A program made the translations under genes and the position numbers. Shown here piece by piece: positions 1 through 64,000 of a stretch of 64,000 nt of DNA. Under the pieces are notes generated by a model that worked only from the letters and a program-made list of their open reading frames with translations, was not told the DNA's origin and did no database searches. Each line of letters begins with the position of its first letter. Positions within the stretch are counted from its first letter, which is position 1. The stretch is from a virus, in the IMG/VR virus record IMGVR_UViG_3300045988_182880, positions 1 to 64,000 of that record; one strand, written 5' to 3'.

Positions 1-270
1 GAAAAAACACCCTATGACTTGGGATTTTGCTGAACAAAAATAAGCCTCCGCTCTTTGGCGGGGGCTCTTCTTGTATTCTCAAAAACGTTGAATTCAATTT
101 CACTGAATTCCGATTCAACATTATTTGGCGTGGCTCAGCTTGGCCCGGCAGCACGATGCCATGGCGGTAGAACACAATGATTCTCCAGAACGGGATTCTC
201 GACATTTGGTGCGAATCGCATATAATCTAAATAGTAGATGCTAAAGAAAGAGGAGAGAGGAGAGAGAACC

Positions 271-996
271 ATGAAGGTCTTGGTCATTCCAGACTGCCAC
301 CTGAAATCCTGGATGTTTGCGCAGGCAGATACCATCATGAAAAAAGGCATTGCAGACAAAGCTGTCTGCCTTATGGACCTGGCGGATGATTTCGGGGTTC
401 ATGACGATGCACAGTATCTGGAGACCTATGAAGCCGCAATCACGTTTGCCAAGGAATATCCCGAAACTCTCTGGTGCTACGGGAACCATGACCTGAGCTA
501 CATCTGGGGAAAACCGGAAACCGGATACCATCCGGAAAAAAGAGGGCTGGTGTGTCAAGAAATTAAAAAGTTGACAAATACCTTGTCAAAGAAAAGTCAG
601 CTTGCATATATCCACAAAATTGACAAAACACTTTTCATGCACGGCGGCCTTTCCAACTACTTTGTTAAGTCTCAAATCGCGCCACAGAATCGCAAGAACA
701 TCATTGCTGTTATCAGGGCCATTAACCAGATGGGCAGCGACGCAATGTGGACAATGGACTCTCCTATCTGGTATCGACCGCAGCTTTCTCTGGATTCGGA
801 CGCAAAGCAGCTGTATCGCGGCGGCAAATATCTGCAAGTGGTGGGGCATACGCCTGTGAAAGAAGTTTACCTGGAAGGTGGAGTGCTCTCCTGTGATACT
901 TTTTCAACCTATCGTGATGGGACTCCGTACGGGTCGCAGTCTTTCTGTATTGTGGATACCGTTACCTGGGAATTTGAGACGGTCAAAGTTGCATAA
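271..996 (+). CDS. Calcineurin-like metallophosphoesterase
   Basis: The RBS-like GAGAGAGGAGAGAGAACC precedes the ATG at 271. The protein has DxH(x)nGDxxD-like N-terminal motifs and GNHD (CYGNHDLSY), typical of the metallophosphatase fold. Confidence 0.65.
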   Translation: MKVLVIPDCHLKSWMFAQADTIMKKGIADKAVCLMDLADDFGVHDDAQYLETYEAAITFAKEYPETLWCYGNHDLSYIWGKPETGYHPEKRGLVCQEIKKLTNTLSKKSQLAYIHKIDKTLFMHGGLSNYFVKSQIAPQNRKNIIAVIRAINQMGSDAMWTMDSPIWYRPQLSLDSDAKQLYRGGKYLQVVGHTPVKEVYLEGGVLSCDTFSTYRDGTPYGSQSFCIVDTVTWEFETVKVA

Positions 997-1078
997 GTGC
1001 TGCTAAAACAAACATTGAGAGGAACAGCGCTATATGCTATAATATTCCTATAAATTATTTGTGAAAGGAGGGTGCTTT

Positions 1079-2206
1079 ATGGATTTGGTGCTGAAACAAT
1101 TCGATGATATCCTGCTCCATTTTACAGCCGAACGAACCATTGACGGTATTGACGTTGCCATTACCTCAACAAACAAAGATAAAGCGACGTACCTACCCCT
1201 TGGTATGAAGCCCACCAACGAATCATTGACCCGTTGGCTGCGGCACCGGACGATTCCTGCAAACAGAGCTTATGCTCAGAATTTCCTATCAAAAAATGGC
1301 TTGAGCGAAAATGATTTCATCGGTATCCTACAAATCTGCAAAGGACTCTCCCTAACCGATTGCTATTGGGTCACTTATCCGGATGACCCAAAAACTTTCG
1401 CGCAGGTAAACCTTTTCGACAATCGATTCAGTCAAGTGCTATCGCAAATTGCTTTTACAGGTTATGGCAGTTCTCCTGCATCGAAATTCCGGTCCTCTCC
1501 TGAATTCACAACGAATGGTATGCTACCAAAAGCATGGCGTAGAAAAGACGGTAAAGTTCTGCTTTACAAGGGCGGGACAAGCGGTTTTGCCAATACTGGC
1601 AAAGAACCCTACTCTGAGTTCTATGCCGCACAGGTAGCTGAGGCAATGGGAATTGACCATATCTCTTATGGACTTTCCAAGTGGAAAGGAATGCTTTGTT
1701 CCACCTGTGAGCTGTTCACGAGCAAAGATATTTCCTTCGTTCCGGCATCCATGCTTATTGAAACCTCCAAGATTTCCCAAATCGTTGCTTGGTATGACGC
1801 TCACGGTTGGAAAGATGACTTAGCAGATATGCTGATTCTAGATGCTGTGATTCGAAATACGGACCGACATCTTGGTAACTTCGGCTTCCTGGTAGATAAC
1901 CACACAAATCAATTGCTAAAGCCTGCGCCCATCTTCGATAATGGGTTATCTCTGTACTGTTATGTTATGGATGATGACTTGAACAATCTCTCCGAGCAGG
2001 AAAAGACATTGGCTCCAGCTCTGTATACGGACTTCGATGAAGTTGCTCGCCATGTCATGGGACCAAAACAGAAACAGGAGCTGCGGCATTTGCTGACTTT
2101 CAAGTTTAAGAAACACGGTCGCTACAATCTCAGCAATGAACGGCTCAAAATGGTGGAAGAAGCGGTTCGGGGAAAAGCCAGATACTTACTGGAAACCGCG
2201 CAATAA
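1079..2206 (+). CDS. HipA-like Ser/Thr kinase (HipA_C domain)
   Basis: AAAGGAGGG RBS sits before the ATG at 1079. The C-terminal motif NTDRHLGNFGFLVDN matches the HipA catalytic D-x-H-x-x-N-F signature. Confidence 0.6.
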   Translation: MDLVLKQFDDILLHFTAERTIDGIDVAITSTNKDKATYLPLGMKPTNESLTRWLRHRTIPANRAYAQNFLSKNGLSENDFIGILQICKGLSLTDCYWVTYPDDPKTFAQVNLFDNRFSQVLSQIAFTGYGSSPASKFRSSPEFTTNGMLPKAWRRKDGKVLLYKGGTSGFANTGKEPYSEFYAAQVAEAMGIDHISYGLSKWKGMLCSTCELFTSKDISFVPASMLIETSKISQIVAWYDAHGWKDDLADMLILDAVIRNTDRHLGNFGFLVDNHTNQLLKPAPIFDNGLSLYCYVMDDDLNNLSEQEKTLAPALYTDFDEVARHVMGPKQKQELRHLLTFKFKKHGRYNLSNERLKMVEEAVRGKARYLLETAQ

Positions 2207-2340
2207 CAGTAAAATGCGTACCAATCATATAAATGCAGTCTAAAAAGAAATAGCTGCCATACAAAAATATCAAGAAACGTTTTCAAAATAACAATCAGCG
2301 CGAAAGAGGCGCCTCTTTCCTTACGGAATTCTCCGTAAGG

Positions 2341-3336
2341 ATGAGCTCCGATTGCTTCCTGCGCTGCGCGGGGGTGGCACATCTGGGCAAACTGATTGAC
2401 TTGTATTCTTATCCGGTCAGAACGGCAATGCGGTTTCTGCTGGCAGATAAGACGACAGGTGAAAATATAATCTGGGCAACAAACACTTATGAACGATATG
2501 GCGATGGTTATCGGCAGGATAATCAAATCACGCCAGAGCTGATTTCCGGGGTATATGCCAATCTTATCCAGCCACGCATTTTGAAAGCGGAAGAAGAACA
2601 AGCGGCAAGAACGAAATCCAAAGCCGAGGTCTTTACGCCCTCTTGGGTCGTCTGCTATATGAACAATAAATGCGATGACGATTGGTTTAGACGCGAGAAC
2701 GTATTTAATACGCTGGATGGCGAACACTGGGAGCCAACGAAAGAGTCTATCCACTTTGAAAAAGAGCTGGATTGGCAGCGATATGTTGATTCTCGACGGC
2801 TCGAAATTACTTGCGGCGAGGCTCCCTATCTGGTATCTCGCTATGATGCCGCTACTGGAGAAGAACTTCCGATTGAAAACAGAATCGGGATTCTGGACAG
2901 AAAGCTGCGGGTCGTGAACGAGAACACTGATAATGAAGCTGATTGGCTGAAATGGGCACGGCGGGCATTTGAAAGCACCTATGGGTACGAATATCAGGGT
3001 GACAACCTGCTTGTTGCCCGCATCAACCTGTTGATGACTTTTGTGGACTATATGCAAGAGCAATGGCGGCGGGAGCCGACTGCCAAAGAACTGAACCAGA
3101 TTGCCAATGTAATCTGCTGGAATATCTGGCAGATGGATGAACTGAAAGGGACGATTCCGGGCAAAGAGGTAAACGCTCCAGCTAACTACGAACAACTGTC
3201 CCTATTTATAAATGGATTTGAACAAGATGCGTTGCTTGATAAAGCGGCTAAGCAGAGCAAAAAGTACGAATGTAAAATTCATGATTGGCGTGCAATGAGA
3301 ACAATTACATATAACAAAATGAAGGGAGAAAAGTAG
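2341..3336 (+). CDS. N-terminal half of a gamma-class (Eco57I/PglX-like) N6-adenine DNA methyltransferase (motif X FTP, degenerate motif I), lacking NPPY
   Basis: It carries EVFTPSWVV (motif X) and LEITCGEAPYL (DPACGSG-like motif I, degenerate). There is no NPPY, and it ends 4 nt before the next gene. Confidence 0.5.
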   Translation: MSSDCFLRCAGVAHLGKLIDLYSYPVRTAMRFLLADKTTGENIIWATNTYERYGDGYRQDNQITPELISGVYANLIQPRILKAEEEQAARTKSKAEVFTPSWVVCYMNNKCDDDWFRRENVFNTLDGEHWEPTKESIHFEKELDWQRYVDSRRLEITCGEAPYLVSRYDAATGEELPIENRIGILDRKLRVVNENTDNEADWLKWARRAFESTYGYEYQGDNLLVARINLLMTFVDYMQEQWRREPTAKELNQIANVICWNIWQMDELKGTIPGKEVNAPANYEQLSLFINGFEQDALLDKAAKQSKKYECKIHDWRAMRTITYNKMKGEK

Positions 3337-3340
3337 TGCT

Positions 3341-4378
3341 ATGAAGTTCGATTATGCCATCGGAAACCCACCATACAATGCTGATTTTTCTAGCTCTGGC
3401 GACAACGGAAACTTTGCAGCACCTGTTTACAATCTTTTTATGGATGCGGCTTACACTGTTGCAGATAGGGTTGAACTAATTCATCCAGCACGTTTTTTGT
3501 TTAATGCAGGCAGTACACCAAAGGCATGGAACGAAAAAATGCTAAACAGCCAGCACTTTAAGGTGTGCTTATATGAATCGGACTGCAAAAAAGTCTTCCC
3601 GAATACAGATATTAAAGGCGGTGTAGCAATAACCTATTACGACAGAACACGTGAATTTGCACCTATTCAAGTATTCACTCCCTATGAAGAATTGAATGGA
3701 ATTTTACAGAAGACTAAAGAACATAGTGAAAAAGCAAATGTTGGCGATATAGGCATTTCGAGCTACGCATATCATTTTACAGAAGTGATGCACAAAGAGC
3801 ATCCAGAAGTGAAAGCGCTTCAAAGCAAAGGACACGAAAACGACTTGAAATCAAATATCATAGCCAAACTGCCTATGCTTTTTTACAAGGAAAAGCCAGA
3901 TAATAAAGACTATATTATAATCATGGGGCGGCTAGACAATGAGCGCGTATCAATGTTTATCCAGCGCCCCTATATCAATACAGTTAAGAACCTTGACAAC
4001 TACAAGATTTTTTTACCCAAAGCTAGTGGAGTCGGCGAATTTGGCGAAACACTAGCACCCGCCATTATTGCAGCACCAGGCGTGGGACATACAGAAACAT
4101 TTTTCAGTATTGGCAATTTTAACACCCAACAAGAGGCGGAAAACTTACTTAAATATCTAAAAACAAAATTTGCTCGTGCATTATTGTCAATTTCGAAAAA
4201 GACGCAAATGATTACGCCGAGCAACTTCAAATTTGTTCCGCTCCAAGATTTCACCGCCAACTCCGACATCAACTGGTCAGCCTCTATCTATAACATCGAC
4301 CAGCAGCTTTACAAGAAATATGGCCTTTCTCAGCAGGAAATCGACTTCATCGAATCTCATGTAAAGGAGATGGCATAA
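3341..4378 (+). CDS. C-terminal catalytic half of an N6-adenine DNA methyltransferase (NPPY motif IV at residue 8, Eco57I-type)
   Basis: The protein starts MKFDYAIGNPPYN followed by an Eco57I-like block. It has its own RBS GGGAGAAAAG and ATG, but lacks motifs X and I, which are in the upstream ORF. Confidence 0.65.
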   Translation: MKFDYAIGNPPYNADFSSSGDNGNFAAPVYNLFMDAAYTVADRVELIHPARFLFNAGSTPKAWNEKMLNSQHFKVCLYESDCKKVFPNTDIKGGVAITYYDRTREFAPIQVFTPYEELNGILQKTKEHSEKANVGDIGISSYAYHFTEVMHKEHPEVKALQSKGHENDLKSNIIAKLPMLFYKEKPDNKDYIIIMGRLDNERVSMFIQRPYINTVKNLDNYKIFLPKASGVGEFGETLAPAIIAAPGVGHTETFFSIGNFNTQQEAENLLKYLKTKFARALLSISKKTQMITPSNFKFVPLQDFTANSDINWSASIYNIDQQLYKKYGLSQQEIDFIESHVKEMA

Positions 4379-4379
4379 T

Positions 4380-7300
4380 ATGAGCACCAAAATCGTCATC
4401 AAAACAACGGACCGCGTTGTTCCGATGATTTATGCCTATACCACTCCTGAGATTGCCCGCCATAACGGTTGGACGAAAATCGGCTATACCGAGCAGGACG
4501 TAGACAAGCGTCTGAACCAGCAGACCCATACTGCTGATGTGGAATACAAGGAAGAATGGCGCGGCAATGCCACATTCGAGGACGGTTCCGGCGATACCTT
4601 TACCGACAAGGATTTCCACCGCTATTTGCGCAAGCTGAACATTGAGAACGACCCGAAAAACGAATGGTTCCATGTGACCGGGCCCGTCTCCCGCAACCAC
4701 TTTTATGATTTCCGCAGCAATCGCGGTATCCTGCAAACTCTGACCGCCGCCACGCCGTATAATCTGCGCGAGGAACAGGAAGATGCCGTAGAGAAAACGC
4801 TGGATTACAGCCGCCTGCATACCAAGGGTGAATACCTCTGGAATGCAAAACCGCGCTTCGGTAAGACGCTGACGGCCTATGAACTTTGCAAACAGATGGA
4901 CGCAGACACGGTCCTTATTGTGACGAACCGCCCTGCGATTGCAAACTCGTGGTATTCCGATTATGAGAAATTCCTCGGCCCCGATTCCGGGTATCTGTTT
5001 GTAAGCGATACCAGCTCGTTGCAGGGCAAGCCGTTTGTTGTGACCCGCAAGCAGTATCTGGATATGCTGAACAACGATGACTATAAGTGCATCGAGTTCG
5101 TCAGCTTGCAGGACCTCAAAGGCTCCATTTACTTTGGCGGTGAATTTGAAAAGTTGAAAGAGGTCAATGACATTCATTGGGATGTTCTGATTATTGACGA
5201 AGCCCACGAGGGTGTAGATACCTACAAGACGGATGTGGCGTTCGACCACATTGAACGCAACTTTACGCTGCATCTGTCCGGCACGCCGTTCAAGGCTATT
5301 GCCAGTGAGAAATTCAAAGAGGATGCCATCTATAACTGGACCTATGCCGACGAGCAAAAGAAAAAGCGTGACTGGCAAGGTGACCGGAGTGAGCAGAATC
5401 CCTACGCGAATCTGCCGCAGCTTAATATGTTCACCTATCAGATGTCCGAGGTCGTTCGGGATGAACTGAAACAGGGCATTGAAATCAACGGCGAAACGGA
5501 AGAATGGGCGTTTGACCTGAATGAATTTTTTGCGGTCAATCAGGCCGGAAACTTTGCGCATGACAGCGCCGTGGACAAGTTCCTTGACGCGCTGACAACG
5601 CAGACCAAGTTCCCGTTCTCCACGCCGGAATTACGCGATGAATTAAAGCATACGCTTTGGCTGCTGAACCGTGTGGACAGCGCCAAAGCTCTGGCCCGCA
5701 AGCTGAACAACCATCCTGTTTTCAAGGATTACAAGGTCGTCGCGGCAGTGGGTGACGGCAGGCTGAACGATGATGATTCTGCCAAAAAAGCGTTTGACAG
5801 CGTTACCGAGGCTATCGCCAAGAACGACAAGACGATTACGTTGTCTGTCGGTCAGCTTACCACAGGCGTTACGATTCCGGAATGGACTGCTGTGCTGATG
5901 CTGAGCAGTATCAAGAGCGCATCCCTGTATATGCAGGCGGCGTTCCGTGCGCAGAATCCGTGCTTGTTCCGTGACAAAGGCAAGTTCTACCGCAAGGAGA
6001 ACGCCTATATCTTCGACTTTGACCCGGCACGAACCCTTATGATTTTTGAGGAGTTCGCGAACGACCTGTATGCCAGCACTTCCGATGGTCGCGGTGATAC
6101 CGAAACCCGCAAAAAGCACATCAAGGAGCTGCTGAACTTCTTCCCGGTCATCGGTGAGGATGAAGACGGCGAGATGGTGGAGCTGGATGCAGAAAAGGTG
6201 CTTTCCATTCCGCGAAAGATTCGCTCCACAGAAGTTGTGAATCGCGGATTTATGTCCAATTATCTGTTCCAAAACATTTCCAACATCTTCGGCGCTCCGC
6301 AGGCGGTTGTGGACATTATTACAAAGTTCACCCCCGTGGACGAGCCGAAAAAACAGGAAGTCAAGAAAGAAGATTTGGACCGCGTCCATGTGGATGAAAA
6401 CGGCGATGTCAAAGTAGATGAGGGCTATGTTATCGGTCTGGCCGATGACATTTTTGGCGATAAAATCTATGATACTGTCGGTGAGCAGGTCACGCAGGCT
6501 ATTGATAAAGTCGCTGTTGACAACCAGCCCAAGGATAAGGCGCTGGAAGCGTTGCAGGAGGCTTTCAAGACGCAGGCAGTCAAACCTATCGTTGCTGCTG
6601 CCACCTCCAATTACGGCACGGAAATCAAGACTTCGGATGCCAAGCGCGTAGAAAAGAAGCTGGGCGAGGATGCAGACCGTCTGGTTGCGCGGGCTTACGG
6701 AGATTACCGTATTGAAACCAACCAAATCGAAAAAGAGCGCCATGAGCAGCTGGCTTCTGCCGCGCCTCACGAGCAGGAAAAAATCAATCAGGAGTTCGAC
6801 CAGAAAAAGGCCGAGGCCGCTGAAAAGCTGAAAGTTTCTTTGAATGATACGGTCAGCAGCTTTGTGGAGGATGCCGCCAAAGAGACTGTCCGCAGCTATG
6901 AGACGCAAATCGAGGAGCGCAAAAAGAACGATGTGGAGGATACCATCCGCGACCATTTGCGCGGTTTTGCCCGCACGATTCCGTCGTTCCTGATGGCCTA
7001 CGGCACAGAGGATACCTCCCTTGCCAACTTCGACCAAATCGTTCCAGATGAAGTTTTCCAAGAAGTCACCAGCATCACGCTGGAGCAGTTCCGTTTTCTG
7101 CGTGATGGCGGCGATTACGAGGATACCGCCACAGGCGAGACGAAGCACTTTGACGGAAAGCTGTTTGATGAAGTTGTATTCGATGATTCTATCAAAGAGT
7201 TCCTGCGGTTGAAGCGTGAATTGGCAAACTATTTTGACCCGGCAAATGAGAAGGATATCTTCGACTACATCCCGCCGCAGCGTACGAACCAAATCTTTAC

Positions 7301-7676
7301 ACCGAAAGCAACTGTTGCCGAGATGGTATCACTTTTGGAGGAAGAAAATCCCGGCTGCTTTGACGAACCGGACAAGACCTTTATTGACCTGTACATGAAA
7401 TCGGGCCTGTACATTACCGAAATTGTGAAGCGCCTGTATCAGAGTGAGGGTATGAAAGCTGCGTTCCCTGACCCCAAGGAGCGGCTGGAACATATCTTTG
7501 AAAAGCAGGTCTACGGTCTGGCTCCGTCCGAAATTATCTATCGCATTGCAACCAACTATATTCTCGGATTCTCTGAGGAGCATAACGGAAAGCAGTATAA
7601 CTTCCGTATGTGTGATGCGCTACCCTATGCAAAGGATGGGACGCTGAGCGAGAAGTTGGATGAGTTGTTTGGGTAA
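4380..7676 (+). CDS. T5orf172 (GIY-YIG-like) - SNF2-family helicase with a C-terminal methyltransferase N-half-like domain
   Basis: N-terminal KIGYTEQDVDKRLNQQ marks the T5orf172 domain. Helicase motifs are I PRFGKT, II DEAHEG, III LSGTPF and VI QAAFRAQNP. The C-terminal IFTPKATVAEMV...FIDLYMKSGLYI...VYGLAPSEIIYRIATNYIL is homologous to the FTP/motif-I region of ORF 2341-3336. Confidence 0.7.
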   Translation: MSTKIVIKTTDRVVPMIYAYTTPEIARHNGWTKIGYTEQDVDKRLNQQTHTADVEYKEEWRGNATFEDGSGDTFTDKDFHRYLRKLNIENDPKNEWFHVTGPVSRNHFYDFRSNRGILQTLTAATPYNLREEQEDAVEKTLDYSRLHTKGEYLWNAKPRFGKTLTAYELCKQMDADTVLIVTNRPAIANSWYSDYEKFLGPDSGYLFVSDTSSLQGKPFVVTRKQYLDMLNNDDYKCIEFVSLQDLKGSIYFGGEFEKLKEVNDIHWDVLIIDEAHEGVDTYKTDVAFDHIERNFTLHLSGTPFKAIASEKFKEDAIYNWTYADEQKKKRDWQGDRSEQNPYANLPQLNMFTYQMSEVVRDELKQGIEINGETEEWAFDLNEFFAVNQAGNFAHDSAVDKFLDALTTQTKFPFSTPELRDELKHTLWLLNRVDSAKALARKLNNHPVFKDYKVVAAVGDGRLNDDDSAKKAFDSVTEAIAKNDKTITLSVGQLTTGVTIPEWTAVLMLSSIKSASLYMQAAFRAQNPCLFRDKGKFYRKENAYIFDFDPARTLMIFEEFANDLYASTSDGRGDTETRKKHIKELLNFFPVIGEDEDGEMVELDAEKVLSIPRKIRSTEVVNRGFMSNYLFQNISNIFGAPQAVVDIITKFTPVDEPKKQEVKKEDLDRVHVDENGDVKVDEGYVIGLADDIFGDKIYDTVGEQVTQAIDKVAVDNQPKDKALEALQEAFKTQAVKPIVAAATSNYGTEIKTSDAKRVEKKLGEDADRLVARAYGDYRIETNQIEKERHEQLASAAPHEQEKINQEFDQKKAEAAEKLKVSLNDTVSSFVEDAAKETVRSYETQIEERKKNDVEDTIRDHLRGFARTIPSFLMAYGTEDTSLANFDQIVPDEVFQEVTSITLEQFRFLRDGGDYEDTATGETKHFDGKLFDEVVFDDSIKEFLRLKRELANYFDPANEKDIFDYIPPQRTNQIFTPKATVAEMVSLLEEENPGCFDEPDKTFIDLYMKSGLYITEIVKRLYQSEGMKAAFPDPKERLEHIFEKQVYGLAPSEIIYRIATNYILGFSEEHNGKQYNFRMCDALPYAKDGTLSEKLDELFG

Positions 7677-8399
7677 AACAGTATAGGAATATAGCTAAGC
7701 CGCCAAGCGAGTGAAATCGTTTGGTGGCTTTTCTTTTTGCTACGGAAAAGTAGACATTGTACTTGTCATGAGCTTGTTGCATACTTGCTACGAACTTGCT
7801 AAGCACTTGCTACGCTTCACCTCGAAGCAAGTTCATTTTTTTGCGCGAAAGAATATCGGATAAGTGACGCTTCCCACTCGTATGACCGAAAGAAAACATG
7901 CAAAGACTCTACCATTCTGGTAGGGCTTTTTTGCTGCCCAAAAAGTTGGAAAGATGTCGCAAGCGAACCGCTGAAACTCCGGAATTTTGTCGCAGGCCGC
8001 TCTTCACAAAAGCGAAAGGTACTGCTTCGAATCTGTGATGAGACAACCGGAGCGAGTTAACAGCAGAAGTTCAGCTGTCTCAAATGTTGTCAAGCCCGAA
8101 ACACGAAAATTAAAAGTTCAGTTTTGGAAAGCGCCGATTAAAGGTTTCGCTTTGGAAAATCCAGCAGGGAAGGGAAAGAACTAAAGTATAAATGCACGGA
8201 ATCATACCTCCTGATTTGTGCAATCTAACAAAATAGGTTACATTCTCACGAAAACGAAAAATCCGAAGTGATTCTTGGTGTATAATAGTTCTATTCAAAT
8301 TGAAGGCAGAGTACCCCATCTATAGCTGTAAGGCTTAGGTGGGGGTGAATGCCGCTTTTAAGAGCTGATTTGGTGTCATTATCACTTGCCGTAATGTGC

Positions 8400-10140
8400 G
8401 ATTTGACAATAATTATATTTAGGATGATGTTATCCTAAATCGAAACGAGAGGAGGTGAAATAATGCACAGTGCTACTCAAATCTGCGTGACATCGGACAG
8501 CGAGTTTTATGATTATTTCGCCACTATTACGATGCTGGCAAACAATTTGCGGAATGCTACACTGTTTCGTGTTCGGCAGGTCCTCACAATGGTAGAAAAG
8601 CCTTTTGATAACCTTACTGCCAACGAACTGGAAGTTTACAATGAAATTGCTTGCGCATTACCTTTAATGGGTGACAGGTATAAAATGCCTGTCAAGGGGA
8701 AGCAATTCTTGAACTACTACTTTCTGGAAGCTCTACTCAAAGCAACGAAAAACCCAGATTACTTTGCGGAAAAGCTGCCAAAGCAAACAGCGCAGCAGGT
8801 CCTAAAAGAAGCGGCGAGCGACATGAAAGGCTTTTACGCCGGAATCCGTGCTCTTAAAAAGAATCCGTCCGCTTTTACCGGTAAGCCAAAGCTTCCGCGT
8901 TATGGCACGAAAGGCGGCTATCATACTGCCATTATTTCAAACCAAGATTGTGTCATTTACGCTGTTAAAGACAAGCCCGGCTGTCATGAAGTAAAGTTTC
9001 CAGGTATTCCAAAGCGAATGTTCATTTCCGACATGCCGATGCGCGGGCGCTTAATGCAGGTGACAGTGAAACCGAATCACGGAAACTTTGTGCTGTCTTT
9101 CGTCTTTGAGGATGGGAAAGAGAAACCCGTAACAAAGCCTCCTCACCGTATGGCTGGTATTGACCTTGGAGTAGATAACGCTGCAGCTATCACGAACAAT
9201 TTAGGTTTGCCTTGCCTCTTGTTCAAAGGCGGTGTTATGAAGTCCATCAACCAGCTGTACAACAAAAAGATGGCGAAAATTCAGTCTGAGCAGACAAAAG
9301 GTACAAGCAAAAAGTTTGTGATGACGAAAGAAGCTCATCAACTGTGCGTTTGGCGCAACCGCCGCATTGATGATGTCATCAGCAAAATAGGGAATCGCAT
9401 CATCGACTGGTGCTGCGATAACGATATTGATACTATTATCATTGGCCACAATACCCGCTGGAAGCAAAACGCTAACATGGGCAAAAAGAACAATCAGACT
9501 TTTACACAGCTTCCGCTGTATAAGTTGATTGAAAATATCACCTATCGTGCCGAATGGTGTGGCATCCGCGTTATCGAGCGTGAGGAATCTTACACTTCAA
9601 AAGCCTCTTTCCTGGATAACGATATCATCCCTACATACGGTGAAGCGAAAGAGCCTAAATTCAGCGGCAGGCGCATCAAGCGCGGCTTGTATAAAGCAGC
9701 AGATGGTACTATCATCAACGCTGACTTGAACGGCAGCGCCAATATCCTGCGGAAAGAGTTTCCTGACGCTTTTGCATCTCACCAGCCGGATTTTAGCAGT
9801 GTGGTAATTATTCGCCATCCCGATTTGGAGAGCATCAAACGCAATCGTGAAAAGCAGCTTGCCAAACCGAAAGGTATCAGCAAGTCAAAAATCAAGCGTT
9901 TGAAAGCAAAAGGTAAAATGTAATCCCTCTGGGATAGAGCTTTGTGAATAGCTTTAAGCCCTTACCCTTTAGTTTCGTCTCCTCCAGAAGCCCCGTCTAT
10001 AAGGACGGAACGGAGTGACGTACTTTAGGCGGGGTAATTCACGTAGATGAGACTTTCACTATTAACCCTCAGACAAATTCCTTGACAACATCGGAATAAT
10101 TTGACGCCCTCCTGCGATTAAAATTGTTGGCTTTCCCAGA
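8400..10140 (+). mobile_element. Putative TnpB-only IS (IS1341-like); 3' flank 9924-10140 is a candidate omega/reRNA
   Basis: A hairpin TTTAGGATGATGTTATCCTAAA lies just upstream of tnpB. A structured GC-rich tail follows the stop. The boundaries are approximate. Confidence 0.35.
8463..9923 (+). CDS. tnpB: TnpB-like RNA-guided nuclease (IS200/IS605 OrfB family, standalone)
   Basis: RuvC-I is GIDLGVDNAA and a RuvC-II Glu lies in VIEREESYTSK. There is a Zn-finger region, and RuvC-III is NADLNGSANI. Confidence 0.8.
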   Translation: MHSATQICVTSDSEFYDYFATITMLANNLRNATLFRVRQVLTMVEKPFDNLTANELEVYNEIACALPLMGDRYKMPVKGKQFLNYYFLEALLKATKNPDYFAEKLPKQTAQQVLKEAASDMKGFYAGIRALKKNPSAFTGKPKLPRYGTKGGYHTAIISNQDCVIYAVKDKPGCHEVKFPGIPKRMFISDMPMRGRLMQVTVKPNHGNFVLSFVFEDGKEKPVTKPPHRMAGIDLGVDNAAAITNNLGLPCLLFKGGVMKSINQLYNKKMAKIQSEQTKGTSKKFVMTKEAHQLCVWRNRRIDDVISKIGNRIIDWCCDNDIDTIIIGHNTRWKQNANMGKKNNQTFTQLPLYKLIENITYRAEWCGIRVIEREESYTSKASFLDNDIIPTYGEAKEPKFSGRRIKRGLYKAADGTIINADLNGSANILRKEFPDAFASHQPDFSSVVIIRHPDLESIKRNREKQLAKPKGISKSKIKRLKAKGKM

Positions 10141-10253
10141 CTTCATTTGCGATTTTGCAAATAAAGTTTCACTCTGGAAATATGGTGGAAAAGGAAAACG
10201 CCGAAGCGCTTTTGATGTATAATAGCCTTATACAAAGAAAAAAGGAGAAAATC

Positions 10254-11276
10254 ATGAAAAAAGTTGTATCATTAGCACTTTCGGCTTTGCTTCTTCTTTC
10301 TCTGACCGCCTGTAGCAGCTCTAACACTACCAGTACTGCTGCCAGCAGTGCAGCTACATCTGATGCTGCATCCTCCGAGGAAAGCACCAGCGACTCTTCA
10401 ACGAGTACTGCAAGTAGTGCTGCCGATAGTACAACGGCTGAACCTGACATCCAGTTCGATGAGAGTTTCCAGCCACAGACGATTGCCGACAACGATACCT
10501 GTACCATCATCTTGCAGAGCGTTGGCTATGATGATGACTACGGATACTACTGGAAGATTAACTTCCAGAACAAAACGGATGACAAAACTCTTTGCGCTAT
10601 CACAAGCAGCTCGTCCTTGAATGGAATCCCGGCAGATACCAGTTGGTTCCCGGAAATTGGACCAGGAGTGAAAACCACCGAGGTCGTTTCGTGGGATAAA
10701 GCAGGACTGGAAATCTATGGAGTGAAACCGCAAGACATCGATACCGTCAAACTTCACATCGATGTCTATGATGAAGCAGAATGGGATGTGTCGAATCGTG
10801 ATGACCCTGTCGATGATGACTTTGTGATTTATCCGAAAGGTGAAGAGAACGCGACAGAACCAAAACACGAGATTCAGCCCACGGATATTGTGCTGTTCGA
10901 CAATAATGCCTGCAGCATGGTCATTTGCGGATTCTATTCCGACAGCTTCATGGGCTATACGGCGAAAGCCTACTATCAGAACAAGACGGATGACCGTATC
11001 GATATCATTTTGGACAAAGGCTCTATCAATGGCTTTGAATGTACCCCGGAAGGAGCGGCACTACTGGAACCACATTCCAACGCCTATGTTGACATTCGTT
11101 GGCAAGAATATGCTGAAACTTATGCAGAGAATGGCAACGACCCAACATCCATCACAGAAATTGTAATGCCAGTTTTTGTGAGAAAAGACACAGGGAACAA
11201 TACGGTATACATTGATGCCACTTATTCTATTGACCCGCAGGCAAGAACTGCAACGCCGATAGTGAACCCCCAATGA
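10254..11276 (+). CDS. Lipoprotein with two tandem homologous domains (unknown function)
   Basis: AAGGAG RBS is present. The signal peptide MKKVVSLALSALLLLSLTAC carries a lipobox. A Ser/Thr-rich linker follows. Two repeated about 120-aa domains each contain YxxK(A/I)xxQNKTDD. Confidence 0.6.
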   Translation: MKKVVSLALSALLLLSLTACSSSNTTSTAASSAATSDAASSEESTSDSSTSTASSAADSTTAEPDIQFDESFQPQTIADNDTCTIILQSVGYDDDYGYYWKINFQNKTDDKTLCAITSSSSLNGIPADTSWFPEIGPGVKTTEVVSWDKAGLEIYGVKPQDIDTVKLHIDVYDEAEWDVSNRDDPVDDDFVIYPKGEENATEPKHEIQPTDIVLFDNNACSMVICGFYSDSFMGYTAKAYYQNKTDDRIDIILDKGSINGFECTPEGAALLEPHSNAYVDIRWQEYAETYAENGNDPTSITEIVMPVFVRKDTGNNTVYIDATYSIDPQARTATPIVNPQ

Positions 11277-11410
11277 TAGTCGCATGATTTTCCGAAACCA
11301 AAAAACTTCTGGAATAGCAGCAAAACTTTTCTGAGTTCAGAAAACTTTTGGCATTTTTGGAAAAAGTTTCTGGAATGGGAAAACTCTCCGGCTTTTTGGA
11401 ATGAAAAAAT

Positions 11411-11450
11411 AAAAGCGCTCACCATTTTTCGGTGGGCGCTTTTCTTCATA
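11411..11450. terminator. Bidirectional rho-independent terminator
   Basis: AAAAGCGCTCACCATTTTTCGGTGGGCGCTTTTCTT forms a hairpin with flanking A/T runs between convergent genes. Confidence 0.55.
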
Positions 11451-11475
11451 AATCAGGGCAAGGAGACCCGCGACT

Positions 11476-13020
11476 TTAGTCGTGGGCTATTGACTCTTCA
11501 GTTTTCTTTTTCAGCCATTGTCTTCTCACAAACGGCGTGACATAAGTTTCATCACTCTTCAGCTCATAGCCATAGCTTTCAGCTATCAGGATGGCACGTT
11601 CGCTTGCTTTCTGTCCGGCAGGCAGGTGGCGAATGAAACCATTGATGTTTTTGGACGAAGCATCATATTTGGATTTGTCGAACACCCGCAGCGGCTCGTC
11701 GTCATCATTGCCTTTCTTGCGATAATCGCGGGGCTTTCCGCCAATCATCAGACAACGAATCCCGAATGGAGCATCCGCATGTGTCACAAACGAAGACCGG
11801 AACGACGCATCAGTGGGCAGGACATCCGGCAAATCACAGGCGAGAGAAGTGTACAGCCAGAGAATCAGATTCGTGACGCTGTCAACCAGCTCTGGAAATT
11901 GAGCTCGGTCAGTCAAAATATAAAACCACTCGGTGCTTGTGTTATAGTATCCGGCCAGGTCACCGAACTTGGTTACGATTTTATACAGACACACAATCTC
12001 GTTGTCGCGGCAAGTCTCTTTCAGCTTAATTTCCTGTATCAGCTGGCAGGCATCAAACTGAAACAATGCACCGTTGGCGGGAAGAGTTCTGCGGCGATGG
12101 TGCAGCGTATCTTTCAGAAACTCTGTCGTATATTTGGGTGAGATGGGCTTTGGCCACCAGGACCACATGTTCGGAGTATTCTCAATCAGCGGCTTGTCCG
12201 GCAGCATGTCCACGGTATACTCGTTCACATAGGTAGCCATCGAAAGAACCGTGTTTGTATACAAATGCGAGAGCAAAGCGAGGTCGTTGATGCTATCGAA
12301 ATCTGCTACATTCTCATAGCCATAACGCTTGTAGTACGAAAAGACCATATCCAGGCGTCTATCTTCAGAAATCTGAAAATCGCATTTATCGTATGGCCGA
12401 TTATTGAAAAGGGCTTCACTATAATAGACTGGAACATCCGCAAGGGGATAGGGGTCCCGAATGATAATAGGCTCATTCTCAGTCGAAATGCCAACAATGT
12501 TGTTCACAATGTCAAATTCCTGAGGCTTGAGGTATTCGCTTCCCTGCATCAGCATATCGATTACCGCGTACAAGACAGAATCATTACGTTCCACATTTTC
12601 GTCAATGGATAATCCTGAATGAACACATTCCTGCGCATAGGCAATAGCCTTGAAATACAGAGCATAGTCCTTATTCTTCTTGATGGGCTTTGTGAGCCCC
12701 TGCAAAAACTGATGATAGCCTTTAATGAACTTGTCGGGGTTTGCCATGGCAAGCTCTACCTGAGAGCTGACGGCCTCAATGATGGGTTTGCACTCCTCAG
12801 CTTCACGGACCAGGTGAAAGAGGAAAGTAGATGCTTTCGCAAAATCCATGTCATGCAATGTCGTCGCAACCTGGCAAGCGCTGGACAGGGTTCTTCTCTG
12901 AAATACCCAGATAGACTCGCCCTTGCTCCGATATTTCTTATCCCATACCGGTGCGTATTTATCGACTAAGGTATTACCGAAATCTTCCTGCACTGCCAAA
13001 ACACCATTTTCGTTCTGCAC
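11476..13020 (-). CDS. Hypothetical 514-aa protein, downstream partner of the ART-HD gene (same operon)
   Basis: A long ORF lies 10 nt downstream of the 13031-14491 gene on the same strand. No recognisable motifs were found. Confidence 0.5.
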   Translation of the reverse strand: MQNENGVLAVQEDFGNTLVDKYAPVWDKKYRSKGESIWVFQRRTLSSACQVATTLHDMDFAKASTFLFHLVREAEECKPIIEAVSSQVELAMANPDKFIKGYHQFLQGLTKPIKKNKDYALYFKAIAYAQECVHSGLSIDENVERNDSVLYAVIDMLMQGSEYLKPQEFDIVNNIVGISTENEPIIIRDPYPLADVPVYYSEALFNNRPYDKCDFQISEDRRLDMVFSYYKRYGYENVADFDSINDLALLSHLYTNTVLSMATYVNEYTVDMLPDKPLIENTPNMWSWWPKPISPKYTTEFLKDTLHHRRRTLPANGALFQFDACQLIQEIKLKETCRDNEIVCLYKIVTKFGDLAGYYNTSTEWFYILTDRAQFPELVDSVTNLILWLYTSLACDLPDVLPTDASFRSSFVTHADAPFGIRCLMIGGKPRDYRKKGNDDDEPLRVFDKSKYDASSKNINGFIRHLPAGQKASERAILIAESYGYELKSDETYVTPFVRRQWLKKKTEESIAHD

Positions 13021-13030
13021 GGTATCCTCC

Positions 13031-14491
13031 TTACAACTTTAACTGCCCCACACAACTCTGCGCAGTGGGCAGTAGTTTGTGGGTTATCTCGTTGCGGAAA
13101 TACTTAGGGTCCACGGCCCGCATCCCGAACCGCACACGGTCTAAAGCATCTGCATCCTTGAGAATCGTATATAGCAGCCACACCCGTTCTTTGTCCCGGA
13201 TATTGGATGCTTTGAGGTCTGCAAGAGCTTTGCGGTCGTCTAAGCAATGATATTCGATGAGGAAAGCAGTTGCCGAATTGCATTCGGGAACAGCATCATA
13301 ATAAATGTCATTGGACTTTGCTCCGTGACTGTCATCGACATCATCATTCGTCCGCCCAATATCATGATAAAGAATCGCATCACATAGCTGGTGGGATTCT
13401 TTTTTTGTTAAGGCAATGCCCTGAACCTGAACCAAAAGCAGCGCATCAAAGAGAACTCGCAGCGTATGCTCGGCGTCGTGCTCCTCATCATTAGCCCGGC
13501 CATAAGCATCATACAGAGTGGAAATGCGGCTCCGGTAGCGCTGGTAGAGAGGAAAGAACGCCTGAATTTCATCTGTCAGAGCGTTAATGCCGTATAGTGT
13601 ATCGACCTTTCTATCTTTTACGGCAGCCGGTGGGACAAGAACCTCTTTTTCTTCATCATTCGGAAAATACTCGATGATGTCACATTTGCTGACATGGGCA
13701 GTGATGATTCTGCTGTTCTCGAGACTCGGGATGCGGCAGGCAAAGAAACAGGCTACCTTGTAGCTTGTGGTCCAGGAGAAAGATTTCTCGTATGGAGTTG
13801 ATTTGCTTCCTTCCCCACGATAGATGGTCACAATATCTGGCAGGCTGGATAGCTTCTTTTCAGTGTTCTGCTTTTGTTTCTGAGACTTTCCAGAAAAGAC
13901 TTTCTGAAGGTTATCCTCTTTGAGAGCCGAGAACCCAAAATCACTGGTACGATAGAAGTCCAAAAAAAGTGCGTATAGATTCTCACCCGGACTGGACAAC
14001 TCAATGTATTTAGAAAGAACCGATACACGCAGGCTGTCTTCCAGGGAAAAGAGGTAGCCGCGAATGAAGGGGACGTTTCCCGATGAGATTTTCTCGGCCA
14101 TATCCAGAATTCTCTGCTGAAACTTTTCGTCCGATTCGCTGTTCACAGCCAGACGCTTGTCCCCGTAAATGTTCAGAGAGAGAACAATGGGAACGGTCGT
14201 GCTATCGAGCTCGCAATAATAGAGAGGAGCAAGCATATTGTGCGCAGCATAGATTCTGTCGACAGGAAGCCTCGGATACTTCTTAGCAAATTCGTTGGCC
14301 GTTAAGCCGACACTGTAGCCTTCTTTGTAGTACCGTTCAATATCCGCGCTCGTCTGCACTGCAGTGAGGGGTAGCATCGTCTCGAGACTTGCTTGGTTGA
14401 CGCTTACAAGAATATCCCCGACCGTCATTGTTTTTCGGACTTCCAACTTTTCACGGGTTGCCCCGTTACTCAGTATGGATTTCTGCTTCAT
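13031..14491 (-). CDS. Predicted R-S-E mono-ADP-ribosyltransferase fused to an HD phosphohydrolase domain (N-terminal 230 aa unknown)
   Basis: ART triad: TIYRGEG (Arg), SFSWTTS (STS-like) and NDEEKEVLVPP (E-x-E with the VL-P signature). HD motifs: EHTLRV, LYHDIGR, DSHGAKS, EYHCLDD and KDADALDR. Confidence 0.55.
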   Translation of the reverse strand: MKQKSILSNGATREKLEVRKTMTVGDILVSVNQASLETMLPLTAVQTSADIERYYKEGYSVGLTANEFAKKYPRLPVDRIYAAHNMLAPLYYCELDSTTVPIVLSLNIYGDKRLAVNSESDEKFQQRILDMAEKISSGNVPFIRGYLFSLEDSLRVSVLSKYIELSSPGENLYALFLDFYRTSDFGFSALKEDNLQKVFSGKSQKQKQNTEKKLSSLPDIVTIYRGEGSKSTPYEKSFSWTTSYKVACFFACRIPSLENSRIITAHVSKCDIIEYFPNDEEKEVLVPPAAVKDRKVDTLYGINALTDEIQAFFPLYQRYRSRISTLYDAYGRANDEEHDAEHTLRVLFDALLLVQVQGIALTKKESHQLCDAILYHDIGRTNDDVDDSHGAKSNDIYYDAVPECNSATAFLIEYHCLDDRKALADLKASNIRDKERVWLLYTILKDADALDRVRFGMRAVDPKYFRNEITHKLLPTAQSCVGQLKL

Positions 14492-14585
14492 AGAGCGAAC
14501 TTACCGCAGGCCGCAGCCCTTGATAGAGGCTCACTCTCCACAGACTTTAAGATTCGGTCGTCCTGACCGTACTGTTCGCCTGTGG

Positions 14586-15695
14586 TTATGAGGTGGCTGG
14601 CATAGCCAGCATGTCCATTCCTTTCTTTAGAATATTTTCTGCTGCATTTTTATCCCTATCGTGTGATGTATTACACTTCGGGCAGACCCAATGCCGCACG
14701 TTGAGGCTTTTAACCTCTTTGTTTTGGTATCCGCAGCAGGAACAGGTCTGGCTGCTTGGATAAAAGGTTGGTATTTTCACAACCACTCTTCCTGCCCAAC
14801 TAGATTTGTAATCAAGCTGTCGGAAGAACTCTCCCCAAGAAGCATCGGAAATGCTTTTAGCAAGGTTATGATTACGAACCATACCCTTTACATTGAGGTC
14901 TTCTACACAGATGATTTGGTTTTCTTTCACCAGTGTAGATGACAATTTGTGTAGGGTATCTTTTCGTTTGTTAGCTACTTTTTCGTGGCAGCGAACTACT
15001 TTGATGCGCTGCTTTTCCCAGTTGGCAGAGCCTTTCTTTTTGCGTGACAGCTTTTTCTGTTCGCGCTTTAGTTTAGCTTCCGCTTTCTGAAGATACTTAT
15101 GGTTTGGATGTTCGTTTCCATTGCTGTCAACAGCAAAAGATTTGATGCCAACATCCAAGCCGATAGCGGCATTCTTAACAGGAAGCGGTGCTACTTCTAC
15201 TTCGCAAAGAATGCTTACATAGTATTTTCCGCTTGCTGAACGACGGATTGTTGCCTTGCAAATACGACCTTCAATGTTGCGGCTTTTGCGATAGCGCACC
15301 TTTCCAAGTGTAGGAAGTTGAATGTACTTATCGTCAACTTTAATGCTTTTTGCTTTAGTAGTTGTATAACTTTCTTCTCCTCTTTTTCGTTTGAATTGAG
15401 GGAATCCTTTACCGTCTTTGAAAAAGCCTTTATAGGCATTATCTAACTGACGACAGCTATATTTGAGTGCTTGGCTATCCGCTTCAGCAAGCCAAGGAAG
15501 ATAGGTCTTCATCTGAGGAAGTAGATTTTGCGTATCAATATAGCTCATGCTTTCGCCGCGCCGCCTATAGGCTTTTATTCGCCTATCTAATATAGAGTTA
15601 TATATAAAGCGGCAGCAGCCGAGCGTTTTATTGATTTTTACTTCCTGCTCTTCTGTAGGCTCTAGCCGAAATTTATAGCCTTTATGTACTTTCAA
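14586..15695 (-). CDS. tnpB: TnpB (IS200/IS605 OrfB) RNA-guided nuclease
   Basis: The N-terminus [17 protein letters not shown] is the classic TnpB start. RuvC-I is [12 protein letters not shown] CxxC...CPKC zinc finger is present, and RuvC-III is [10 protein letters not shown]. Confidence 0.85.
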
Positions 15696-15900
15696 GGTGA
15701 TTCACCTCCTTTATGGATTTTTGTACTTGTGAATTGGTCAAACCCCCGGAAAAAGTTGAATAGCCTGTTTTTCTCCTCCCACAATTCTTTCTAACATAAT
15801 TATATCATATTTTACAGATGGACGGGCCAAAATCGCAACTTTGTTCATGAATACTTAACCTTTATGCACGAGATTTATTGTTGCCCTAATATATAAAACG

Positions 15901-15930
15901 AGAGCCCCGTCATCTTGGATGGGGCTCTTG
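15901..15930. terminator. Hairpin terminator GAGCCCCGTCATCTTGGATGGGGCTCTT
   Basis: Perfect 9-bp stem with flanking T/A runs. Confidence 0.4.
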
Positions 15931-16056
15931 AGTTGTAGCTGGAGGTGTATCTCATTTTGTGTCAGGGGTATTGTATGGTAGTTTTCGAAAATGAGTGCAA
16001 AAAAACAAACACCAGAAGTCAAACTCAAAAATATCTTAGTCTTGGCAAGTTTACCC

Positions 16057-16084
16057 TTGCGCCGCTGTGCGAACCTCATAAAAT
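16057..16084 (+). promoter_or_regulatory. Promoter with conserved GTGCGAA spacer box (box k): TTGCGC-16-TAAAAT
   Basis: The spacer cgCTGTGCGAAcctca is a member of the 11-copy motif family. Confidence 0.4.
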
Positions 16085-16223
16085 AGAAATTGTACAAGAG
16101 AAACGGCAAGAGACATTTGTAGTGATTGTAGTTGGTCGCCACGAATCGATGCCGTGTCTGCTTGCGCATAATTACCTCTTTTCGAAGCCCACAGGTCATT
16201 CTCTCACCTGTGGGTTTTGTTTA

Positions 16224-16252
16224 TTGCGGAATCGTGCGAATTGCAGACAATT
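16224..16252 (+). promoter_or_regulatory. Promoter with conserved box (a): TTGCGG-17-ACAATT, spacer aatcGTGCGAATTGCAg
   Basis: Motif family. It precedes the flotillin gene. Confidence 0.5.
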
Positions 16253-16344
16253 AAAGACAGAGCGATTGTGAGATGGGGCGATACCGATGCAGTAGGGATG
16301 AGAATCTTAGCAGCTAAAAAACTGAATGTGGAGAAATAAAAATT

Positions 16345-17988
16345 ATGGTATACGTGATTGGAATTGTAGCAGCCCTGATTATTCTCTTTGGATTTCTCTG
16401 CTACAAGAAAGCTCCGCCCACGGAGGCTATCGTTGTAACTGGCTTTGGCCTGTCTAAGCCTAAAGTGGTTTGCGGAAAGGGTACATTTGTTCTGCCCGTT
16501 CTTCAACGGGCTGACCGACTAAATATGCGCCTTTTGAAAATCGATGTCAAGACTCCTGAAACAGGTGTTAAGACGAAGAACGGCGTAAGTCTCTGGATTG
16601 ACTCTGTTGTCACGATTCAAGTCTACAGCGAAAACTCTACCGTTCTGGATGAAGAAGTGAAGGCATCCGGTCTGAAAGACGCCAAGGCGTACATCATGTC
16701 CCGCCAGCAGGCAGCCATCTCGAACTTTCTCGGCATGAACGAGCAGGGCATCAATGACAAAGTCAATGACGTTCTGCAGGGCAATTTGCGAGAGATTGTC
16801 TCCGATATGACCGTTGACCAAATTCTGACGAACCGCAAGCAGATGGCTGTGAGCGTTATCGAGAATGCTCGCCCCGACCTTGCTAAGATGGGACTTGAGG
16901 TCGTGACTTTTAATGTCCAGGACATCAGGGATGCAGTGGATGTTCAGGGCCACAACCACGGCGTTATCGAAGCTATCGGCATCGAACAGGAAGAGCTCGT
17001 AAAGAAACAGGCTGAAATTGCCCGTGCTCAGGCTGCCCGTGATGTAGCCTGCGCAAAGGCCGATGCTGAGATGGCTGCAAATGCCAAGGAAGTTGAAGCG
17101 CAGACTGCGATTGCAAAACGCAACAATGAATTGCAGCTCGCCAAGGCAAAGCTGAAAGCTGAAGCTGATAAAGCTGCGGCTGACGCAGATGCTGCCGGTC
17201 AGATTCAGATGAATCTCCGCGCCAAAGAAATCAAAGAAGCGGAAGCGGATGCTGAAATCGCCAAGCAGAAGAAAATGGTAGACCTTGCCGCACAGGAAGC
17301 CGAGGTCCAGCAACGCAAACTGGATGCGGAAGTCCGCAAACAGGCAGATGCTGACCTGTACCGCCGCCAGAAAGAGGCAGAAGCCAAGAAATATGAGGCG
17401 GAACGTGCAGCTGAGGCACAGAAGTTCTCCAAGCAGCAGGAAGCAGAAGGCATTGAACTTGTCGGTAAGGCAGAAGCTGAAGCGATTCGTCAGAAAGGCT
17501 TGGCTGAAGCGGAAGCCATGAAACAGAAAGCAGAGGCATATAAGCAGTATAACGATGCGGCTGTGGCTGAAATGCTCATCAAGGTTCTTCCTGACATTGC
17601 CAAGAGCGTGGCTCAGCCTTTGTCCAGCATTGATAAGGTTTCTATCATTGGCGGTGATGCCTCCGGCGTATCCGGCGTTTCCGGGAACGTTCCTATCCTG
17701 ATGGCTCAAACCATGCAGACGGTGAAAGAAGCGACCGGCATTGACATGGGCGAAATTGTCCGTGCCAACAGCATCCAGGCAAAGACCGACCGCAACATCA
17801 ACATTATGACTCAATGTGAACAGCCTGAGAATAACAAAGAGAAAGGAGGTGCCAAGGCAATGGAACGCGTAGAAGGCGGCTATCTGATTCATGAGAAGAG
17901 TCTCAACGGTGAGAAAGTCACTCATTTTCGACCGGATGTGACCGAAGAAGAGAAGGCTATCATGAAAGACAAAAAGGCCAAAGATTAA
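16345..17988 (+). CDS. Flotillin / SPFH (band-7) domain protein with long Ala/Glu/Lys coiled-coil
   Basis: An N-terminal TM segment is followed by an SPFH core (LPVLQRADRLNMRLLKIDV...VVTFNVQDIRD) and then an AEAKAE-rich coiled coil. Confidence 0.8.
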   Translation: MVYVIGIVAALIILFGFLCYKKAPPTEAIVVTGFGLSKPKVVCGKGTFVLPVLQRADRLNMRLLKIDVKTPETGVKTKNGVSLWIDSVVTIQVYSENSTVLDEEVKASGLKDAKAYIMSRQQAAISNFLGMNEQGINDKVNDVLQGNLREIVSDMTVDQILTNRKQMAVSVIENARPDLAKMGLEVVTFNVQDIRDAVDVQGHNHGVIEAIGIEQEELVKKQAEIARAQAARDVACAKADAEMAANAKEVEAQTAIAKRNNELQLAKAKLKAEADKAAADADAAGQIQMNLRAKEIKEAEADAEIAKQKKMVDLAAQEAEVQQRKLDAEVRKQADADLYRRQKEAEAKKYEAERAAEAQKFSKQQEAEGIELVGKAEAEAIRQKGLAEAEAMKQKAEAYKQYNDAAVAEMLIKVLPDIAKSVAQPLSSIDKVSIIGGDASGVSGVSGNVPILMAQTMQTVKEATGIDMGEIVRANSIQAKTDRNINIMTQCEQPENNKEKGGAKAMERVEGGYLIHEKSLNGEKVTHFRPDVTEEEKAIMKDKKAKD

Positions 17989-18110
17989 AGACAACGAATA
18001 AAAAGAGGGTGACTCGAAAGAGCCATCCTTTTTTCTGTTGTGACGCAAACGAAAAGTTCATGGTGGCCATCCAATTTAGGTGACTGTCTTTTTTGCATGT
18101 TAAGACTTTG

Positions 18111-18138
18111 TTGCTGAATTGTGCGAATTGAAGATAAT
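18111..18138 (+). promoter_or_regulatory. Promoter with conserved box (b): TTGCTG-16-GATAAT, spacer aattGTGCGAATTGaa
   Basis: Motif family. Confidence 0.5.
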
Positions 18139-18150
18139 TAAAAACAAAAG

Positions 18151-18996
18151 ATGCTTTGTATCAAATCGATTGAAACCGAAGAGGTGAAGTTAATGCTCGG
18201 CGTGAGTTTGATTATCATAGCAGCGGCTATAGTCTACATGGTCGAAACCTATATCAGCACCTATTACACTATCGAATACATGCACGGAACATCGCTGTTC
18301 CTTATCCTCTTTGCGAAATATGGCACGCCAGTCCTGTTCCTGCTGCTCTGCGCCTACATTGCATATCGCAATTTTCTCAAAAAGCAGAAAGCTGCGGCTT
18401 CTGCTGCATCTGAACGGCCTACAAGCAAAGAAGAGCTGTATACCAACAAAATTCAAACGGCAGTAAAGACAAAAAGCGTCTTCTCCGAGCAGGCTGACCA
18501 AATGCTGTATCAGGTACGGCGCTTCGGGCAAAAAATGGCCGTTGCCTACAGCATGACCCAGGATAGCAAGACATCCGGGGAACAAGCCAAGTGCCTAACG
18601 TTATTGGAATCCGCAGAACGTATCTTCTATGACCGACTGGATGACGCGATTCGCTCGGCTTCAATGTTTGATGAAACGGAATACAAGGCTTTCTGTCAAG
18701 GCTCTATCTCGTTTGGAAACAAAGAGGAAGCTCAGAAAAAGAAGGACATCTACAATGGTATCGTAAGTACCGTGGATAAGGTAGTTCATGACAATGAGCG
18801 CTTAATCCTCCGATTGGATTCTTTAGCATACGCTCTGAACCAACGTTCTGCCCAGAATCCGTGGGATACAGAGGTTGTGCTCGCAATGTCAAAGCTCGAT
18901 GCTGTCATTAACAAGACGACGCAGGATATTGAACAGGATGAAGATATCAGTCGTGAGGCTATGAAACGATATAACAACTTGAAAGGAGAAATTTAA
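18151..18996 (+). CDS. Membrane protein (2 TM + coiled-coil cytoplasmic domain), flotillin-associated
   Basis: The N-terminal half is hydrophobic. The start may be the internal Met at 18193. Confidence 0.45.
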   Translation: MLCIKSIETEEVKLMLGVSLIIIAAAIVYMVETYISTYYTIEYMHGTSLFLILFAKYGTPVLFLLLCAYIAYRNFLKKQKAAASAASERPTSKEELYTNKIQTAVKTKSVFSEQADQMLYQVRRFGQKMAVAYSMTQDSKTSGEQAKCLTLLESAERIFYDRLDDAIRSASMFDETEYKAFCQGSISFGNKEEAQKKKDIYNGIVSTVDKVVHDNERLILRLDSLAYALNQRSAQNPWDTEVVLAMSKLDAVINKTTQDIEQDEDISREAMKRYNNLKGEI

Positions 18997-18997
18997 C

Positions 18998-20692
18998 GTG
19001 ACAAAAAAGAACATTTTCCCTGTAGTTGCAACCATCGCCGTGGTGGGTGTTGTTCTCGGAGTATTTTCGATGACGGTGATGAGGGACTCAAACGTCAGCA
19101 TTAGTACAATGACGTCCGAGCAGGCATATGCCAACTTGAGCAGCAAGATGAAGCGCATCGGCGTGCAGGAGGTCAAGGTCAATCCTCAGCAGCTGGATGT
19201 CTCTGAATTCCTTGATGCAAAGGATGAACTGCCCGACATTGAATCCTCCTACCCATTCGTGGTCGTAGGAAACGGAGATGTGAACATCGAAATCTTTTCC
19301 TCTGGCGAGAAAGCAGCAGAGTCCGGCTCAGATTCTTTCCTGACCGAAATGGCAAAGAAGTTCAACGCCCAGCACAACAAGACTTCCGGAGACAAGACTA
19401 TGAGTGTCTCCCTGCGCTCCATTCCGTCCGGTACGGCGGCTGAGTACATCTCGACGGGAAAGTATCAGCCCGAGTGCTATACCCCCTCAAATACGCTCTT
19501 TGGCGAGCTGGTGAAGAACGAGGGCGTAGAATTGACCGTTGAGGCTGACCGTCTGGTCGGCAATGTGGCGGGTATTCTCGTATCAAAGAAGACAGGGGAT
19601 ATGCTTCGCTCTGAATACGGTGAAGCGTCTGTTTCTTCCGTTCTGAACGCAACCATCGATGGCAAACTCATGATGGGGTATTCCAACCCATATACCAGCG
19701 CAACTGGTCTTAACTTCCTGCTTGCTGCATTGGCAAGCAGCGGCAGCGATACGATTGTCGATACGGCTGCTGTTGAGAATTTCCAGAAATTTCAAGCGAA
19801 CGTCCCTCTCGTATCCTTCACGACCCAGCAGATGGTCCAGTCGGCTGACAAGGGTATCGTGGACGGTGTCGTGATGGAGTACCAGTCTTATCAGAATGAC
19901 CCAACCTTGCAGCGCAACTACGAATTCATCCCGTTCGGTGTACGGCACGATAATCCTCTGTATTCCATCGGGAATGTCTCTGCGGAGAAGAAGGAAGTTA
20001 TTGCTGCCTTCGTTTCCTTCTGCGCTCAGAACCAGGCAGAGGCGACGAAGGACGGGTTCAATGGTCTCGATGACTATGCTTATACAGGCAAGGCATACGA
20101 CGGCAACACCATCGCACAGGCTCAGAGTGTCTGGAAAGAAGAGAAGGATTCCGGCATTCCTATTGTGGCAGAGTTCGTTGTTGATACTTCCGGCTCAATG
20201 CGCGGCGAACCCCTGAATGCCCTGAAAACCGCGATGATAAACACCATCCAGTATATCAATGACGACAACTATATCGGCATCATTGGCTTTGATTCAGATG
20301 TCAGGGAATACCTGCCCATTGACCAGTTCTCTCTGACTCAGAAAACTCTGTATAAGGGTGCCGTGAACTCCCTCGATGCGAACGGCAGCACCGCAATGTA
20401 CAACGGTCTTTGCGTTGCTATGGACCGCATCTACCAGAAATCTCAGGAACTGGGTGGGAATTGCACGCCCATCATCTTTGTGCTCACGGATGGTGACAAC
20501 AATACCGGATATGGCTTCTCCGATACGAAAAACATCATTGCCGGTATGGATATCCCCATCTATACCATCAGCTACAACTACGCGGCAGACAGCCTCTCGG
20601 AACTCGCGTCAATCAACGAGGCGGCTGCTATCGTTGGTAACAGCGAGGATATCACCTACAAGCTCCGCAACTTGTTCAACGCGGAGATGTAA
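18998..20692 (+). CDS. von Willebrand factor type A (vWA) domain protein with N-terminal TM/signal
   Basis: GTG start after an AAAGGAG RBS. The C-terminal half carries the MIDAS motif VVDTSGSM. The ...LTDGDNN segment is a vWA hallmark. Confidence 0.7.
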   Translation: MTKKNIFPVVATIAVVGVVLGVFSMTVMRDSNVSISTMTSEQAYANLSSKMKRIGVQEVKVNPQQLDVSEFLDAKDELPDIESSYPFVVVGNGDVNIEIFSSGEKAAESGSDSFLTEMAKKFNAQHNKTSGDKTMSVSLRSIPSGTAAEYISTGKYQPECYTPSNTLFGELVKNEGVELTVEADRLVGNVAGILVSKKTGDMLRSEYGEASVSSVLNATIDGKLMMGYSNPYTSATGLNFLLAALASSGSDTIVDTAAVENFQKFQANVPLVSFTTQQMVQSADKGIVDGVVMEYQSYQNDPTLQRNYEFIPFGVRHDNPLYSIGNVSAEKKEVIAAFVSFCAQNQAEATKDGFNGLDDYAYTGKAYDGNTIAQAQSVWKEEKDSGIPIVAEFVVDTSGSMRGEPLNALKTAMINTIQYINDDNYIGIIGFDSDVREYLPIDQFSLTQKTLYKGAVNSLDANGSTAMYNGLCVAMDRIYQKSQELGGNCTPIIFVLTDGDNNTGYGFSDTKNIIAGMDIPIYTISYNYAADSLSELASINEAAAIVGNSEDITYKLRNLFNAEM

Positions 20693-20969
20693 TCCAAAAG
20701 CGCGGTTTTGTCCGCGCAGCTGCTCCAAAAGACAGCCTCCACACGGCGAGCAGCGGGAACATGCTGGTCGGAAACGGCACGGTTGTCAGCTACCAGTGCC
20801 ACTCGATGGATGAGGCGGTCGATATGGTCGCCGCCTTGTACAATGGCAGAAAAACAGAAGCAGCGCAAGCATAACCATCCTGCAAAAATATATGCCGTTC
20901 ATCTTTTTGGGTGGACGGCTTTTTGTTTTGTGAATACAGCGATTCAGTGGCGAAGCGAGCCGATTTTAC

Positions 20970-21022
20970 CAGCAGTTTGATATTCTGCGGCATGATTTCC
21001 AGCAGTTTGATACTCTGTGGGC
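20970..21022 (+). repeat. Two direct 22-bp repeats CAGCAGTTTGATA(T/C)TCTG(C/T)GGC (putative regulator binding sites) immediately upstream of promoter box i
   Basis: The two copies are spaced 30 bp start to start. A third copy lies at 28849-28870. Confidence 0.45.
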
Positions 21023-21024
21023 AG

Positions 21025-21052
21025 TTGCACAGCCGTGCAAATTGCATACAAT
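21025..21052 (+). promoter_or_regulatory. Promoter with box variant (i): TTGCAC-16-TACAAT, spacer agcCGTGCaAATTGCA
   Basis: Motif family. Confidence 0.45.
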
Positions 21053-21393
21053 GGGAATTGGAGAACAAAAAAGCGATGCAAGGATGTATTTGCAATAAAT
21101 ATGGCGGCTGTTTTTGGTATTCATGAAACAACACGAAATTAAACGAAACGCGAAGAGGATACAAGAAAAGACGAATGAAATCCGGCTGAGGCGGATAATA
21201 CTTGCGCCGAGTGGTTTGAAGTCCGGACAATGGGACAGCTAAAGTGGTAAAATGAAACTAGGAATACCTAAAATCAGATTTAACCGAAAAAACAAAAACC
21301 ATGAATGAATAATTGGTTGCTAAAAAGTAACCGCTCGCTTTTATACCCAAACCAACAAATGACCCAAATCTGTTTAGGAAGGATAGGCACAAA

Positions 21394-23549
21394 ATGGCAA
21401 GAAGGAAAACAAACGACTTGGAAAATCAGATGTCGCTCATGGACATGATTGCATCGGAAAGCCCCGAATATACCGAAGAAGGCCCGGAAGAACTCTTGGA
21501 CCCCGGCGAGGACATGGGGGACAGTGAAGGGCAGACGGATAAGCCCTTCAAACTCGTGGCGAACAAGACCACGAAGGCAAAGGTGAGCATCTCCACGCAG
21601 GCGCTGAATGTTGTGAAGGCGGTATATGCTGATACGGTCGAAACGAATTGGGAAGAGTTGTTTGACGGGTTCGACAGACTCTATGCTATCACTTTTTCGT
21701 CCGGTATCGAGTTCGTGAATAAGGTCATCAACAAGTTCTCGTATGCGGAAGTCGTGTTCGGCTGCGAGAAAATCATCGCCAACGACATCGCTGCCATCAT
21801 GTCGGTGCAAATCGACAGCGTGCAGCGGCTCGCTAAGTCTAAGTCGGCAGGGAACCTTGCGAACCGCCTCGATGACGGGTCCTTGCAGCTGTATGTATCG
21901 CGGGACACGAAATCGCACGAGAAAATCTTTATCTTGGAGAGCGCTGACCATAAGCGTGTCCGAGTCATCACCGGCAGTGCGAATATGTCGGCATCGGCGT
22001 TTTGCGGCATTCAGCGAGAGAATATCGTCTGCTTCGATGACGAGGCGGCATTTTCGCATTACAAGGTTCTGTTCGAGACCTTCAAGGAGACCTGCTCCGA
22101 CAATGTCTCCTATAAGGCAGTCGTGAACACCATGAACCAGGAAGATTATCTGAAAGAGAACATCAAAGAAGTGCCCGTCTTTCAGTCTATTGAAAAGCAG
22201 AAGCTTGTCTTTCTGGAACAGGCACAGCCTGAGGATGAGGTCGAATACGAGATAGTTGCCGATGTCAAGAAAATGCAGGAACTCGTCAAGCCAATCATGC
22301 CTAAGATGCCGGTACAGGCGAATCGTATTGTAGTGGCAGCGGAACCGATGCGCGTTTTCGGGAAACGATATACCGAGGTGCGGCGTGTGGCAGCTGAGGC
22401 AGTTAAGCAGCTCCCGAAATTACATATCGACTATGATGCCGGGACCATGACCTTCAACGACGAGAATATCGACCTCAATCCGAATCTCAGCGAGGTGGCA
22501 AAGAACATCGAGAGCATCCAGAAGTTCTTCTCAGGCATGGACTACTTTTACGGCGATGTCGAACAGGCCAAGAAGGACTACTTCAAGTACATGACCTGGT
22601 ATCTGGCTACCCCGTTCATGGCGTACCTTCGGTATTTTGCGTCAAGGAACAACTACGATACGAAGCTGTTCCCGATGTACGGCGTAATTTACGGTGACTC
22701 AAACGGCGGCAAGACGACCTTTATAAAATTTCTTGTCAAACTCATGTGCGGTGAGACCGTTAAGATGAACACGACGGAGGATTTCACAGCCACAAGAATC
22801 GACGGCCTCAAACGAGTTTGTGAGGGGCTGCCGCTGAACATCGACGACCTCGCCAAGACCCAGTTTCAGAACGGGTAATCAAGAACGATGAATGGGGTAT
22901 CTCGGACAGGCTCGTGAACTATCCTGCTGTATCTATCACATCGAATAAAATTACCTCGCTGACAAAAGACCTCTCGAAACGTGCTATCATCTGTCGAATT
23001 GGTGCTAAAATCGACAACGAGCGCGGTGCCAAGAACTCGAAGCGTGTGAATGAGAGTATGTCGGAGCTGACAACCGCGTTCTATGGCGAATATGTCCGCC
23101 GAATGCTTGTTTGCATCGATGAGATGACGACGGAAATGCGTGAAAATGCGAATGGCAAGGAATACTTCCCGGATATCTTCCACGCTTCGTCTAGTGTCAT
23201 TGCAGATATCTTCGAGGCATGCGGAATCGATTTGCCGGACTATGTGCGTATCCTGTACTATAACGACTATATGGGTGATGAGAGCATTGGTCGTGCTGCA
23301 ATTGAGAAAATCGAACTGGCATGGCAGGCTGACCCGAGCAAGTTCCGGGTTGATAAGAAGCAGAACAGGCTCATTTACTCCTATCCGCCGGATGGACCGT
23401 GGTACGAACTGAAATACATTGCAGATGAGCTGCCGAACTCCCTCGAAGCAGAGATTTCTGGCGGCAACCAGCTTATCATGAACTACGAGCAGGCACAGGA
23501 ATTGTTCGGCATCAAGTTTCGGCGCTGGCTGGGCATCTTTAACCTCTAA
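21394..23549 (+). pseudogene. P4/VirE-type primase-helicase-like P-loop protein, interrupted by an apparent frameshift near 22870 (ORFs 21394-22878 and 22914-23549)
   Basis: Walker A GDSNGGKTT is present. The downstream ORF's frame stays open upstream across the stop of the first ORF and overlaps it, which indicates a single disrupted gene. Confidence 0.5.
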
Positions 23550-23600
23550 TATGCATGGCAGGTTCTTTTCGGAGCCTGCCTTCTTATTTCGCAAAAATAG

Positions 23601-23629
23601 TTGCCCATTTGTGCGAATTGCAGACAATC
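23601..23629 (+). promoter_or_regulatory. Promoter with conserved box (c): TTGCCC-17-ACAATC, spacer atttGTGCGAATTGCAg
   Basis: Motif family. Confidence 0.5.
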
Positions 23630-23711
23630 AGAAATAAAGCGTAAAGCAAAGAAGCTGAGTACCATCTCAAAATTTGCAAGCAAAAAGTTGATTGAGCGAA
23701 ATTGGAATATC

Positions 23712-23984
23712 ATGAAAGACTACGGCAACGGCTATTCCATTGAGGAGCTTGCCGCAAAATACAGGTTGAGCGTCCGTACATGCTATCGAGCGTTAGACGA
23801 CGCGAAACAGAAGGCCAGAATTCAGTTGGCGCAGGTAGAGGATGCCAGAAAAGCTGAAATCCTTGCGGCATACAAGAACAGTGTCCCTCTCAAGGAAATG
23901 ATTGCGAAATTCAACGTGGCAGGTCAACAACCCCGCCTAAACCGGTTCGCCGGTTATAGACGGGGCTTGCGGGGCAACCCGTAA
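23712..23984 (+). CDS. Small protein with two HTH modules (GYSIEELAAKYRLSVRTCYRAL type)
   Basis: The HTH module resembles those of the 50455-52449 poly-HTH genes. The 3' end may be over-extended into the downstream structured RNA. Confidence 0.45.
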   Translation: MKDYGNGYSIEELAAKYRLSVRTCYRALDDAKQKARIQLAQVEDARKAEILAAYKNSVPLKEMIAKFNVAGQQPRLNRFAGYRRGLRGNP

Positions 23985-24289
23985 GCCCAGTTGATTAGCC
24001 TCAGTGAACGGTAACTTCGGTTGCTGCGAACTCCGTTATGCATTTGATGAGCAATCATCTTCATAATATAGGCACCCCGATATGCTCCACAAGTGTCGGG
24101 CTTTGCGGGCAGTGTATGTATCAATGGCGCAAGCCGTTGATATGTATTACGTTAAAAATCTCTAAGGGTAGGAGATGTGCGGCTGCCATGCCGAAAGGCT
24201 AAAACAGTGCATAACATTGGCGAAGTGGACCACAGGGCGCAAGCCCTGACTTATAGTTTCATTACTATTTTACGAAAGGAGTACCTTGC
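23985..24289 (+). ncRNA. Candidate IscB omega-RNA (structured, multiple GNRA-capped hairpins) 5' of the IscB-like gene
   Basis: Hairpins are present: cggGGCAAcccg, ggcGCAAgcc and gggcGCAAgccc, plus a further GC-rich stem (ggggcttgcgggg). The approximately 300-nt non-coding GC-rich region sits directly upstream of the RRXRR/HNH gene. Confidence 0.4.
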
Positions 24290-25687
24290 ATGAGCACTTG
24301 CGTTTGCGTTCTCAGCAACAGTGGTGAACGCTTAATGCCTACCTTCCGTCTTGGCAAGGTGCGCCATCTTCTGAAAGACGGAAAGGCTAAAATCGTTAAG
24401 CATCACCCGTTTACCATCCAGCTGCTGTATGACAGCAAAACGAACACGCAGCCTATTGAAATCTGCGAGGATGTGGGCTACAACTACATCGGCATCAGTG
24501 TGAAAAGTCAATCTCACGAGTATGTATCTGCTCAATATGATACATTACAGGACGAGAAAGCCTGCCACGACAGTTGTCGTAAGTTGCGCCGTACACGCAG
24601 AAACAGACTGCGTTACCGTAAACCGCGCTTCGATAACCGCAAGCGCGGCGAAGGTTGGCTTGCTCCTTCTTTGAGGCATAAGAAAGAACTCAATGTCAAC
24701 GTTGTCAAGATGTATTGTGCAGTAATGCCCATTACTCATGCAACAGTTGAGGTTGGTTCTTTCGACACAATGCTTGTAAAAGCAATTCAGGAAGGAAAAG
24801 CCATTCCTGAGGGAGCAGACTATCAAAAAGGTCCTCGCTACAATTTGGCAACCTTGCGTGAGGCAGTGTTCTACCGTGATAATTACACCTGCCAAGTTTG
24901 TGGACGCAAAGTCGCGGATGGTGCCATTTTACATATGCACCACATGTTCTACTGGAAAGGTCGTCACGGCGACAGCCTGAACGAACTTCTAACGGTATGC
25001 GAAAAGTGCCATACACCAGCTAACCATCAAAAAGGCGGTAAGCTTTATGGCTTCGGAGAAAATGTAAAGTTTGCCGACCTTTCCGGTGCGGCTTTTATGA
25101 ACACCGTTAGGTGGCAAATTGTCAATGAACTCTATGCTGCTTTTGGAAAAGATTTTGTCACCGTCACTTATGGCGCAATGACAAAAGAAAAGCGTATCGC
25201 ACTTCGACTTGAAAAAAGCCATAATAACGACGCGTATGCAATGGGCGAGTTTCATCCAAACTGCCGCTGTACGTTTGAACATTATGAAAAGGTAAGGCGT
25301 AATAATCGCATCCTTGAAAAGTTTTATGATTCTCGCTACATTGACATTCGTACAGGAGAAATAGCTACTGGAAAAGAACTCTTCAACGGTAGAATTAACC
25401 GTAACCACAAAAAGGATTCGGAAAATTTGCACAGATACCGTGGCAAGAGGACATACGCAGGGCATCGCGCTCTATTACGCAAAAAGGTAAACCTTAATCC
25501 GGGTGATTTAGTCTCTCTCAACGGAGAAGTTCTCGTTGTGCATAGCACTCATACCAATAAAAAGGGTGCTGTAAATGTAGAATTCAAAACACCCGGAAAA
25601 AGCGGTCAAAAATCTGCAAGCCTTAAAAAGCTTAAAATCGTAAAGACGACAGATTCCATGCATTCTGCATGGGAAAAAATATCTTAA
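24290..25687 (+). CDS. iscB: IscB-like RRXRR/HNH endonuclease with degenerate RuvC-I (IGISVKS instead of GIDPGS)
   Basis: PLMP-like N-terminus LSNSGERLMPTFRLGKVRHLLKDGKAKIVKHHPFTIQL. The bridge helix is RRTRRNRLRYRKPRF. The HNH motif is CQVCGRK...HMHH...CEKCH. RuvC-II is TVEVGSFD and RuvC-III is SHNNDAYAMG. Confidence 0.75.
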   Translation: MSTCVCVLSNSGERLMPTFRLGKVRHLLKDGKAKIVKHHPFTIQLLYDSKTNTQPIEICEDVGYNYIGISVKSQSHEYVSAQYDTLQDEKACHDSCRKLRRTRRNRLRYRKPRFDNRKRGEGWLAPSLRHKKELNVNVVKMYCAVMPITHATVEVGSFDTMLVKAIQEGKAIPEGADYQKGPRYNLATLREAVFYRDNYTCQVCGRKVADGAILHMHHMFYWKGRHGDSLNELLTVCEKCHTPANHQKGGKLYGFGENVKFADLSGAAFMNTVRWQIVNELYAAFGKDFVTVTYGAMTKEKRIALRLEKSHNNDAYAMGEFHPNCRCTFEHYEKVRRNNRILEKFYDSRYIDIRTGEIATGKELFNGRINRNHKKDSENLHRYRGKRTYAGHRALLRKKVNLNPGDLVSLNGEVLVVHSTHTNKKGAVNVEFKTPGKSGQKSASLKKLKIVKTTDSMHSAWEKIS

Positions 25688-25819
25688 TCATTTAAAGAAA
25701 GGAGTAGCAAGGTATTTGTGCTAACTGAGTACACTTCAAATTGCCTCTTGGTTAGCGCATTCCTCACCGCCTAAGTTAAGTCGCAAGCGACTATAGACGG
25801 TGTACCCTGCGCACATAAT

Positions 25820-26461
25820 TTGATGAAATGGATTGTGAAGCAAACCAAATCGAAAGGATATGAGTTCACCTTCGATATCGTGAAAGGCAAGGCCGTTATC
25901 GGGCAGGCACACTATATCCCGAAATTGCTACGGCAGGGTTATGGCATCCGGCTGAATGATTCCAAGTTCCTGCTGCAATACATGCCAGCTGCTGACGCAA
26001 GGGCGTACATGCGCGGCATCAACACGAAAGATATTCTGAGACACCCTTTTGCTATCCGTGAGAACAACTGCACGGTAGGCGAGATTTCCGTTGTACGCAC
26101 AAAGACCGGATTTCTCCAAGGATACAACTCTATTGCGATGCAGCTGTATGGCAAGGAGTACCAGAGCTACAAAATCGGCTTTGGAAGAGAAGGCATATGC
26201 TGCCCCGTATTTCTTGGCGGACAGCAAATTGCCCAAATCAACAAGAGTGCGGTAGTCAAGGATAATCTGGATGAATACCTGATTTACGCAGTGGATGAAA
26301 GAGCACTGCTGCCATCCGTCATGTTTGCTATCTACATTGACGGGATGTATTACTCGAACCGGGGTGTGTATGCGGAAGACGCGACAACTGTTAAGTGCGA
26401 GTACTGCCTGAATGAGGATGTCCTGTCTCACTATGACCCGAACTTCATCAAGGGGTTATAA
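25820..26461 (+). CDS. Hypothetical protein
   Basis: Long ORF in the operon context. Confidence 0.4.
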   Translation: MMKWIVKQTKSKGYEFTFDIVKGKAVIGQAHYIPKLLRQGYGIRLNDSKFLLQYMPAADARAYMRGINTKDILRHPFAIRENNCTVGEISVVRTKTGFLQGYNSIAMQLYGKEYQSYKIGFGREGICCPVFLGGQQIAQINKSAVVKDNLDEYLIYAVDERALLPSVMFAIYIDGMYYSNRGVYAEDATTVKCEYCLNEDVLSHYDPNFIKGL

Positions 26462-26494
26462 TTCCAACGCCTGGCATTCACAGACAATATCATG

Positions 26495-26523
26495 TTGCGG
26501 AACTGTGCGAATTGCAGACAATT
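26495..26523 (+). promoter_or_regulatory. Promoter with conserved box (d): TTGCGG-17-ACAATT, spacer aaCTGTGCGAATTGCAg
   Basis: Motif family. Confidence 0.5.
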
Positions 26524-26566
26524 AAAAACAGATGAATTACAAAAGCTACGCTACAGAGGATAAGCT

Positions 26567-27142
26567 ATGAGCTACGAACCTATTATAACACCGGGCAGGA
26601 ATTTTTTTCTTGTTTCAACGGAATATAAAGAGAGCTGCTCTGCCTGGTGCCGCAAGCAAATTGGCACGACACTGAGAACCTGTCAGGGACGAATTATCAT
26701 CATCGATGCGACGGGCGAGTATGCGAACCTGGCGCTTGACCATGACAGACTAATTCGAGAGAAGATTCCGTCCATCATTTACCGGTATAAGTTGGTGGAC
26801 GGGAAACCGTATCTTGCTCACGTCATTGAGGTCGATACGGAAGCAAATGAAGCGCCGCGCCTGATTGTATACGATATCAGCCGAACCTTAATCACCAGCT
26901 GGAAAGTCGGCGTGGAAGCCATCAATAAAATCCTGCAATCTTATGCCGTGATGCAGGACAATGAAATCGCATGGCTGTATGTTCCGTTGGACCTATATAC
27001 CAATGTCAAGCCCGAAAGCGAATCCTGGAACATCCTGGAACGAACCATCAAGGGCAATGAAGGAAAGCTCATGACGGTGCTAACAACACGAAAATTCAAT
27101 ATCGGTACAGTTCAGCGTTGTTTACATATGAATAAAGAATAA
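26567..27142 (+). CDS. Hypothetical protein
   Basis: ORF downstream of promoter box d. Confidence 0.4.
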   Translation: MSYEPIITPGRNFFLVSTEYKESCSAWCRKQIGTTLRTCQGRIIIIDATGEYANLALDHDRLIREKIPSIIYRYKLVDGKPYLAHVIEVDTEANEAPRLIVYDISRTLITSWKVGVEAINKILQSYAVMQDNEIAWLYVPLDLYTNVKPESESWNILERTIKGNEGKLMTVLTTRKFNIGTVQRCLHMNKE

Positions 27143-27158
27143 TATTGGAGGATATTAC

Positions 27159-28046
27159 ATGACAAACGAACAGTTGAGAATCGCATTGACGGCGAATGCC
27201 GTTACCAAACAGACCCGTAACCATTTTGGGTTCAGTGACCCGTGTGGGAAGACTCTGGAAGAGTACAACAAATCTTCAATGCTTTGCTGTGTGACGGCAG
27301 CGCAGAAAATGAACACGCCGGGTTTCGAGCGTGTCCTTGCTGCACAGATTTTCCCCTGCTTCACCATCGGCTGCTGGAACCAGACGAAGACGGTCTATGA
27401 TTTTGACTACGAGTTCCAGAAAATTCTTATGGATACGGATGACATGGCAATTCATCAGGATATCCTGCAGCGGCTTCCGATTCGTGATTTCTTTATCCCG
27501 GTGTATGACAGCTACGACTACAACGGTATGTTCGTGCATGTGGAATTCGAAGAGAAAGAGAAGACCACTGCTTTCGGCATCGTTCTTGTCGGCCCGGCCA
27601 AAGGCAGCCATGATGATTTCACGTTCCTGACTCTGCCTGCCTGGGCCAAAGAAAACCAGAGCTTGACGGAAGCAACTCGGAGCACGAAAGAATACCTGGA
27701 AAAGGCGGCCGGGCAGCGGCAGGTAAATGGTATCAGCGTTCCGGCTGTGATGGAAGCAGTTCCTTCGGTCTTTGACGGCGGCACGCCTTATGTTCGCCTG
27801 GCAATCCTGTGTGCCTACTATCTTGCCAGTAAGAGCCCTGATGTCCGCTTGGAAACTTCCAAAAAGCGTGACCGCCCGGTATTCGTGTTCCAAGGGAAAG
27901 CACAACGCATCAACGTCAAGGCATATACCGTTGGTGAGAATGCGGCCAAAGAATACAAGAAGAACGGGGAAGGCAAAACTCCTCGCTGGCGGCATTACTG
28001 GTGCGGCAATGGCCGGGAACGTCGGGAATGCAAATTCATCTATTGA
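27159..28046 (+). CDS. Hypothetical protein
   Basis: GGAGG RBS. Long ORF. Confidence 0.45.
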   Translation: MTNEQLRIALTANAVTKQTRNHFGFSDPCGKTLEEYNKSSMLCCVTAAQKMNTPGFERVLAAQIFPCFTIGCWNQTKTVYDFDYEFQKILMDTDDMAIHQDILQRLPIRDFFIPVYDSYDYNGMFVHVEFEEKEKTTAFGIVLVGPAKGSHDDFTFLTLPAWAKENQSLTEATRSTKEYLEKAAGQRQVNGISVPAVMEAVPSVFDGGTPYVRLAILCAYYLASKSPDVRLETSKKRDRPVFVFQGKAQRINVKAYTVGENAAKEYKKNGEGKTPRWRHYWCGNGRERRECKFIY

Positions 28047-28064
28047 TGGGATGAGGTAAATATC

Positions 28065-28772
28065 ATGGCTTCCCATACTTATCAGGACCCGATTGGGTTC
28101 TATGAATGGTTCGATGACCTTCCTTATGCTATCCAGGATAGTATTCTGAAACACCTGCCGCATATCGAAGGCGAGGAATGGTTCATCGTCATTATCTTTG
28201 CCGCTCTTATTCTAATGATTCTGGTTTCAGCGTATCTGGGCTTTGCAAGACATAATGTCAAAAAAACGAGTGAACGACTCAACGCTTTGAAAGAACTGAA
28301 CAACACGACTGAATTCATGCCGGTCGAGGCGCAGTACCGCTACTATCTACGTTCTGATACGAAGCTGGAATACGAGGAGTTCTCGCTCCCAAAATTCTTC
28401 CGCCGTGAAGTGAGGGAAAATTTCAAGCTGTACAATACCTTGCTTGGCAATGCTCGAGCGAACACAGTGCTATATGAAACCTATGGCCGTGAAATCCAGG
28501 AACTCCCGGATTGGACAGAATCGGATGACGATTGTGGACGGCATATCCCATTCTTTCTCTACCACAACATCGAGAAGGAACTGTACGATGAAACGGTTCT
28601 GGATTGTCCCGTGACAACTCCTGAATTCATCTGCACGAAAAGCTATCTGCCCAAAGACGCTAAGAATCCGATTGAGATGGAAGAGACCTATACGCTGGAG
28701 GAACTGGAAGAGTACATACGCCGCTTGAAGGTTGCAGCCGATGTCAAGAAGAACAGCCAGAACGCAGGCTGA
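28065..28772 (+). CDS. Hypothetical membrane-anchored protein (1 TM)
   Basis: Hydrophobic segment WFIVIIFAALILMILVSAYLGF. Confidence 0.4.
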   Translation: MASHTYQDPIGFYEWFDDLPYAIQDSILKHLPHIEGEEWFIVIIFAALILMILVSAYLGFARHNVKKTSERLNALKELNNTTEFMPVEAQYRYYLRSDTKLEYEEFSLPKFFRREVRENFKLYNTLLGNARANTVLYETYGREIQELPDWTESDDDCGRHIPFFLYHNIEKELYDETVLDCPVTTPEFICTKSYLPKDAKNPIEMEETYTLEELEEYIRRLKVAADVKKNSQNAG

Positions 28773-28848
28773 AAAAGGCGGTAAACAAATGCAAGAGGCG
28801 AGAGCCCCGGGTTTGTTGGTTCCAGAACGTTTTTCCACCTGAACTTTA

Positions 28849-28870
28849 ACAGCACTTTGATATTCTGCGG
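28849..28870 (+). repeat. Third copy of operator-like repeat CAGCACTTTGATATTCTGCGGC
   Basis: Matches the pair at 20970-21022. Confidence 0.4.
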
Positions 28871-28910
28871 CCATTGACAAACTGCCAAAGATGTGCTTAG
28901 GGCCAGAACT

Positions 28911-28938
28911 CTTGCAAAAACGTGCGATACGCATACAA
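28911..28938 (+). promoter_or_regulatory. Promoter with box variant (j): TTGCAA-16-TACAAT, spacer aaaCGTGCGAtacGCA
   Basis: Motif family. Confidence 0.45.
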
Positions 28939-28978
28939 TAAATAAAAATCCAAGATAGAACGAATAGGAGATATAAAC

Positions 28979-29587
28979 ATGAGTGAACAGAAAGAAAATG
29001 CTCAGCTCGAAGCTTATCGGACTCTCGTTGACGATTTCAAGCGCTTCGTCAGTTCTGAAATTCGGGCAGAGGAAAACAGCTACAGGATTGTGGACATGAC
29101 TTCCGAAGATGCCGAAATCGATGACCCGAGCGTTCCGGTGACTCAACTGGAGGACGAAAAAGCAGAGAAGCTCGCCGGTATCTGCATGGACCTGTCCGAC
29201 GCTACGCTGTGGCTCTACTACAACCGCGACAAGTTTGCGAACGTTGAGTTTATGCCTCTGAAAGAGGAGACTTTGAAGGAATACCAGAAGCAGGCTCAGA
29301 ATGCTCTGAATGAACCGAAGAGCCCTCTGTATCTGAAATCCTGGTATCAGCTCATTGAAATGTTGAGTCAGGAATGTATCCCGCAGCGCTACGAGGACGA
29401 CGGTCAGCGATATACAGACGTCTATGTGAACACCTATATGCTCATGTACCTGACCATGACCCGACTCAAGAACGGCGGAACCTTTACACGCCTTGCAAAC
29501 GGGCAGGGAAGCGATGCTGTGAAAATCACGACCATCGCAATGTACTACTTCTCCAGCCTTTTGACGGTTCTCTGCACTGAATATTAA
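28979..29587 (+). CDS. Hypothetical acidic protein
   Basis: RBS AGGAGAT is present and a terminator follows. Confidence 0.45.
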   Translation: MSEQKENAQLEAYRTLVDDFKRFVSSEIRAEENSYRIVDMTSEDAEIDDPSVPVTQLEDEKAEKLAGICMDLSDATLWLYYNRDKFANVEFMPLKEETLKEYQKQAQNALNEPKSPLYLKSWYQLIEMLSQECIPQRYEDDGQRYTDVYVNTYMLMYLTMTRLKNGGTFTRLANGQGSDAVKITTIAMYYFSSLLTVLCTEY

Positions 29588-29645
29588 GAAATTTTTTCCC
29601 GTGTGAGCAGCGACGCTCATGCGGGAATTTTTTTGTAATTTTCTA

Positions 29646-29673
29646 TTGTCAATCTGTGCGAATTGCGTACAAT
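29646..29673 (+). promoter_or_regulatory. Promoter with conserved box (e): TTGTCA-16-TACAAT, spacer atCTGTGCGAATTGCg
   Basis: Motif family. Confidence 0.5.
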
Positions 29674-29761
29674 GAAAAACATAAACCAAAAATATATCTT
29701 ATCGTTGTCCCGCATGAGTTGTTTGTGCGGGACTTTTTTATTTGCGGAAAGGAAATGCACT

Positions 29762-29959
29762 ATGTACGGTTTATCAGAAGAAAGCTTAACGATTGTTGGT
29801 GTTATTTTGATTGTGGTTGGTGTCGCTATGATTGGTTGGGGATTTGAATGGAATCAGGACATTACCAATGATAAACGGGTCGGAACTGTTGTCAGAGACA
29901 TTGGCGTTTTGGTTTTGGCAACCGGCATTATATTTGTGATGCAGCGGGCAATAAACTAA
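29762..29959 (+). CDS. Small two-TM membrane protein
   Basis: MYGLSEESLTIVGVILIVVGVAMIGWGF...VLVLATGIIFVM. The terminator hairpin AGGCAGGCTCATTTCGGGCCTGCTT follows. Confidence 0.4.
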   Translation: MYGLSEESLTIVGVILIVVGVAMIGWGFEWNQDITNDKRVGTVVRDIGVLVLATGIIFVMQRAIN

Positions 29960-30014
29960 ATTGGGAAAATGTAAGGCAGGCTCATTTCGGGCCTGCTTGT
30001 TTTTTGGGTGAAAT

Positions 30015-32210
30015 ATGATTACAACAAAGAAGATTGACCCACGGCCATATCAGCAGAAAGCTGCTGCGGCGATTCACAGAGAGTGGGATGCCGGAAATAA
30101 GAAAACGCTGGTTGTGATGCCGACCGGAACCGGCAAAACTATTGTGTTTGCAAGCATCGTGAACGACCAGGTGGCAAAGGGCGAACACGTTTTGATTCTT
30201 GCGCACCGGGAAGAGCTTTTACAGCAGGCAAGCGACAAGCTCAAGATGGTGACGGGGCTAGAGACCGCGTTAGAGAAAGCGCAAAGCTCGGCGCTCGATT
30301 CCGATAAGATGGTCGTGGTTGCCAGTGTACAGACTCTCTCTAAGCAGAATCGGTTAATGAAGTATCCGCGTGATTATTTCGGGACTATCATCATTGATGA
30401 AGCGCATCACACGGCAGCCAAAACTTACAAGGGAATTCTCGAGCATTTCATCGATGCCAAAGTGTTGGGCGTGACCGCAACACCCGACCGAAGCGACATG
30501 AAATCCCTATCTGATATCTTTGATAGTCTTGCATTTGAATATAAGCTTCCGGATGCGATTCGGGAAGGGTATCTCTGCAAAATTAACACGAAGACAATTC
30601 CGGTCGAGGTAGACATCAGCAAGGTTCATATCAATGCCGGTGATTTCAGTGCTCAGGACCTCGGCAATGTTCTTGACCTGTATCTGGACACGATTGCGGA
30701 TGCCATTGTGCGAGAATGCCAGAACCGAAAGACTGTCATCTTTACGCCTCTGGTACGAATCAGCAAAAGACTGTGCAATATCCTCAATAAGCGAAACTTC
30801 AAGACCGCAGAAGTCAATGGCGCGTCTGCGGACCGTGAGGACGTTCTGAAAGGGTTTGACAATGGCGAGTACAAGGCGCTGACGAACGCGATGCTCCTGA
30901 CGGAAGGTTGGGATTGCCCGACCGTTGACTGTATCATCTGCTTGCGTCCTACCAAGAGCCGCAGCCTGTATGCGCAGATTGTGGGACGCGGAACACGTCT
31001 GTGTGAAGGGAAAAAGAATCTTCTCGTGCTGGATTTCCTGTGGCTGACAAAGAAACATAGTCTTTGCCATCCTGCTGATATTTTCTGTGAAGACCAGGAA
31101 GTGGCACAAAAGACCACCGATATGCTGGCGGATGCGGCACTCACCGGTTCGAATAGCCAGGAGAATTTCGGGAGTCCTGAATTGGGGCTGATTGAGGCAA
31201 TCGAGGAAGCACAGACTGAGCTGGACGAGGAAAAGCGGAAAGCACTGTGTGAACTCGAAAAGCAGGATACGATTCAGCGCAAGCTCCAGGCACAGCGTCA
31301 AAAGCCGAGAGGATTGGTTGACCCGCTGCAGTATATCTTCAGCATCGAAGCGCCGGAACTCAACGACTATCAGCCGATGTTCGAGAGTGAAAAGCAGGAG
31401 CCGTCCGATGAAATCATCGATAACATCTCGTCTTTCGGCGTGAAAGGCAGTGCCATCAAATCTCAGGGCCTTGCCGAGGCAATTTTCAAACGACTCATTG
31501 CTCGCAGAGCCAGCGGAATGGCTACCCCGAAACAGATTCGGTGTCTTGAAAGTTTCGGGTTCGTCCATGTTGGGCGCTGGACATTGCGCTATGCAAGCAG
31601 CTTTTTGGACATCATCAGTTCTCATGACTGGAAACTTCCGAATGGGTTTGACGCATCCACGCTAGACCCGGAAAAGAATACGGCAGAAGACCTCGCCAAG
31701 CTGTATCCAGACTACAAGGAGGATGAGACGAAGAAAGCACCGCGTGGGGATGCTTTCATCTGCTGCTACTACGATGCAAGCTATAATTTAGCACGCAAGA
31801 AAGTCTGCAACAGTGAAAAAGAAATGCTGAATCTGTATTATTCGCTTTTCAACAATTGCGAAGCAAAGTGCTTCTATTTCACGAAAGAGGCGGATGCCTG
31901 GATGGCAGAAAAACAGAATCTGATTGCCAGAAAGACCGGAACACCGATTCCTGCCGCACAGCCGACTCAGGCAACACCCGCAGTACCGCCTCCCTTTGTC
32001 CCGGCAGCTCCCGCCAAGAGCCACGAATATTATTGCTGCCTTGCCCGATGGGATGGGTCCTACATTGGCTATGAGATTTACAAGAGTGAGCAGGCAGCTC
32101 AGAATGCCCGAAAGCAGATTGCCCGGCGCGGTGAGACGGCAGTGTATGCCACAGTAGAGGAAGCTGAAGCGTGGGTTGACAAGCAGAAGGCCGCAAGAAC
32201 CAGGAGGTAA
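30015..32210 (+). CDS. SF2 DEAD/DEAH-box helicase (type III restriction Res-like) with C-terminal tandem RNase H1-type hybrid-binding-like repeats
   Basis: Helicase motifs are I MPTGTGKT, II IIIDEAHH, III GVTATPDR and VI QIVGRGTR. The C-terminus has two repeats ending FTKEADAWM and VEEAEAWV, resembling the Cauli_VI / RNase H1 N-terminal domain. Confidence 0.7.
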   Translation: MITTKKIDPRPYQQKAAAAIHREWDAGNKKTLVVMPTGTGKTIVFASIVNDQVAKGEHVLILAHREELLQQASDKLKMVTGLETALEKAQSSALDSDKMVVVASVQTLSKQNRLMKYPRDYFGTIIIDEAHHTAAKTYKGILEHFIDAKVLGVTATPDRSDMKSLSDIFDSLAFEYKLPDAIREGYLCKINTKTIPVEVDISKVHINAGDFSAQDLGNVLDLYLDTIADAIVRECQNRKTVIFTPLVRISKRLCNILNKRNFKTAEVNGASADREDVLKGFDNGEYKALTNAMLLTEGWDCPTVDCIICLRPTKSRSLYAQIVGRGTRLCEGKKNLLVLDFLWLTKKHSLCHPADIFCEDQEVAQKTTDMLADAALTGSNSQENFGSPELGLIEAIEEAQTELDEEKRKALCELEKQDTIQRKLQAQRQKPRGLVDPLQYIFSIEAPELNDYQPMFESEKQEPSDEIIDNISSFGVKGSAIKSQGLAEAIFKRLIARRASGMATPKQIRCLESFGFVHVGRWTLRYASSFLDIISSHDWKLPNGFDASTLDPEKNTAEDLAKLYPDYKEDETKKAPRGDAFICCYYDASYNLARKKVCNSEKEMLNLYYSLFNNCEAKCFYFTKEADAWMAEKQNLIARKTGTPIPAAQPTQATPAVPPPFVPAAPAKSHEYYCCLARWDGSYIGYEIYKSEQAAQNARKQIARRGETAVYATVEEAEAWVDKQKAARTRR

Positions 32211-32215
32211 TCATA

Positions 32216-32769
32216 TGCGTACAGACAAAACGGCAAGCCACATTTGCTACGAGCTTGACCACGATGTGCAGGAATATGCGAAACGGCTTTTAGCCAAAAA
32301 AATTCTGCACGCGGCACAGCAGGACAATGCCGTTCCGTTCCCTAATGAAACGGCAAAGAGAATTGCCGAGACAGCGGTGTTTCTGACCGAACGCCTCGCA
32401 CTTTTGTATGAGCTGAATTATGGATTCCGAGGCGTCCAGTTCAGCACTTTCGGAGAACAACCTGCTGTATACACTACCATGGTCCAGCACAATGCCCCGC
32501 TGTATGATGAGCCGATGCTTGGACGGGCCTACAACCTTGCCAACTACCTTACTGCTGATAATGCGGATATCAAAGAATCTGCTTTGATGAAGCACAAAGT
32601 TTTGGCAGCAATTTATAGTGCCGCTGCACACATGAAAGGGCAGACTCCGGAGCGGGGAAAAATCTCGGTTCAGAGCCAGCTGTTTGTGTCTACGGCAGTT
32701 GAGTTGTTTGATGGTCTTTTGAGTGCAGCAGTAGAGAAAAAGAACAGCGGCAATAAAACCGCCGCATGA
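32216..32769 (+). CDS. Hypothetical protein (184 aa) between helicase and NADAR genes
   Basis: AGGAGG RBS. The 5-nt intergenic gap suggests translational coupling. Confidence 0.45.
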
Positions 32770-32790
32770 GATAGAGAATAGGAGATTCGC

Positions 32791-33282
32791 ATGATTCGAT
32801 TCAGAAAAGATACCCCTCGCTATTGGTTTATGAGCAACTATTACCCTTGCGAATTTGTGATGAATGGGATTCGTTACAAGAACGCCGAGGCAGCATTCCA
32901 GAGTCACAAGGTCCCGCTGGAAGAGCGCAGACAGTTTGCGGACATGCCACCGGCTTCTGCCAAGCGTTTTGGCCGCAATGTGGCTATCCCCGCAAACTGG
33001 GACAAAACTCGGGACGATGTAATGCGCCGCGTGGTGATGGCTAAATTCGAACAGAATGAAGACCTCAAGCAGCGTCTCCTCGAAACGGGTACGCAGCCTA
33101 TTGAGGAAGATACCACCAGCTGGCATGACAACTATTGGGGCAACTGCCACTGTCCGAAATGCCGGAACATCCCAGGCCAGAATCGGCTTGGAACTATTCT
33201 GATGGAAACGAGGGATAAATTGAAAAAGCAAGCTGGCAGCCTACACGATACCGGGAATGCGTTCGGAAGGAACGACCTATGA
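32791..33282 (+). CDS. NADAR (YbiA-like, DUF1768) ADP-ribosyl hydrolase family protein
   Basis: It aligns along its full length to E. coli YbiA. The N-terminal WFMSNYYPCEFVMNGIRYKNAEAAFQSHK block matches the NADAR motif and a conserved AKFEQN is present. The C-terminal GQNRLGTILMETRDKL matches YbiA GKNRLGYLLMELREQL. Confidence 0.85.
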   Translation: MIRFRKDTPRYWFMSNYYPCEFVMNGIRYKNAEAAFQSHKVPLEERRQFADMPPASAKRFGRNVAIPANWDKTRDDVMRRVVMAKFEQNEDLKQRLLETGTQPIEEDTTSWHDNYWGNCHCPKCRNIPGQNRLGTILMETRDKLKKQAGSLHDTGNAFGRNDL

Positions 33283-33808
33283 TGTTCCGACTTACTCGGC
33301 ACTGAAAGGTGCAATGGATTCTATCTACAAACATGTCGGTATGGAAGCAATTCCTTCGGCAGTGTACATTCACTCTCCCATTAAAAAGACCCGTATCCTG
33401 CTGCGAAACATTGAGAATATCGGAGGAATACGGTCCCGCGAATGCTTAACGGATGTTTGCTACACGGTCGTTGTACGAATCGTGAGAATGGACAACATGG
33501 CCTTGGAGAGTGACCTCGCAGTGCAGTACAGAAATTTCTTAGAATATGTTTCCGATAGCTGTGGGATGGGATATCCGTATCTTGGCGTGATGGAAACACC
33601 CATGTATTTTCATCCTGTGGCGGAAACGGAAATTCTTCCAACACTGCCCATTACCGCTGACTTGTGCAATATGCCTTTGACACCGGATTATACGAACAAA
33701 TTTGAACCGGATTTGGTTTGTAGGCATCTTCACATTGAGAATGGTATCATCGATTTTACGAAAGGGGAGTATTTTCGCTGCTATGGATATTCTGAATGCG
33801 CTGGTTAA
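33257..33808 (+). CDS. cas5: Cas5 (Cas5d/Cas5c, type I-C family), N-terminally short; overlaps NADAR gene by 26 nt
   Basis: TYDVPTYSALKGAMDSIY matches Cas5d SYSVPTYQALKGIAESIY, and DVCYTVVVRI matches DVHYQVKAHF. An in-frame stop at 33221-33223 fixes the start. Confidence 0.7.
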   Translation: MRSEGTTYDVPTYSALKGAMDSIYKHVGMEAIPSAVYIHSPIKKTRILLRNIENIGGIRSRECLTDVCYTVVVRIVRMDNMALESDLAVQYRNFLEYVSDSCGMGYPYLGVMETPMYFHPVAETEILPTLPITADLCNMPLTPDYTNKFEPDLVCRHLHIENGIIDFTKGEYFRCYGYSECAG

Positions 33809-35729
33809 GCACTATGATGCGATGGCAGCAGCTGGAAATGCAACGCCTTTCGGCTGGACACACAAGTTTGCTCAGTATGCCGTCGAACTAAACGATGACG
33901 GGGAAATCGATAGGATTTTCGCTCTCGGTGATTTATCCGATAAAAAGAACAAAGGCGAGGAATTCGAGATGCCAACACGCAGGCCACGGTCTGGCAAGCT
34001 GCCGATTCCGTATGTGTTCTGTGATGATGCGGAACATCTTCTCGGCAAAGTCGGTGAAGCGAGCAATCTTGTTCGATACACTATGATGCGCGACGCAGTC
34101 TTTATGCTGCGTGACCTGTTGGGACATTCTAAAGCCTTAGATGTCGTCTACAAGTTCTACGAAACGTGGGACCCAGAAAAGGCGCTTGACAATAAATGTG
34201 TCAGCGACGTAATGGAGGCGAAAGGCCAGGAAAAGAAAACCTTTATCCTGTTCTACAATGGCGTTCCAGTTTTTGATGATGAGACATTTCGCAAAAGCTA
34301 TGCGGCGATTGTCAATAAATATGGGGAAATGCCGATTGATACACTCAAGGGCGGTGAAATTGCTCTGTTGCCGGAACCTATCAGGATTCGAAGCATGATA
34401 AGCGGCAATATCGGGTTTAAGGCTCGCTTGTTTCGAGCCATCACGGCATGGGGAAACAAAAAGAATGGCCCGGTCACAAACACTCTTTTGTCCAACAACA
34501 AAGCAAACACCGAGTATTTCGGACGTCAGCAGGGCAACGCCATCCCCATCACAATGCAAGATGAACATAAGATTTACGAAGCGGCTACAGATTTGCTCAG
34601 CTCCAAGCATCGGTTTTCGGTCCCGGTCACTTCACAGTCGCTTTATTCAAAGAACCAAATCATCTGGTCGGATGATATGCCGACAAAGCTAGAAGACGCG
34701 GTCATTGACCTGTGCTGCTGCCGTAGTGATAAAGCCAAAATTATCTCTCAGGCAAATGAATCGGGTTCTGAGACCACTATCAGAATCCTTGAAAAAGCAA
34801 AACTCTATCAGGGACGAATCACGGTTCTTTCGGACACTGAAAAAAACTTAGTCGTCAACGTTTGGAATCTTGATATGAATGATAAGGGATGTTCTGCATC
34901 CAGCTTTACACAGATGACGCTTGGCGAGCTGCTTGGAAACTTTGCCAAGCATTACACTGACATGGAAATTGACCGAAGCCAGACTTGCCGAGATGCGGAT
35001 GGAACCAGCCGAGATTTTGCAAGAGCCATCAACATCTACAACTCACTTTTCGCCAAGAACAGTGATGGAAGCACGAATTCTTTCAACAACGCTCTTTGGA
35101 AACAACTGAGTATCAGCATTTATTCCGGAACAAAGTATCCGGAGCAAGTCCTTTCCCTGGCACTGCTTCGGTCCTGCCGTTTGCTTCAGCAAAATAAGAA
35201 AGGCAAAGAAAATCGCATCACGGCGTCTTTGGCCGGTATCACAAAAGCGTTCTTGATTCGCAATTACGGGGAGAATATGACCATGGGACTCGACCAGAAC
35301 AACACCAGTCCTGCTTATATCACGGGACGAATCTTCGCGCATATGGAAAGTGCGCAGAGAAAGATTGACCCCAACAACCAAACCACTTACGCTAAACGGT
35401 TCTTTGAGCGAGTTATGATGAACCCGGCAAAAACCATGCCGGAGCTTCACAAGAGTTTCCTTCTTTTGAAGAACAAGGCTAAAGCGAATGGCATGAGAGG
35501 TCTTTATAATTCCTGCGACAAGAAAATTATGGCTCTTATCGATATGCTGGATGGCAACTATCCCGACCATCTATCCGAAAAGCAAAAAGGTGAATATCTC
35601 GTCGGATACTATCAGCAGCGAAGCGCAAACATCAAGGATGCCGAGGAGAAGAAAAACCGGAAAGCCGCCAAAATTGAAACTAATAATACGGATACTGCGA
35701 CAACCGTTGCAACACAAAAGGAGAAGTAA
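33783..35729 (+). CDS. cas8c: Cas8c (Csd1) large subunit, type I-C
   Basis: AAAGGGGAG RBS before the ATG at 33783. MDILNALVKHYDAM...PFGW...ELNDDGEI...PIPYVFCDDAEHLLG matches the Cas8c N-terminal consensus ILQALYDYYER...P.G...iD.dG...vP...lwD...YvLG. Confidence 0.8.
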   Translation: MDILNALVKHYDAMAAAGNATPFGWTHKFAQYAVELNDDGEIDRIFALGDLSDKKNKGEEFEMPTRRPRSGKLPIPYVFCDDAEHLLGKVGEASNLVRYTMMRDAVFMLRDLLGHSKALDVVYKFYETWDPEKALDNKCVSDVMEAKGQEKKTFILFYNGVPVFDDETFRKSYAAIVNKYGEMPIDTLKGGEIALLPEPIRIRSMISGNIGFKARLFRAITAWGNKKNGPVTNTLLSNNKANTEYFGRQQGNAIPITMQDEHKIYEAATDLLSSKHRFSVPVTSQSLYSKNQIIWSDDMPTKLEDAVIDLCCCRSDKAKIISQANESGSETTIRILEKAKLYQGRITVLSDTEKNLVVNVWNLDMNDKGCSASSFTQMTLGELLGNFAKHYTDMEIDRSQTCRDADGTSRDFARAINIYNSLFAKNSDGSTNSFNNALWKQLSISIYSGTKYPEQVLSLALLRSCRLLQQNKKGKENRITASLAGITKAFLIRNYGENMTMGLDQNNTSPAYITGRIFAHMESAQRKIDPNNQTTYAKRFFERVMMNPAKTMPELHKSFLLLKNKAKANGMRGLYNSCDKKIMALIDMLDGNYPDHLSEKQKGEYLVGYYQQRSANIKDAEEKKNRKAAKIETNNTDTATTVATQKEK

Positions 35730-35731
35730 CA

Positions 35732-36694
35732 ATGTCTGAACTCGTTAAGAATCCTATCACCATTGTTCTAGCGTTTGATGCGCAGAACTGTAATCCCAAT
35801 GGGGACCCCGACAACGACAACAACCCGCGTCAGTTTGAGGATGGAATCGGGTACATGTCGTCCGAAAGCATCAAATATAAGATTCGCAGCTACATCCGTG
35901 ACAAGGTCTTGTTTGACGGTCTGGAAAAGAACAGCTATGCACTATATTGCAGCCCCGATACTTTTTCCATTGAGCGCAGCGTTAAAGAGTGCCTGGAGCC
36001 TATCATCGGCAAAAAAACCAAAGGCATCCCCGATGACCAACAGCTGGAGGCTTATAAAGAGCTGTGCCGGTACTACTATGATACTCGCATGTTTGGGCTT
36101 GTGAATACGAGTTATTCCAACTGCAGCCTTCTAAGCCGCATCAAGGGTGCCTGCCAGGTATCTATGCCGATGTCCTATGACCCTATCGAAATCATCCCGA
36201 TGACGATTACTCGCTGCTGCGTTGCTTCCGATGCTGAACGCAAAGGCGAAGATAAAGGCGCCAAGAAGGGCGTCAGTATCGACGAAAGCGACGATGGAGC
36301 CGAAAAGAAGACGAAAGACCGCATGATAGGCCGTCGAAGCATTATCAGATATGGGCTGTATCACATGAGCATTCAAATCAACAGTGCAATGGCACAGCGT
36401 AACGGTGTTACGATGGATGACGTTAATTTGTTGATTGATGCGCTGCAGCATATGTTCGAGGAAGATATGAGCTCCAGCAGAGCCCTAACGCTGCGTAAGT
36501 TGATTGTCGTTGAGCACACCAAACCGATGGGAAATGCTTATCGGGACACCATTGAGCGGGCACTGGCGGCTCGACTGAAGCAACCTAATGATGCACCTAC
36601 ATCTTATGAGGATTACGAGGTGACTTATCACCGCGAAATGCTGCCTGATGAGGTCAAGGTGACTGAGTATAATTATAACAGTCAAAGCGTTTGA
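35732..36694 (+). CDS. cas7: Cas7 (Csd2) backbone subunit, type I-C
   Basis: IVLAFDAQNCNPNGDPDNDNNPRQFEDGIGYMSSESIKYKIRSYI carries the hallmark NPNGDPD...PR...G...S...KRKIR motif of Csd2/DevR. Confidence 0.85.
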   Translation: MSELVKNPITIVLAFDAQNCNPNGDPDNDNNPRQFEDGIGYMSSESIKYKIRSYIRDKVLFDGLEKNSYALYCSPDTFSIERSVKECLEPIIGKKTKGIPDDQQLEAYKELCRYYYDTRMFGLVNTSYSNCSLLSRIKGACQVSMPMSYDPIEIIPMTITRCCVASDAERKGEDKGAKKGVSIDESDDGAEKKTKDRMIGRRSIIRYGLYHMSIQINSAMAQRNGVTMDDVNLLIDALQHMFEEDMSSSRALTLRKLIVVEHTKPMGNAYRDTIERALAARLKQPNDAPTSYEDYEVTYHREMLPDEVKVTEYNYNSQSV

Positions 36695-36990
36695 CAAAAA
36701 CTAATAATTGCTGGTCAACACAACTGTATAAGATTGAAAACACAATAGTCTGCCTCTTGTTGATACGTTGCAAGCGAGAACCTGCGGGACTACAAAAGTG
36801 ATGCACTATGCTACATATGATTGAAACGATATTTTGCTATGGTGCGAAAATGCAGCGGCTGCAGGTAACACAACTGCCGTAAGAAAGGCTACAAAGCGGC
36901 CCATGAGGTCGCGTAAGATTATGCGCCCATCTGCAAACGCGGGTGAACGTTCTTTTTTGCCAAACCCAAAAATAAAACGTGATAAAAACC

Positions 36991-37018
36991 TTGCACATCT
37001 GTGCGAATCAGATATAAT
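36991..37018 (+). promoter_or_regulatory. Promoter with conserved box (f): TTGCAC-16-TATAAT, spacer atCTGTGCGAATcaga
   Basis: Motif family. It precedes the UvrD-like helicase. Confidence 0.5.
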
Positions 37019-37104
37019 AACCCTAATAAGATAAAAATTGTGCCCTGACGGCATCTGAACTGGATGCTGCCGGGGTATTTTTTGTTGTTGAGGAGATTAG
37101 AGTT

Positions 37105-39825
37105 ATGACACTGAACGACTTGTCAAGCGAACAGCAGGAATTCGTACATTTGGCATTGTCGGGCAAAAACGTATTGTGTGACGCCTGCATCGGCAGCGGA
37201 AAAACATCGACTATCAACGTACTCTGCGATGCATATCCACCAGAACGGCGTATTTTGTACTTGACCTACAACCGATTACTCAAACTTGATGCCAAAGACA
37301 AAATCAAGAATGGCAATGTCCTGGTTCAGAACTATCATGGATTTGCAAGCCTGCTGCTGAACAAAAAGGGAATCCGGAATTGCGGACAGGGCGAACAGCT
37401 TGCTATGGTGCTGGAAAAGAAGGTTCCGATTCCGCCGATTGATACCCTTATCATCGACGAATACCAGGATATCAATGACGAGATTGCGGAACTGCTCAAA
37501 TATATTCGTTCTCAGAATCCGGGCCTTCAAATCGTCGCAGTGGGCGATATGAAGCAGAAAATCTACGATGATACAGCGCTGGATGTCTGGGAGTTCATGC
37601 AGGATTTTCTCGGCCGCCATGAACAGGTGGTTTTCACGAAATGCTTCCGTATTTCTCATGACTTGGCAGAACGACTCGGCAATATCTGGGGCAAGACCAT
37701 CAACGGCGTAAATGGTTCCTGCATCGTGGAACAGATGTCGGTCGATGAGGTAACAGAGTTCCTGGATAAACAGAACCCGAAAGATGTTTTGTGTCTGGGC
37801 GCTCGAATCGGAGCCATGACAAAGGTGCTCAATGACCTGGAAAATCGGCCCGGAAACCTCTATGACAAGCATCACGTCTATGCAAGTATCGCGGACAATG
37901 ACGGGGATAAGGCGGTAGCACCTTCCTCAGATGTTGGTATCTTCACAACATTTGACGGCAGTAAAGGTATGGAGCGACCTATCTGTGTCGTGTTCGATTT
38001 CACTGAGGAATACTGGTCGTCCCGCACAAGCAAGCCAATGTCACGATATGAGATTCTTCGGAATCTGTTTTGTGTCGCAGCAAGCCGAGGAAAGCAGCGG
38101 ATTATCTTCGTGAACTATGACCATCCGTTGAGCGATAAATCCCTGATGACTCCGACTGGAATGAATTGCGTGTTCCGGCATCCGTTTTCGTTCTCCGAGA
38201 TGTTCGACCACAAATTCATCGAAGATGTGGATGCTTGCTATAAGCTGCTGGAAGTCACACCGATTGAGCACAACGACAATACGACCATCGATGTGCAGGC
38301 AGCGGATGCCATGATTGATTTATCCCCCTGTATCAGCATCTATATGCAAGCAGGGTTCTTCAACTACTACGACATTGATGACGCACTTGCATATTATATG
38401 GACCTGCATGATGATATGCAGTATTTGAAAATCAAGAAAGGCGCAACGGTCGAGGATAAGGTTCTGCTGCTCACGGCGCTTGAAACGAATCAGTGCCGGT
38501 ATGTAAAACAGGTCAAGCCTCCTTTTGTGAACGCAAAAGCCAAAATGTCGCTGAGTATGCGGCTTGGCACCGTGTTCACTCCTGATGAGTATGTTCAGGC
38601 ACGCGGAGATATCGACATCCATACTAATGACCATAAAGTGATTTATACTTCGGGCCTTGCGGATGTCGTAAAGAACAACACCGTCTACTGCATCAAGTTC
38701 ATCAGCAGTCTGGCACACAAGCATTTTCTGCAGTGTGCGTGTTCTATGATTGCGCTGGGTCTTCCATATGGCGTTGTCTGGAACGTGAAAAGTAACCTGA
38801 TGTACAGCGTAAAAATCAAGGATAAGGACGCTCTGATTGACGCAATCCTCAAGTGCATCACGAAACGAGCTTACAACGGCGCGGATTATTACACCTGCCG
38901 AAAAGGCTTTGTACAGGATACGGCATCGATTATCGACCGCTGGACTGACGACGGATATGCGGAAGAACCCACCGCCATCACTTCCGGCGACGGTATCGCC
39001 ATCATCAAGCAGGGAACTCGCTATTTTGTGATGGACGGGGCACGCCGAAACACTCTGAACGATAATTTTGGGCTTGGTTTTGCCGATGTGAAAGACGCTT
39101 GTCTTGCTTATGCGAAGAGTTGCGAACTTCAAAAGACTGTGGACCATGATTCTCCTTATTCCGAAGTCGAGTTCTGGCTCGACCAGAACAAGGCGTTTGA
39201 GGAATACATGACACAGGTGAGTCACGAAATCACACAGCACAAAGAAGGACCGTATGCAAAGTACAAGTCTTTCGCTACACCCGTTATCCGAAAAATGCTG
39301 GCCGAAAAAGGACTTGCCATCACATTCCCGGAAAAGGTCCTCATCAAGGTTTGGAAGATGCGCCGCGCCGAAGATGCCATGTATCAGAAAATCGAAGAAG
39401 CAAATAAGCAGAACAATTCCAATGTGCCGCTCGATGAGGCGTTCTTTGACTCTGAACTGGTGGATTCCGTTGAGGGAAATACCAAAAGTGCCAAGGCAAA
39501 AGCCAAACCCCAAAAGGAATCCGCATTGCCGTTTTCCAAGTACGGTGCAGATGAAAAGAAGAGTTACCGTGTTGTGAAGAGTCCTGAACTTTCAAAGCCC
39601 AATCAGCCGCGCTATGTTGTGGTCGAGACGGCTACCGATAAGGTCCTGGACAACGCCAACGGATACGGATACCTATCCTATCAGGCTGCCTGGAAAGGGT
39701 ATTCGTACAAGAGCAAGCATCATCTGGATGGGGCAAAGAAGCCTATGAGCAAGAGCGCAAAAGAACGGGCTAAGAAAAAGGCAGCTTTCTTCTCGACCGA
39801 TTCGGAACAGCTCAGTTTCGGCTGA
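37105..39825 (+). CDS. UvrD/Rep-like SF1 helicase with 450-aa C-terminal extension
   Basis: Motifs: I GSGKTST, II IIDEYQD, III VGDMKQKIY and V TFDGSKGMERP. The ASRGKQRII segment resembles motif VI. The extreme C-terminus has a basic tail. Confidence 0.75.
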   Translation: MTLNDLSSEQQEFVHLALSGKNVLCDACIGSGKTSTINVLCDAYPPERRILYLTYNRLLKLDAKDKIKNGNVLVQNYHGFASLLLNKKGIRNCGQGEQLAMVLEKKVPIPPIDTLIIDEYQDINDEIAELLKYIRSQNPGLQIVAVGDMKQKIYDDTALDVWEFMQDFLGRHEQVVFTKCFRISHDLAERLGNIWGKTINGVNGSCIVEQMSVDEVTEFLDKQNPKDVLCLGARIGAMTKVLNDLENRPGNLYDKHHVYASIADNDGDKAVAPSSDVGIFTTFDGSKGMERPICVVFDFTEEYWSSRTSKPMSRYEILRNLFCVAASRGKQRIIFVNYDHPLSDKSLMTPTGMNCVFRHPFSFSEMFDHKFIEDVDACYKLLEVTPIEHNDNTTIDVQAADAMIDLSPCISIYMQAGFFNYYDIDDALAYYMDLHDDMQYLKIKKGATVEDKVLLLTALETNQCRYVKQVKPPFVNAKAKMSLSMRLGTVFTPDEYVQARGDIDIHTNDHKVIYTSGLADVVKNNTVYCIKFISSLAHKHFLQCACSMIALGLPYGVVWNVKSNLMYSVKIKDKDALIDAILKCITKRAYNGADYYTCRKGFVQDTASIIDRWTDDGYAEEPTAITSGDGIAIIKQGTRYFVMDGARRNTLNDNFGLGFADVKDACLAYAKSCELQKTVDHDSPYSEVEFWLDQNKAFEEYMTQVSHEITQHKEGPYAKYKSFATPVIRKMLAEKGLAITFPEKVLIKVWKMRRAEDAMYQKIEEANKQNNSNVPLDEAFFDSELVDSVEGNTKSAKAKAKPQKESALPFSKYGADEKKSYRVVKSPELSKPNQPRYVVVETATDKVLDNANGYGYLSYQAAWKGYSYKSKHHLDGAKKPMSKSAKERAKKKAAFFSTDSEQLSFG

Positions 39826-40134
39826 TTATTACTGCCGATGAGAGGGGGTGTATCAAGCGCAGCTTCAGGACGTTGCGCATTGTTTTCCAACACAAATAAA
39901 ATCACAAATCGGAAAATCCTTCTGAATATCACATAACAAATATCAGACATATGCCCACATAGGCAGAAAGGAATTACAACCCCTGCGCCGGGAAAGCCCA
40001 CTCCGTGAGGGGTGGGATGAAAGGCGCGTTGGAAATTTCAAGAAATTCATAAGGTGTTAACCGATTTTGTAGCAATTTGTGGTATAATATGCTATATGAT
40101 TAGAGATTATAGACGAACTGCAACAACTGTGTCT

Positions 40135-40500
40135 ATGGTGAATTATCATTTTGTGTTTTGCCCGCGCTATCGAAGAAAAATATTCTTAATAGATGGTGTA
40201 GAAGCGCGATTCAAAGAACTTGTACACCAAATTTGCGAGCAAAACGATTTTGATATATTAGCTATGGAATGCTACATTGACCATTGCCACTTGTTTTTGA
40301 ATGTTCCTCCAACAGTAAGTCCCTCTGATGTCATGCGTATCATTAAAACGAATACATCAAGGGTGCTGCTCAAGGAATTTTCTGAAGCAATTAAAACAAA
40401 AACCATTTGGACACGCAGTTATTTTGTCAGTACCGCCGGTGATGTATCTGCTGCTATGATACGCCGCTATATAGAAACCCAAAAGACTCGAGGTGTGTAA
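40135..40500 (+). CDS. tnpA: IS200/IS605 TnpA (Y1 HUH transposase)
   Basis: MVNYHFVFCPRYRRKIF, HUH motif DHCHLFL, and catalytic Tyr region RSYFVSTAG. An extended -10 TGGTATAAT lies upstream. Confidence 0.8.
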   Translation: MVNYHFVFCPRYRRKIFLIDGVEARFKELVHQICEQNDFDILAMECYIDHCHLFLNVPPTVSPSDVMRIIKTNTSRVLLKEFSEAIKTKTIWTRSYFVSTAGDVSAAMIRRYIETQKTRGV

Positions 40501-42043
40501 TTTGCCATACGGTCAAAAATCAAAAATGGATACCTTTATCCTGACGTTGCCGCTTATTACGAATTCGCACGATGAGGCGGAACTGTATTCCAGCTTTGAA
40601 AAATATTGCAAAGCATATAATTGGCTCGTTCAAAAAACCACGGAGATGTGGCATCAGGTGCGCAAAACTCGCAAATATCGCGATTTGGTTTCTGCTATTG
40701 CTGATACGGCTCCAAAAAGCAAAGAACGAAAAGCATTGTATAAGGAACGTACAAAGCTGCTCGAATCGTACGGTTTCACAAGCGTATCGTTCGAGAAGAA
40801 GCTTAAAGCGTATGCGAAATACTACCATCTGCATTCAGCCATCACGCAAAAGATTGCCGCTCGTGTCTGGGATTCGTGGTACAAGTTCTTCTATAAGAAC
40901 GGAAAATCCGTCCATTATAAAAAGCTAGACGATTTCGTTAGTTTTGCGGGCAAAACCAACAATACAGGCATTCAGTTCCTCGACAATAATGGTTTGTATA
41001 TTAAATTCCGTGGACGCTGCATTCCGGTTAAGCTGCGCAAAGGCAATACCGCATGGTATCAGCAGGAAGCGCTCAAACGGAAAGTTAAGTTCTGCACCAT
41101 CAAGCGCGAAATGATTCGGGGACAATGGCGCTACTTTGTACAGCTCGCCTTGGAAGGCAATCCCCCCATCAAATGCGACAGTAACGGCGTTATGAAGCAT
41201 CCTGTTAAGCAAGGCCGCATTGGTATAGATATCGGAACACAAACCATCGCGTTTAGCGGTAATGATGTTTGCGACCTCCGTGTGCTTGCACCGTCTGCTA
41301 TAGCAGAAGTCCGCAATGGTCTCACTAAGGAAATCGCTCGCGTTATGCGGCAAATGGACCGTTCGCGCCGGGCGATGAATCCGCAGTATTATAACGAAAA
41401 CGGAACCATCAAACGGCTAAAGCGCAAGAATGGACATAAGCAAATTCGTCATTGGAACTATAGCAAAAACTATTATCGGCTGCTGCATAAATTGCAGGAT
41501 TTGAACCGTAAGCTTGCTGCCGTACGCAAGACGGAACACTATATTCTTGCCAACGAGTTGCTGACATACGGCAACGAATTCGTGGTTGAAGATATGAACT
41601 ACAAAGCCTTGCAGAAGCGCAGTAAGAAAACGAAAATCAACCCCAAAACTGGTAGAGCGTATACCAAAAAGCGATTCGGTAAATCTATCGGTCGCTGTGC
41701 CCCGGCTTTGTTTATCGCCATTTTAGGACAAAAAGTAAAGTGCAGTGGCGGCAACATTATCAAGGTCAGCACTTTTGAAACGAAAGCCTCGCAGTTTGAC
41801 CACACCGATGACAGCTATACCAAAAAGAAATTGTCCCAGCGTTTTGCTAAACTCTCCAACGGAACCGTTGTCCAGCGGGATATGTATTCCGCATTTCTTT
41901 TAACGCATTTAGATGAAAGCCTTCAAGGCTACGATAAAGAAGCCATCGATAAAGATTTTCAACAGTTTATGAAACTGCACAACGAGGCAAAAGAACGCTT
42001 GCAAAACAGCCACGAGTGGCTGCCTTCTAGCGTAGGATTCTGA
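40493..42043 (+). CDS. tnpB: TnpB-like RNA-guided nuclease (IS605 OrfB), overlapping tnpA end
   Basis: RuvC-I is GIDIGTQTIAF, RuvC-II is VVEDMNYK and RuvC-III is QRDMYSAFLL. Confidence 0.8.
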   Translation: MCNLPYGQKSKMDTFILTLPLITNSHDEAELYSSFEKYCKAYNWLVQKTTEMWHQVRKTRKYRDLVSAIADTAPKSKERKALYKERTKLLESYGFTSVSFEKKLKAYAKYYHLHSAITQKIAARVWDSWYKFFYKNGKSVHYKKLDDFVSFAGKTNNTGIQFLDNNGLYIKFRGRCIPVKLRKGNTAWYQQEALKRKVKFCTIKREMIRGQWRYFVQLALEGNPPIKCDSNGVMKHPVKQGRIGIDIGTQTIAFSGNDVCDLRVLAPSAIAEVRNGLTKEIARVMRQMDRSRRAMNPQYYNENGTIKRLKRKNGHKQIRHWNYSKNYYRLLHKLQDLNRKLAAVRKTEHYILANELLTYGNEFVVEDMNYKALQKRSKKTKINPKTGRAYTKKRFGKSIGRCAPALFIAILGQKVKCSGGNIIKVSTFETKASQFDHTDDSYTKKKLSQRFAKLSNGTVVQRDMYSAFLLTHLDESLQGYDKEAIDKDFQQFMKLHNEAKERLQNSHEWLPSSVGF

Positions 42044-42417
42044 AACTTATATAGTTTCAATTTTATAGTATCAAAGGGAAACGACGCCGCCCTCGGCACT
42101 GCTGGGTGATTGCATCTTCGGATGCATGAGGTCAGTGAAACTCCTTAACTGGAGGATGTGTACCCAAGCGCTACTTTCGGCATAAAGATAAGTTGTTAAA
42201 CCACCAGCATACATGCAACCGGCTTTGCGCGGTACATGAGTCTATGCATCGGTTTATTGAAACTGCTGAACGAGAGGCGAAAGCCTGTAGTTCAGCAAGT
42301 CAAAGGTCAGCTCTAACATGGCTGTGAATTCAACGCGGTTGCGAAGAAAAGCCTCCAACCATCTTTTGTTGCAGAGAGCGAGAATCCCACTCCGTAAGGG
42401 GTGGGAGTGCGTCAAAG

Positions 42418-43284
42418 ATGGGACGCTATAATTTTAATCAGAGAACTCGGGACGGCTACGAAATCTCGCCCGAACAGGCGGCAAGATGGCTTGAAAGAAA
42501 CGACAATAATCGAAACATCAACGTCGCTAAAGTCAAAAAGATGGCAAAGGACATGAGAGAAGGGCATTGGGATACAACGCATCAGGGTATTGCCATCGCC
42601 TCCGATGGTACTCTGGTTGATGGGCAGCATCGGCTGCTCGCTATCGTTGAGTCCGGTGTGACCGTGCGTATGAACGTGACCTTTAATGCCGCCAAGTCTC
42701 AGCACATCGATTCCGGAAACATCCGCTCCATGGCAAATCGCGTGCAGATGTCTGAGTACGATATGAGCTGGACAAACAATACGATTCTCTCCGCAGCAAA
42801 TCTCATTGGCCGCGTATTCACGGGTTCCAACCTCAGTCACGAGGAAGCCTTGAGTGAATGGCTGATGAAATACCGCACGCAAATCGAATCCGCCACCAAG
42901 TGCATCAAGAAGGCTACACTGCCGGGACTCAATTCCGCAGGCACAACAGCCGCTATCATTGTAGCCGCCATGAACGATGTCCCCGCCATCTACATTGAGA
43001 AATTCATGGACGTGTTCTATTCTGGATTCACCAACAACGAAGCCGAGCATTATGCTATCACGCTGCGGGACGAACTGCTGCGCGAAAATCGTGTCAAGCG
43101 CGGCACACAGTACGCAAGATTTGCCTTTTTCCGTACTGCCAACCGACTGAACCAGTATTACAAGACTGCCACCGGGCAGCGGGTTGCCAAACGCGTCAAT
43201 AACGGCGATTTTCCGTACAATGTTTACGACGCCAACGGCGGTATCGTGAAACCCGAAACCAAGAAAACCAAGAAGGCTGTGTAA
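42418..43284 (+). CDS. ParB-like nuclease domain (ParBc/DGQHR) protein
   Basis: LVDGQHRLLAI motif. The gene starts immediately after the IS605 right end. Confidence 0.5.
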   Translation: MGRYNFNQRTRDGYEISPEQAARWLERNDNNRNINVAKVKKMAKDMREGHWDTTHQGIAIASDGTLVDGQHRLLAIVESGVTVRMNVTFNAAKSQHIDSGNIRSMANRVQMSEYDMSWTNNTILSAANLIGRVFTGSNLSHEEALSEWLMKYRTQIESATKCIKKATLPGLNSAGTTAAIIVAAMNDVPAIYIEKFMDVFYSGFTNNEAEHYAITLRDELLRENRVKRGTQYARFAFFRTANRLNQYYKTATGQRVAKRVNNGDFPYNVYDANGGIVKPETKKTKKAV

Positions 43285-43497
43285 TTTCAAAATGGCTTGA
43301 ATCTTTGAGGCTGTATATATGTTGCAAAGTTCAGATACAACCAAAAAAATTCCGATAAATCGCATAAAAGGAGAAATAAATGAAGAAGTTTTTGAAAATC
43401 ATCATTTTCGCTATCCTGGCCGGACTTGGTGCTTTCTGGTATGCAGAAACTCGAAAGCGCCGGACCATGATTCCGCTCGAATTTCGAGGCGAGTGAG

Positions 43498-43710
43498 ATG
43501 CGAAAAGACATCAAAATTGTGCTGGAAACCATTTGGTATCTGGTTCTGCCGGTGGTGGTTCTTGTGCTCTACATCAAATACTGGCATGGATATCTTGCGA
43601 ATCCCGGCTGGTCCTTAACTCACCCGTCGTATATCGTTCTCGGATTTGTCTTGAGTGCTACACTATGCTTTGAACTTATTTATTTCGATGTCAAGTTCGA
43701 TAAGAAATGA
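43498..43710 (+). CDS. Small membrane protein (70 aa); a 38-aa membrane peptide ORF lies at 43380-43496
   Basis: Hydrophobic segments. The two small ORFs are tightly coupled. Confidence 0.3.
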   Translation: MRKDIKIVLETIWYLVLPVVVLVLYIKYWHGYLANPGWSLTHPSYIVLGFVLSATLCFELIYFDVKFDKK

Positions 43711-43852
43711 GCACTTGCTATATTATTCGAATCCAGTACAATAAATAGTGTGAACGGATACTAAACAATCAGTAAGATTCACAATCTGTATTTTAAGCGG
43801 ACTTATCCCATAGCGGGGTAGGTCCGCTTTTTTTGTTGAAAGGAGAAAAAAC

Positions 43853-45002
43853 ATGAAAATCAAAAACAATCTATTTCGGAGCACAGCGGCAATCATCGCT
43901 GCGCTCTTTGCACTCAGCTTCACCGGCTGCGGTCAGAGTCCGATAATATCGGAAAGTCCATCCAGTATTGGGGTCGTCTCAGAAAGCACTGCAAGCAGTG
44001 AGCAGACGGCTGGCGATTCGGTGGACGGCAGCTTTACGATTCACTTTTTAGACGTAGGACAGGCGGATTCCGCTCTTGTTACCTGCGACGGCCACTCAAT
44101 GCTGATTGATGGCGGCAATGTGGATGATTCTAACCTCTTATTCTCTGTTATGCAACGAGAAACCGATGGGCACCTGGATTATGTCGTTGGGACTCACGCG
44201 CACGAAGACCACATCGGCGGCTTGTGAAGCCGTTACTGCGGACATGACTCTATGCCCTGTGACAGAATACGACAGCAAAGCATTTCGGAACTTTGCAAGC
44301 CACGCGGAACAGAAAAGCGGCGGCATTACGATACCGGATGTGGGGGATACCTATACTTTGGGAGAAGCGGAATTCACGATAGTTGGTGTTAATTCTGTTT
44401 CCGATGATACGAACAATGCATCGATTGTTCTGCGCATCGTTTATGGGGATACTTCGTTCCTCTTTACTGGTGATGCTGAACAGGAAGCCGAAAATGTGAT
44501 ACTTGCATCGGGACAAGACATTCAGTCAACGGTTCTGAAAGTGGGTCATCACGGCTCAAGCACATCTACCTCAGAGGCTTTTCTGGACGCAGTGAATCCG
44601 ACCTATGCCGTAATATCTTGTGGAGCAGGGAACAGCTATGGCCACCCACATCAGGAAACACTCGACAAGCTGCAAAACAAGGGTGTTGTGGTTTATCGTA
44701 CAGACCTGCTGGGTGATATTTACTGCACCTCGGATGGCAAAGAGGTAAGTTTCACTTCCGGCGAATATCATGATGAGAATCGGATTGAAGCGGGTTCTGC
44801 TGCAGAGTCCAATGATGAACAAAACAGCAAACCTCTTGTAATAGACGAAACATACGTTCTGAATACAAGTACCATGAAGTTTCACAAACCCGATTGCTCT
44901 GTAGTCGAATCGATGAGCCAGAAGAACCGAATCAACTATATGGGCTCACGTGACGAGCTCATCCAGGAAGGGTATTCGGCGTGCGGGATTTGTAAGCCTT
45001 AA
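43853..45002 (+). pseudogene. ComEC/Rec2-type metallo-beta-lactamase-fold lipoprotein, apparent -1 frameshift after HAHEDHIGGL (about 44225)
   Basis: The signal peptide carries a lipobox (ALSFTGC). Motifs HFLDVGQADS...LIDGG and HAHEDHIGG are present. Then a stop occurs, and the continuation VLKVGHHGSSTS...NSYGHP is in another frame. Confidence 0.6.
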
Positions 45003-45020
45003 AAATCGTACCTGATTTAC

Positions 45021-45048
45021 TCGACAAGCTGTGCGAACTGACTACAAT
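45021..45048 (+). promoter_or_regulatory. Promoter with conserved box (g): TCGACA-16-TACAAT, spacer agCTGTGCGAAcTGac
   Basis: Motif family. Confidence 0.45.
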
Positions 45049-45192
45049 AAAAAATGTACGATAGATAACAAACATCGAAAAAGGCATTCTGCCTTTCGTA
45101 CAATTCACAATTCTGCAGACATAAGGCAGACTCACCGTCTTGGTGGGCCTGCCTTTTTTGTTTGCGCAACTATAAAAAAGGAGTATAACGCA

Positions 45193-45933
45193 ATGTTCAA
45201 AATTCACAATGACAAAGTCTATTTCGTCGCCGAGACCCCCGATATCAACAAAGTTATCGAAATCTTTCTACCCAAGGATGACCATGGCACCATTATGGAT
45301 TCACACGAAATCCGTGTGGACCTGTGCCGTGCCGTCATTCACATGGAGAAGAAGGGTGTCCGTGTCTTGAAGGTCCGCAACATTGAGGATACCAACAAGG
45401 CAAACATCGACGTCTGGCACATGCCGGAATATCAGGAGGCTGCAGAGTCTCCCACGAGCGATGTGGTCGATGCCTGCATCGAGTCCAACTTTGATTCCGG
45501 CGCAACGTTCAACCTGCCCTGCAAAGCAAACCGCAAGACTCGCGAAGTCTTCGCCATTGAATGCGGCGCTTGCCCTAATGACGATGACAAGTTCAGCTAT
45601 GCAGAGGTTAAAGTTAATGGATGGCACTATCCGGTCAACAACATCACCGACATTATGGAGGAAAACGATGTTGACAGTGCGTTGGATGAGCTCTACCGCA
45701 TCCAGCAGAAAGGCGAGTATTGGGAAGCATACGAGGGCAAATCGCTCACGGATGCCATCCATGAATTCCGCTGGGCTATCCTGAAGGATGCCATTCAGAA
45801 GCGCGGACATGAGGCTGTTGCTGATTTTGTCGGAACCGACATTTCCAGTGACGCTTATGACCGCGTGATGGACGAAACCGAAACCCAGATGCCGAACGAA
45901 GAATTCGAGCGCTTCTGGGAAAAGTACATCTAA
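45193..45933 (+). CDS. Hypothetical protein
   Basis: AAAGGAG RBS. ORF after promoter box g. Confidence 0.45.
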   Translation: MFKIHNDKVYFVAETPDINKVIEIFLPKDDHGTIMDSHEIRVDLCRAVIHMEKKGVRVLKVRNIEDTNKANIDVWHMPEYQEAAESPTSDVVDACIESNFDSGATFNLPCKANRKTREVFAIECGACPNDDDKFSYAEVKVNGWHYPVNNITDIMEENDVDSALDELYRIQQKGEYWEAYEGKSLTDAIHEFRWAILKDAIQKRGHEAVADFVGTDISSDAYDRVMDETETQMPNEEFERFWEKYI

Positions 45934-45968
45934 GAAACATCTCACACACAGAAAGGGAGCATATTACT

Positions 45969-46295
45969 ATGGCTATTTTCAATACCAACGAATTTCTCCG
46001 CAAAACCTTCAGCAAGACCATTTTTGGTACTGCTGCACTTCGTCCGGAAGCGGTTTGTGCAGACGGCTTCACCCTGTCTATTCAGGCAAGCGGCATGCAC
46101 TACTGCATACCGAACGAAGACCTGTCGGACGGCGATTACTCTAAGGTCGAACTCAGCTACTTGTCTGAGAAGGTCGAAGAGTTTCTGCCGTTTGCTGAAG
46201 ACGACGAGGCACCGCTGGCTACGGTCTACGGGTATGTGCCCGTAGAAATCGTGGACGCGGTTCTGGCCAAGCATGGCGGCATCGTCAACGTTTAA
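45969..46295 (+). CDS. Hypothetical protein
   Basis: ORF with RBS. Confidence 0.4.
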   Translation: MAIFNTNEFLRKTFSKTIFGTAALRPEAVCADGFTLSIQASGMHYCIPNEDLSDGDYSKVELSYLSEKVEEFLPFAEDDEAPLATVYGYVPVEIVDAVLAKHGGIVNV

Positions 46296-46310
46296 GAAGG
46301 AGGAATACCA

Positions 46311-46637
46311 ATGTTAAAGACTTTTACTGTCGTTGCCAATGAAGTTATTGGCTTATCCGCAACGGAATGCACGCTGATGCAGTTCAACTACAATCCGGAA
46401 CAGATTCATGACCCCGAAACCGTTCTGCGCAGTGCCGTTAAGGACTATCTCCTGACGGATGAAGGCAAGCGTCAGTTGGAACTCAACTGTGGCTGCTGGA
46501 ACTGGGGCGATGTCGATGACATTCCCGACTCGTTCTTCTTGGACTACGGTTTGGCAAAAGTCGCACCGTTCGATGCGGATATTGTCGTTGACCGAAACGA
46601 AAGTTTTGCGGACGACTACGACGAAGACGAGGAGTAA
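46311..46637 (+). CDS. Hypothetical acidic protein
   Basis: AAGGAGG RBS. Confidence 0.4.
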   Translation: MLKTFTVVANEVIGLSATECTLMQFNYNPEQIHDPETVLRSAVKDYLLTDEGKRQLELNCGCWNWGDVDDIPDSFFLDYGLAKVAPFDADIVVDRNESFADDYDEDEE

Positions 46638-46641
46638 TACG

Positions 46642-46800
46642 ATGAGCAAATTATACATTAACGGCAAAGTTGTGCAGAACGCTATTGGCTGGCGCTTGAC
46701 CGCAGTTCCCGAACTGGGTTGGGCTATTTTGTTCAGTGATGGCACACAGAGCTTTATTCCGAAAACAGAAATCAAATCCATTTACAAAGGAGATGAATAA
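46642..46800 (+). CDS. Small protein (52 aa) immediately upstream of radical-SAM gene
   Basis: MSKLYINGKVVQNAIGWRLTAVPELGWAILFSDGTQSFIPKTEIKSIYKGDE. The stop overlaps the RBS region of the next gene. Confidence 0.3.
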   Translation: MSKLYINGKVVQNAIGWRLTAVPELGWAILFSDGTQSFIPKTEIKSIYKGDE

Positions 46801-46801
46801 C

Positions 46802-47542
46802 ATGCACATTTGCAGTGTGAGCAATGTGGTCATAGAAATCACGCGCCGGTGCAATATGTGCTGTGCGCACTGCATACGCGGAGATGCCGAAAATGTCGAT
46901 ATTCAGGAAAAATACATCGACGCTTTTCTCGATAGCTTCGATAAAGGCGCTTGTATCAGCTCTATCGTCTTTAGTGGCGGAGAAATCTCTCTGAATATCC
47001 CGGCAATTCGGTATATTCTGAAAGCCGTCAAAGAGCGAAACATCTCGGTTGGCAGCTTCTATATGGTCACCAATGGCAAGGCTGTCGATAAGATGGCGGA
47101 CCTTGCTCTCGCGAGTCTTGAGTGGTGGAATTACTGCGACAACAAAGACGACGATATGTGCGGCCTTTGTGTCAGCAGCGACAACTTCCACGAGAAAATC
47201 CCGCATGAAAGCGAAGGCTTCTTTAGTGGCTTGAAATACAGCCACGACGATAAGGTGACGGACTTTCGCTTTCATTCCCTTATCAACGAAGGCCGCGCCA
47301 AAACCATCAATTCGAGTCTCTACAAAAAATGCGAACCATGTGTGAAAAAGCTTGAATACAGAATCAACGAAGACAGCGGTATCGATTTCTGGTGCAGCGA
47401 AATGTACCTGAACGCTGTTGGCGACGTTGTTTCCGGTTGTGACTGGTCCTATGAGTCACAGAAGAAGTACCGTCTTGGCAATGTGATGGACAAGAACTGG
47501 CTGGATAATATTCCCGACAGCGAATGGTGCATTGCGAACTAA
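46802..47542 (+). CDS. Radical SAM enzyme with C-terminal Cys-rich (SPASM/twitch-like) region
   Basis: The CxxxCxxC cluster is RRCNMCCAHC. A GGE motif FSGGEISL is present. The C-terminal cysteines sit in CDNKDDDMCGLC...CEPC...C...C. Confidence 0.65.
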   Translation: MHICSVSNVVIEITRRCNMCCAHCIRGDAENVDIQEKYIDAFLDSFDKGACISSIVFSGGEISLNIPAIRYILKAVKERNISVGSFYMVTNGKAVDKMADLALASLEWWNYCDNKDDDMCGLCVSSDNFHEKIPHESEGFFSGLKYSHDDKVTDFRFHSLINEGRAKTINSSLYKKCEPCVKKLEYRINEDSGIDFWCSEMYLNAVGDVVSGCDWSYESQKKYRLGNVMDKNWLDNIPDSEWCIAN

Positions 47543-47615
47543 AAATATCATCAACAAATAGCCACCGCCTCCTTAACGGGAACGGTGGCCTTTTTTTCAA
47601 AAAGGAGACCAACAA

Positions 47616-49049
47616 ATGGCTGAAATTAAGAACATGCTTGCACAAATCGGTGCAATGCTGACCAAAAAGGAAGATAAACCATTTTCTTACGAAGAACTTG
47701 CAGCAATGCTCAAAACCGACCCGGATGCTCTCAAGACCTTTGATGAAGTTTATAAGACTCAGGTCCTGGAAAGCCGAGAACTGCATGAGAACATGCTCCA
47801 GTGGAATTCGGCTACTATCAAAGCAATCCTCGACAAAAAGGTCTATTTTCCGCCAGAACTCAATTCACTGATTGACCGCATCGTTGATGAACTGATTCCT
47901 GAAACGCGTCTGTATATCTACAATGCGAAACACGGCGGTTATTACGTGAAATACTCTGCCAACCGCGATTTTATGACGGAGGTTACAAACGAGGAGCTCA
48001 ATCGTTATCCTGAGGAACTTCGTCCGCAGCTTACCGGAAAGTTGATGATGGTTGATGTTTCGGAGCCGTCGTACAAGTCACTGCTCCAGAATTACGCAGA
48101 ATACAAGAACGCCAAAAACGACCGCATGAAAATGCTCTACTACAACCTCTTCCGTCAGGGTCTTGATATCCTTGACCTTGACGACTTCACTTATCAGATG
48201 TTGGAGATGAATCCCATTTCTATGGGCTTCTGGCTCCCGCCTCTGGTAGAAGGGCTGTACGGTAACAAGTTCTTCAAAGTGCCGGATACGAAGATTCTTC
48301 ACGTTCCCATCACAATGCTGCAGCTTACCCGTCTTGGCTTTGAGACTCTGAATCCCGTAACGAAAGAAATCGTGAACCGCTATTGCCAGAAAGTCTTCCA
48401 TCTCGACAGACACGAAGATTATTTCATTAAGACGGGCACGTACTCCTCCAAATACGAATTCCGAAACGCTCATATCCACGAGCCTAAGGAAGTCGATGAG
48501 ATGGGCGAGTATTTCCTGCTCCTAAATCATCTGACTTGCTCTATGGCAGCTCCCACGAATAACCGCAGTTTCTACGGCGCAAACACCACCAATGAGTGGG
48601 TTGTCAGAGAATATATCAAGGATAAGGAAAGTAACCCTACTATCTACAACGGTTTGCCACTTCATACCGAATACCGCGTGTTTGTGGATTTCGATATGAA
48701 AGAAATCCTCGGCGTGAGTCCCTATTGGCGCAGCGACGTCATGAAGAACAAGTTCAAGGAAGTAAGCGGTCCTCAGGAGCGTCACGACTATGTCGTCTAC
48801 CTGATGCACGAAGACGTTCTGAACAAGCGCTACAATGAGAGCGTCCAGACCGTTCTGAATGAGATGGAAAAGGTCATTCCTCGAATTAAGCTGACAGGGC
48901 AGTGGAGTATTGATGTGATGCGCAATGGTGATAACTACTATATCATCGACATGGCCCTTGCTGAACATTCCGCTCTGAACGACTGCGTACCGAAGAATCT
49001 GCTTCGAGCTTATCCGCAGCAGTGGCTGCCGGGTGAATCGAACGGCTGA
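47616..49049 (+). CDS. ATP-grasp-like enzyme (phage R2K-type) candidate
   Basis: The C-terminal half contains EYRVFVDFDMKEILGVSPYW and WSIDVMRNGDNYYIIDMALAEHS, resembling ATP-grasp B- and C-domain strands. Confidence 0.45.
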   Translation: MAEIKNMLAQIGAMLTKKEDKPFSYEELAAMLKTDPDALKTFDEVYKTQVLESRELHENMLQWNSATIKAILDKKVYFPPELNSLIDRIVDELIPETRLYIYNAKHGGYYVKYSANRDFMTEVTNEELNRYPEELRPQLTGKLMMVDVSEPSYKSLLQNYAEYKNAKNDRMKMLYYNLFRQGLDILDLDDFTYQMLEMNPISMGFWLPPLVEGLYGNKFFKVPDTKILHVPITMLQLTRLGFETLNPVTKEIVNRYCQKVFHLDRHEDYFIKTGTYSSKYEFRNAHIHEPKEVDEMGEYFLLLNHLTCSMAAPTNNRSFYGANTTNEWVVREYIKDKESNPTIYNGLPLHTEYRVFVDFDMKEILGVSPYWRSDVMKNKFKEVSGPQERHDYVVYLMHEDVLNKRYNESVQTVLNEMEKVIPRIKLTGQWSIDVMRNGDNYYIIDMALAEHSALNDCVPKNLLRAYPQQWLPGESNG

Positions 49050-49085
49050 TTACAAACAACAAATAACATTTTGGAGGGTAAAATT

Positions 49086-50165
49086 ATGGCCACTATTAAC
49101 GACGTAAAATATCTGACAGAAGAAGGAATTTATGAATTTCTTCACAACCCGAACGAAAATTATCTTGAGGGGTTCGCGGTAGATAAGGAACCCGCTTTCT
49201 ATTGCCCTAGCAACTGCGAAGATGGAACGTATCTAAGGCTCTTCAAGGCCCCGGTTAACAGTAGGATGACAGAGTTGCTTATGCAGAATTTTAGATGGAG
49301 CGCACGAGAAGGCTGTTACAACACGCCGCTCCCTGAAGACTGCACAATCAGCTTTAAGCGTGCCGGATTTATTGCCGATTCATCCAAGTTCTGGATTCTG
49401 TCGGATTATCTTCTTAAAGTTTGCCCTAAATTGAAACCTGAATTAACAGATTTCCGTCAGCAGTTTGAACGGGCATTCTGCAAGAAAATTCTCGACGATT
49501 TCAGTATGAGCCGTGACCTAATCAATAGCAAAAAAGCAGAAGGACGTGCAGAGCAGTATGCCATCTATGCTATGCTCAAGAAGAAACCGGTTTATCATGA
49601 ATATGTAATTGACGATGCAATGAGTATTGTTCGCAGTTTTGGCTTTAGAAGCATGGCAAACTATATCCTTGACGCGAATGATTATCTTGAAAGTGCATTA
49701 GCCAACCTCAAAGATAGAGTAATAAGAAGCTTTGTTTTTCAAGGAGTATGGTACAGCAGACGAGCATGTGAATTTCCTAAAAAAGTTGAAGCTGCAAGAC
49801 TGGCTGATAAAATTGCACATACGTTCATTGCTGCCGATAATGACTCTCAACGTATTGCAAAAAGTGTATGTGCATATTGCTCACGGGAACTTAATGATAG
49901 AAAAAACGTGACCATCACGATTGGAACCAGCGATGATAACGGTATTCCCGTTAAAGTTTCTTGCGATACCCTGCTTCATTATGAGCCAACCTCCAAAGAG
50001 ATTTTTATCAATGTCAAATCCGCAAACAAGAATGAGCGTGAAAAAATCAATCAGTACGTAAAAGATAACGGCGCTTTTGTAAGCGAAGACCTTGTTCCAA
50101 TGAACCTTTTACAGTCTGTTATCTCCTACGGTTGGGAACATTGGAATCGAGACTTTCCTGAATAA
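49086..50165 (+). CDS. Hypothetical protein
   Basis: GGAGGG RBS. Long ORF. Confidence 0.4.
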   Translation: MATINDVKYLTEEGIYEFLHNPNENYLEGFAVDKEPAFYCPSNCEDGTYLRLFKAPVNSRMTELLMQNFRWSAREGCYNTPLPEDCTISFKRAGFIADSSKFWILSDYLLKVCPKLKPELTDFRQQFERAFCKKILDDFSMSRDLINSKKAEGRAEQYAIYAMLKKKPVYHEYVIDDAMSIVRSFGFRSMANYILDANDYLESALANLKDRVIRSFVFQGVWYSRRACEFPKKVEAARLADKIAHTFIAADNDSQRIAKSVCAYCSRELNDRKNVTITIGTSDDNGIPVKVSCDTLLHYEPTSKEIFINVKSANKNEREKINQYVKDNGAFVSEDLVPMNLLQSVISYGWEHWNRDFPE

Positions 50166-50315
50166 TAATCCTAGATATTTGTATCATTCATACAAGGCCG
50201 GAAAACTACTGGATTGATTTTCAAAAGCAATGGCAATCAAGACCACTGCCCCGAAAAGGGTAGTGGTCTTATTTTTTTGCACAATATTTACCATAAATTA
50301 CCAGAAAGAAAAACG

Positions 50316-50343
50316 TTGTGCATCTGTGCGAATTGCATATAAT
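50316..50343 (+). promoter_or_regulatory. Promoter with conserved box (h): TTGTGC-16-TATAAT, spacer atCTGTGCGAATTGCa
   Basis: Motif family. It precedes the poly-HTH genes. Confidence 0.5.
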
Positions 50344-50454
50344 ACAAAATATAGAACGAAAGGCATCAAAAAATATCGTTGGTCGGGCAAAATCGGACCA
50401 AAAGGCTAGAGCGGGCTCAGTTTTGAACCTGCTCTTTCTTTTTACGGAGGCTTT

Positions 50455-50982
50455 ATGTCAAACAAAGAAGAACGCATTAACCGCAATAAAAGCATCATCG
50501 AAGATTACAAAAATGGAAAGTCGATTTTAGAAATCTCGTGGAAATATAATCTCTCAGAAACAATGTGCTACAAGATTCTAAAAGGCACGCAGGAGCCGCC
50601 TCGTTATTTTGAAAAAAAGGGGAAGAGACTTACCGCTCGAAATGAGCAAATTGTTAAACAGTATAAAGGCGGTATGACGGCCAGAGAATTGGGCAAGATG
50701 TACGGCATTTCCATGCAGCGTATTTATGCAATCTTGCATTCGAGCGGAGAGTACGAAAGCCAAAAATACAATCATATTGAAACGGCTCTCAAAAAAGAGA
50801 AAAAGATGCGGAACCAAACTTTTCTTGATGCTTACAAGAAAAATCCTCAAAAATCGATTATCGAGTTGAGCAGGGAGGTAAATATCAGCCCTTCACTAGG
50901 TTACCTTATCCTTCATCAAAATGGGATTTACCAGTATAACGTAAAAACCAGAGCCAAGGAGAATAGCGAAAATGCCGATTAA
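50455..50982 (+). CDS. Protein made of three tandem 45-aa HTH modules
   Basis: Three repeats of the type IIEDYKNGKSILEISWKYNLSETMCYKIL. Confidence 0.5.
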   Translation: MSNKEERINRNKSIIEDYKNGKSILEISWKYNLSETMCYKILKGTQEPPRYFEKKGKRLTARNEQIVKQYKGGMTARELGKMYGISMQRIYAILHSSGEYESQKYNHIETALKKEKKMRNQTFLDAYKKNPQKSIIELSREVNISPSLGYLILHQNGIYQYNVKTRAKENSENAD

Positions 50983-51484
50983 CAAGATTACCCACGTGTG
51001 TCTAACTCATGACAAAGTCAAAGCACGAAATGAAAAGATGCTGGAGGATGCCAAGGACGGTATGTCCCAGGAACAGCTGGCTGAAAAGTATCAAATCTGT
51101 GTTTCTACTGTCCGATATAGTCTGAAGGACTTTTACGAAGAACAGGCCCGACAGAAGAAGGCAAAGAAGGAAGCCTGGCAAACCCAGATGATTCATGAAT
51201 ATGAGATGGGCGCAAAATCTCCGGAGCTTCAGGAAAAATACGGCATCAGTGGAACGCTCTTTTATCGGATTCTTCATGCGCACGGAAAGAATGGCCGACA
51301 AATCCACAGCCAAAACCGTATCGAGACTGGCAAGAAAAGAAATGCCGAGATGGTCAGGAAATACAAAAACGGCGTTTCTGTCAAAGAGCTTGCGCAAGAA
51401 TACGGGCTCAAAAAGGGAAGCGTATATCGCGCCATGAAGCGGTATAGTCCAGGCCCCAAAAAAAGCAAAAAGTCGGCAAAGTGA
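50972..51484 (+). CDS. Protein made of three tandem HTH modules
   Basis: Three repeats of the type LEDAKDGMSQEQLAEKYQICVSTVRYSL. Confidence 0.5.
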   Translation: MPINKITHVCLTHDKVKARNEKMLEDAKDGMSQEQLAEKYQICVSTVRYSLKDFYEEQARQKKAKKEAWQTQMIHEYEMGAKSPELQEKYGISGTLFYRILHAHGKNGRQIHSQNRIETGKKRNAEMVRKYKNGVSVKELAQEYGLKKGSVYRAMKRYSPGPKKSKKSAK

Positions 51485-52449
51485 GAGGTGAGTACGTGGT
51501 TGCATCAAAGAAAGATGTTGCGAAGCAGCAGGTAAAAGAAGACCGCGAAAAGGTCCGGGAAATGTATCTTTCTGGCAAAACTGTCAAGGAAATCGCCAAG
51601 GAAACGTATTTTTCAAGCTCTTATTGCTATGCCATGGTGAGAGACCTAGCGAAAGAAAAGAATCTTGCAAAGAAAGCAAAAAGAGCACCTCTCAACGAAG
51701 CTATGATTCAAGATGCGAAAGCCGGGATGACGGTTGCTGAAATCGCAAAGAAGCATGGCGTGACCTATCAGCAGTGCTACTATACTGTTTCTGAATACGC
51801 TCAAGCTACGATTAAGAAGAACAAGAAAAAGCAGTCTGCTGCCACGAAAGTTCGCAATGCGGCTATGTTGGAAGATGCGAAAGCCGGAATGACTGATAAG
51901 GAAATCGCCAAAAAATACTTTTTGTCTCGAAGTAGTGTTCGTACCGTCCTTGCAGGGCATTTACATACAAATTCCAAAAAGTTGGATGAAAGGCGCAAGG
52001 CGATTCTTGCGGATTATGAGGCAGGAACGTCCTCAAAAGACATCTGTGAGAAATACGGTATTTCAAAATCCACTCTTTACAAGGACATGCGCCAAGTTGG
52101 AAAAACCTGTCAGGAATACTATCACAAGGCGCTGAAAGACAAGACCAATCAAAGGAATTCCGATATTCGAAGCAAAATCGAAAGAGGGGTCTCGGTCAGC
52201 ACTATTGCCAAGGAATACGGAATCTCTAAAACGGCGATTTATGAAACCTTTCATCAGGAAAATGTCAGAGCTGGAATTTTGCAGAAACGCGGCCGTCCGC
52301 GAAAAAACACGGAACGTAATGCACTGATTGCTAAACGCCACAGGGAAGGCGAGGCAATACAGGCACTTGCTACCGAATATAATCTCTCTATTTCGACGGT
52401 AAACACTATTTGCAGCAGAAACAAAAATCAGAATATTGCATCATATTAA
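51481..52449 (+). CDS. Protein made of six tandem HTH modules
   Basis: Six repeats of the type (E/Q)DAKAGMT(D/V)KEIAKKY...S(T/S)V(R/Y). Confidence 0.5.
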   Translation: MRGEYVVASKKDVAKQQVKEDREKVREMYLSGKTVKEIAKETYFSSSYCYAMVRDLAKEKNLAKKAKRAPLNEAMIQDAKAGMTVAEIAKKHGVTYQQCYYTVSEYAQATIKKNKKKQSAATKVRNAAMLEDAKAGMTDKEIAKKYFLSRSSVRTVLAGHLHTNSKKLDERRKAILADYEAGTSSKDICEKYGISKSTLYKDMRQVGKTCQEYYHKALKDKTNQRNSDIRSKIERGVSVSTIAKEYGISKTAIYETFHQENVRAGILQKRGRPRKNTERNALIAKRHREGEAIQALATEYNLSISTVNTICSRNKNQNIASY

Positions 52450-52496
52450 CAGGCTGCCATTTGGCGGCCTGTTTCTTTTTTTGGAGGAAAATAACA

Positions 52497-53411
52497 ATGA
52501 CCGATGACGTACGAAATTTGATTCGATTTGTGGTGGATGGCGATATTCGAAATGCACAGACTCAGTGCCGAATCATGCTTGAAAAAAATGTCCCTGAAAA
52601 AGATGCCCGGTTTAAGGAGGCTGAACTCAAAAAGCTGAATCTTCTGAAACCGGAACTCATTCAGCTGCCTGCCAACCTGGAAAGTCTCTTGATTGCGGAA
52701 GATGCCACAAACTTCCCGGAAAGCCGGTTCCTGCTCCTTGAAGAGGAAGAAACTGTCATCAACAAGCTCTTGGCTACCAGAAAAGCAGCTCTTGCCATCA
52801 AGGAGCTTGGCATCCACTATACCTGCTCTTTGCTCTTGACGGGCCTTCCTGGCGTCGGCAAGACCGAATTGGCCCGTTACATTGCACACAAGGCAAATTT
52901 GCCGTTTGTTTTCCTGAAATTCTCTGGCTTGGTCGATTCCGCTCTTGGTCGTACACAGCAGAATATCGGCAGGGTATTCGACTATGCAAAACGCACGCCT
53001 TGCGTTCTCTGTGTTGACGAAATTGATGCCATCGGAATGTGCCGTGGCGGCCGCGATGACGTCGCTGAAATGAGCCGTGTCACCATTGCTTTGATGCAGG
53101 AATTGGACCGGCTCCCAAACGATGTCATTCTCATCGGCACCACTAACCGCGTCGATAATTTGGATGAAGCGCTCATTCGCCGATTTACTTTCAAACACCG
53201 GGTTAAGCCTTTAAGCGACGATGACATGAAAGAGCTGTGCAAGAAGTTCCTTGCTTCGGCAGACTACCCCTTCACGGAATCTGAACTTGACGAGCTCTGT
53301 CATTTGCTCCGTGAGCAGCGGACTGCCAGCGCCGTTGTCAATGCTTGTACAGAACATATCGTTGCACATATCGTATCGCAGATGCCTGAAAATACGGCGG
53401 ATGCCCTGTAA
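52497..53411 (+). CDS. Classical AAA+ ATPase
   Basis: Walker A is GLPGVGKT and Walker B is VLCVDEIDA. The SRH segment IGTTNRVDNLDEALIRRF is present. Confidence 0.75.
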   Translation: MTDDVRNLIRFVVDGDIRNAQTQCRIMLEKNVPEKDARFKEAELKKLNLLKPELIQLPANLESLLIAEDATNFPESRFLLLEEEETVINKLLATRKAALAIKELGIHYTCSLLLTGLPGVGKTELARYIAHKANLPFVFLKFSGLVDSALGRTQQNIGRVFDYAKRTPCVLCVDEIDAIGMCRGGRDDVAEMSRVTIALMQELDRLPNDVILIGTTNRVDNLDEALIRRFTFKHRVKPLSDDDMKELCKKFLASADYPFTESELDELCHLLREQRTASAVVNACTEHIVAHIVSQMPENTADAL

Positions 53412-53415
53412 GGCT

Positions 53416-54114
53416 ATGGTAGCCTGGGAAGAAGGCCCTCGTCAGTTCAAGATGTCCAAGCAGCTTGATGAGGGGAAATTCGGAGAAGACTTGGCTCGCA
53501 AATTCCTCAATGACCCGATTATCAAAGTAAATCATGGCATTAGTCATTACGATGACGTGACTCAGGACAGAACGTACCAGGACAAAGATACGGATTTCAT
53601 TGTCTGGAAAAAGAACGGCAAAACTTTCGGCCTGGAAGCAAAGGTAGACAGTCACAATACCGGAAATCTCTACTTAGAGACCTCAGTGGACTACTTCACC
53701 ATGGTGCCGGACGCCCTGAACGAACAACGGGTAGCGCGGCAGTTTCGGGATGGCATCGACCCTCTATGGCACACCCCCGGCTGGATATACAGGAGTGGTG
53801 CAGACCAGATTTTCTATTATTTTAAGACTACGCAGCTTCTTTACATTTTCTCCCGTGTGGATGTCTGGTTCTATGCCGAAAAGCTGATGCGCGGTGGAAT
53901 CCATCTTGACCCCGAAATCAGAAAACCGAAGATGTATTCGGCCGAAAACACCAGCGAACGTGATGGCTCTACGCTCTTCTTTGCCAATGGCTTATGCGTG
54001 AATGCCGAGCAGACATACAAGGCTTTAGGAGCTCAAAAAAGAGTCATCAAATACCAGGTAGAAAACCCTGATTCAGACGTTCCAACGTTCAGCTTTTGCC
54101 CTTTCAAATTATGA
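53416..54114 (+). CDS. Predicted PD-(D/E)xK-fold nuclease-like protein
   Basis: DKDTDFIVW...GLEAKVD has D...(D)...ExK spacing. It starts 4 nt after the AAA+ gene. Confidence 0.4.
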   Translation: MVAWEEGPRQFKMSKQLDEGKFGEDLARKFLNDPIIKVNHGISHYDDVTQDRTYQDKDTDFIVWKKNGKTFGLEAKVDSHNTGNLYLETSVDYFTMVPDALNEQRVARQFRDGIDPLWHTPGWIYRSGADQIFYYFKTTQLLYIFSRVDVWFYAEKLMRGGIHLDPEIRKPKMYSAENTSERDGSTLFFANGLCVNAEQTYKALGAQKRVIKYQVENPDSDVPTFSFCPFKL

Positions 54115-54198
54115 ATTTTTCGCTAACAATCGTCAAAAAATCACACTTCAGTCTGACGGAAGAGTATAATTAAAGTATGGAAAGAGAGGACAAAAATC

Positions 54199-54627
54199 AT
54201 GAACCAAATCAACGTTGTGACGATTGGAAAACTCATTGAAGCACATCGAGACGGTGACGAGCAGAAGTTCAAAGCATACGTCGATTTTATTGTCAAAGCC
54301 TACGAAGAGCAGGAGAATGACCGTGCCGCACGAATCATTCGAAGCAGCTATACGGGTGACTACGGTGAGCAGGGGAAAGTTGTTCTGGATGAAGCAGGCG
54401 AGCAGACTGTATACTATGAAACGGGTTGGTACGAACCAGAAATTTTAGGTTCTGGTGGTTCCTATCGCGGAGTTACAAAAACAAGCTCGGAGGAAGAAGC
54501 TCTGCAGCGGATTCAGAAGAACGCTGCAAACTACGCACATCGTATCACTGTATATAAGAAAGACGGCAAAACCGTAAAGCGAGAAATTGCCGAGTATGAC
54601 CAGCGAGAAAAAGAATGGTTGGATTAG
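54199..54627 (+). CDS. Hypothetical protein
   Basis: ORF with RBS. Confidence 0.4.
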   Translation: MNQINVVTIGKLIEAHRDGDEQKFKAYVDFIVKAYEEQENDRAARIIRSSYTGDYGEQGKVVLDEAGEQTVYYETGWYEPEILGSGGSYRGVTKTSSEEEALQRIQKNAANYAHRITVYKKDGKTVKREIAEYDQREKEWLD

Positions 54628-55115
54628 TCATGAAGCATAAAATTTCGGAAACCGGCGCTCGGATGCTCAAATATCAGGAGCAGCTTGCCGACGAATACAA
54701 GTATAAACCTATCCCGCGAACTTTCTTCAAGGATGTACGAGCGGAGTTCAAGGAAGCTTTGCCGGAATGGTGCAGCATGTCCGGGGATACGACCAAGCTC
54801 GAAACGAGAAACGGCACGGTCATTGCCAGCGGGTATAACCGAATCGTGATTGGCGACTACGGCGCATTCGTTGAGTTTTCGCGTGCCCAAGCAAATGCAC
54901 GTCATTTGAAAATCAAAGAGGGGCAGAGCTATCGTATCGAAGACCCGCGCTATGCTGAGCACGTCAAGTATCTTTGGCTCACGGCGGACGATGACTCAGA
55001 CGTGAAAGTATATGACCAAAAACGCTTGGTTGAGTACGCTGACTACAAGCCGGGGATGCTGTATGTCAGCGTGTACGAGGTGTTTCCAGCGGAAACTAAT
55101 GCCGGATTATCATGA
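54615..55115 (+). CDS. Hypothetical protein
   Basis: Overlaps the preceding ORF by 13 nt. Confidence 0.4.
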   Translation: MVGLVMKHKISETGARMLKYQEQLADEYKYKPIPRTFFKDVRAEFKEALPEWCSMSGDTTKLETRNGTVIASGYNRIVIGDYGAFVEFSRAQANARHLKIKEGQSYRIEDPRYAEHVKYLWLTADDDSDVKVYDQKRLVEYADYKPGMLYVSVYEVFPAETNAGLS

Positions 55116-55683
55116 CGAGCACTGTGCTTTCGACAGCAAGCCAATCAAGCGTATACAGTGGGTGCGTTTTCTTGGGAAGGACTAACCATAGGGGCAAAAA
55201 GATTCCATTGCCGACCTGTACGCAAAGAGTGGTGCCGTGGTTTCACAGGTGGGTTCGGCTAAAGATTTGCTGACTTTCCTGCAATCTGCCGGAACCACAA
55301 GGCATTTTTGATGCGCTTGCCCAAACCACTAGATATAGTGGTATCTTAATGTTTGTTTACAATTTAGACACTATATATTGTGTCTTTTCATTGACCGGAT
55401 ACCACATATATGGTATAATACAATTGTTCTCAGGAAGAGGAACGGCTCCTGAGACATCAAGGTTTTCCTTTCCCCAATCTTGGTCGCATGGCTTCATTTG
55501 AGCTGACACAGGTGAAGCGTGAAAATCATCCGTTTCATAGTAATATCCTTCCTTTCTTACCTCTTTATTTCCCATTTGGCGCGGGTAACTCCGCGCCAGC
55601 CGTTCAAACAAACAGCCTCCACGCGGCGGACGGTGGACAACAGATGTTTCCGTGTTCCGGGCATCTGGCTAATGTTTGTATTT

Positions 55684-55759
55684 GCTGGTTTAGCTCAGCT
55701 GGTAGAGCAACTGATTTGTAATCAGTCGGTCATCGGTTCAAGTCCGATTTCCAGCTCCA
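55684..55759 (+). tRNA. tRNA-Thr (anticodon UGU); acceptor stem with two U-U mismatches
   Basis: Cloverleaf: D-arm TAGCTCAGCTGGTAGAGCA, anticodon loop TTTGTAA, T-arm GGTTCAAGTCC, and CCA encoded. Confidence 0.7.
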
Positions 55760-56232
55760 GACGCTATCCGTTGGATGTATCGAAATCACATGATACGATG
55801 CTATACACAACATCTGGCGGACAGCATGCCACCCATTAAGGCGGCCTCCTCGTGGCGGGTGGTGGACAGTGACTCTAGCAGTTGCTGACGAATGTCTTAA
55901 AAGCATGCAGACGTACGAGCATCCCCGTTAAGCCGGGGCGCAGCCAGACGCGACACAGCCGTAAAGGCGGGACTGCTGCACGGCAACTGGTAAGTTTCGC
56001 CGCAGTCTCACACACAGCCCAACGACAACCGTTAACCCGATTTGACAGGGAATCAACGACAGGGCTCAAAATTTGAAGTTGACCAACACCCAAGCGCTTT
56101 CTTGGATTCTCACGCATAGTCAACGATGAGATTCGCAAGATTGTCAGGTGGTGTAAAGATGGCGTTCGGGGCCGACTACCTCCTAAACGAACATCATGGC
56201 GGGGCTAAGTGAGGGTTCACCCGCAATCTTAT

Positions 56233-56307
56233 GCAGGTATCGTATAACGGCTAATACTCCGCCCCTCCAAGGCGGAGACGCGGGTTCGACCCCCGCTACT
56301 TGCTCCA
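56233..56307 (+). tRNA. tRNA-Gly-like (anticodon UCC) with C at position 33
   Basis: The cloverleaf fits, the acceptor is gcaggta/tacttgc, and the T-loop is TTCGACC. The anticodon loop is CCTCCAA. Confidence 0.45.
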
Positions 56308-56581
56308 CACGTCGCAGTCACCGTACACCACGACGTTAAACTGGTGAGCATGGTCCACATGTGGTCCGCTGTCGAATGCCAATGGACAGCCTATAAAAGA
56401 ATCGGCAAACAGGTGCTGTGCCTGAGAGTATCCGAAAGTCCCGGTGTCAGTCGCGAATGAGACCGGAAAACGGCGGAGAGGGTACAATACAGACTCCGTC
56501 GGCGTGGCTGCCGAATGGTGCTGGACGCGGGGTTGGCTTCCTCGCTGAAGGGGTGATAACCAGCATAAAACACCCTGCCGT

Positions 56582-56657
56582 GCTAGTGTAGCTCAGTTGG
56601 TAGAGCAGCTGATTCGTAATCAGCAGGCCGTCAGTTCAAATCTGACTATTAGCCCCA
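56582..56657 (+). tRNA. tRNA-Thr (anticodon CGU)
   Basis: Canonical cloverleaf. The loop is TTCGTAA and CCA is encoded. Confidence 0.8.
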
Positions 56658-56696
56658 TTACCCGATGAAACAATAAATAGAAAGGAGATGAAACTT

Positions 56697-57080
56697 ATGG
56701 AACAGGCAATTATCAATGTTGAAGGTACGACTACCATAGAAACCGCTGCAGCAGCAAAAAAGCTGATTATGATGTTTGGCAACCGGAACATCCGCGCCAT
56801 CGCTGTCAACCGTGTAAACGACAAGAGCGACGAGGTCATTGTTGAACTTGATTTCGTACCGGGTTTGGCACCGCATCTGCACGGCTTCACGCTTCAGGTC
56901 AATGGCTTGACCTGCGGTTATGCTGGCACCGGTCCTTCCAATCTGTATGAAGTCCTGCAGGCGGCTGGCGTGAGTGAAGCTCAGGTAGCACGCGAGGACA
57001 TCACTCAGAAGAGCACAAAAACCATTCCTCTGCGCCTGGAACGTGCAGTCACACAGTACGGCGACTTCCAGTTTGCGTAA
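56697..57080 (+). CDS. Hypothetical small protein inside tRNA cluster
   Basis: AAGGAG RBS. A terminator hairpin lies at 57090-57108. Confidence 0.4.
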   Translation: MEQAIINVEGTTTIETAAAAKKLIMMFGNRNIRAIAVNRVNDKSDEVIVELDFVPGLAPHLHGFTLQVNGLTCGYAGTGPSNLYEVLQAAGVSEAQVAREDITQKSTKTIPLRLERAVTQYGDFQFA

Positions 57081-57110
57081 AGCTATTTGGCGGGCTTGAC
57101 CCGCCATCAT

Positions 57111-57186
57111 GGAGGGATAGCTTAGCTGGATAAAGCACCTGCCGCAAAGCAGGGTATCGATGGTTCGAGGCCATCTCCCTTCTCCA
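57111..57186 (+). tRNA. tRNA-like with non-canonical anticodon arm (5-bp stem + 6-nt loop CGCAAA, or 4-bp + 8-nt loop)
   Basis: Acceptor, D and T arms and CCA are canonical. The anticodon arm is 16 nt rather than 17. Confidence 0.35.
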
Positions 57187-57546
57187 TCCAGACACCCTTT
57201 CGCTTCCTTTCGCCAAAGGTATCTGGGGTATTGTACTGCATTGCGTGTAGTACGGCCAATCAGGCGCAGAACTCCGAAACCATACCACGAAGAATTTTAT
57301 CCTCTCCGCGCAGCATGGACATGCGATTTTACGGGGATAAATTCAAACCGAAATTGTGTCGAGTGGCGAAGACGGTTGCGGCACTGGCGAAGCACATATC
57401 TGCTTCGTCAACCATCTATGAGAAAGCCTCCACGTGGCAGATGGTGGGCAACGCAGCAATACTGCGGCTGATTTCTCTCCGAATCGGTATCTGAATAAAT
57501 GCAGATAAATAGACGAAAAAATCAAAAAAGCAAAGGAGTACACAGC

Positions 57547-58680
57547 ATGAGTAATCAGAAAATCATCAAAGCAATCGCAGGGATTGCAGCAGCCGGTATG
57601 ATGGCAACTTGTCTGCCTGTCGCAGCATTCGCAGCCACCGGTGACACCTATCATTTCTCTTTCAGCAACGGCTCTTCCCAGGACCTGGCTCCGGGCGGCT
57701 CTATGACGTTCCCGGCAAGCCAGTATGACTACGGCTACTGGATTACCCTGCAGGGCCATGGCGGTTACACCTACAACTACTATCCCGGCGACACTCTGCC
57801 GTACGATGCAGTTGACCAGTGGTTCACCGCTGACGGCATCACTTCCTGCTATGCGGCCGAAGGTAATCCGCGTTCCATCACCATCAACTATCAGATTGAT
57901 GGCAACACGGTGCTGACCGAGACTGATACCGCTACTTTCCCCGGCAATGTTGACGGTCAGAGTGTTGAAGCCTGGACCACCGATTCCGGTGATACTTACA
58001 CCGCATCCAGCAAGAGCCTGAACCACGACCGCCTGTTCTACTACCTGGGCGACGACATCCACGACAATGTCCTGACCCTGAAAGCCACTTCTGCATCCAC
58101 TCCCGATGATGGCAAGGATGACAACAAGGGCGATGACAAGGGTGATGTTACCAACCCCGACGATAAGGGCGACAACAAGGGCGACAATACCGGCGACAGC
58201 GGCACCACCACTCCTGATGACAAAGGTGACGTTGTGACCCCCGACAAGGACAACACCGGTAAGGACAACACTTCTACCGGCTCCAACAAGGGCAACGGTA
58301 CTACCACCACTACTCCGACCGCTCCTCGCAAGAACGTTGAAGTCTCTGAACACGGTGAAATTGCCGCCGCTATTGCCAATGGCACCTGGGGCAATGAGTA
58401 CACCGTCTGCACCAGCTGTGGCTATCACAACTGGACCCGCAAGGGTAACGTTTACGTCTGTGACCATTGTGGTCACGAAGTCCTGACTGTCAAGGGCGCT
58501 GATGGCGTCAAGGGTTATGCTGGCACTCTGGCTGGCAATGAACCCCAGTACGCTTCTACCTCTGAAGCTCAGGCTGCTGCCGAAAAGCGTGAAGCCGCTT
58601 ATGCTGCTTCTATCGCTGCTCTGCAGGCACAGGTTGCCGCTCGTGAAGCTGCTTATGCCGCTTCCCTGGGCATCCACTAA
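57547..58680 (+). CDS. Secreted/cell-surface protein with KGD-rich low-complexity region and C-terminal CxxC...CxxC zinc-ribbon-like segment
   Basis: The signal peptide is MSNQKIIKAIAGIAAAGMMATCLPVAAFAAT. The KGDDKGD repeats are present. The zinc-ribbon segment is CTSCGYHNW...CDHCGHEV. Confidence 0.5.
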   Translation: MSNQKIIKAIAGIAAAGMMATCLPVAAFAATGDTYHFSFSNGSSQDLAPGGSMTFPASQYDYGYWITLQGHGGYTYNYYPGDTLPYDAVDQWFTADGITSCYAAEGNPRSITINYQIDGNTVLTETDTATFPGNVDGQSVEAWTTDSGDTYTASSKSLNHDRLFYYLGDDIHDNVLTLKATSASTPDDGKDDNKGDDKGDVTNPDDKGDNKGDNTGDSGTTTPDDKGDVVTPDKDNTGKDNTSTGSNKGNGTTTTTPTAPRKNVEVSEHGEIAAAIANGTWGNEYTVCTSCGYHNWTRKGNVYVCDHCGHEVLTVKGADGVKGYAGTLAGNEPQYASTSEAQAAAEKREAAYAASIAALQAQVAAREAAYAASLGIH

Positions 58681-58760
58681 TTTGCCATCCTCTGACGGTA
58701 ATCGATAGTTTTTTCTCCTTGGAATGGGGCGAGGTTTTGGCCTCGCCTCATTTCTTTTGT

Positions 58761-58849
58761 GGTCAGGTGCCCGAATGGTTTAAGGAACTGGTCTTGAAAA
58801 CCAGCGACGCTAAAAACGTCCGTGGGTTCGAATCCCACTCTGACCGCCA
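58761..58849 (+). tRNA. tRNA-Ser (anticodon UGA), class II
   Basis: Long variable arm. The loop is CTTGAAA and CCA is encoded. Confidence 0.8.
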
Positions 58850-58962
58850 GATTTTGCCGGGGCTTCCCGGCTTTTTGTTTTTGTGAGTAACACAAGAAAA
58901 TGAGTTGCTGTATCGAATAGAGCAAAGTATACTAAGGAAAAAGCAGATTGAGAGGAAACGCC

Positions 58963-59667
58963 ATGACAAAACAGTCTGACATCGAAATGGTTGCCAAAGC
59001 CAGAGCTTGGGCTATTAAGGCTCATGCTGGGCAAAAGGACAAAGCGGGAAAGGACTATTTCCAAGCACACGTTGCGGTCGTGGCGGAGGGAGTAAAAGGA
59101 GACCCTGTGGCCGAAGCGGTGGCGTTTCTGCATGATACAATCGAGGATACAACAGTCACCATAGCAGATATCAGAACGGGGTTCCCAAAAGAAGTCGCTG
59201 ATGCTGTAAAAACACTGACCCATAGCAAAGGTGTGCCGTATGCCGAGTATCTTTGGTATATCCAGCAAAATCCTATTGCCGTCAAAGTTAAACTCTCAGA
59301 CCTGCGCAGCAACATGGATTTGACCAGGCTCCCTCACGCTCCAACTGAAAAGGACTTGGAAAGAACCAGAAAATACAAGCGGGCATATACGATTCTATCG
59401 TCGGCGAATGGTGTAAACGCTATCAATCCGTATGCGCTGTACGACTACTTGCTGGCAAGAAACTGGAGTGTTGATAGGAAAAGCACAAGGACACCCGTTC
59501 TGGAAGCGACAGATGGCTCTACTGAAATCACGGTGCCCATCGACCTGGCTTGGGCTGACTATGAGTCCAGGATGGAAGATGCTTTAGGCGCGTTGTGCTC
59601 GTATGAGGGCGTACCACTTTCGGATGCAATAGCGCGGATTGTGGCTTGGAAGCCAGACAAACAATAA
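58963..59667 (+). CDS. HD-domain (RelA/SpoT-type (p)ppGpp hydrolase-like, small alarmone hydrolase-like) protein
   Basis: AIKAHAGQKDKAGKDYFQAHVAVVA...AVAFLHDTIEDT matches the RelA/SpoT HD hydrolase motifs. Confidence 0.55.
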   Translation: MTKQSDIEMVAKARAWAIKAHAGQKDKAGKDYFQAHVAVVAEGVKGDPVAEAVAFLHDTIEDTTVTIADIRTGFPKEVADAVKTLTHSKGVPYAEYLWYIQQNPIAVKVKLSDLRSNMDLTRLPHAPTEKDLERTRKYKRAYTILSSANGVNAINPYALYDYLLARNWSVDRKSTRTPVLEATDGSTEITVPIDLAWADYESRMEDALGALCSYEGVPLSDAIARIVAWKPDKQ

Positions 59668-59696
59668 GCATGGGCCTGCTATTATTTTTATGAAAA

Positions 59697-59726
59697 GCCT
59701 TGACTTTGCCTTTTACACATTGTATA
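59697..59726 (+). promoter_or_regulatory. Strong sigma-70 promoter TTGACT-17-TATAAT
   Basis: ttgactttgccttttacacattgtataat. This is a near-consensus match. Confidence 0.5.
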
Positions 59727-59763
59727 ATTAAGACACTGAATTTGATGAAAGGAAAAACGCACG

Positions 59764-59883
59764 ATGTTTGCTGCTATGATGAACAAACAGAATAAGTTGC
59801 AAGAGCTGTGGAGCAATTCGAATCTCTTCGGCTGTTTTGTGTTGTCTGTTTGTGCAAATCATAGTGCAATGATGGTTGAATAA
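59764..59883 (+). CDS. Small ORF (39 aa, MFAAMMNKQNKLQELWSNSNLFGCFVLSVCANHSAMMVE) with own promoter and terminator
   Basis: The terminator GCACCTGTCAGACGCACAACGCCTGATGGGTGCTTTTTT follows. Confidence 0.25.
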   Translation: MFAAMMNKQNKLQELWSNSNLFGCFVLSVCANHSAMMVE

Positions 59884-60147
59884 AATCATCCAAGTATCGG
59901 TTGTTTTCCATACTCTGCACGATATGAGCACCTGTCAGACGCACAACGCCTGATGGGTGCTTTTTTGTTGCAGAAAATCAGAATCAGGTCATTCTAATGC
60001 CGCTGTAGTAAATTCCAGCCAGGTTTATTAAAGTGTTTCGTGTTATACAAGTTGTATAGTGCGACCAATGCTCACTTTCATGCGCATCGGAAGTGAGCTT
60101 CCTCAAAACCGTGCTCCCATAAGCAAGGCACGGCAGATGCGCAACAA

Positions 60148-60223
60148 GTGCTCGTAACTCAACTGGTAGAGTAATCGACTTTTAATCGATAAGTTCGGGA
60201 TTCGATTTCCCGCGAGCGCACCA
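60148..60223 (+). tRNA. tRNA-Lys (anticodon UUU)
   Basis: Canonical cloverleaf. The loop is CTTTTAA and CCA is encoded. Confidence 0.85.
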
Positions 60224-60253
60224 TGCCCGGCAGAGTATCATCTGCCACTTTTG

Positions 60254-60329
60254 TGGGTGCATAGCTCAGTTGGCAGAGCAGCGGACCGTTAATCCGTTTG
60301 TCGCAGGTTCAAATCCTGCTATGCCCGCC
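60254..60329 (+). tRNA. tRNA-Asn (anticodon GUU) with C33 (loop CCGTTAA)
   Basis: The cloverleaf resembles E. coli tRNA-Asn except for U33C. The acceptor has one mismatch. Confidence 0.65.
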
Positions 60330-60332
60330 ACA

Positions 60333-60410
60333 TGCTCCTCTGGTGGAATCGGCAGACACAGTGCGCTCAAACCGCACTTATTTGAGGGTTCAAGTCCCTC
60401 GGGGAGTACC
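60333..60410 (+). tRNA. tRNA-like, anticodon CAA (Leu-type) but short variable arm (class I)
   Basis: Acceptor gctcctc/ggggagt, T-loop TTCAAGT, 6-bp anticodon stem, and CCA encoded. It is a paralogue of the element at 60520. Confidence 0.35.
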
Positions 60411-60440
60411 ATGTCCGGCAGTACAACAACTGCCACTTGT

Positions 60441-60516
60441 GGGTTGTTAGCTCAGCTGGCAGAGCAACGGACCGTTAATTCGTAGGCCGCAGGTTCAACC
60501 CCTGCACAACCCGCCA
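60441..60516 (+). tRNA. tRNA-Asn (anticodon GUU) with C33 (loop CCGTTAA), perfect acceptor stem
   Basis: Canonical cloverleaf with CCA encoded. Confidence 0.75.
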
Positions 60517-60519
60517 TAT

Positions 60520-60594
60520 GCTCCAGTGGCGAAGCTGGCAAACGCAGCGGATTTAAGTCCCGCTTATTTCTGAGTTCGACTCTCAGCTGGAGCA
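60520..60594 (+). tRNA. tRNA-like, anticodon UAA (Leu-type) with short variable arm; no encoded CCA
   Basis: The acceptor gctccag/ctggagc is perfect. The T-loop is TTCGACT. Confidence 0.35.
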
Positions 60595-60602
60595 TTAAAT
60601 AT

Positions 60603-60675
60603 AGGGGTGTAGCTCAAGTGGTAGAGCAGCGGTCTCCAAAACCGCGTGTTGCATGTTCGAGTCGCGTCGCCCCTC
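60603..60675 (+). tRNA. tRNA-Trp (anticodon CCA)
   Basis: AGGGGTGTAGCTCAAGTGGTAGAGCAGCGGTCTCCAAAACCGC matches the bacterial tRNA-Trp pattern. A terminator hairpin follows at 60687-60725. Confidence 0.7.
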
Positions 60676-60827
60676 CTGCCACAACAAGAAAAGCCGTCCT
60701 CGCAAAAGAGGCGGCTTTTTGTTTTGAATAGTATACAGACTAAAAAAACTAAACCACAAGTTGATTGCAGATTCACAAAAACATGGTATAATAATATCAG
60801 AACGAAACGAAAGGAGATACCCCAAAA

Positions 60828-60967
60828 TGCTGTGCAACACTGTTAATGTCATGTCGTATGAGTATAGTTACGAATATTCTGAGTTCATGTCCTTTGAACG
60901 CAGTTTTATTTCTCATACTCCTCGACAGGCAAAAACAGACCATGTACAGATGCGGTGCGTCTTCTAA
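60828..60967 (+). CDS. Small ORF (46 aa, MLCNTVNVMSYEYSYEYSEFMSFERSF...) with RBS and terminator
   Basis: AAAGGAG RBS. The terminator GGCAGGCAGCTTTTTTGTTGCC follows. Confidence 0.25.
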
Positions 60968-61051
60968 GCGATAACTGCATGTCATAGCTGCTTGTCGAGA
61001 TTTCGGCAGGCAGCTTTTTTGTTGCCTGCAATACAGAAAGGCAGCAAGAAA

Positions 61052-61273
61052 ATGAACGTTCCTACTATCGATATTCAGAAAACCGGTGCCAACATTAAGA
61101 CGCTGCGAAAAGCAGCAGGTATCAAGGTGAAAGATGTGGCAGATACACTCGGCGTATCCACGCAGGCAGTTGCCAAATGGCAAGCTGGAACCGCGCTTCC
61201 AACCATTGATAACCTTGTGATATTGGCAGCGATGCTGGATACCAAGATAGATGACATCTTAGTCATCGCATAA
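61052..61273 (+). CDS. XRE-family (Cro/CI-type) HTH transcriptional regulator
   Basis: IKTLRKAAGIKVKDVADTLGVSTQAVAKWQAG is the classic XRE HTH. Confidence 0.6.
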   Translation: MNVPTIDIQKTGANIKTLRKAAGIKVKDVADTLGVSTQAVAKWQAGTALPTIDNLVILAAMLDTKIDDILVIA

Positions 61274-61300
61274 TCCCCGCCGCATGATGCGGCATCATAT

Positions 61301-61377
61301 GGCCTGCTCGACGAATTGGTCAAGTCGTCAGTTTCTCAAACTGAAGGTTGTGGGTTCGACTCCCGCGCAGGTCACCA
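61301..61377 (+). tRNA. tRNA-Glu (anticodon CUC)
   Basis: Cloverleaf with acceptor ggcctgc/gcaggtc and loop TTCTCAA. CCA is encoded. Confidence 0.6.
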
Positions 61378-61380
61378 TGT

Positions 61381-61456
61381 GCTTCTGTAGCTCAGCTGGT
61401 AGAGCAGTGGTCTGAAGAACCGCGTGCCGTTGGTTCGATTCCAACCGGAAGCACCA
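61381..61456 (+). tRNA. tRNA-Phe (anticodon GAA)
   Basis: Canonical cloverleaf with loop CTGAAGA. CCA is encoded. Confidence 0.9.
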
Positions 61457-61459
61457 CAT

Positions 61460-61544
61460 GTGTCGGTATGCAAGAGGTTAAAGCAGGCAGTCTGTAAAAC
61501 TGTTCCGTTACGGTTCGCTGGTTCGAATCCAGTCCGACACACCA
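61460..61544 (+). tRNA. tRNA-Tyr (anticodon GUA), class II
   Basis: The loop is CTGTAAA. A long variable arm is present and CCA is encoded. Confidence 0.8.
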
Positions 61545-61548
61545 ATAT

Positions 61549-61622
61549 GGCCCCTTCGACAAATTGGTCCAAGTCACCACGCTTTCACCGTGGAGTTAGC
61601 AGTTCGAGTCTGCTAGGGGTCA
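61549..61622 (+). tRNA. tRNA-Glu (anticodon UUC), no encoded CCA
   Basis: The loop is CTTTCAC. The D-arm is similar to the tRNA at 61301. Confidence 0.75.
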
Positions 61623-61654
61623 CTACGTCGCACCTACGTTAAAAGGTGCATTAT

Positions 61655-61744
61655 GCAGAGGTCGCCTAACGGTAGGGCAGCAGCTTGCTAAGCTGCCGTC
61701 GCGGAAATCGCGGCATGTGAGTTCGAATCTCACCCTCTGCGCCA
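61655..61744 (+). tRNA. tRNA-Ser (anticodon GCU), class II
   Basis: The loop is TTGCTAA. A long variable arm is present and CCA is encoded. Confidence 0.85.
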
Positions 61745-61747
61745 TCT

Positions 61748-61832
61748 GCTTGCTTGTCCGAGAGGTTAATGGAATCGGTCCAGAAAACCGACGATGGGAA
61801 ACTGTCCGAAGGTTCGAATCCTTCAGCAAGCG
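61748..61832 (+). tRNA. Class II tRNA-Ser-like with unusual anticodon loop CCAGAAA (C33, A34; anticodon AGA?)
   Basis: The acceptor gcttgct/agcaagc is perfect. A long variable arm is present. The terminator at 61838-61880 follows. Confidence 0.5.
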
Positions 61833-62194
61833 TCACTGCCCTCATTCTGTGCGGTATCCGTGCAGGTGAGGGCTTTTTCTTTTGCTTTTCGCTTCGAATT
61901 TCGGACCCGAATGGCGTTAATGGTCGGGTATTCCTGATTGTACATGCCCTTGCTATATGGCAAATAGCTCCAAACGGTATTGGTTTTCATGCCCATTTCT
62001 TCTGCAATTTCCGGAACCGACATACCGTTCGAACGCATCTTTCCGATTTTTTCTGATGTTTCATCTGACCAGGCCCCGGCCGTAATCAATATTTTGCGCA
62101 CTTTCTGCAATGAGATGCCTGCACGTTTGGCAATGGTTCTTCTAGGTATACCTTGCTCATGGAGACGGAGAACCGTCTGCATTGTCACGTCCAT
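61823..62194 (-). CDS. HTH-domain protein (resolvase/sigma-70 region-4-like modules)
   Basis: RRTIAKRAGISLQKVRKIL and MSVPEIAEEMGMKTNTVWSYL HTH modules. The 3' end overlaps the tRNA, so the true stop may be earlier. Confidence 0.4.
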   Translation of the reverse strand: MDVTMQTVLRLHEQGIPRRTIAKRAGISLQKVRKILITAGAWSDETSEKIGKMRSNGMSVPEIAEEMGMKTNTVWSYLPYSKGMYNQEYPTINAIRVRNSKRKAKEKALTCTDTAQNEGSDAC

Positions 62195-62632
62195 TTTGAT
62201 TGTACCTCGCCGTTATCGTTCCTTGTATCACTCTAATTGTTGTACTTTTATCATACAGCAAAACAATGAAACTGTCCAGGAACCAAAAGCATCTTCATTT
62301 ATCACTGATTTATCTGTTCGGAACGATATCGAAAATACCTTGATATTATTCCGATGCAATATTCCGATAAGCCGACTTTGTTCCGCAAATTGTGGATTGG
62401 ATTCCTACCAAAGTTTGAAAGCATGAATGTTTCATCTATAGCTGCAAGGCTTTGGTGAGGAAGTTCACGGAATCAGTCCGTAAATCTAACGGCAGGATAC
62501 TGCTCAGAGGTACAAATCCTTCAGCAAACGTCACAATCTCCAAAGTCAGCGGTTGTTCGTAAATTTATGGGGGACTGCTTTCTTGTTTAGCACCACAATT
62601 TGTGATATAATAGCGAAAGAAAACAATGAATA

Positions 62633-62884
62633 ATGGAGTGCCATAAAATGCAGAAATACGATTTCATCAAGAAGCAATATACGCCGTACACCCCACCTCA
62701 GAACGGGCATTGCGACATCATGGTTCATGCCAACGAAGAACTCAATTGTGCTGCGTGCGGACGTACCATCAACAAGCACAACGCATATACGTCTGCGGCC
62801 ATCCAGAACGATATTGGCATTGGCTATCTGATTTGCAAAAGCTGCTATGAGCACGAGCTCGAAATCAGAAAAGCTGTAAAATAA
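62633..62884 (+). CDS. Small zinc-ribbon protein (CxxC...CxxC)
   Basis: C-AACGRTINKHN...CKSCYEHE. The terminator GGTCCAGCCGCTTCC...GGCGGCTTTTTTG follows. Confidence 0.4.
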   Translation: MECHKMQKYDFIKKQYTPYTPPQNGHCDIMVHANEELNCAACGRTINKHNAYTSAAIQNDIGIGYLICKSCYEHELEIRKAVK

Positions 62885-63024
62885 GGGTCCAGCCGCTTCC
62901 ATAAGGAGGCGGCTTTTTTGTTTGCAAAAATATGTATAAACTGTTACCATTTGATGCTTTCCGTTGTGAGAAATTGCGAATCGCGGTATAATGAAAGGGT
63001 AAAAAGTGAAAGGAATTTTGCCGT

Positions 63025-63714
63025 ATGTACATTGATTTCACGAGCAAGCAGTACTTCTTCATTCTGCACGCTCTTGCTGTTATGATAACGTTTTACAACA
63101 ACGATTTTTCCTCTATCTGCAAGGAAGTTGGAGAAGCCTATGGTGCAAGCGAGGAGAACATTGCAAGTGCTTGTGCTATGCTGACGGCTGTGAACGTAAC
63201 GGCACCTATCAAAAGCTTATCTGATAAGTGCAGCGACATTCTGGAAGACGTGCTGCATCATGCGCGGGAGCTGCCCGAAAAGGATGCTCCGTATAAATAC
63301 AGGATTGGCTTAGATGCTTCTTCTTGGAAAGTCGTTGCCGATGCCCTGGATACATACTCTCGGATTTTGATGGGGCAGTTTGGTATCATCTTCGAGTCTT
63401 TGGACATCGCAGCCAACTACGACTACGGGAAGCTCCGCCTGCTTCGACTGCAGGCTTACCATGATGCACGCTGGAATGGAGTAGGAGTCATCGAAGCTCG
63501 TGACCTTCTGATTCCGCAGCTTAAAAAGATGGGCATTGGCTGGAACGGGAACTTTGGCATTTCAAATTCTGAGCTTGCCTACAACAGCAAGCTGGCATAC
63601 GAAATTCTTAAAGCTATTCGATATGTGACAGAGAGCCGAGATAGTTCCGTTCTGAAAGTCACCGACGAACCGCTGCCGCATGTCGAGGGCTCTTTCCAAA
63701 TCAAAGCACTGTGA
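63025..63714 (+). CDS. Hypothetical protein
   Basis: Long ORF. Confidence 0.4.
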   Translation: MYIDFTSKQYFFILHALAVMITFYNNDFSSICKEVGEAYGASEENIASACAMLTAVNVTAPIKSLSDKCSDILEDVLHHARELPEKDAPYKYRIGLDASSWKVVADALDTYSRILMGQFGIIFESLDIAANYDYGKLRLLRLQAYHDARWNGVGVIEARDLLIPQLKKMGIGWNGNFGISNSELAYNSKLAYEILKAIRYVTESRDSSVLKVTDEPLPHVEGSFQIKAL

Positions 63715-64000
63715 ACGAGATTGGAGGTTTTCCGGGGTGGGCGACCACATCATTTCTTTCTTAGATATCTGCGCAATGCGCGGTCAGCTGGTTTTGGCAA
63801 AGGCACCGTCCATCCCGGCTATCAATAACAAAACTGTGTATTGTACCGGAGCTCACAAGCGCGGGGAGGACCGCTGCATCGTCCTCAACGGCGAGGAGTA
63901 CAGCCAGATTCTCTTTGTTGACGGGACAATAAAATTGTGTTGGCAGTGAGGTAAAGCCATGGACAATATCATCGTGAACAGTGCTCTCTGGTATGCCGAG

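Follow-up and report, generated by a model that had tools for sequence, protein, structure and literature searches.

A promoter family with a conserved spacer element and leader terminators on a putative Hodor-type conjugative megaplasmid from the human gut

The window, meaning the whole analysed stretch of 64,000 nt, carries genes that keep to one direction over more than 50 kb and are separated by terminators. Fourteen to fifteen promoters with a conserved element in the spacer, here called boxes, were located in it, all on the + strand and all intergenic. Box promoters are followed by a ribosome-binding site and an open reading frame at a median distance of 92 nt. Class I box promoters have a short leader, while class II box promoters combine a -10-like (T/A)ACGAT at a fixed offset with a conserved structured leader and an intrinsic terminator that abuts the gene. 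The features are as follows.

199-226, + strand: box promoter, TCGACATTTGGTGCGAATCGCATATAAT, with the perfect dyad TGCGA-A-TCGCA; upstream of metallophosphatase and HipA-like genes
8386-8413, + strand: weaker box promoter, TTGCCGTAATGTGCGATTTGACAATAAT; upstream of a TnpB-like gene (8463-9923)
16057-16084, + strand: box promoter; a putative structured RNA of ~140 nt (16085-16222) lies downstream and ends in a terminator (16186-16222)
16093, + strand: -10-like TACAAG downstream of the 16057 box
16224-16251, + strand: class I box promoter; upstream of an SPFH/flotillin gene (16345-17988)
18111-18138, + strand: class I box promoter; upstream of a 281-aa gene and a VWA gene (18151-20692)
21025-21052, + strand: class I box promoter, core mutated to GTGCAAA; upstream of a PLD-like gene (21394-22878)
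23601-23628, + strand: class I box promoter; upstream of a 90-aa HTH gene (23712-23984)
26495-26522, + strand: class I box promoter, closest match to the consensus; upstream of three unannotated genes (26567-28772)
28912-28939, + strand: box promoter; upstream of a 202-aa gene (28979-29587)
29646-29673, + strand: class I box promoter, then a leader terminator (29707-29739)
29762-29959, + strand: 65-aa membrane ORF 3' of that terminator, followed by a second terminator (29974-30005)
30015-36694, + strand: genes for a helicase, a 197-aa protein, NADAR and Cas5/Cas8c/Cas7, downstream of the 29646 box and both terminators
36991-37018, + strand: box promoter; -10-like TAAGAT at 37027 and leader terminator (37043-37083)
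37105-39825, + strand: UvrD-like helicase gene, downstream of the 36991 box and its leader terminator
43715-43742, + strand: degenerate class II box promoter, core ATTCGAA; upstream of a metallo-beta-lactamase-fold gene
43734-43833, + strand: degenerate class II leader (model R1, 41 bits) with terminator (43795-43834)
45021-45048, + strand: class II box promoter, TCGACAAGCTGTGCGAACTGACTACAAT
45054-45159, + strand: conserved class II leader with -10-like TACGAT (45057-45062) and terminator (45123-45159)
50316-50343, + strand: class I box promoter; terminator-like hairpin (50408-50443) in the leader
50455-52449, + strand: operon of three tandem-HTH proteins (3, 3 and about 6 HTH units), candidate regulators, with an AAA ATPase, downstream of the 50316 box
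60992-61273, + strand: small XRE/RstR-like HTH protein, candidate regulator; canonical promoter 60761 upstream
23712-23984 and 61823-62194: further candidate regulators (HTH)
62964-62992, + strand: variant box promoter shifted by 1 nt (TTGTGA-N17-TATAAT, 17-nt spacer, core TGCGAATCGCG)
63025-63714, + strand: gene downstream of the variant box

Judged by its gene content and GC content, the whole window fits a Hodor-type conjugative megaplasmid and neither a phage nor an ICE within a chromosome, for whose promoters the first-pass annotation had considered the pattern typical. Hodor megaplasmids were described in a bioRxiv preprint of 2026 as conjugative elements of the human gut of about 185-389 kb that are filed as viruses, with related reads turning up in over 9,000 metagenomes from the human gut or wastewater (PMC12934698). 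Their marks are a replicon size of 211-389 kb, a type I-C Cascade whose array is degraded, TnpB, Phage_lysozyme2, sortases, giant surface proteins and ParM, and group G1 has a GC content of about 47.1%; Rep_3, ParA/ParB, VirB4/VirD4, a MOBH-like HD relaxase and an identity of at least 90% to a curated Hodor genome are further criteria, while promoters, regulation and tRNAs find no mention (PMC12934698). The element studied here shares the human gut origin, the size and the filing as a virus, and the GC content of the window is 47.12%. Cas5/Cas8c/Cas7 with repeat remnants, TnpB, Lysozyme2, a sortase, a giant surface protein of at least 2956 aa, an actin/ParM-like gene and TraX were all found. 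The relatives are gut contigs from IMG/VR and ENA of up to 389,222, 253,664 and 234,791 bp.

The consensus of the boxes is TTG(C/A)-N6-(G)TGCGAA-(TTGCA)-kAyAAT with a spacer of 16 nt in every site (17 nt in the shifted variant). The -35 consists of an invariant TTG followed by C or A (TTGC/TTGAC) and is often fully canonical (TTGACn) in class II, and the -10 reads kAyAAT, where A-11 and T-7 never vary, so that hexamers and spacing are of the sigma-70/sigma-A type. In the site alignment, the core TGCGAA at positions -23 to -18 is invariant (A-18 in 103/117 sites of a looser set), while positions -30, -29, -27 and -26 are near-random. The spacer element spans -25 to -13 and forms the imperfect dyad TGCGA-a-TtGCA, which is a perfect palindrome in some sites. 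Its halves are unequal, the left one being invariant in 74/74 sites and the right one kept in 51-65/74. In a count over 117 sites with only TTG, TGCGA, A-11 and T-7 held fixed and all other positions free, the dyad bases were A-18 in 103, G-15 in 100, C-14 in 87 and A-13 in 73, and from these counts the right half is estimated to average ~3.1 of 5 matches vs 1.25 by chance. Non-consensus bases are conserved as well, namely C at -31 (83/117), G or T at -12 and C at -10, and there is no TG extension upstream of the -10. The three conserved blocks (-35, TGCGAA and -10) are spaced about one helical turn apart. Invariance and geometry support promoters of the sigma-70/sigma-A type with a selected, non-random spacer element, as had been proposed. 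The window also contains box-less canonical promoters of the form TTGACn-17-TGnTATAAT at 55391, 59700 and 60761, and the tRNA clusters of the same replicon appear to be driven by box-less canonical TGn-TATAAT promoters.

The exact heptamer GTGCGAA alone was not enriched in the window (13 matches vs 11.5 expected). A 15-mer with at most three mismatches gave 10 matches vs 2.75 expected, a number reached in 0 of 100 shuffles. With a weight matrix of 34 nt derived from the box sites, 12 matches scored between 32 and 46 bits, followed by the boxes at 8386 (20 bits) and 43715 (16.5 bits); all else in the window stayed at or below 10 bits and shuffled sequence gave zero matches. The eleven boxes first reported between 16 and 50 kb are all present, one of them (given at 28911) starting at 28912. 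They had been described as TTGnnn, 16 or 17 nt and TA(C/T)AAT, but the spacer is always 16 nt and five of the eleven -10s start with G (GACAAT/GATAAT). That a box precedes every + strand operon start in this range is nearly correct, except for the gaps before 24290, 25820, 40054, 42418, 46736 and 47616. The boxes are not confined to 16-50 kb, given the further sites at 199-226, 8386-8413 and 43715-43742 and the variant at 62964-62992. Nor does the motif delimit an element of ~34 kb, as it occurs at 199, at 8386, past the window end and over replicons of ~200-390 kb.

In 1.0 Mb of related contigs, 292 matrix matches were obtained and none in shuffles, and the density on the element is about one box per 3-4 kb. 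Sites on both strands were seen at only 1 of 119 loci. At least 57 unrelated gene families with unrelated flanks lie behind box promoters in the relatives, which together with the uneven conservation of positions argues for selection rather than mere descent. Across 596 Gb of bacterial genomes, the exact 18-mer, which includes the -10, was no commoner than chance, save for one 224-kb contig; for this sequence, the chromosomal density that would have marked a generic host promoter feature was not seen. As far as sequence can tell, the boxes of the window are a sample of a promoter family that is used replicon-wide on a gut plasmid of ~200-390 kb; the shared promoter type agrees with the earlier proposal of joint regulation within one mobile element. 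The region is built as a mosaic in which every cassette is flanked by a terminator and a box. Some homology breakpoints fall exactly in boxes (23600/23621 in 11 loci, 45003/45030 in 5 loci, 29679 and 36986), homology to several relatives breaking within the 23601 box. Of 115 breakpoint clusters, about 17 are no more than 100 nt away from a box, where roughly 6 would be expected, but most breakpoints are at other gene borders. Orthologues of the 21025 box keep GTGCGAA.

A terminator lies between promoter and gene in 24 of 57 promoter families (about 40%), and class II accounts for about 30% of the families. Six such leader terminators are found in the window, at 16186, 29707, 37043, 43795, 45123 and 50408. 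The terminator helix is 96.5% paired with compensatory changes in 12 of 13 pairs. In class II, (T/A)ACGAT starts at the 9th nt after the -10 in 14 of 20 non-redundant sites (TACGAT 12, AACGAT 2) and sits at about +1 to +8 of the predicted transcript. The leader at 45054-45159 consists of a P1 stem (UGUACGA/UCGUACA), a P2 hairpin, the linker AUUCACAAUU and the terminator, followed by a ribosome-binding site and a gene from 45193. Bases beyond the hexamer are invariant as well (AGATAnCA and the linker), and AACGAT or AACAAT persists in leader variants that have lost the partner strand of P1. The Rfam scan of this leader gave only sub-threshold, terminator-like matches, e.g. NrrF with 28.5 bits at a gathering threshold of 60. 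Class I comprises 68 of 88 non-redundant promoters and lacks a -10-like element of constant placement (at most 21% of the 68 share any one position), and most of its members have no leader terminator. Terminators, conserved leader and -10-like element form a second layer that was absent from the first-pass annotation. The inclusion of the Cascade-NADAR operon and the helicase in the regulon holds in so far as the boxes at 29646 and 36991 lie upstream, but two terminators and one terminator, respectively, intervene.

Among the candidate regulators, the tandem-HTH family is the commonest gene family behind a box (48/291 sites), and autoregulation is thus possible. Its units resemble Mor, HTH_23, CD3324 and Cbp1-like domains, and weak similarities to sigma-70 region 4 and to Mor were seen. 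The proteins were modelled as three HTH units on a string in a Cbp1/paired-domain-like manner, and a fold search with the model of a 175-aa HTH protein gave the Cbp1-like structure 2lvs and paired domains as its nearest matches. The 90-aa HTH gene at 23712-23984 is a paralogue of the gene at 50455. The candidate HTH proteins show likeness to Cbp1 and paired-domain arrays and none to known plasmid or phage repressors.

A close parallel is SPBRE of the Bacillus phage SPbeta, whose 15 bp recur in about 10 early promoters and had been predicted computationally to be an operator well before the discovery of the repressor, MrpR (YopR), that binds them (PMC10516654). Both are short elements repeated in promoter regions of one large Firmicute mobile element. 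However, the box has another sequence, a fixed spot inside the spacer and dozens of sites per replicon, it is located on a plasmid and not on a prophage, some of its promoters have leader terminators, and an MrpR-like protein (tyrosine-recombinase fold) was not identified. With C1 of the plasmid-prophage P1 and KorA/KorB of the IncP plasmid RK2, one or a few repressors encoded by a large extrachromosomal replicon likewise act through one operator placed in many scattered promoters; the operator of P1 lacks symmetry, and those of KorA overlap the -10. These systems differ in being Gram-negative with unrelated sequences and proteins, and neither pairs its operator with a conserved leader and terminator.

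We tentatively prefer, at somewhat less than even probability, to read the boxes as sigma-A promoters in which an operator is embedded that a plasmid-encoded regulator, likeliest a repressor, would recognise, with termination control as an added layer. A repressor/operator overlapping the promoter had been suggested before and is still the single most likely explanation, its sign being deduced from the position of the element. As is typical of such operators, one short motif is shared by many promoters of a single element, where it overlaps the core. The rarity of the 18-mer in bacterial genomes speaks for a plasmid-encoded regulator, and the box-less canonical promoters on the same replicon set the box promoters apart as a distinct class. 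The spacer element of this replicon-wide family, carried by a conjugative megaplasmid of the Hodor type in Bacillota of the human gut, would be the docking site of a plasmid-encoded DNA-binding protein. The protein would most likely block initiation, because the element occupies the spacer and reaches the -10. Acting as a global repressor, much as MrpR does on SPBRE or C1 in P1, it would keep dozens of cargo, defence and maintenance cassettes silent in an established host, and these would fire together when it is absent or inactivated, e.g. right after conjugative entry. In a second layer after initiation, genes behind leader terminators would also need read-through of the terminator. Given the lopsided dyad, a monomer or asymmetric binder fits better than a classic dimeric repressor. 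The conserved deviations of the promoter (TTGC, GACAAT, 16-nt spacer, no TG extension) could also mean that activation is needed and not repression. The repressor model gives no reason for the -10-like element and the terminator that accompany the box in class II.

Antitermination cassettes of the Q (lambda, 21, 82) and AlpA type are built of the same three parts, with a factor-binding element placed within the spacer, a -10-like hexamer where the transcript begins and an intrinsic terminator ahead of the genes (PMC9388147, PMC9371919). Processive antitermination of this type is the main alternative, though a rather unlikely one. The box would then be the DNA site where a plasmid-encoded factor waits: transcription would start constitutively, polymerase would pause as sigma-A rebinds (T/A)ACGAT in the first transcribed bases, and the factor would load on it, so that leader and later terminators are ignored; without the factor, only short RNAs of ~100 nt would be made. 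Class II indeed has a 6-bp spacer element, a -10-like hexamer and a terminator abutting the ribosome-binding site. The layout is like that of AlpA with its 6-bp ABE between -35 and -10, CACGAT (here TACGAT/AACGAT) at -1 to +5 and terminator tB, and like that of Q-lambda with its QBE, sigma-dependent pause element and terminator, where a monomer acts on an asymmetric site. The asymmetry of the box, the hexamer kept in leader variants without the P1 partner strand and the one-directional genes with terminators between them over more than 50 kb fit as well. However, class I, the bulk of the promoters, lacks the fixed pause element and mostly the terminator, and the known cases are single promoters per phage or locus in Proteobacteria, not ~20 different class II promoters. 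A chance match to TACGAT has a probability of about 15% by rough estimate, and since the class II leader is one sequence family, the hexamer counts as a single evolutionary observation. The leader has extra conserved RNA features, its invariant bases beyond the hexamer pointing to recognition at the RNA level or otherwise. No Q/AlpA-like protein was found among the HTH candidates by Pfam, NCBIfam and fold search, many neighbours being unannotated. The full proposal is that box, (T/A)ACGAT and leader terminator constitute Q/AlpA-like, DNA-loaded processive antitermination that serves many promoters on a Gram-positive gut megaplasmid; the loader would fall outside the known Q/AlpA families (possibly tandem-HTH), and the leader would be a new cis-regulatory RNA. 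It must be called unlikely.

Three further explanations are less probable. The box could, improbably, serve no dedicated trans factor and be a portable promoter (and terminator) module that is copied with cassettes or recombines between them, kept as a good host promoter and handy recombination site. The cassette mosaic and the breakpoints in or near boxes are in favour of this. A comparable arrangement is PeSL (promoter-early stem-loop) of T4-type phages, in which a conserved early promoter and a stem-loop border the variable ORFs of a hyperplastic region, with a possible part in the shuffling of cassettes. Unlike PeSL, the box is operator-like and only modestly enriched for breakpoints, most of which lie elsewhere; moreover, promoter strength alone would not select invariant G/C-rich spacer bases with a dyad, and the replicon uses consensus TGn-TATAAT where plain promoters are apparently wanted. 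This role and a regulatory one can coexist. Positive control, to which we give an equally small chance, would have a plasmid-encoded activator, sigma-associated factor or alternative sigma read TTGC, TGCGAA and ACAAT as one site, possibly a tandem-HTH protein with one HTH per block. The conserved non-consensus bases (C-31, G/T-12, C-10), the rigid 16-nt spacing with blocks one helical turn apart and the weak sigma-70 region-4 and Mor similarities are consistent with it, and Cbp1 and paired domains, which the modelled proteins appear to resemble, read extended asymmetric sites. On the other hand, known activators rarely bind at -24 to -13 of a promoter with a 16-nt spacer, the class II -35 is often canonical, and neither a sigma region-2 domain nor an RNA polymerase gene was found in ~50,000 residues scanned in a sample of the relatives' ORFs. 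Very unlikely is a host transcription factor that binds the box and plugs the plasmid genes into a host regulon. A regulon using just the 11-13-bp dyad would escape the search with the full 18-mer, but the density of boxes is extreme, and to our knowledge the box does not match the Firmicute operators of LexA (CGAAC-N4-GTTCG), Spo0A (TGTCGAA), CcpA (cre), Rex, Fur or CodY.

Hodor megaplasmids were described only in 2026, and their gene control has had no prior account. With one promoter type of 28 bp in front of at least 57 gene families, transcription units can be predicted, the box can be used as bait in the search for a master regulator, and Hodor DNA that pipelines misfile as phage can be recognised. 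It also raises the question whether arrival in a new host switches on defence, anti-defence and surface genes jointly. If class II works like Q/AlpA, this mechanism would be extended to plasmids of Bacillota and to many promoters per replicon.

All eleven promoters listed in the first-pass annotation, which share a conserved box with the core GTGCGAA between -35 and -10, were recovered in the window. Named by their start coordinates, these boxes lie at 16057, 16224, 18111, 21025, 23601, 26495, 28912 (previously given as 28911), 29646, 36991, 45021 and 50316. On its own, the 7-mer GTGCGAA shows no enrichment (13 matches, 11.5 expected). The 15-mer consensus with up to three mismatches gave 10 matches versus 2.75 expected, a number reached by no shuffle, and with a weight matrix built from the sites 12 matches at 32–46 bits stood apart from all others in the window. 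Weaker matrix matches were found at 8386 and 43715, and every site is on the + strand. The list of eleven was incomplete, as additional boxes are present at 199, 8386 and 43715 together with a shifted variant at 62964. The box at 199 is one of the few sites with a perfect palindrome (TGCGAATCGCA). The spacer, described as 16 or 17 nt, measures 16 nt in every site, and the -10 element, given as TA(C/T)AAT, is actually kAyAAT with G as first base in five of the eleven. A box was said to precede every + strand operon start between 16 and 50 kb; this holds except for a few gene starts. Since canonical TGn-extension promoters without a box drive tRNA clusters and an XRE-type gene on the same replicon, the box promoters form a separate class.

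In 1.0 Mb of relatives, 292 sites were detected versus none in shuffled sequence, and just one of 119 loci carries sites on both strands. Of 310 sites, 291 have downstream of them an ORF with a Shine-Dalgarno sequence, the median distance being 92 nt. Grouping of these ORFs gave 57 unrelated families, among them topoisomerase IA, DNA methyltransferases, sortase, YopX, TnpB and GIY-YIG and, for the window, the genes named in the list of its contents below. The distribution of the sites is element-wide. Tandem-HTH proteins are the largest family (48 sites) and include the window's 50455 and 23712. Positions were counted with one site per gene family (n = 74). The core is sigma-A-like: T-34, T-33 and G-32 are invariant, as are A-11 and T-7 in the -10, while position -31 is C in 47/74 and A in 20/74 and A-28 occurs in 55/74. 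The spacer element is fixed in position and reads T/C-25, G-24 and T-23 to A-19, with TGCGA in 74/74, followed by A-18 (63/74), T-17, T-16, G-15 (65/74), C-14 (54/74) and A-13 (51/74). When sites were gathered with just TTG, TGCGA, A-11 and T-7 fixed, the free positions A-18, G-15 and C-14 were still found in 103, 100 and 87 of 117 sites, respectively. On these counts, the box is an imperfect, lopsided dyad, TGCGA-a-TtGCA. Positions -30, -29, -27 and -26 are near random, and the conservation therefore reflects selection and not recent copying. Weaker box variants were seen on L193, a retrieved contig extending past the window's 3' end, at 12570, 15240 and 19358, ahead of AcrVA2-like and Phage_lysozyme2 genes (L193 10934-14042, just past that end).

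A second layer, overlooked in the first-pass annotation, lies downstream of the promoters. A terminator-like hairpin separates promoter and gene in 24 of the 57 families, and six such leader hairpins are located in the window at 16186, 29707 (with a second at 29974), 37043, 43795, 45123 and 50408. By downstream alignment, about a quarter of the promoters (18/57 gene families, 20/88 non-redundant sites) belong to class II, which has a -10-like (T/A)ACGAT and a conserved structured leader ending in a terminator. The (T/A)ACGAT has its first base at the 9th nt past the -10 in 14 of the 20 sites; no -10-like element at a fixed position is seen in class I promoters, which have a short leader. The class II leader of approx. 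100 nt carries UGUACGAUAGAUAnCA on its 5' side, then a variable hairpin, then the linker AUUCACAAUU and lastly an intrinsic terminator. In the RNA, the order is UUGUACGAUAGAUAnCA, the hairpin, UCGUACAAUUCACAAUUyyGC and a GC-rich hairpin with U-run, directly followed by the RBS of the gene. With a covariance model of this leader, 57 copies were found in 875 kb of relatives; two copies lie in the window:

45054-45158, leader copy (covariance model, 98 bits; leader annotated as 45054-45159)
43734-43833, leader copy (covariance model, 41 bits)

The leader alignment was fitted to the covariance model, and with it the proposed structure is 89.8% paired compared to 38–49% when, as a control, the pairing partner is slid. 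Pairing reaches 96.5% in the terminator helix, where 12 of 13 pairs show compensatory changes, and all four pairs of P2 covary. P1 is mostly invariant and absent from some variants; those without the P1 partner strand retain AACGAT or AACAAT. No Rfam family matches the class II leader. Four leader copies stand in tandem cassettes in one related locus (L080 1-5000).

Several further features lie behind boxes in the window. A strongly folding RNA of approx. 140 nt (16085-16222, -49 kcal/mol) is predicted from box 16057, ends at a terminator abutting the box promoter 16224 and is conserved in three retrieved loci (L010, L047, L052); it could be a small RNA instead of a leader. Two terminators stand between box 29646 and the helicase/Cascade genes, and the stretch between these terminators encodes a predicted membrane peptide of 65 aa (29762-29959). 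A metallo-beta-lactamase-fold gene (43853-45002) following the degenerate box 43715 is split into two overlapping frames (43853-44227 and 44106-45002), representing either a frameshift or a pseudogene.

From these parts we infer the rest of the mechanism. Ranked first, as a tentative reading, is that the box is the operator of a plasmid-encoded global repressor, with separate read-through control at ∼40% of the promoters. The box spans -25 to -13 and touches the -10; protein binding at this position would shut out sigma regions 2 and 3. This reading leads because the geometry is that of repeated operators in large mobile elements, P1 C1 and RK2 KorA being further analogues. The nearest documented Firmicute case is SPBRE/MrpR of SPbeta (PMC10516654). 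The main rival, antitermination of the Q/AlpA type, appears rather unlikely. In the AlpA system, a 6-bp element lies between -35 and -10, CACGAT stands at -1 to +5 and a terminator follows downstream; monomeric Q-lambda binds to an asymmetric site beside a sigma-dependent pause element (PMC9388147, PMC9371919). Class II resembles this triad of cis parts, with (T/A)ACGAT as putative pause element, and shares the asymmetry; however, 68 class I promoters would be left unexplained and no Q/AlpA-like protein was recognised in Pfam, NCBIfam and fold searches of the HTH candidates.

That the box is part of a portable promoter module working without any trans factor is improbable. Some cassette junctions fall exactly in boxes, and the breakpoint analysis for cassette shuffling gave modest enrichment there. 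An activator or dedicated sigma reading the box is given an equally low standing, and a host factor would be the least expected of all. Sigma-H/E/K/D/ECF, SPO1 and T4 promoters and LexA, Spo0A, CcpA, Rex and CRP sites were compared by eye as candidates for an alternative sigma or a known operator, and none fits. The nearest operator is that of Spo0A, TGTCGAA, one inserted base apart from the box.

As candidate regulators, three proteins encoded at 50455-52449 and the short paralogue 23712 consist of repeated HTH units of ∼45 aa. They match Mor, HTH_23/28, the CD3324 family and Cbp1, a CRISPR-repeat-binding tandem HTH protein. The 175-aa protein is modelled as a string of three HTH units (pLDDT 80). 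Among solved structures, Cbp1-like 2lvs is nearest to it, and paired domains and transposase DNA-binding domains come next; all these matches are weak (E ≥0.06). Fold and family searches of the HTH candidates gave a tandem-HTH (Cbp1-like) architecture and no functional assignment. Homologues occur in this plasmid group alone, with at least 75% identity and hundreds of metagenome copies. Speculatively, such readers of long asymmetric sites would suit the three blocks TTGC, TGTGCGAA and TTGCA. The other obvious candidate is a small XRE/RstR-like protein (60992-61273) behind a canonical promoter.

Nearly all genes of the window are on the + strand. Its contents are as follows:

Window, HipA-like kinase, methyltransferase, helicase genes, TnpB/IS200 elements
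Window, SPFH protein, VWA protein, PLD nuclease, RRXRR-HNH protein
Window, helicase-NADAR-Cas5/Cas8c/Cas7 block; UvrD-like helicase
Window, radical-SAM protein, three tandem-HTH proteins, AAA ATPase
Window, 17 tRNAs; HDV-like ribozyme
8463-9923, 14586-15695 (- strand) and 40054-42043, three IS200/IS605-type insertions (two TnpB genes, one TnpA and TnpB-like gene)
11277-11475, four to five iteron-like repeats (GAAAACTTTTCTGGAAT-like) adjoining two minus-strand genes of unknown function
7783-7812, three direct copies of ACTTGCTA(C/A)G with 11 nt spacing

Both repeat arrays could be sites for replication, partition or regulator binding. A weak box promoter precedes one TnpB gene of the window, and boxes precede TnpB genes in relatives too. 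At 30015-36990, the order is helicase, a 197-aa protein, NADAR protein, Cas5, Cas8c and Cas7; Cas3 nuclease and Cas1/Cas2 are absent there. CRISPR repeat remnants follow downstream (GATTGAAAAC at 36733, GATTGAAAC at 36820 and GTCGCG...GGGTGAAC at 36908-36948), and a relic resembling the box (TTTTGCTATGGTGCGAAAATGCAG, 36832-36865) without a -10 and with indels lies within this degenerate region. CRISPR-guided self-repression by the nuclease-less Cascade was considered and rejected: the array remnants (36695-36990) have no spacer-like match to any box, and indels set the GTGCGAA at 36842 apart from the box. Nor do the spacer-like stretches of the remnants match anything in the window. The 17 tRNA genes are clustered at 55684-61834, with consensus TGn-TATAAT promoters at 55391, 59700 and 60761 and one odd call (57111-57186) with an 'anticodon' of two bases. 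An HDV-like ribozyme (55599-55679; Rfam RF02682, 48.4 bits) is located 4 nt upstream of tRNA-Thr (55684).

The exact 18-mer of the motif occurs in more than 120 IMG/VR stretches on contigs of up to 389 kb, and many stretches share segments with the window at 85–97% identity in a mosaic arrangement. A search of 596 Gb of bacterial genomes for this 18-mer gave 72 scattered matches, with ∼140 estimated by chance, so the exact 18-mer lacks there the similar density that would mark a generic host feature. One contig departs from this: DYBQ01000001.1, a single-contig 'MAG' of 223.8 kb, carries several full sites. Recurrences in Nostoc-type genomes (L124, L130, L132, L138, L156, L186 and other cyanobacterial loci), in the fixed context TTGGGTG(G/A)T(G/A/T)GTGCGAATTGCAGA(T/C)AAT, are probably a conserved cyanobacterial sequence with no relation to this plasmid. 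A full-text literature search for the motif string returned solely unrelated papers, and a nucleotide search of the window against phage and plasmid records gave no match. The closest 'Bacteriophage sp.' contigs at protein level (L199-L201) lack the motif and are unrelated to the window. Among ENA contigs encoding a window protein, sizes go up to 234,791 bp.

At first, a jumbo phage seemed indicated by the IMG/VR matches, the 17 tRNAs and the HDV-like ribozyme. This was dropped because no phage structural genes were seen among the annotated ORFs, while giant surface proteins, sortase, TraX and a ParM-like protein turned up, and because Hodor, a class of conjugative megaplasmids described in a 2026 preprint, fits. 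Hodor plasmids are 211–389 kb in size, reside in the human gut and were misclassified as huge phages; the GC content of group G1 is 47.1%. Hodor plasmids have a type I-C system with degraded array, TnpB and Phage_lysozyme2 domains are frequent, and sortases, giant secreted proteins and ParM are encoded (PMC12934698). The window has a GC content of 47.12% and likewise contains a Cascade with repeat remnants and TnpB, and window or relatives encode lysozyme2, sortase, a protein of at least 2956 aa, an actin/ParM-like protein and TraX. The agreement extends to every feature tested. 'Theta' ribozymes adjoining tRNAs have been described for gut phages (PMC10879173); since the ribozyme here sits on a plasmid that pipelines call viral, some of those examples may be Hodor DNA.

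The first-pass annotation had thus observed a genuine promoter family, which is extended here, and had rightly read it as a regulon with an operator-like spacer; its phage or ICE assignment and its scope of ∼34 kb were both wrong. Promoters with an embedded shared regulatory site are a known feature of mobile elements. The words 'promoter' and 'tRNA' do not occur in the main text of the Hodor preprint (PMC12934698), and such promoters are undescribed for this recently recognised and very prevalent class of gut megaplasmids. That leader terminators and a cis layout resembling Q/AlpA go along with them is unexpected.

Follow-up and report, generated by a model that had tools for sequence, protein, structure and literature searches.

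Organization of the locus

The window analysed here is a stretch of 64,000 nucleotides, positions 1 to 64,000 of the IMG/VR virus record IMGVR_UViG_3300045988_182880. Near 24 kb it carries, on the plus strand, the truncated 5′ part of a phage regulator gene, a structured RNA and an iscB gene, together with the hairpins and flanking sequences listed in Table 1. The reading frame of the truncated regulator continues into the RNA and stops at 23984.

Table 1. Coordinates of the features at the iscB locus of the window
Feature	Position	Strand	Basis
HTH/Mor-like regulator gene of the phage, 5′ part, cut short by the element	23712..23922	+	Pfam HTH_28/HTH_23/Mor
Predicted omega-RNA guide AAATTCAACGTGGCAG, host-derived flank directly 5′ of the scaffold	23907..23922	+	Flank variation, empty alleles
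Omega-RNA scaffold (HEARO), element left end (inverted RE in TnpA terms)	23923..24250	+	Rfam, RNAalifold, homology boundary
Left subterminal compound hairpin, CCCCG-CC-TAA-(ACCGGTTCGCCGGT)-TATAGA-CGGGG	23931..23965	+	Sequence
GCAA hairpin, GATGA-GCAA-TCATC	24047-24060		
GCAA hairpin, CAATGGC-GCAA-GCCGTTG	24122-24139		
GCAA hairpin, CAGGGC-GCAA-GCCCTG, terminal, outside the Rfam model	24233-24248		
Shine-Dalgarno sequence AAGGAG, 8 nt 5′ of the iscB start codon (ATG)	24276..24281	+	Sequence; invariant in 21/22 aligned copies
iscB gene, 465 aa; RuvC-I D61, RuvC-II E154, HNH H218, RuvC-III H311 and D314	24290..25687	+	
Right subterminal compound hairpin, CACCG-CC-TAAGT(TAAGT)-(GTCGCAAGCGAC)-TATAGA-CGGTG	25765..25802	+	Sequence
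Last 19 nt of the element, TACCCTGCGCACATAATTT	25803..25821	+	Right-end alignment of independent copies
Flanking GATGAAATGGA with ATGAA and ATGGA; candidate TAM (consensus ATGRA); contributes the downstream gene's ATG	25822..25832	+	

The IscB protein and its catalytic residues

The product of the iscB reading frame matches the NCBIfam equivalog model NF040563 (guided_IscB) with 266.8 bits against a cut-off of 175, residues 5–318 aligning with model positions 1–313/314. Pfam places RRXRR (PF14239, 154.5 bits) at residues 5–181 and HNH (PF01844, 28.1 bits against a cut-off of 21.4) at residues 201–243, and the phmmer alignment with the solved IscB chains (OgeuIscB; PDB entries 7xht, 7utn and 8csz), with E values of 1e-33 to 1e-30, extends only over residues 4–318. 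The translation contains a PLMP-type N-terminus (RLMP, residues 14–17) and an RRTRR bridge-helix motif (residues 100–104). By these matches the ORF is a bona fide IscB, as the earlier sequence-only reading of this DNA had proposed on the strength of the same N-terminus and bridge helix. An assignment as IsrB was rejected, since the HNH domain that it contains makes the protein an IscB. Cas9 and a type II CRISPR system were also rejected: the protein has 465 residues and Cas9-like chains match it weakly (E of 3e-6 or worse). No CRISPR repeat array was found anywhere in the window.

The HNH, RuvC-II and RuvC-III sites described in that reading are indeed intact. In the phmmer alignment H218 lies opposite His247 of OgeuIscB, E154 lies in VEVGSF opposite LELNRF, and H311 and D314 lie in KSHNNDAY opposite KDHYLDAY; the zinc-binding cysteines of the HNH domain are C201, C204, C237 and C240. 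The catalytic residues of OgeuIscB are D61, E193, H247, H340 and D343, and they align with D61, E154, H218, H311 and D314 of the window protein.

For RuvC-I, the sequence-only reading had proposed a change from GIDPGS to GISVKS in which the catalytic aspartate is replaced by serine, and hence a natural enzyme that nicks with HNH alone or does no more than bind. The segment in question, YIGISVKSQ, is present (residues 66–74) and superficially resembles G-I-D-P-G-S, but it aligns with NIGMSVVTE of OgeuIscB, so that GISVKS forms the β-strand after RuvC-I and lies opposite GMSVVT. The RuvC-I segment of OgeuIscB is aligned with IEICEDVGYNYIGISV, within which D61 (IEICEDVGY; codon GAT, 24470–24472) falls opposite the aspartate of LVLGIDPGR. 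The same correspondence is obtained with the three solved IscB sequences. It is this different aspartate, seven residues upstream of the GISVKS segment, that refutes the proposed loss of RuvC-I. On the alignments, the claimed mutation is a misalignment and the true RuvC-I motif is CEDVGY, a variant of GIDPGS. The motif is atypical, and for this reason is easily overlooked by eye.

Conservation and selection tell against a RuvC-dead protein as well. Among 20 homologues with 64–95% identity, E60, D61 and G63 are invariant, as are H218, H311, D314, C201, C204, C237, C240, N245 and H246, while E154 is kept in 19. Comparison with ten other copies gave a dN/dS of 0.07–0.10, with dS reaching 1.2, a mark of strong purifying selection on the gene. 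Retention of E154, H311 and D314 together with so low a dN/dS would be unexpected in a lineage that had lost RuvC, and we regard a nickase or binder of this kind as exceedingly improbable. The protein apparently is a fully active RNA-guided nuclease, as far as its residues indicate. Had it held, a natural loss of RuvC would have provided a compact nickase ready for use and a case of functional divergence. It does not hold, and what stays is a typical uncharacterised IscB orthologue with an unusual CEDVGY motif.

The C-terminal part of about 140 residues (approximately 320–465), where the TAM-interacting domain of an IscB would lie, has no significant alignment with any solved chain. Within the family there are two alternative C-terminal modules, which swap in step with the right end of the element. 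An AlphaFold2 model calculated from a 20-sequence alignment has a mean pLDDT of 51 and a pTM of 0.37 (residues 401–450 reach about 77–88) and is too poor for active-site geometry.

The omega-RNA and its guide

The region upstream of iscB has a minimum free energy of −144 kcal/mol, with a z score of −5.9 relative to shuffled sequences, and the structured RNA with GCAA hairpins that had been noted there is real. Its suspected nature is also borne out: positions 23923–24235 match the full length (1–211) of the Rfam model RF02033 (HEARO), the known IscB omega-RNA, with 60.6 bits and an E value of 3.4e-11. The match ends 55 nt 5′ of the iscB ATG in the same orientation. By this covariance-model match the upstream structured RNA is the omega-RNA of IscB. 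Its start had been placed at 23985; the scaffold in fact begins 62 nt further upstream, at 23923, inside the 3′ end of the ORF 23601..23984.

The score of the window copy lies below the Rfam gathering score of 83, so a search at gathering thresholds misses it and the match was obtained in E-value mode. Relative to sister copies, the window RNA has two insertions, one of 17 nt at about 24044–24060 and one of about 36 nt at about 24112–24150. The sister copies without them score 88.7–96.1 bits, above the threshold, and we attribute the shortfall to these two lineage-specific hairpin insertions and not to a loss of the core. Both insertions form hairpins and are common to at least ten copies at several different sites. 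The RNAalifold consensus of 22 copies contains 77 pairs, 16 of them with compensatory changes; the 5′ GUCAAC helix and the core helices of HEARO are conserved and supported by covariation. The guide length of 16 nt given in Table 1 is assumed from OgeuIscB.

Element ends and flanking motif

In 80 IMG/VR loci, homology to the window begins at 23922/23923 and stops at 25817–25836. At least 18 different, unrelated left flanks abut the scaffold start GTCAAC in independent copies; the left boundary is exactly 23923 and the right boundary about 25821. The latter was set at 25821 because a conserved distance of 19 nt separates the foot of the hairpin from the flank. Positions 25822–25827 are ambiguous for the window copy; a clean empty site of the copy at locus L060 fixes the right boundary for a sister subfamily. 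The two subterminal hairpins lie on the same strand and share the architecture CxCCG-CC-TAA...TATAGA-CGGxG. On the sequence of these ends, we classify the segment from 23923 to about 25821 as a 1.9-kb TnpA-less element of the IS200/IS605 type, the right end of which is flanked by ATGRA. With its insertions at 18 or more sites, the element is mobile.

The pentamer beside the right end is ATGGA at seven distinct sites and ATGAA at three, with AATGA, ATGAT and ATGTA as variants. The empty sites of the copies at L060 and L157 are scarless, the left flank being joined straight to ATGGA or ATGAA. For the sister subfamily, the possibility that ATGGA/ATGAA forms part of the element was rejected on the grounds that the L060 empty site already has ATGGA beside the left flank. 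The flanks of the window copy, GTGGCAG and GATGAA, show no target-site duplication, and the discrete ends shared by the copies are free of terminal inverted repeats. The TAM of GstIscB is TTCAT, the reverse complement of ATGAA (PMC10055086), and by analogy the flanking motif here may also serve as the IscB TAM.

We note a 5-nt duplication of TAAGT within 25772–25781 of the right hairpin, which is private to the window copy and absent from all other copies, including the three at the same insertion site (L001–L003). This duplication might impair mobility.

Stretches of 15 and 12 nt identical to the left hairpin occur at 9988–10035 on the minus strand, just 3′ of the TnpB gene at 8463–9923. The end type of the IscB element is thus shared, in inverted orientation, with a TnpB element at 8.4–10.0 kb. 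The statement that the iscB locus lies on the same strand as three TnpB genes and Cascade holds only in part, since the TnpB gene at 14586–15695 is on the minus strand.

No cognate TnpA for the IscB element was found in the window. The only Y1 transposase in the window is the Y1_Tnp gene at 40054–40500 (E of 7.7e-37), which was rejected as the cognate enzyme because its own element has unrelated end hairpins (CCCACTCCGTGAGGGGTGGGA). Two ORFs beside a TnpB, 15858–16199 on the minus strand and 15945–16268 on the plus strand, were wrong candidates for TnpA, the Y1 transposase being that at 40054–40500.

Insertion into the phage regulator gene

The element is inserted into an HTH/Mor-like gene for which the uninterrupted allele, encoding 156–161 residues, is available at 4463..4948 of L079 and in 14 of 17 related IMG/VR contigs. 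The element is present in three of the 17, and the insertion is therefore polymorphic. In the uninterrupted alleles a 16-mer matching the guide is followed by AAGGAT (...AAATTYAACGTGGCAG, then AAGGAT); the match is exact in two of these 14 alleles and has one mismatch in 12. The pentamer at this position, AAGGA, differs from ATGRA by one mismatch, which makes cleavage of the uninterrupted allele uncertain. The insertion polymorphism, in which both states of a single phage gene are represented and the guide finds its match in the empty one, offers a natural data set on whether OMEGA elements home between co-infecting phages.

The insertion was not a simple one. In the occupied allele about 217–222 nt of the host gene are missing beside the element, and comparable losses, of 8 and 61 nt, were seen beside the element at two other sites. 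At each of these three sites a TAM-like pentamer opens the missing segment, and a TAM stands directly after it. Comparison of the window with L001–L003 shows 0.4–1.1% divergence over the left flank and the element and 8–10% over the right flank, a difference that points to recombination beside the element. If the loss of 217–222 nt arose by recombination after two separate insertions, two single-insertion parent alleles would be expected; pattern searches of IMG/VR gave only two unrelated chance matches for the first and nothing for the second. Closely spaced tandem IscB copies were absent from the fetched loci.

Proposed mode of action and alternative explanations

In our view, the segment from 23923 to about 25821 very probably represents a single copy of a non-autonomous 1.9-kb member of the IS200/IS605 family that encodes only a catalytically intact IscB and its HEARO omega-RNA. 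Meers et al. (PMC10055086) report that transcription from outside is required for the guide and omega-RNA of IscB, and the interrupted HTH/Mor-like gene is likely to be its source here. In the RNA produced by transcription of that gene, the 5′ part of about 16 nt (AAATTCAACGTGGCAG) would be the host-derived guide and the remainder the scaffold. IscB with this RNA would bind a DNA target complementary to the guide with an ATGRA-type TAM 3′ of the target, and would presumably cut both strands, one by HNH and the other by RuvC (D61, E154, H311 and D314). A Y1 TnpA acting in trans may recognise the hairpins near both ends and insert the element 5′ of ATGRA on the same strand. IscB could then cut element-free sites, such as excision joints or the uninterrupted gene of co-infecting phages, leading to repair from an element-bearing genome; such repair would both keep and spread the element.

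Several observations count against this explanation: the sub-gathering HEARO score, the missing cognate TnpA, the AAGGA flank, the loss of 217–222 nt and the private duplication in the right-end hairpin.

A related account gives the leading part to homing. The element would be spread or retained mainly as a TnpA-free, RNA-guided device for homing or competition between co-infecting phages ('non-restorative homing'), in which IscB programmed by the left flank cuts the uninterrupted Mor-like genes of rivals and repair copies the element together with the adjacent deletion. Several of the results given above would fit: the polymorphism within one phage group, the TAM-like AAGGA after the 16-mer of the empty alleles, the failure to find a cognate TnpA in the window, the 148 IMG/VR matches with several two-copy contigs, and the implied recombination beside the element. 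To these may be added the three sites at which the occupied allele is without sequence of the empty allele, a TAM-like pentamer starting the lost segment and a TAM standing after it. Against this, end hairpins typical of TnpA and insertion at 18 or more unrelated sites beside ATGRA need a transposase, AAGGA departs from the consensus TAM, and the guide is mismatched in most (12 of 14) of the empty alleles. Recombination between two nearby copies would explain the adjacent deletions equally well. Neither of the predicted single-insertion parents turned up in IMG/VR, and this too is counted against homing. Homing of transposons from phage to phage is described as theoretical in a 2026 review (PMC13565253). 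As an account of the window copy, we consider TnpA-free homing quite improbable. A wider proposal is that these TnpA-less IscB elements spread among large gut phages by RNA-guided cutting of element-free co-infecting genomes followed by recombinational copying, the adjacent loss being the footprint of this process and redirecting the guide towards a new site beside a TAM in rivals. This we put forward as speculation and would call unlikely.

That the window copy is a decaying, immobile relic, with insertions in its omega-RNA, a guide flank changed by the deletion of about 217–222 nt and a right hairpin disrupted by the private TAAGT duplication, would agree with the low HEARO score but is hardly tenable, given that the ORF is intact and its product 99–100% identical to copies on other contigs, that dN/dS is about 0.09, that the RNA insertions recur as hairpins in at least ten copies at several sites and that nuclease function is independent of the right-end hairpin.

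Comparison with known IscB systems and distribution

The window system resembles that of OgeuIscB in the order of its domains (PLMP, RuvC-I, bridge helix with RRXRR, RuvC-II, HNH, RuvC-III and a putative C-terminal domain) and in having a co-oriented omega-RNA directly upstream, the 5′ end of which carries the guide. It differs in the RuvC-I motif, which is GIDPGR/S in OgeuIscB and CEDVGY here, in the length of the protein (465 residues compared with 496) and in its scaffold of about 328 nt, which is longer than that of OgeuIscB and has two extra hairpins. Relative to HEARO RF02033, the full model is matched in the expected position and orientation, and the window copy differs in the extra 3′ hairpin at 24233–24248 that lies beyond the model; Meers et al. 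(PMC10055086) note that RF02033 lacks downstream elements.

A close parallel to the proposed element is provided by the IS605-family IscB elements of Geobacillus stearothermophilus, in which the RE of the transposon gives rise to the scaffold, sequence outside the element provides the guide and upstream genes are co-oriented (PMC10055086). Like these elements, the window copy is non-autonomous and combines IscB with an omega-RNA, the scaffold of which corresponds to the RE, with the guide supplied by the flank and a co-oriented gene upstream; the candidate TAM stands at the far end of the element, and 'empty' homologous sites correspond to a target of guide plus TAM. The carriers differ, being a bacterial chromosome for GstIscB and large gut phage genomes here. 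In further contrast to the GstIscB elements, no cognate TnpA was found here, and at several sites host sequence next to the insertion has been lost. For the window system, the present in-silico analysis sets the limits of the omega-RNA and of the element and gives a probable ATGRA TAM.

A blastn search of the locus against GenBank phages gave no match. Distant full-length tblastn matches were found in phage records, namely Clostridium phage c-st, Clostridioides phage pCD1602_4, and Staphylococcus and Ralstonia phages, and an IscB borne by a phage is therefore not new. These deposited homologues have at most 38% identity to the window protein and carry no annotation beyond 'HNH endonuclease' or 'hypothetical protein'. 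The IMG/VR matches of the family lie in phage contigs; in the large phage genomes of the human gut it is very abundant and occurs in multiple copies.

Catalytic residues and family of the IscB protein

The protein encoded by the element scores 266.8 bits against the NCBIfam equivalog 'RNA-guided endonuclease IscB' (cut-off 175) and contains the Pfam domains RRXRR (154.5 bits) and HNH (28.1 bits). Its best phmmer matches across all PDB chains are the solved IscB proteins (E values of 1e-33 to 1e-30), with OgeuIscB (PDB entries 7xht, 7utn and 8csz) among the top matches, which bears out the family named in the sequence-only reading. That reading had also placed the RuvC-I motif at GISVKS (residues 68–73), with serine in place of the catalytic aspartate, and had predicted a natural nickase. 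This was a misalignment. In the phmmer alignments TQPIEICEDVGYNYIGISVKSQSHE of the window protein pairs with the GIDPG stretch of OgeuIscB, placing D61 (GAT, 24470–24472) opposite its aspartate, and GISVKS pairs with GMSVVT, the next strand. The RuvC-I aspartate is therefore D61, within an atypical form of the motif, CEDVGY; the check proposed at the time, for a different upstream aspartate, thus found one and refutes the claimed loss.

In an alignment of 20 homologues (A1; 64–95% identity), C59, E60, D61 and G63 are unchanged, the HNH residues C201, C204, H217, H218, C237, C240, N245 and H246 and the RuvC-III residues H311 and D314 are invariant, and the RuvC-II residue E154 is retained in all but one. 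As aligned by phmmer, H218 corresponds to Ogeu H247, and E154 and H311/D314 to the RuvC-II and RuvC-III positions of OgeuIscB, for whose residues we presume the usual catalytic roles. Comparison of iscB with ten other copies gives dN/dS values of 0.07–0.10, with dS up to 1.2. Taken together, the alignment, the conservation and the dN/dS values argue that the window protein is a conserved IscB with every predicted catalytic residue present.

We note that in one homologue cluster (P0004, 484 member sequences) a lysine replaces the RuvC-II glutamate (ATVKVGSF, A1 column ~155). In contrast to the window protein, this cluster may be a genuine RuvC-inactive variant within the family.

Features of the window, with strand where assigned
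Feature	Coordinates	Strand	Remarks
TnpB gene	8463–9923	+	inverted IscB-type left-end hairpin sequence just 3′
Left-end compound hairpin	23931–23965		same strand and design as right-end hairpin
iscB ORF	24290–25687	+	465 aa
Right-end compound hairpin	25765–25802		same strand and design as left-end hairpin
Helicases	30015–32210 and 37105–39825		on either side of Cascade genes
Type I-C-like Cascade genes	33257–36694		Cas5 fragment match; Cas8c/Csd1, E 3.5e-69; Cas7, E 1.4e-53
IS605-like element	39995–42409		near-identical bounding hairpins CCCACTCCGTGAGGGGTGGGA and CCCACTCCGTAAGGGGTGGGA
Y1 TnpA	40054–40500		overlaps 516-aa ORF 40493–42043
HDV-like ribozyme	55599–55679		Rfam HDV-F-prausnitzii, 48.4 bits (gathering score 44)
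tRNA array	55684–61741	+	15 genes

Omega-RNA

The region upstream of iscB folds far more strongly than shuffled sequences (z = -5.9) and contains GCAA-looped hairpins. An Rfam scan at gathering thresholds missed this RNA; in E-value mode HEARO (RF02033), the RNA now called IscB omega-RNA, matches 23923–24235 over the whole model (60.6 bits, E 3.4e-11). Close relatives score 88.7–96.1 bits, exceeding the 83-bit gathering score, and the lower score here arises because the window subfamily carries an inserted 17-nt hairpin and a helix extension of ~36 nt, both GCAA-capped and placed within existing stems (alignment of 22 copies). For the same copies RNAalifold gives 77 consensus pairs, with compensatory double changes in 16. 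These results uphold the earlier proposal of an omega-RNA upstream of the gene; its start, however, lies at 23923, 62 nt before the position first given, and overlaps the 3′ end of ORF 23601–23984. An extra conserved hairpin (24233–24248) lies 3′ of the Rfam model, consistent with RF02033 being without downstream elements (Meers et al.; PMC10055086).

Element boundaries and target motif

Relatives of the protein in IMG/VR number 148, with two copies on several contigs. When window 23300–26400 was compared by blastn with 80 kept IMG/VR loci, homology in every copy located elsewhere began at 23922/23923 and ended at 25817–25836, and an invariant GTCAAC at the left boundary was abutted by at least 18 unrelated sequences. 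Neither inverted terminal repeats nor a target duplication were found at the element ends. In independent copies the sequence adjoining the right end, 19 nt past the foot of the hairpin, is ATGGA (seven sites), ATGAA (three sites) or a close variant of these, and at clean empty sites for two copies (L060 and L157) in related contigs the left flank runs directly into ATGGA or ATGAA. In its anatomy the unit corresponds to the IS200/IS605-family elements lacking TnpA that are known from Geobacillus (PMC10055086). In those elements the inverted RE doubles as the omega-RNA scaffold, the flank outside the element provides the guide and upstream genes are co-oriented; their IscB recognises the TAM TTCAT, which on the opposite strand reads ATGAA.

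A private 5-nt tandem duplication (TAAGT TAAGT, 25772–25781) lies inside the right-end hairpin of the window copy and is absent from three same-insertion contigs and all other copies.

Loci L065–L079 have the omega-RNA and first ~385 codons in common with the window copy, but homology stops at 25446, and the C-terminal domain and right end differ from window 25446–25821. Their right-end motif is ATGAA at all three distinct sites, compared with mostly ATGGA at window-type right ends. These differences suggest an exchange of a single module comprising both the domain that reads the TAM and the end of the transposon.

Insertion site and adjacent recombination

The closest match is IMG/VR contig 3300045988_182793 (183 kb), with an IscB 100% identical and window 23300–26400 (3.1 kb) 98% identical. 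The element sits inside an HTH/Mor-like gene, the uninterrupted allele of which (AAATTYAACGTGGCAG joined to AAGGATATTGC) is found in 14 of 17 related contigs; the element-bearing allele is found in three, including contig 182793. We infer that the guide is the 16 nt preceding the scaffold, AAATTCAACGTGGCAG, which matches two empty alleles perfectly, adjoining TAM-like AAGGA, and the other 12 with one mismatch.

The insertion is not simple: comparison of window 23923–25821 with an empty allele (L079 4692–4913) reveals ~217–222 nt of the gene missing between the flanks. The same pattern recurs at two other sites (L005-type and L020-type loci; 8 and 61 nt). At each of the three sites the lost segment opens with a TAM-like pentamer (AAGGA, GAGGA, ATGTA) and stops immediately before a good match to the TAM (ATGRA). 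The ATG with which the downstream gene starts falls at the right junction. Two copies that had inserted at nearby TAMs and then recombined with each other would explain the loss most simply, although neither single-insertion parent allele was found in IMG/VR, nor a tandem pair among the loci retrieved. Homing or co-conversion is also a possible source of the loss.

Relative to the three contigs that share this insertion (L001–L003), divergence is 0.4–1.1% across the left flank and element, compared with 8–10% across the right flank (25822–28687). This difference implies that recombination has taken place beside the element, and it marks a mosaic junction on the element's right.

Related elements and wider gene content

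Matches of 15 and 12 nt to the IscB left-end hairpin, both exact, lie at 9988–10035 on the minus strand, 3′ of the TnpB gene. These matches suggest that the TnpB (8463–10035) and IscB elements have a type of end in common and are presumably served by a single TnpA. The element of the sole Y1 transposase in the window has different hairpins, and a cognate TnpA was not found in the window. The ORF overlapped by this transposase gene has no Pfam match; the same is true of a pair of large neighbouring ORFs (514 and 486 aa; 11476–14491, minus strand) beside TnpB 14586–15695.

The system is an ordinary representative of the IscB/omega-RNA/IS605 kind, and the RuvC-I loss that first drew interest to it is absent. 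Phage records already deposited include homologues of IscB, which carry the annotation HNH endonuclease and are at most 38% identical to the window protein. What remains of value is that the boundaries and candidate TAM are now defined for an IscB family abundant in gut phages, and that the natural occupied/empty polymorphism could test phage-to-phage homing, still described as theoretical in a 2026 review (PMC13565253).

The window also encodes Mor-like late activators, a tail protein, helicases, TnpB transposases, type I-C Cascade genes and a tRNA array; no CRISPR array was detected across the whole 64 kb. Such tRNA arrays are typical of large phage genomes. The HDV-like ribozyme precedes a tRNA gene (55684–55756) by 4 nt, and a similar pair occurs in a related locus (L059).

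Follow-up and report, generated by a model that had tools for sequence, protein, structure and literature searches.

The window, a 64,000-nt stretch of viral DNA (positions 1 to 64,000 of IMG/VR record IMGVR_UViG_3300045988_182880), contains a co-directional block of genes on the plus strand, in which NADAR and cas5 genes meet at positions 33221-33290. The first gene of the block (30015-32210) encodes a 731-aa ResIII/DEAD-type SF2 helicase (Pfam ResIII, E 1.5e-36; Helicase_C, 4e-13) and is collinear with positions 180-2372 of the related contig L012. It is not a diverged Cas3, a possibility rejected because the protein lacks an HD domain and gave no BLASTP similarity to the Cas3 of relative L008. 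It is followed by a conserved ORF of 184 aa (32215-32769), present in all relatives with a dN/dS of 0.2-0.36 and with no Pfam match, and by a NADAR gene of 163 aa (32791-33282). The NADAR domain (PF08719) is intact; residues 4-145 align to positions 2-163 of the 163-position model (E 7.8e-27; 95 bits, cut-off 35.1), and the protein appears to keep its whole catalytic domain. A weak match to T4 Gp30.3 was also seen.

The genes downstream of cas5 form a conserved Cascade module, all on the plus strand. The cas8c gene (Csd1, 648 aa, ATG at 33783, 33783-35729; Pfam Cas_Csd1, 3.5e-69; dN/dS 0.13) shares 26 nt with the 3' end of cas5, an overlap present in all relatives, and its product is 97.8% identical in amino-acid sequence to that of L012. 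The cas7 gene (Csd2, 320 aa, 35732-36694; Pfam Cas_Cas7, 1.4e-53) is 98.8-99.4% identical to its relatives. It is followed on the same strand by CRISPR-repeat-like units and a terminator-like hairpin (36717-36945, with the hairpin at 36928-36945), recognised by a probe made from the L008 repeat core and by sequence; this region is conserved in L002, L012, L013 and L019. The units end in ...ATAAGATTGAAAA at 36740 and ...ATATGATTGAAAC at 36827, and degenerate copies are at 36867-36888 and 36897-36924. The L008 repeat core has one match in the window, with 0.2 expected by chance, and true arrays with the same ...AAGATTGAAAT ending are found in L008 and L017. TRF and a repeat search detected no regular CRISPR array in the window, only the degenerate, irregularly spaced units at 36717-36924, which are possibly a degenerate mini-array.

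The last member of the module is a UvrD/AAA_19-type SF1 helicase (906 aa, 37105-39825; Pfam AAA_19, 3e-10, and UvrD-helicase, 1e-7; dN/dS 0.07), a conserved partner of the other Cascade genes that occupies the same position in L002, L008, L012-L015 and L019. No HD-Cas3 was found in the 64-kb window; tblastn with the L008 Cas3 gave nothing better than E 3. In L014, only a C-terminal remnant of cas3 is left. The ORF list and Pfam searches of the operon revealed no cas1, cas2 or cas4 between 26 and 46 kb. The window also has 17 tRNA genes.

The cas5 ORF (33257-33808, plus strand) encodes 183 aa with the N-terminus MRSEGTTYDVPTYSALKG. As the earlier note had stated, a TGA at 33221-33223 lies in frame with ATG 33257 and shuts the cas5 frame upstream. 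This TGA belongs to NADAR-derived DNA, where it is contained in the NADAR codons TTG AAA, and is identical in L004 and L007. The sequence between it and ATG 33257 contains no ATG, GTG or TTG in the cas5 frame, and the only near-cognates are CTG 33233 and ATA 33248. Among other candidate starts, CTG 33233 was rejected, as it would add at most eight residues and still leave out the first beta-strand (beta1); ATG 33279 and ATG 33282 are preceded by GGAAGGA but belong to the third frame and reach a stop within a few codons. The reported 26-nt overlap between the NADAR ORF (32791-33282) and ATG 33257 is correct, and the NADAR frame is indeed open as far as 33282, with its TGA at 33280-33282. The NADAR frame sits one before that of cas5, cas5 being +1 relative to NADAR.

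The Pfam Cas_Cas5d model (PF09704) matches only residues 1-24 of the 183-aa protein (E 0.0012; 19.3 bits, cut-off 23). A profile of full-length orthologues matches PDB Cas5d chains with E from 2e-18 (3KG4) to 4e-6, and the full-length model matches the Cas5d structures 4R0J, 3VZI, 4F3M and 3KG4 with TM scores of 0.66-0.82 in Foldseek. Because the orthologue profile and the predicted fold both match Cas5d structures, the window gene is assigned Cas5d descent, with an incomplete product; cas8c and cas7 lie immediately downstream, the neighbourhood of Cas5d genes. The catalytic residues for pre-crRNA processing by Cas5d of B. halodurans are Y46, K116 and H117. The Tyr of the SIYKH/IYWKP motif is retained in the window protein. 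At the Lys-His positions the window clade has TVQY, that is, V-Q or Q-Y, two alignments differing by one column; distant phage relatives have EKHY, KEHH or TWHF, in which the His is kept.

The 228-aa orthologue P0002 is 93% identical to the window Cas5, which is devoid of its first 45 residues. The orthologues P0004-P0009, P0011 and P0002 (227-246 aa) have a common extension, MIEQKDSEILELAGFADRNRKAREVYSEPIFVQVNSKLAAYTIPG, ahead of MRSEG; this N-terminal extension is kept down to 51% identity, with I9, A13, K21, V25, Y26, I30 and A39 invariant. The Met46 of the orthologues corresponds in alignments to M19 in P0020, T21 in P0021 and about residue 22 in 3KG4. The earlier estimate that cas5 begins about 22 residues late is to be corrected: relative to canonical Cas5d about 18-21 residues are missing, and relative to its own orthologues 45 are missing. 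The alignments identify ATG 33257 as the conserved internal Met46, as opposed to a codon that evolved as a start.

In the AlphaFold model of the full-length 228-aa protein (pLDDT 81, pTM 0.82), residues 1-45 contain the elements H6-16, E22-25 and E30-39. The last of these is beta1; the profile alignment pairs PILLEVNSKLASYTIPG with the beta1 strand of Cas5d, IRLHIWGDYACFTRPE. The ORF starts at residue 46, so the absence of beta1 of the Cas5d RRM fold, previously proposed, is borne out, and the window ORF does not encode the complete N-terminal RRM/RAMP fold of Cas5d/Cas5c. Structure modelling, which the earlier note had recommended, agrees: the truncated model shows no intact core, with pLDDT 52.6 and pTM 0.52, although such confidence values from AlphaFold do not measure stability. 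Without the N-terminal helix, the short strand and the central RRM strand beta1, the protein is, according to these models, very likely misfolded.

In most relatives, a separate 150-aa NADAR gene, closed by its own stop, lies about 6 kb upstream of a gene for a 228-aa Cas5. The IMG/VR viral contigs among the relatives are 122-346 kb long. All contigs that matched a probe for the 5' part of cas5, 17 from metagenomes and 4 from IMG/VR, have the 5' end intact. The comparison with orthologous loci, also suggested earlier, therefore separates NADAR and full-length cas5 by about 6 kb in 21 of 21 typical relatives. The block between them encodes a 628-aa HTH protein, a macrodomain protein (a 158-aa ORF recognised in a PDB sequence search; Pfam gave no match) and an RlaP-like nucleotidyltransferase. 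The block also has two promoter-like sites: one is accompanied by CRISPR-repeat-like units and a terminator, and the other precedes cas5 by about 70 nt. NADAR is close to the macrodomain protein in the relatives. The native NADAR protein, 150 aa long and ending in KKQAGK or KKQTSK before the stop, stands alone in more than 20 loci.

The parental-type NADAR 3' end, ...GAAAAAGCAAGCTGGCAAATAA (L011, L019, L037 and L038), and the intact cas5 at the corresponding site, ...GTGAACAGCAAGCTGGCAGCC (L012 and others), share a perfect 12-bp direct repeat, AGCAAGCTGGCA. In the common form, its two copies occupy the NADAR codons K-Q-A-G and cas5 codons 36-39; the window has a sole surviving copy at 33227-33238, which marks the deletion junction. 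Positions 1-3396 of L012 joined to positions 9442-16043 reproduce the window in blastn, and in tblastn NADAR residues 145-163 match, out of frame, inside cas5 of L012, L013, L015 and L016. Compared with the common form, the window is devoid of the last NADAR codon and stop, the whole block of about 6 kb, and cas5 codons 1-35. The deletion measures 6.05 kb against L012, an approximate value, as the true parent of the window is unsampled.

The two repeat copies are one base out of register, which accounts for the closed cas5 frame, the new 14-residue NADAR tail and the 26-nt overlap. The final 14 residues of NADAR, SLHDTGNAFGRNDL (33238-33279), and its stop codon derive from cas5 DNA read in a frame shifted by one. 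The surviving cas5 codons 36-45 (SKLAAYTIPG, 33227-33256, plus strand) lie between the TGA and ATG 33257 and are untranslated from any canonical start. The upstream translation in the cas5 frame is a stop followed by KSKLAAYTIPGMRSEG in the window and NSKLAAYTIPGMRSEG in full-length orthologues; KSKLAAYTIPG is thus still encoded between TGA and ATG 33257. The truncated cas5, corresponding to codons 46-228 of the ancestral 228, is otherwise whole and reaches the ancestral stop. The junction suggests that recombination or replication slippage between the AGCAAGCTGGCA copies removed the intervening DNA. NADAR continues past the junction through 14 out-of-frame codons of cas5 and ends at TGA 33280-33282. 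We conclude, with a probability of about 0.85, that a deletion of about 6 kb, bounded by the two copies of a 12-bp direct repeat, left its scar at 33221-33290, that the remaining ORF is very likely misfolded and that the module is probably inactive.

The window junction is also present in L004 (ERR14021872), L007 (ERR14041724) and L042/L043, a pair of extracts taken from a single NCBI contig, ULRI01018089.1. Six contigs of 10-200 kb are recorded as having exactly the window alleles; among these, only the sequence of ULRI01018089.1 was read. A junction probe had no match in IMG/VR, and megablast of 32700-36700 had none among GenBank phages. In all, 8 contigs on record have the deletion allele, in sequence backgrounds of at least two kinds, so it is tolerated by the phage, and it could in principle still work. 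This distribution bears on the possibility that the junction is an assembly chimera formed at a short repeat. Such an artefact would place the join exactly at the repeated 12-mer, where it is in fact found. The same join nevertheless recurs in separate runs and sources (the window, L004 from ERR14021872, L007 from ERR14041724, and ULRI01018089.1), the exact alleles are recorded for five further contigs, and the usual de Bruijn assemblers work with k-mers longer than 12 bp. A chimera is therefore very improbable.

We give next to no credence to the suggestion that this Cas5 lineage is naturally short, the family beginning at the Met of 33257. Products of 183 aa are called in several contigs (cluster P0001, 39 members), but the contigs behind this cluster are mixed: L002 has an intact gene broken by a scaffold gap, L003, L005 and L006 are independent truncations with differing upstream sequence, and L004 and L007 have the window junction. 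The full-length cluster P0002 has 427 members, and all 21 probe-positive contigs are full length. The contig of P0003/L041, the closest to a divergent patch in the window cas5, was rejected as a guide to the 5' end, as it stops 31 nt upstream of the homology. That patch, about 450 nt long (33347-33800) with near-identical flanks, holds the divergence of cas5 from its relatives, a pattern like that of recombinant DNA brought in from elsewhere; among the sampled relatives, both intact and truncated, none exceeds 92% identity to the patch. The low dN/dS of cas5 (0.07 against relatives) was rejected as a sign of selection after the deletion; it is uninformative in this respect because the divergence is confined to the one patch.

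The open NADAR frame had also raised the possibility of a NADAR-Cas5 fusion, made by a programmed +1 frameshift or by one A fewer in the A5 run at 33223-33227. In favour of a fusion, cas5 lies in the +1 frame with respect to NADAR, which is open to 33282, a tRNA-Lys could re-pair in +1 on AAA-A at 33223-33226, and loss of a single A would join both frames. The fused protein would read ...DKLK-SKLAAYTIPGMR across the join. Against such a fusion, L004 and L007 have exactly the same GAAAAAG run and frame offset, as does L042/L043, whose ORFs of 163 and 183 aa are identical to those of the window, and the register of the repeats in the parents fully explains the offset. We saw no slow codon or in-frame stop at the slippery site and no upstream Shine-Dalgarno stimulator of the prfB type. 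Native NADAR stands alone as a 150-aa protein in more than 20 loci, and no protein combining NADAR and Cas5 was found among the Cas5 homologues in 5.8 billion clusters. A fusion would also regain only SKLAAYTIPG and not the body of beta1. In sum, neither a site with a stimulator, nor frames conserved as for programmed +1 frameshifting, nor fused products elsewhere were found; the fusion raised in the earlier note is highly unlikely.

The same note had read the NADAR overlap as possible translational coupling. An evolved coupling is not what the junction indicates; the overlap is a by-product of deletion between 12-bp repeats located in different frames. Passive termination-reinitiation from NADAR into ATG 33257 may occur and, if real, would be accidental rather than designed. 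Pairing with the anti-Shine-Dalgarno sequence at ATG 33257 is the weakest of the operon (-3.4 kcal/mol), compared with -6.4 to -11.7 kcal/mol for the neighbouring genes and the intact cas5 start. The promoter-like TTGCCA-16-TACAAT upstream of intact cas5 (L012 9244-9271) is within the deleted stretch, and no promoter-like site was found on the plus strand in window positions 32105-33721. Any production of truncated Cas5 would be low at best and would depend on reinitiation downstream of NADAR. The deletion has very probably crippled cas5. Given the damage to cas5, the lost promoter-like site and the near-absent Shine-Dalgarno sequence, the Cas5-Cas8c-Cas7-helicase module of the window genome is probably inactive.

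It is unlikely that truncated Cas5 is made through coupling to NADAR or reinitiation and still serves as the Cascade subunit binding the 5' handle, its N-terminal 45 residues being dispensable. The cas5 ORF is whole, its conserved neighbours cas8c, cas7 and the helicase gene are intact, the allele has been maintained on several long contigs in two sequence backgrounds, and the NADAR stop is only 23 nt downstream of ATG 33257. These features have to be set against the loss of beta1 (E30-39) and of two further confidently modelled elements, the drop in model confidence, the conservation of the N-terminal extension down to 51% identity and the worst Shine-Dalgarno match of the operon at ATG 33257. 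The arrangement is, moreover, an accident of an out-of-frame repeat, and deletions in L010, L011 and L019 take far more of cas5, even most of cas8c. These larger losses imply that the phage tolerates outright loss of these genes. If truncated Cas5 did work, the N-terminal 45 residues would be dispensable and a Cas3-less phage Cascade would have been placed under the control of a counter-defence operon. We speculate, as a long shot, that the 183-aa Cas5 without beta1 could be expressed by read-through from the helicase, the 184-aa ORF and NADAR with reinitiation and could assemble with Cas8c and Cas7 on RNA of the downstream repeat units, or that the nested deletions of sister phages, with their ends in cas5 or cas8c, could reflect active selection to shed or silence the phage's own Cascade.

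The preferred reading remains that of an ordinary deletion allele, and the locus is not a new form of Cas5, a NADAR-Cas5 fusion or a designed coupling. Its main value is a corrected annotation: the 183-aa "Cas5" and the 163-aa "NADAR" are both deletion products. The large gut phages of this clade carry a Cas3-less type I-C variant. Deletions that start in a variable island (NADAR, macrodomain, RlaP) and reach cas5 and cas8c have arisen among them repeatedly and independently, which suggests that these phages can often do without their Cascade module. These deletions are natural alleles for probing the role of the module.

Deletion between short repeats (microhomology), by illegitimate recombination or replication slippage, is a known process. 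The window likewise keeps one 12-bp copy with the interval gone, and nothing in it is unusual for such deletions, the enzymology being beyond the reach of sequence. Several junctions of other nested deletions in the relatives have alignment overlaps of 7-24 nt.

NADAR enzymes are guanine de-ADP-ribosylases (PMC11543638), and orphan NADAR proteins of phages are antitoxin-like counter-defence enzymes against DarTG1 (PMC11825919). The window gene is likewise a predicted stand-alone NADAR-domain protein (Pfam E 7.8e-27). In contrast to known NADAR proteins, the window copy has a 14-residue C-terminal tail that was made by the deletion and has no native counterpart.

Cas5d (Cas5c) is a type I-C Cascade subunit and pre-crRNA endonuclease, represented by structures 3KG4, 3VZH, 3VZI and 4F3M and, within Cascade, 7KHA, 8DEX and 8G9S. 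The window gene is likewise directly upstream of cas8c and cas7. In contrast to Cas5d, the phage clade adds an N-terminal extension of about 25-29 residues (a helix and a short strand) ahead of beta1 and has V-Q or Q-Y at the aligned catalytic Lys-His pair; the window copy has additionally lost residues 1-45, including beta1.

A type I-C variant of huge phages without Cas1/Cas2, with a helicase in place of Cas3 and with altered Cas5d active-site residues, has been described (Al-Shayeb et al. 2020, PMC7162821). The window matches it in the cas5-cas8c-cas7 order, the SF1 helicase and the absence of cas3, and related contigs of 120-370 kb carry mini-arrays. By gene order and by the description in that paper, lineage identity aside, the locus is this already described phage type I-C variant. 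It differs in that the more distant relatives L008, L017 and L018 retain HD-Cas3, and in that the window represents a deletion allele that no longer has the 5' end of cas5 or the repeat unit upstream of it.

The window's cas5 gene is an open reading frame of 183 aa on the plus strand (33257..33808), starting with MRSEGTTYDVPTYSALKG. An in-frame TGA at 33221-33223 leaves ATG 33257 as the first start, as the earlier note had read; a second stop in this frame lies at 33200-33202, and no ATG, GTG or TTG occurs in it between 33224 and 33256. The NADAR gene (32791..33282, plus strand) encodes 163 aa with the Pfam domain PF08719 at residues 4-145 (E 7.8e-27). The two ORFs overlap by 26 nt, with cas5 in the +1 frame relative to NADAR and the NADAR frame open to 33282, in agreement with the earlier measurements. 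Downstream on the same strand are three further genes: cas8c/Csd1 (648 aa; the real start is ATG 33783, the same in all relatives), cas7/Csd2 (35732-36694) and a 906-aa UvrD/AAA_19-type helicase (37105-39825). The window contains 17 tRNA genes and has relatives among the IMG/VR viral contigs, 122-346 kb in length; it looks like a piece of a large phage.

Close Cas5 relatives found by protein search are 227-246 aa long, among them a 228-aa full-length orthologue (P0002, cluster of 427 members) that is 93% identical to the window protein. They carry a conserved extension, MIEQKDSEILELAGFADRNRKAREVYSEPIFVQVNSKLAAYTIPG, immediately N-terminal to MRSEG, which is kept down to 51% identity with several positions invariant. 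The window cas5 frame still encodes KSKLAAYTIPG between the TGA and ATG 33257; therefore the start of the gene has been cut off and ATG 33257 corresponds to the conserved internal Met46. A methionine is likewise present near the equivalent position in canonical Cas5d proteins. The 183-aa Cas5 is an abnormal form and represents no new Cas5 architecture or fusion protein.

Alignment with relatives shows NADAR-type sequence until ...GATAAATTGAAAAAGCAAGCTGGCA, followed by cas5-type sequence starting AGCAAGCTGGCAGCCTAC... The nearest NADAR allele (L011, L019, L037 and L038) has the 3' end ...AAAAAGCAAGCTGGCAAATAA and encodes 150 aa ending in KKQAGK and a stop, and the intact cas5 sequence at the junction site is ...GTGAACAGCAAGCTGGCAGCC. 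The parental-type NADAR 3' end and intact cas5 have in common a perfect 12-mer, AGCAAGCTGGCA, of which a single copy is left in the window at 33227-33238. By blastn against the undeleted IMG/VR contig L012, the window corresponds to L012 1-3396 joined to 9442-16043, with a loss of about 6.05 kb. The register of the 12-mer differs between NADAR (A-AG-CAA-GCT-GGC-A) and cas5 (AGC-AAG-CTG-GCA), hence the join is one base out of frame. Because of this offset, the cas5 frame is closed by a TGA from NADAR sequence, NADAR runs 14 codons into out-of-frame cas5 DNA (SLHDTGNAFGRNDL) up to the TGA at 33280-33282, and the two ORFs overlap by 26 nt. In a tblastn cross-check, NADAR residues 145-163 matched within the cas5 genes of four relatives (L012, L013, L015 and L016). 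The origin of the feature is thus shown: a deletion between two copies of a 12-bp repeat has truncated cas5 and added a new C-terminal tail to NADAR, and it fully explains all elements of the finding. In the NADAR allele of another locus, L032, the sequence after ...DKLK switches to an unrelated one (MLPTSTNT...), a sign that this NADAR 3' boundary has undergone another rearrangement as well.

The earlier note had also proposed a +1 frameshift producing a NADAR-Cas5 fusion. The open NADAR frame and the +1 offset would permit it, but the offset arose by chance, from the way the two 12-bp repeats are phased, no recognised +1 shift signal was seen on reading the sequence, and the fusion would return SKLAAYTIPG only. 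Moreover, none of the homologues of the window Cas5 in a database of 5.8 billion clusters carries a NADAR domain, and in typical genomes NADAR is a free-standing 150-aa gene. We therefore consider the fusion very improbable. In the window no plus-strand promoter-like site is present between 32105 and 33721, so cas5 could be transcribed only from upstream, through NADAR. Anti-SD pairing in the 22 nt upstream of ATG 33257 is the weakest among the genes tested (-3.4 kcal/mol, compared with -6.4 to -11.7 kcal/mol elsewhere and -6.4 at the intact cas5 start). The window Cas5 could be made only if ribosomes, after termination at 33282, moved back 23 nt to reinitiate, a process that is possible though inefficient.

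A profile built from the full-length orthologues matches Cas5d chains (3KG4, E 2e-18; also 8G9T, 3VZI, 8DEX, 7KHA, 3VZH and 4F3M), with PILLEVNSKLASYTIPG opposite the Cas5d beta1 strand IRLHIWGDYACFTRPE. In the AlphaFold model of P0002 (pLDDT 81.1, pTM 0.82) the first 45 residues form H6-16, E22-25 and E30-39 with pLDDT 88-95, and Foldseek ranks Cas5d structures first (TM 0.66-0.82). The segment aligned with beta1 (E30-39) lies N-terminal to the Met46 start, which bears out the earlier suggestion of a missing N-terminal strand. An intact RRM core from 33257, the outcome by which the earlier note would have been refuted, was not obtained: with virtually the same alignment as input, the model of the window protein has pLDDT 52.6 and pTM 0.52, its C-terminal third being at about 30. 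Beta1 is an inner sheet strand of the ferredoxin-like RRM, therefore its loss is expected to destabilise the window Cas5. We infer that the function of this protein has been lost, with a probability of roughly 85-90%.

The dN/dS of cas5 in the window versus relatives is 0.07, with the 44-49 differences concentrated at 33347-33800. This patch of about 450 nt is ~10% diverged from every sampled relative, no sampled allele being closer than 92%, and the flanking sequences (33196-33346 and 33830-34540) hardly differ from those of relatives. The patch looks like an imported recombinant segment, a mosaic probably derived from an unsampled lineage; the dN/dS therefore reflects donor history and not selection after the deletion. 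Weaker similar patches occur in cas8c at 34547-34900 and 35267-35390.

The identical junction, including the A5 run at 33223-33227, is found in L004, L007 and the NCBI contig ULRI01018089.1 (extracts L042/L043). Database records list the exact alleles (163-aa NADAR and 183-aa Cas5) in six contigs of 10-200 kb; ULRI01018089.1 is the one of these six that was read. The junction is therefore real, and its recurrence in other contigs rules out a sequencing error, an assembly error or an unnoticed single-base indel. A junction-specific probe had no match in IMG/VR. A 26-nt probe for cas5 codons 36-44 matched 17 metagenome and four IMG/VR contigs, all 21 with an intact 228-aa cas5. Sister phages show at least six more deletions of independent origin that begin in the variable island and reach cas5 or cas8c, with 0-24 nt of alignment overlap at their junctions and right ends on L012 at 9409 (L006), 9415 (L003), 9474 (L005), 9677 (L011), 9862 (L010) and 11561 (L019, inside cas8c). 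They give rise to chimeric products that combine a macrodomain with the Cas5 C-terminus (P0014), Cas5 with Cas7 (P0016) and RlaP with Cas5 (P0017). Thus the boundary between the island and cas5 is deletion-prone, and the phage tolerates cas5 loss.

The deleted block, as present in L002 and L012, contains a 144/150-aa ORF and a 628-aa HTH protein on the opposite strand, ORFs of 106 and 135 aa, a 158-aa macrodomain protein (PDB 5E3B, E 6e-13) and a 335-aa RlaP-like nucleotidyltransferase. Its intergenic stretch upstream of intact cas5 (L012 8876-9084) has a promoter-like site (8876-8903), one or two CRISPR-repeat-like units ending AAGATTGAAAT and GTAAGATTATAAAG (AAGATTGAAAT ... GCAGTCCTTGAGGCTGCGTAAGATTATAAAG) and a strong terminator-like hairpin (9045-9084). 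This unit of the sister phages looks like a single-spacer mini-array; it is gone from the window along with the cas5 5' end. Another promoter-like site of the stretch, TTGCCA-16-TACAAT, is located some 70 nt ahead of the cas5 ATG (L012 9244-9271). In this phage group the motif TTGCAC/TTGCCA...GTGCGAAT...TA(T/C)AAT recurs in front of the helicase gene, cas5 and the mini-array (window 36989-37018, L008 13627-13655 and both L012 sites), and it may represent a shared phage promoter type.

In the window, the cas7-helicase spacer (36717-36945) contains CRISPR-repeat-like units ending ...ATAAGATTGAAAA (36740) and ...ATATGATTGAAAC (36827), with degenerate copies further on (36867-36888 and 36897-36924) and then a terminator-like hairpin. 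The units have their 3' handle motif in common with the true arrays of L008 and L017, and they are conserved among sister phages. The stretch could be a degenerate or minimal array, though the spacing of ~88 nt is irregular. Just downstream of the helicase (40054-42043) is an IS200/IS605-like pair, judged from translations only: a 148-aa ORF resembling Y1 transposase (tnpA) and a 516-aa ORF resembling tnpB. Pfam-supported Y1_Tnp and HTH_OrfB_IS605 genes are found near cas genes of L003 and L010 at other positions. An Rfam match to the HDV-F-prausnitzii ribozyme at 55599-55679 (48.4 bits; gathering score 44) is separated by 5 nt from the tRNA-Thr that follows it and stands at the head of the cluster of 17 tRNA genes (55684-61834); the two-base anticodon call of one of these (57111-57186) could not be assigned.

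NADAR proteins encoded by phages as stand-alone genes are known to act enzymatically in counter-defence against DarTG1 (PMC11825919). At the positions aligned with the Cas5d catalytic Lys-His pair (window Cas5 residues ~91-100, AVQYRNFLEY; 33530-33560), the window clade reads V-Q or Q-Y, and more distant phage relatives retain the histidine (EKHY, KEHH, TWHF); Cas5 of the window clade may lack pre-crRNA cleavage even at full length. The window has no Cas3 homologue, unlike the more distant relatives L008 (366 kb contig), L017 and L018, which have kept mini-arrays and HD-Cas3 upstream of cas5. Directly upstream of the intact cas5 of L014, a remnant of the cas3 C-terminus (9042-9200, ~53 codons), 62% identical to L008 Cas3 residues 688-740, is all that this locus retains of cas3, which shows that cas3 disappeared from the Cas3-less clade through deletion. 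A type I-C variant described in huge phages is devoid of Cas1 and Cas2, has a helicase in place of Cas3 and encodes a Cas5d-like Cas5 with altered active-site residues (Al-Shayeb et al. 2020, PMC7162821), and the window locus fits this description.
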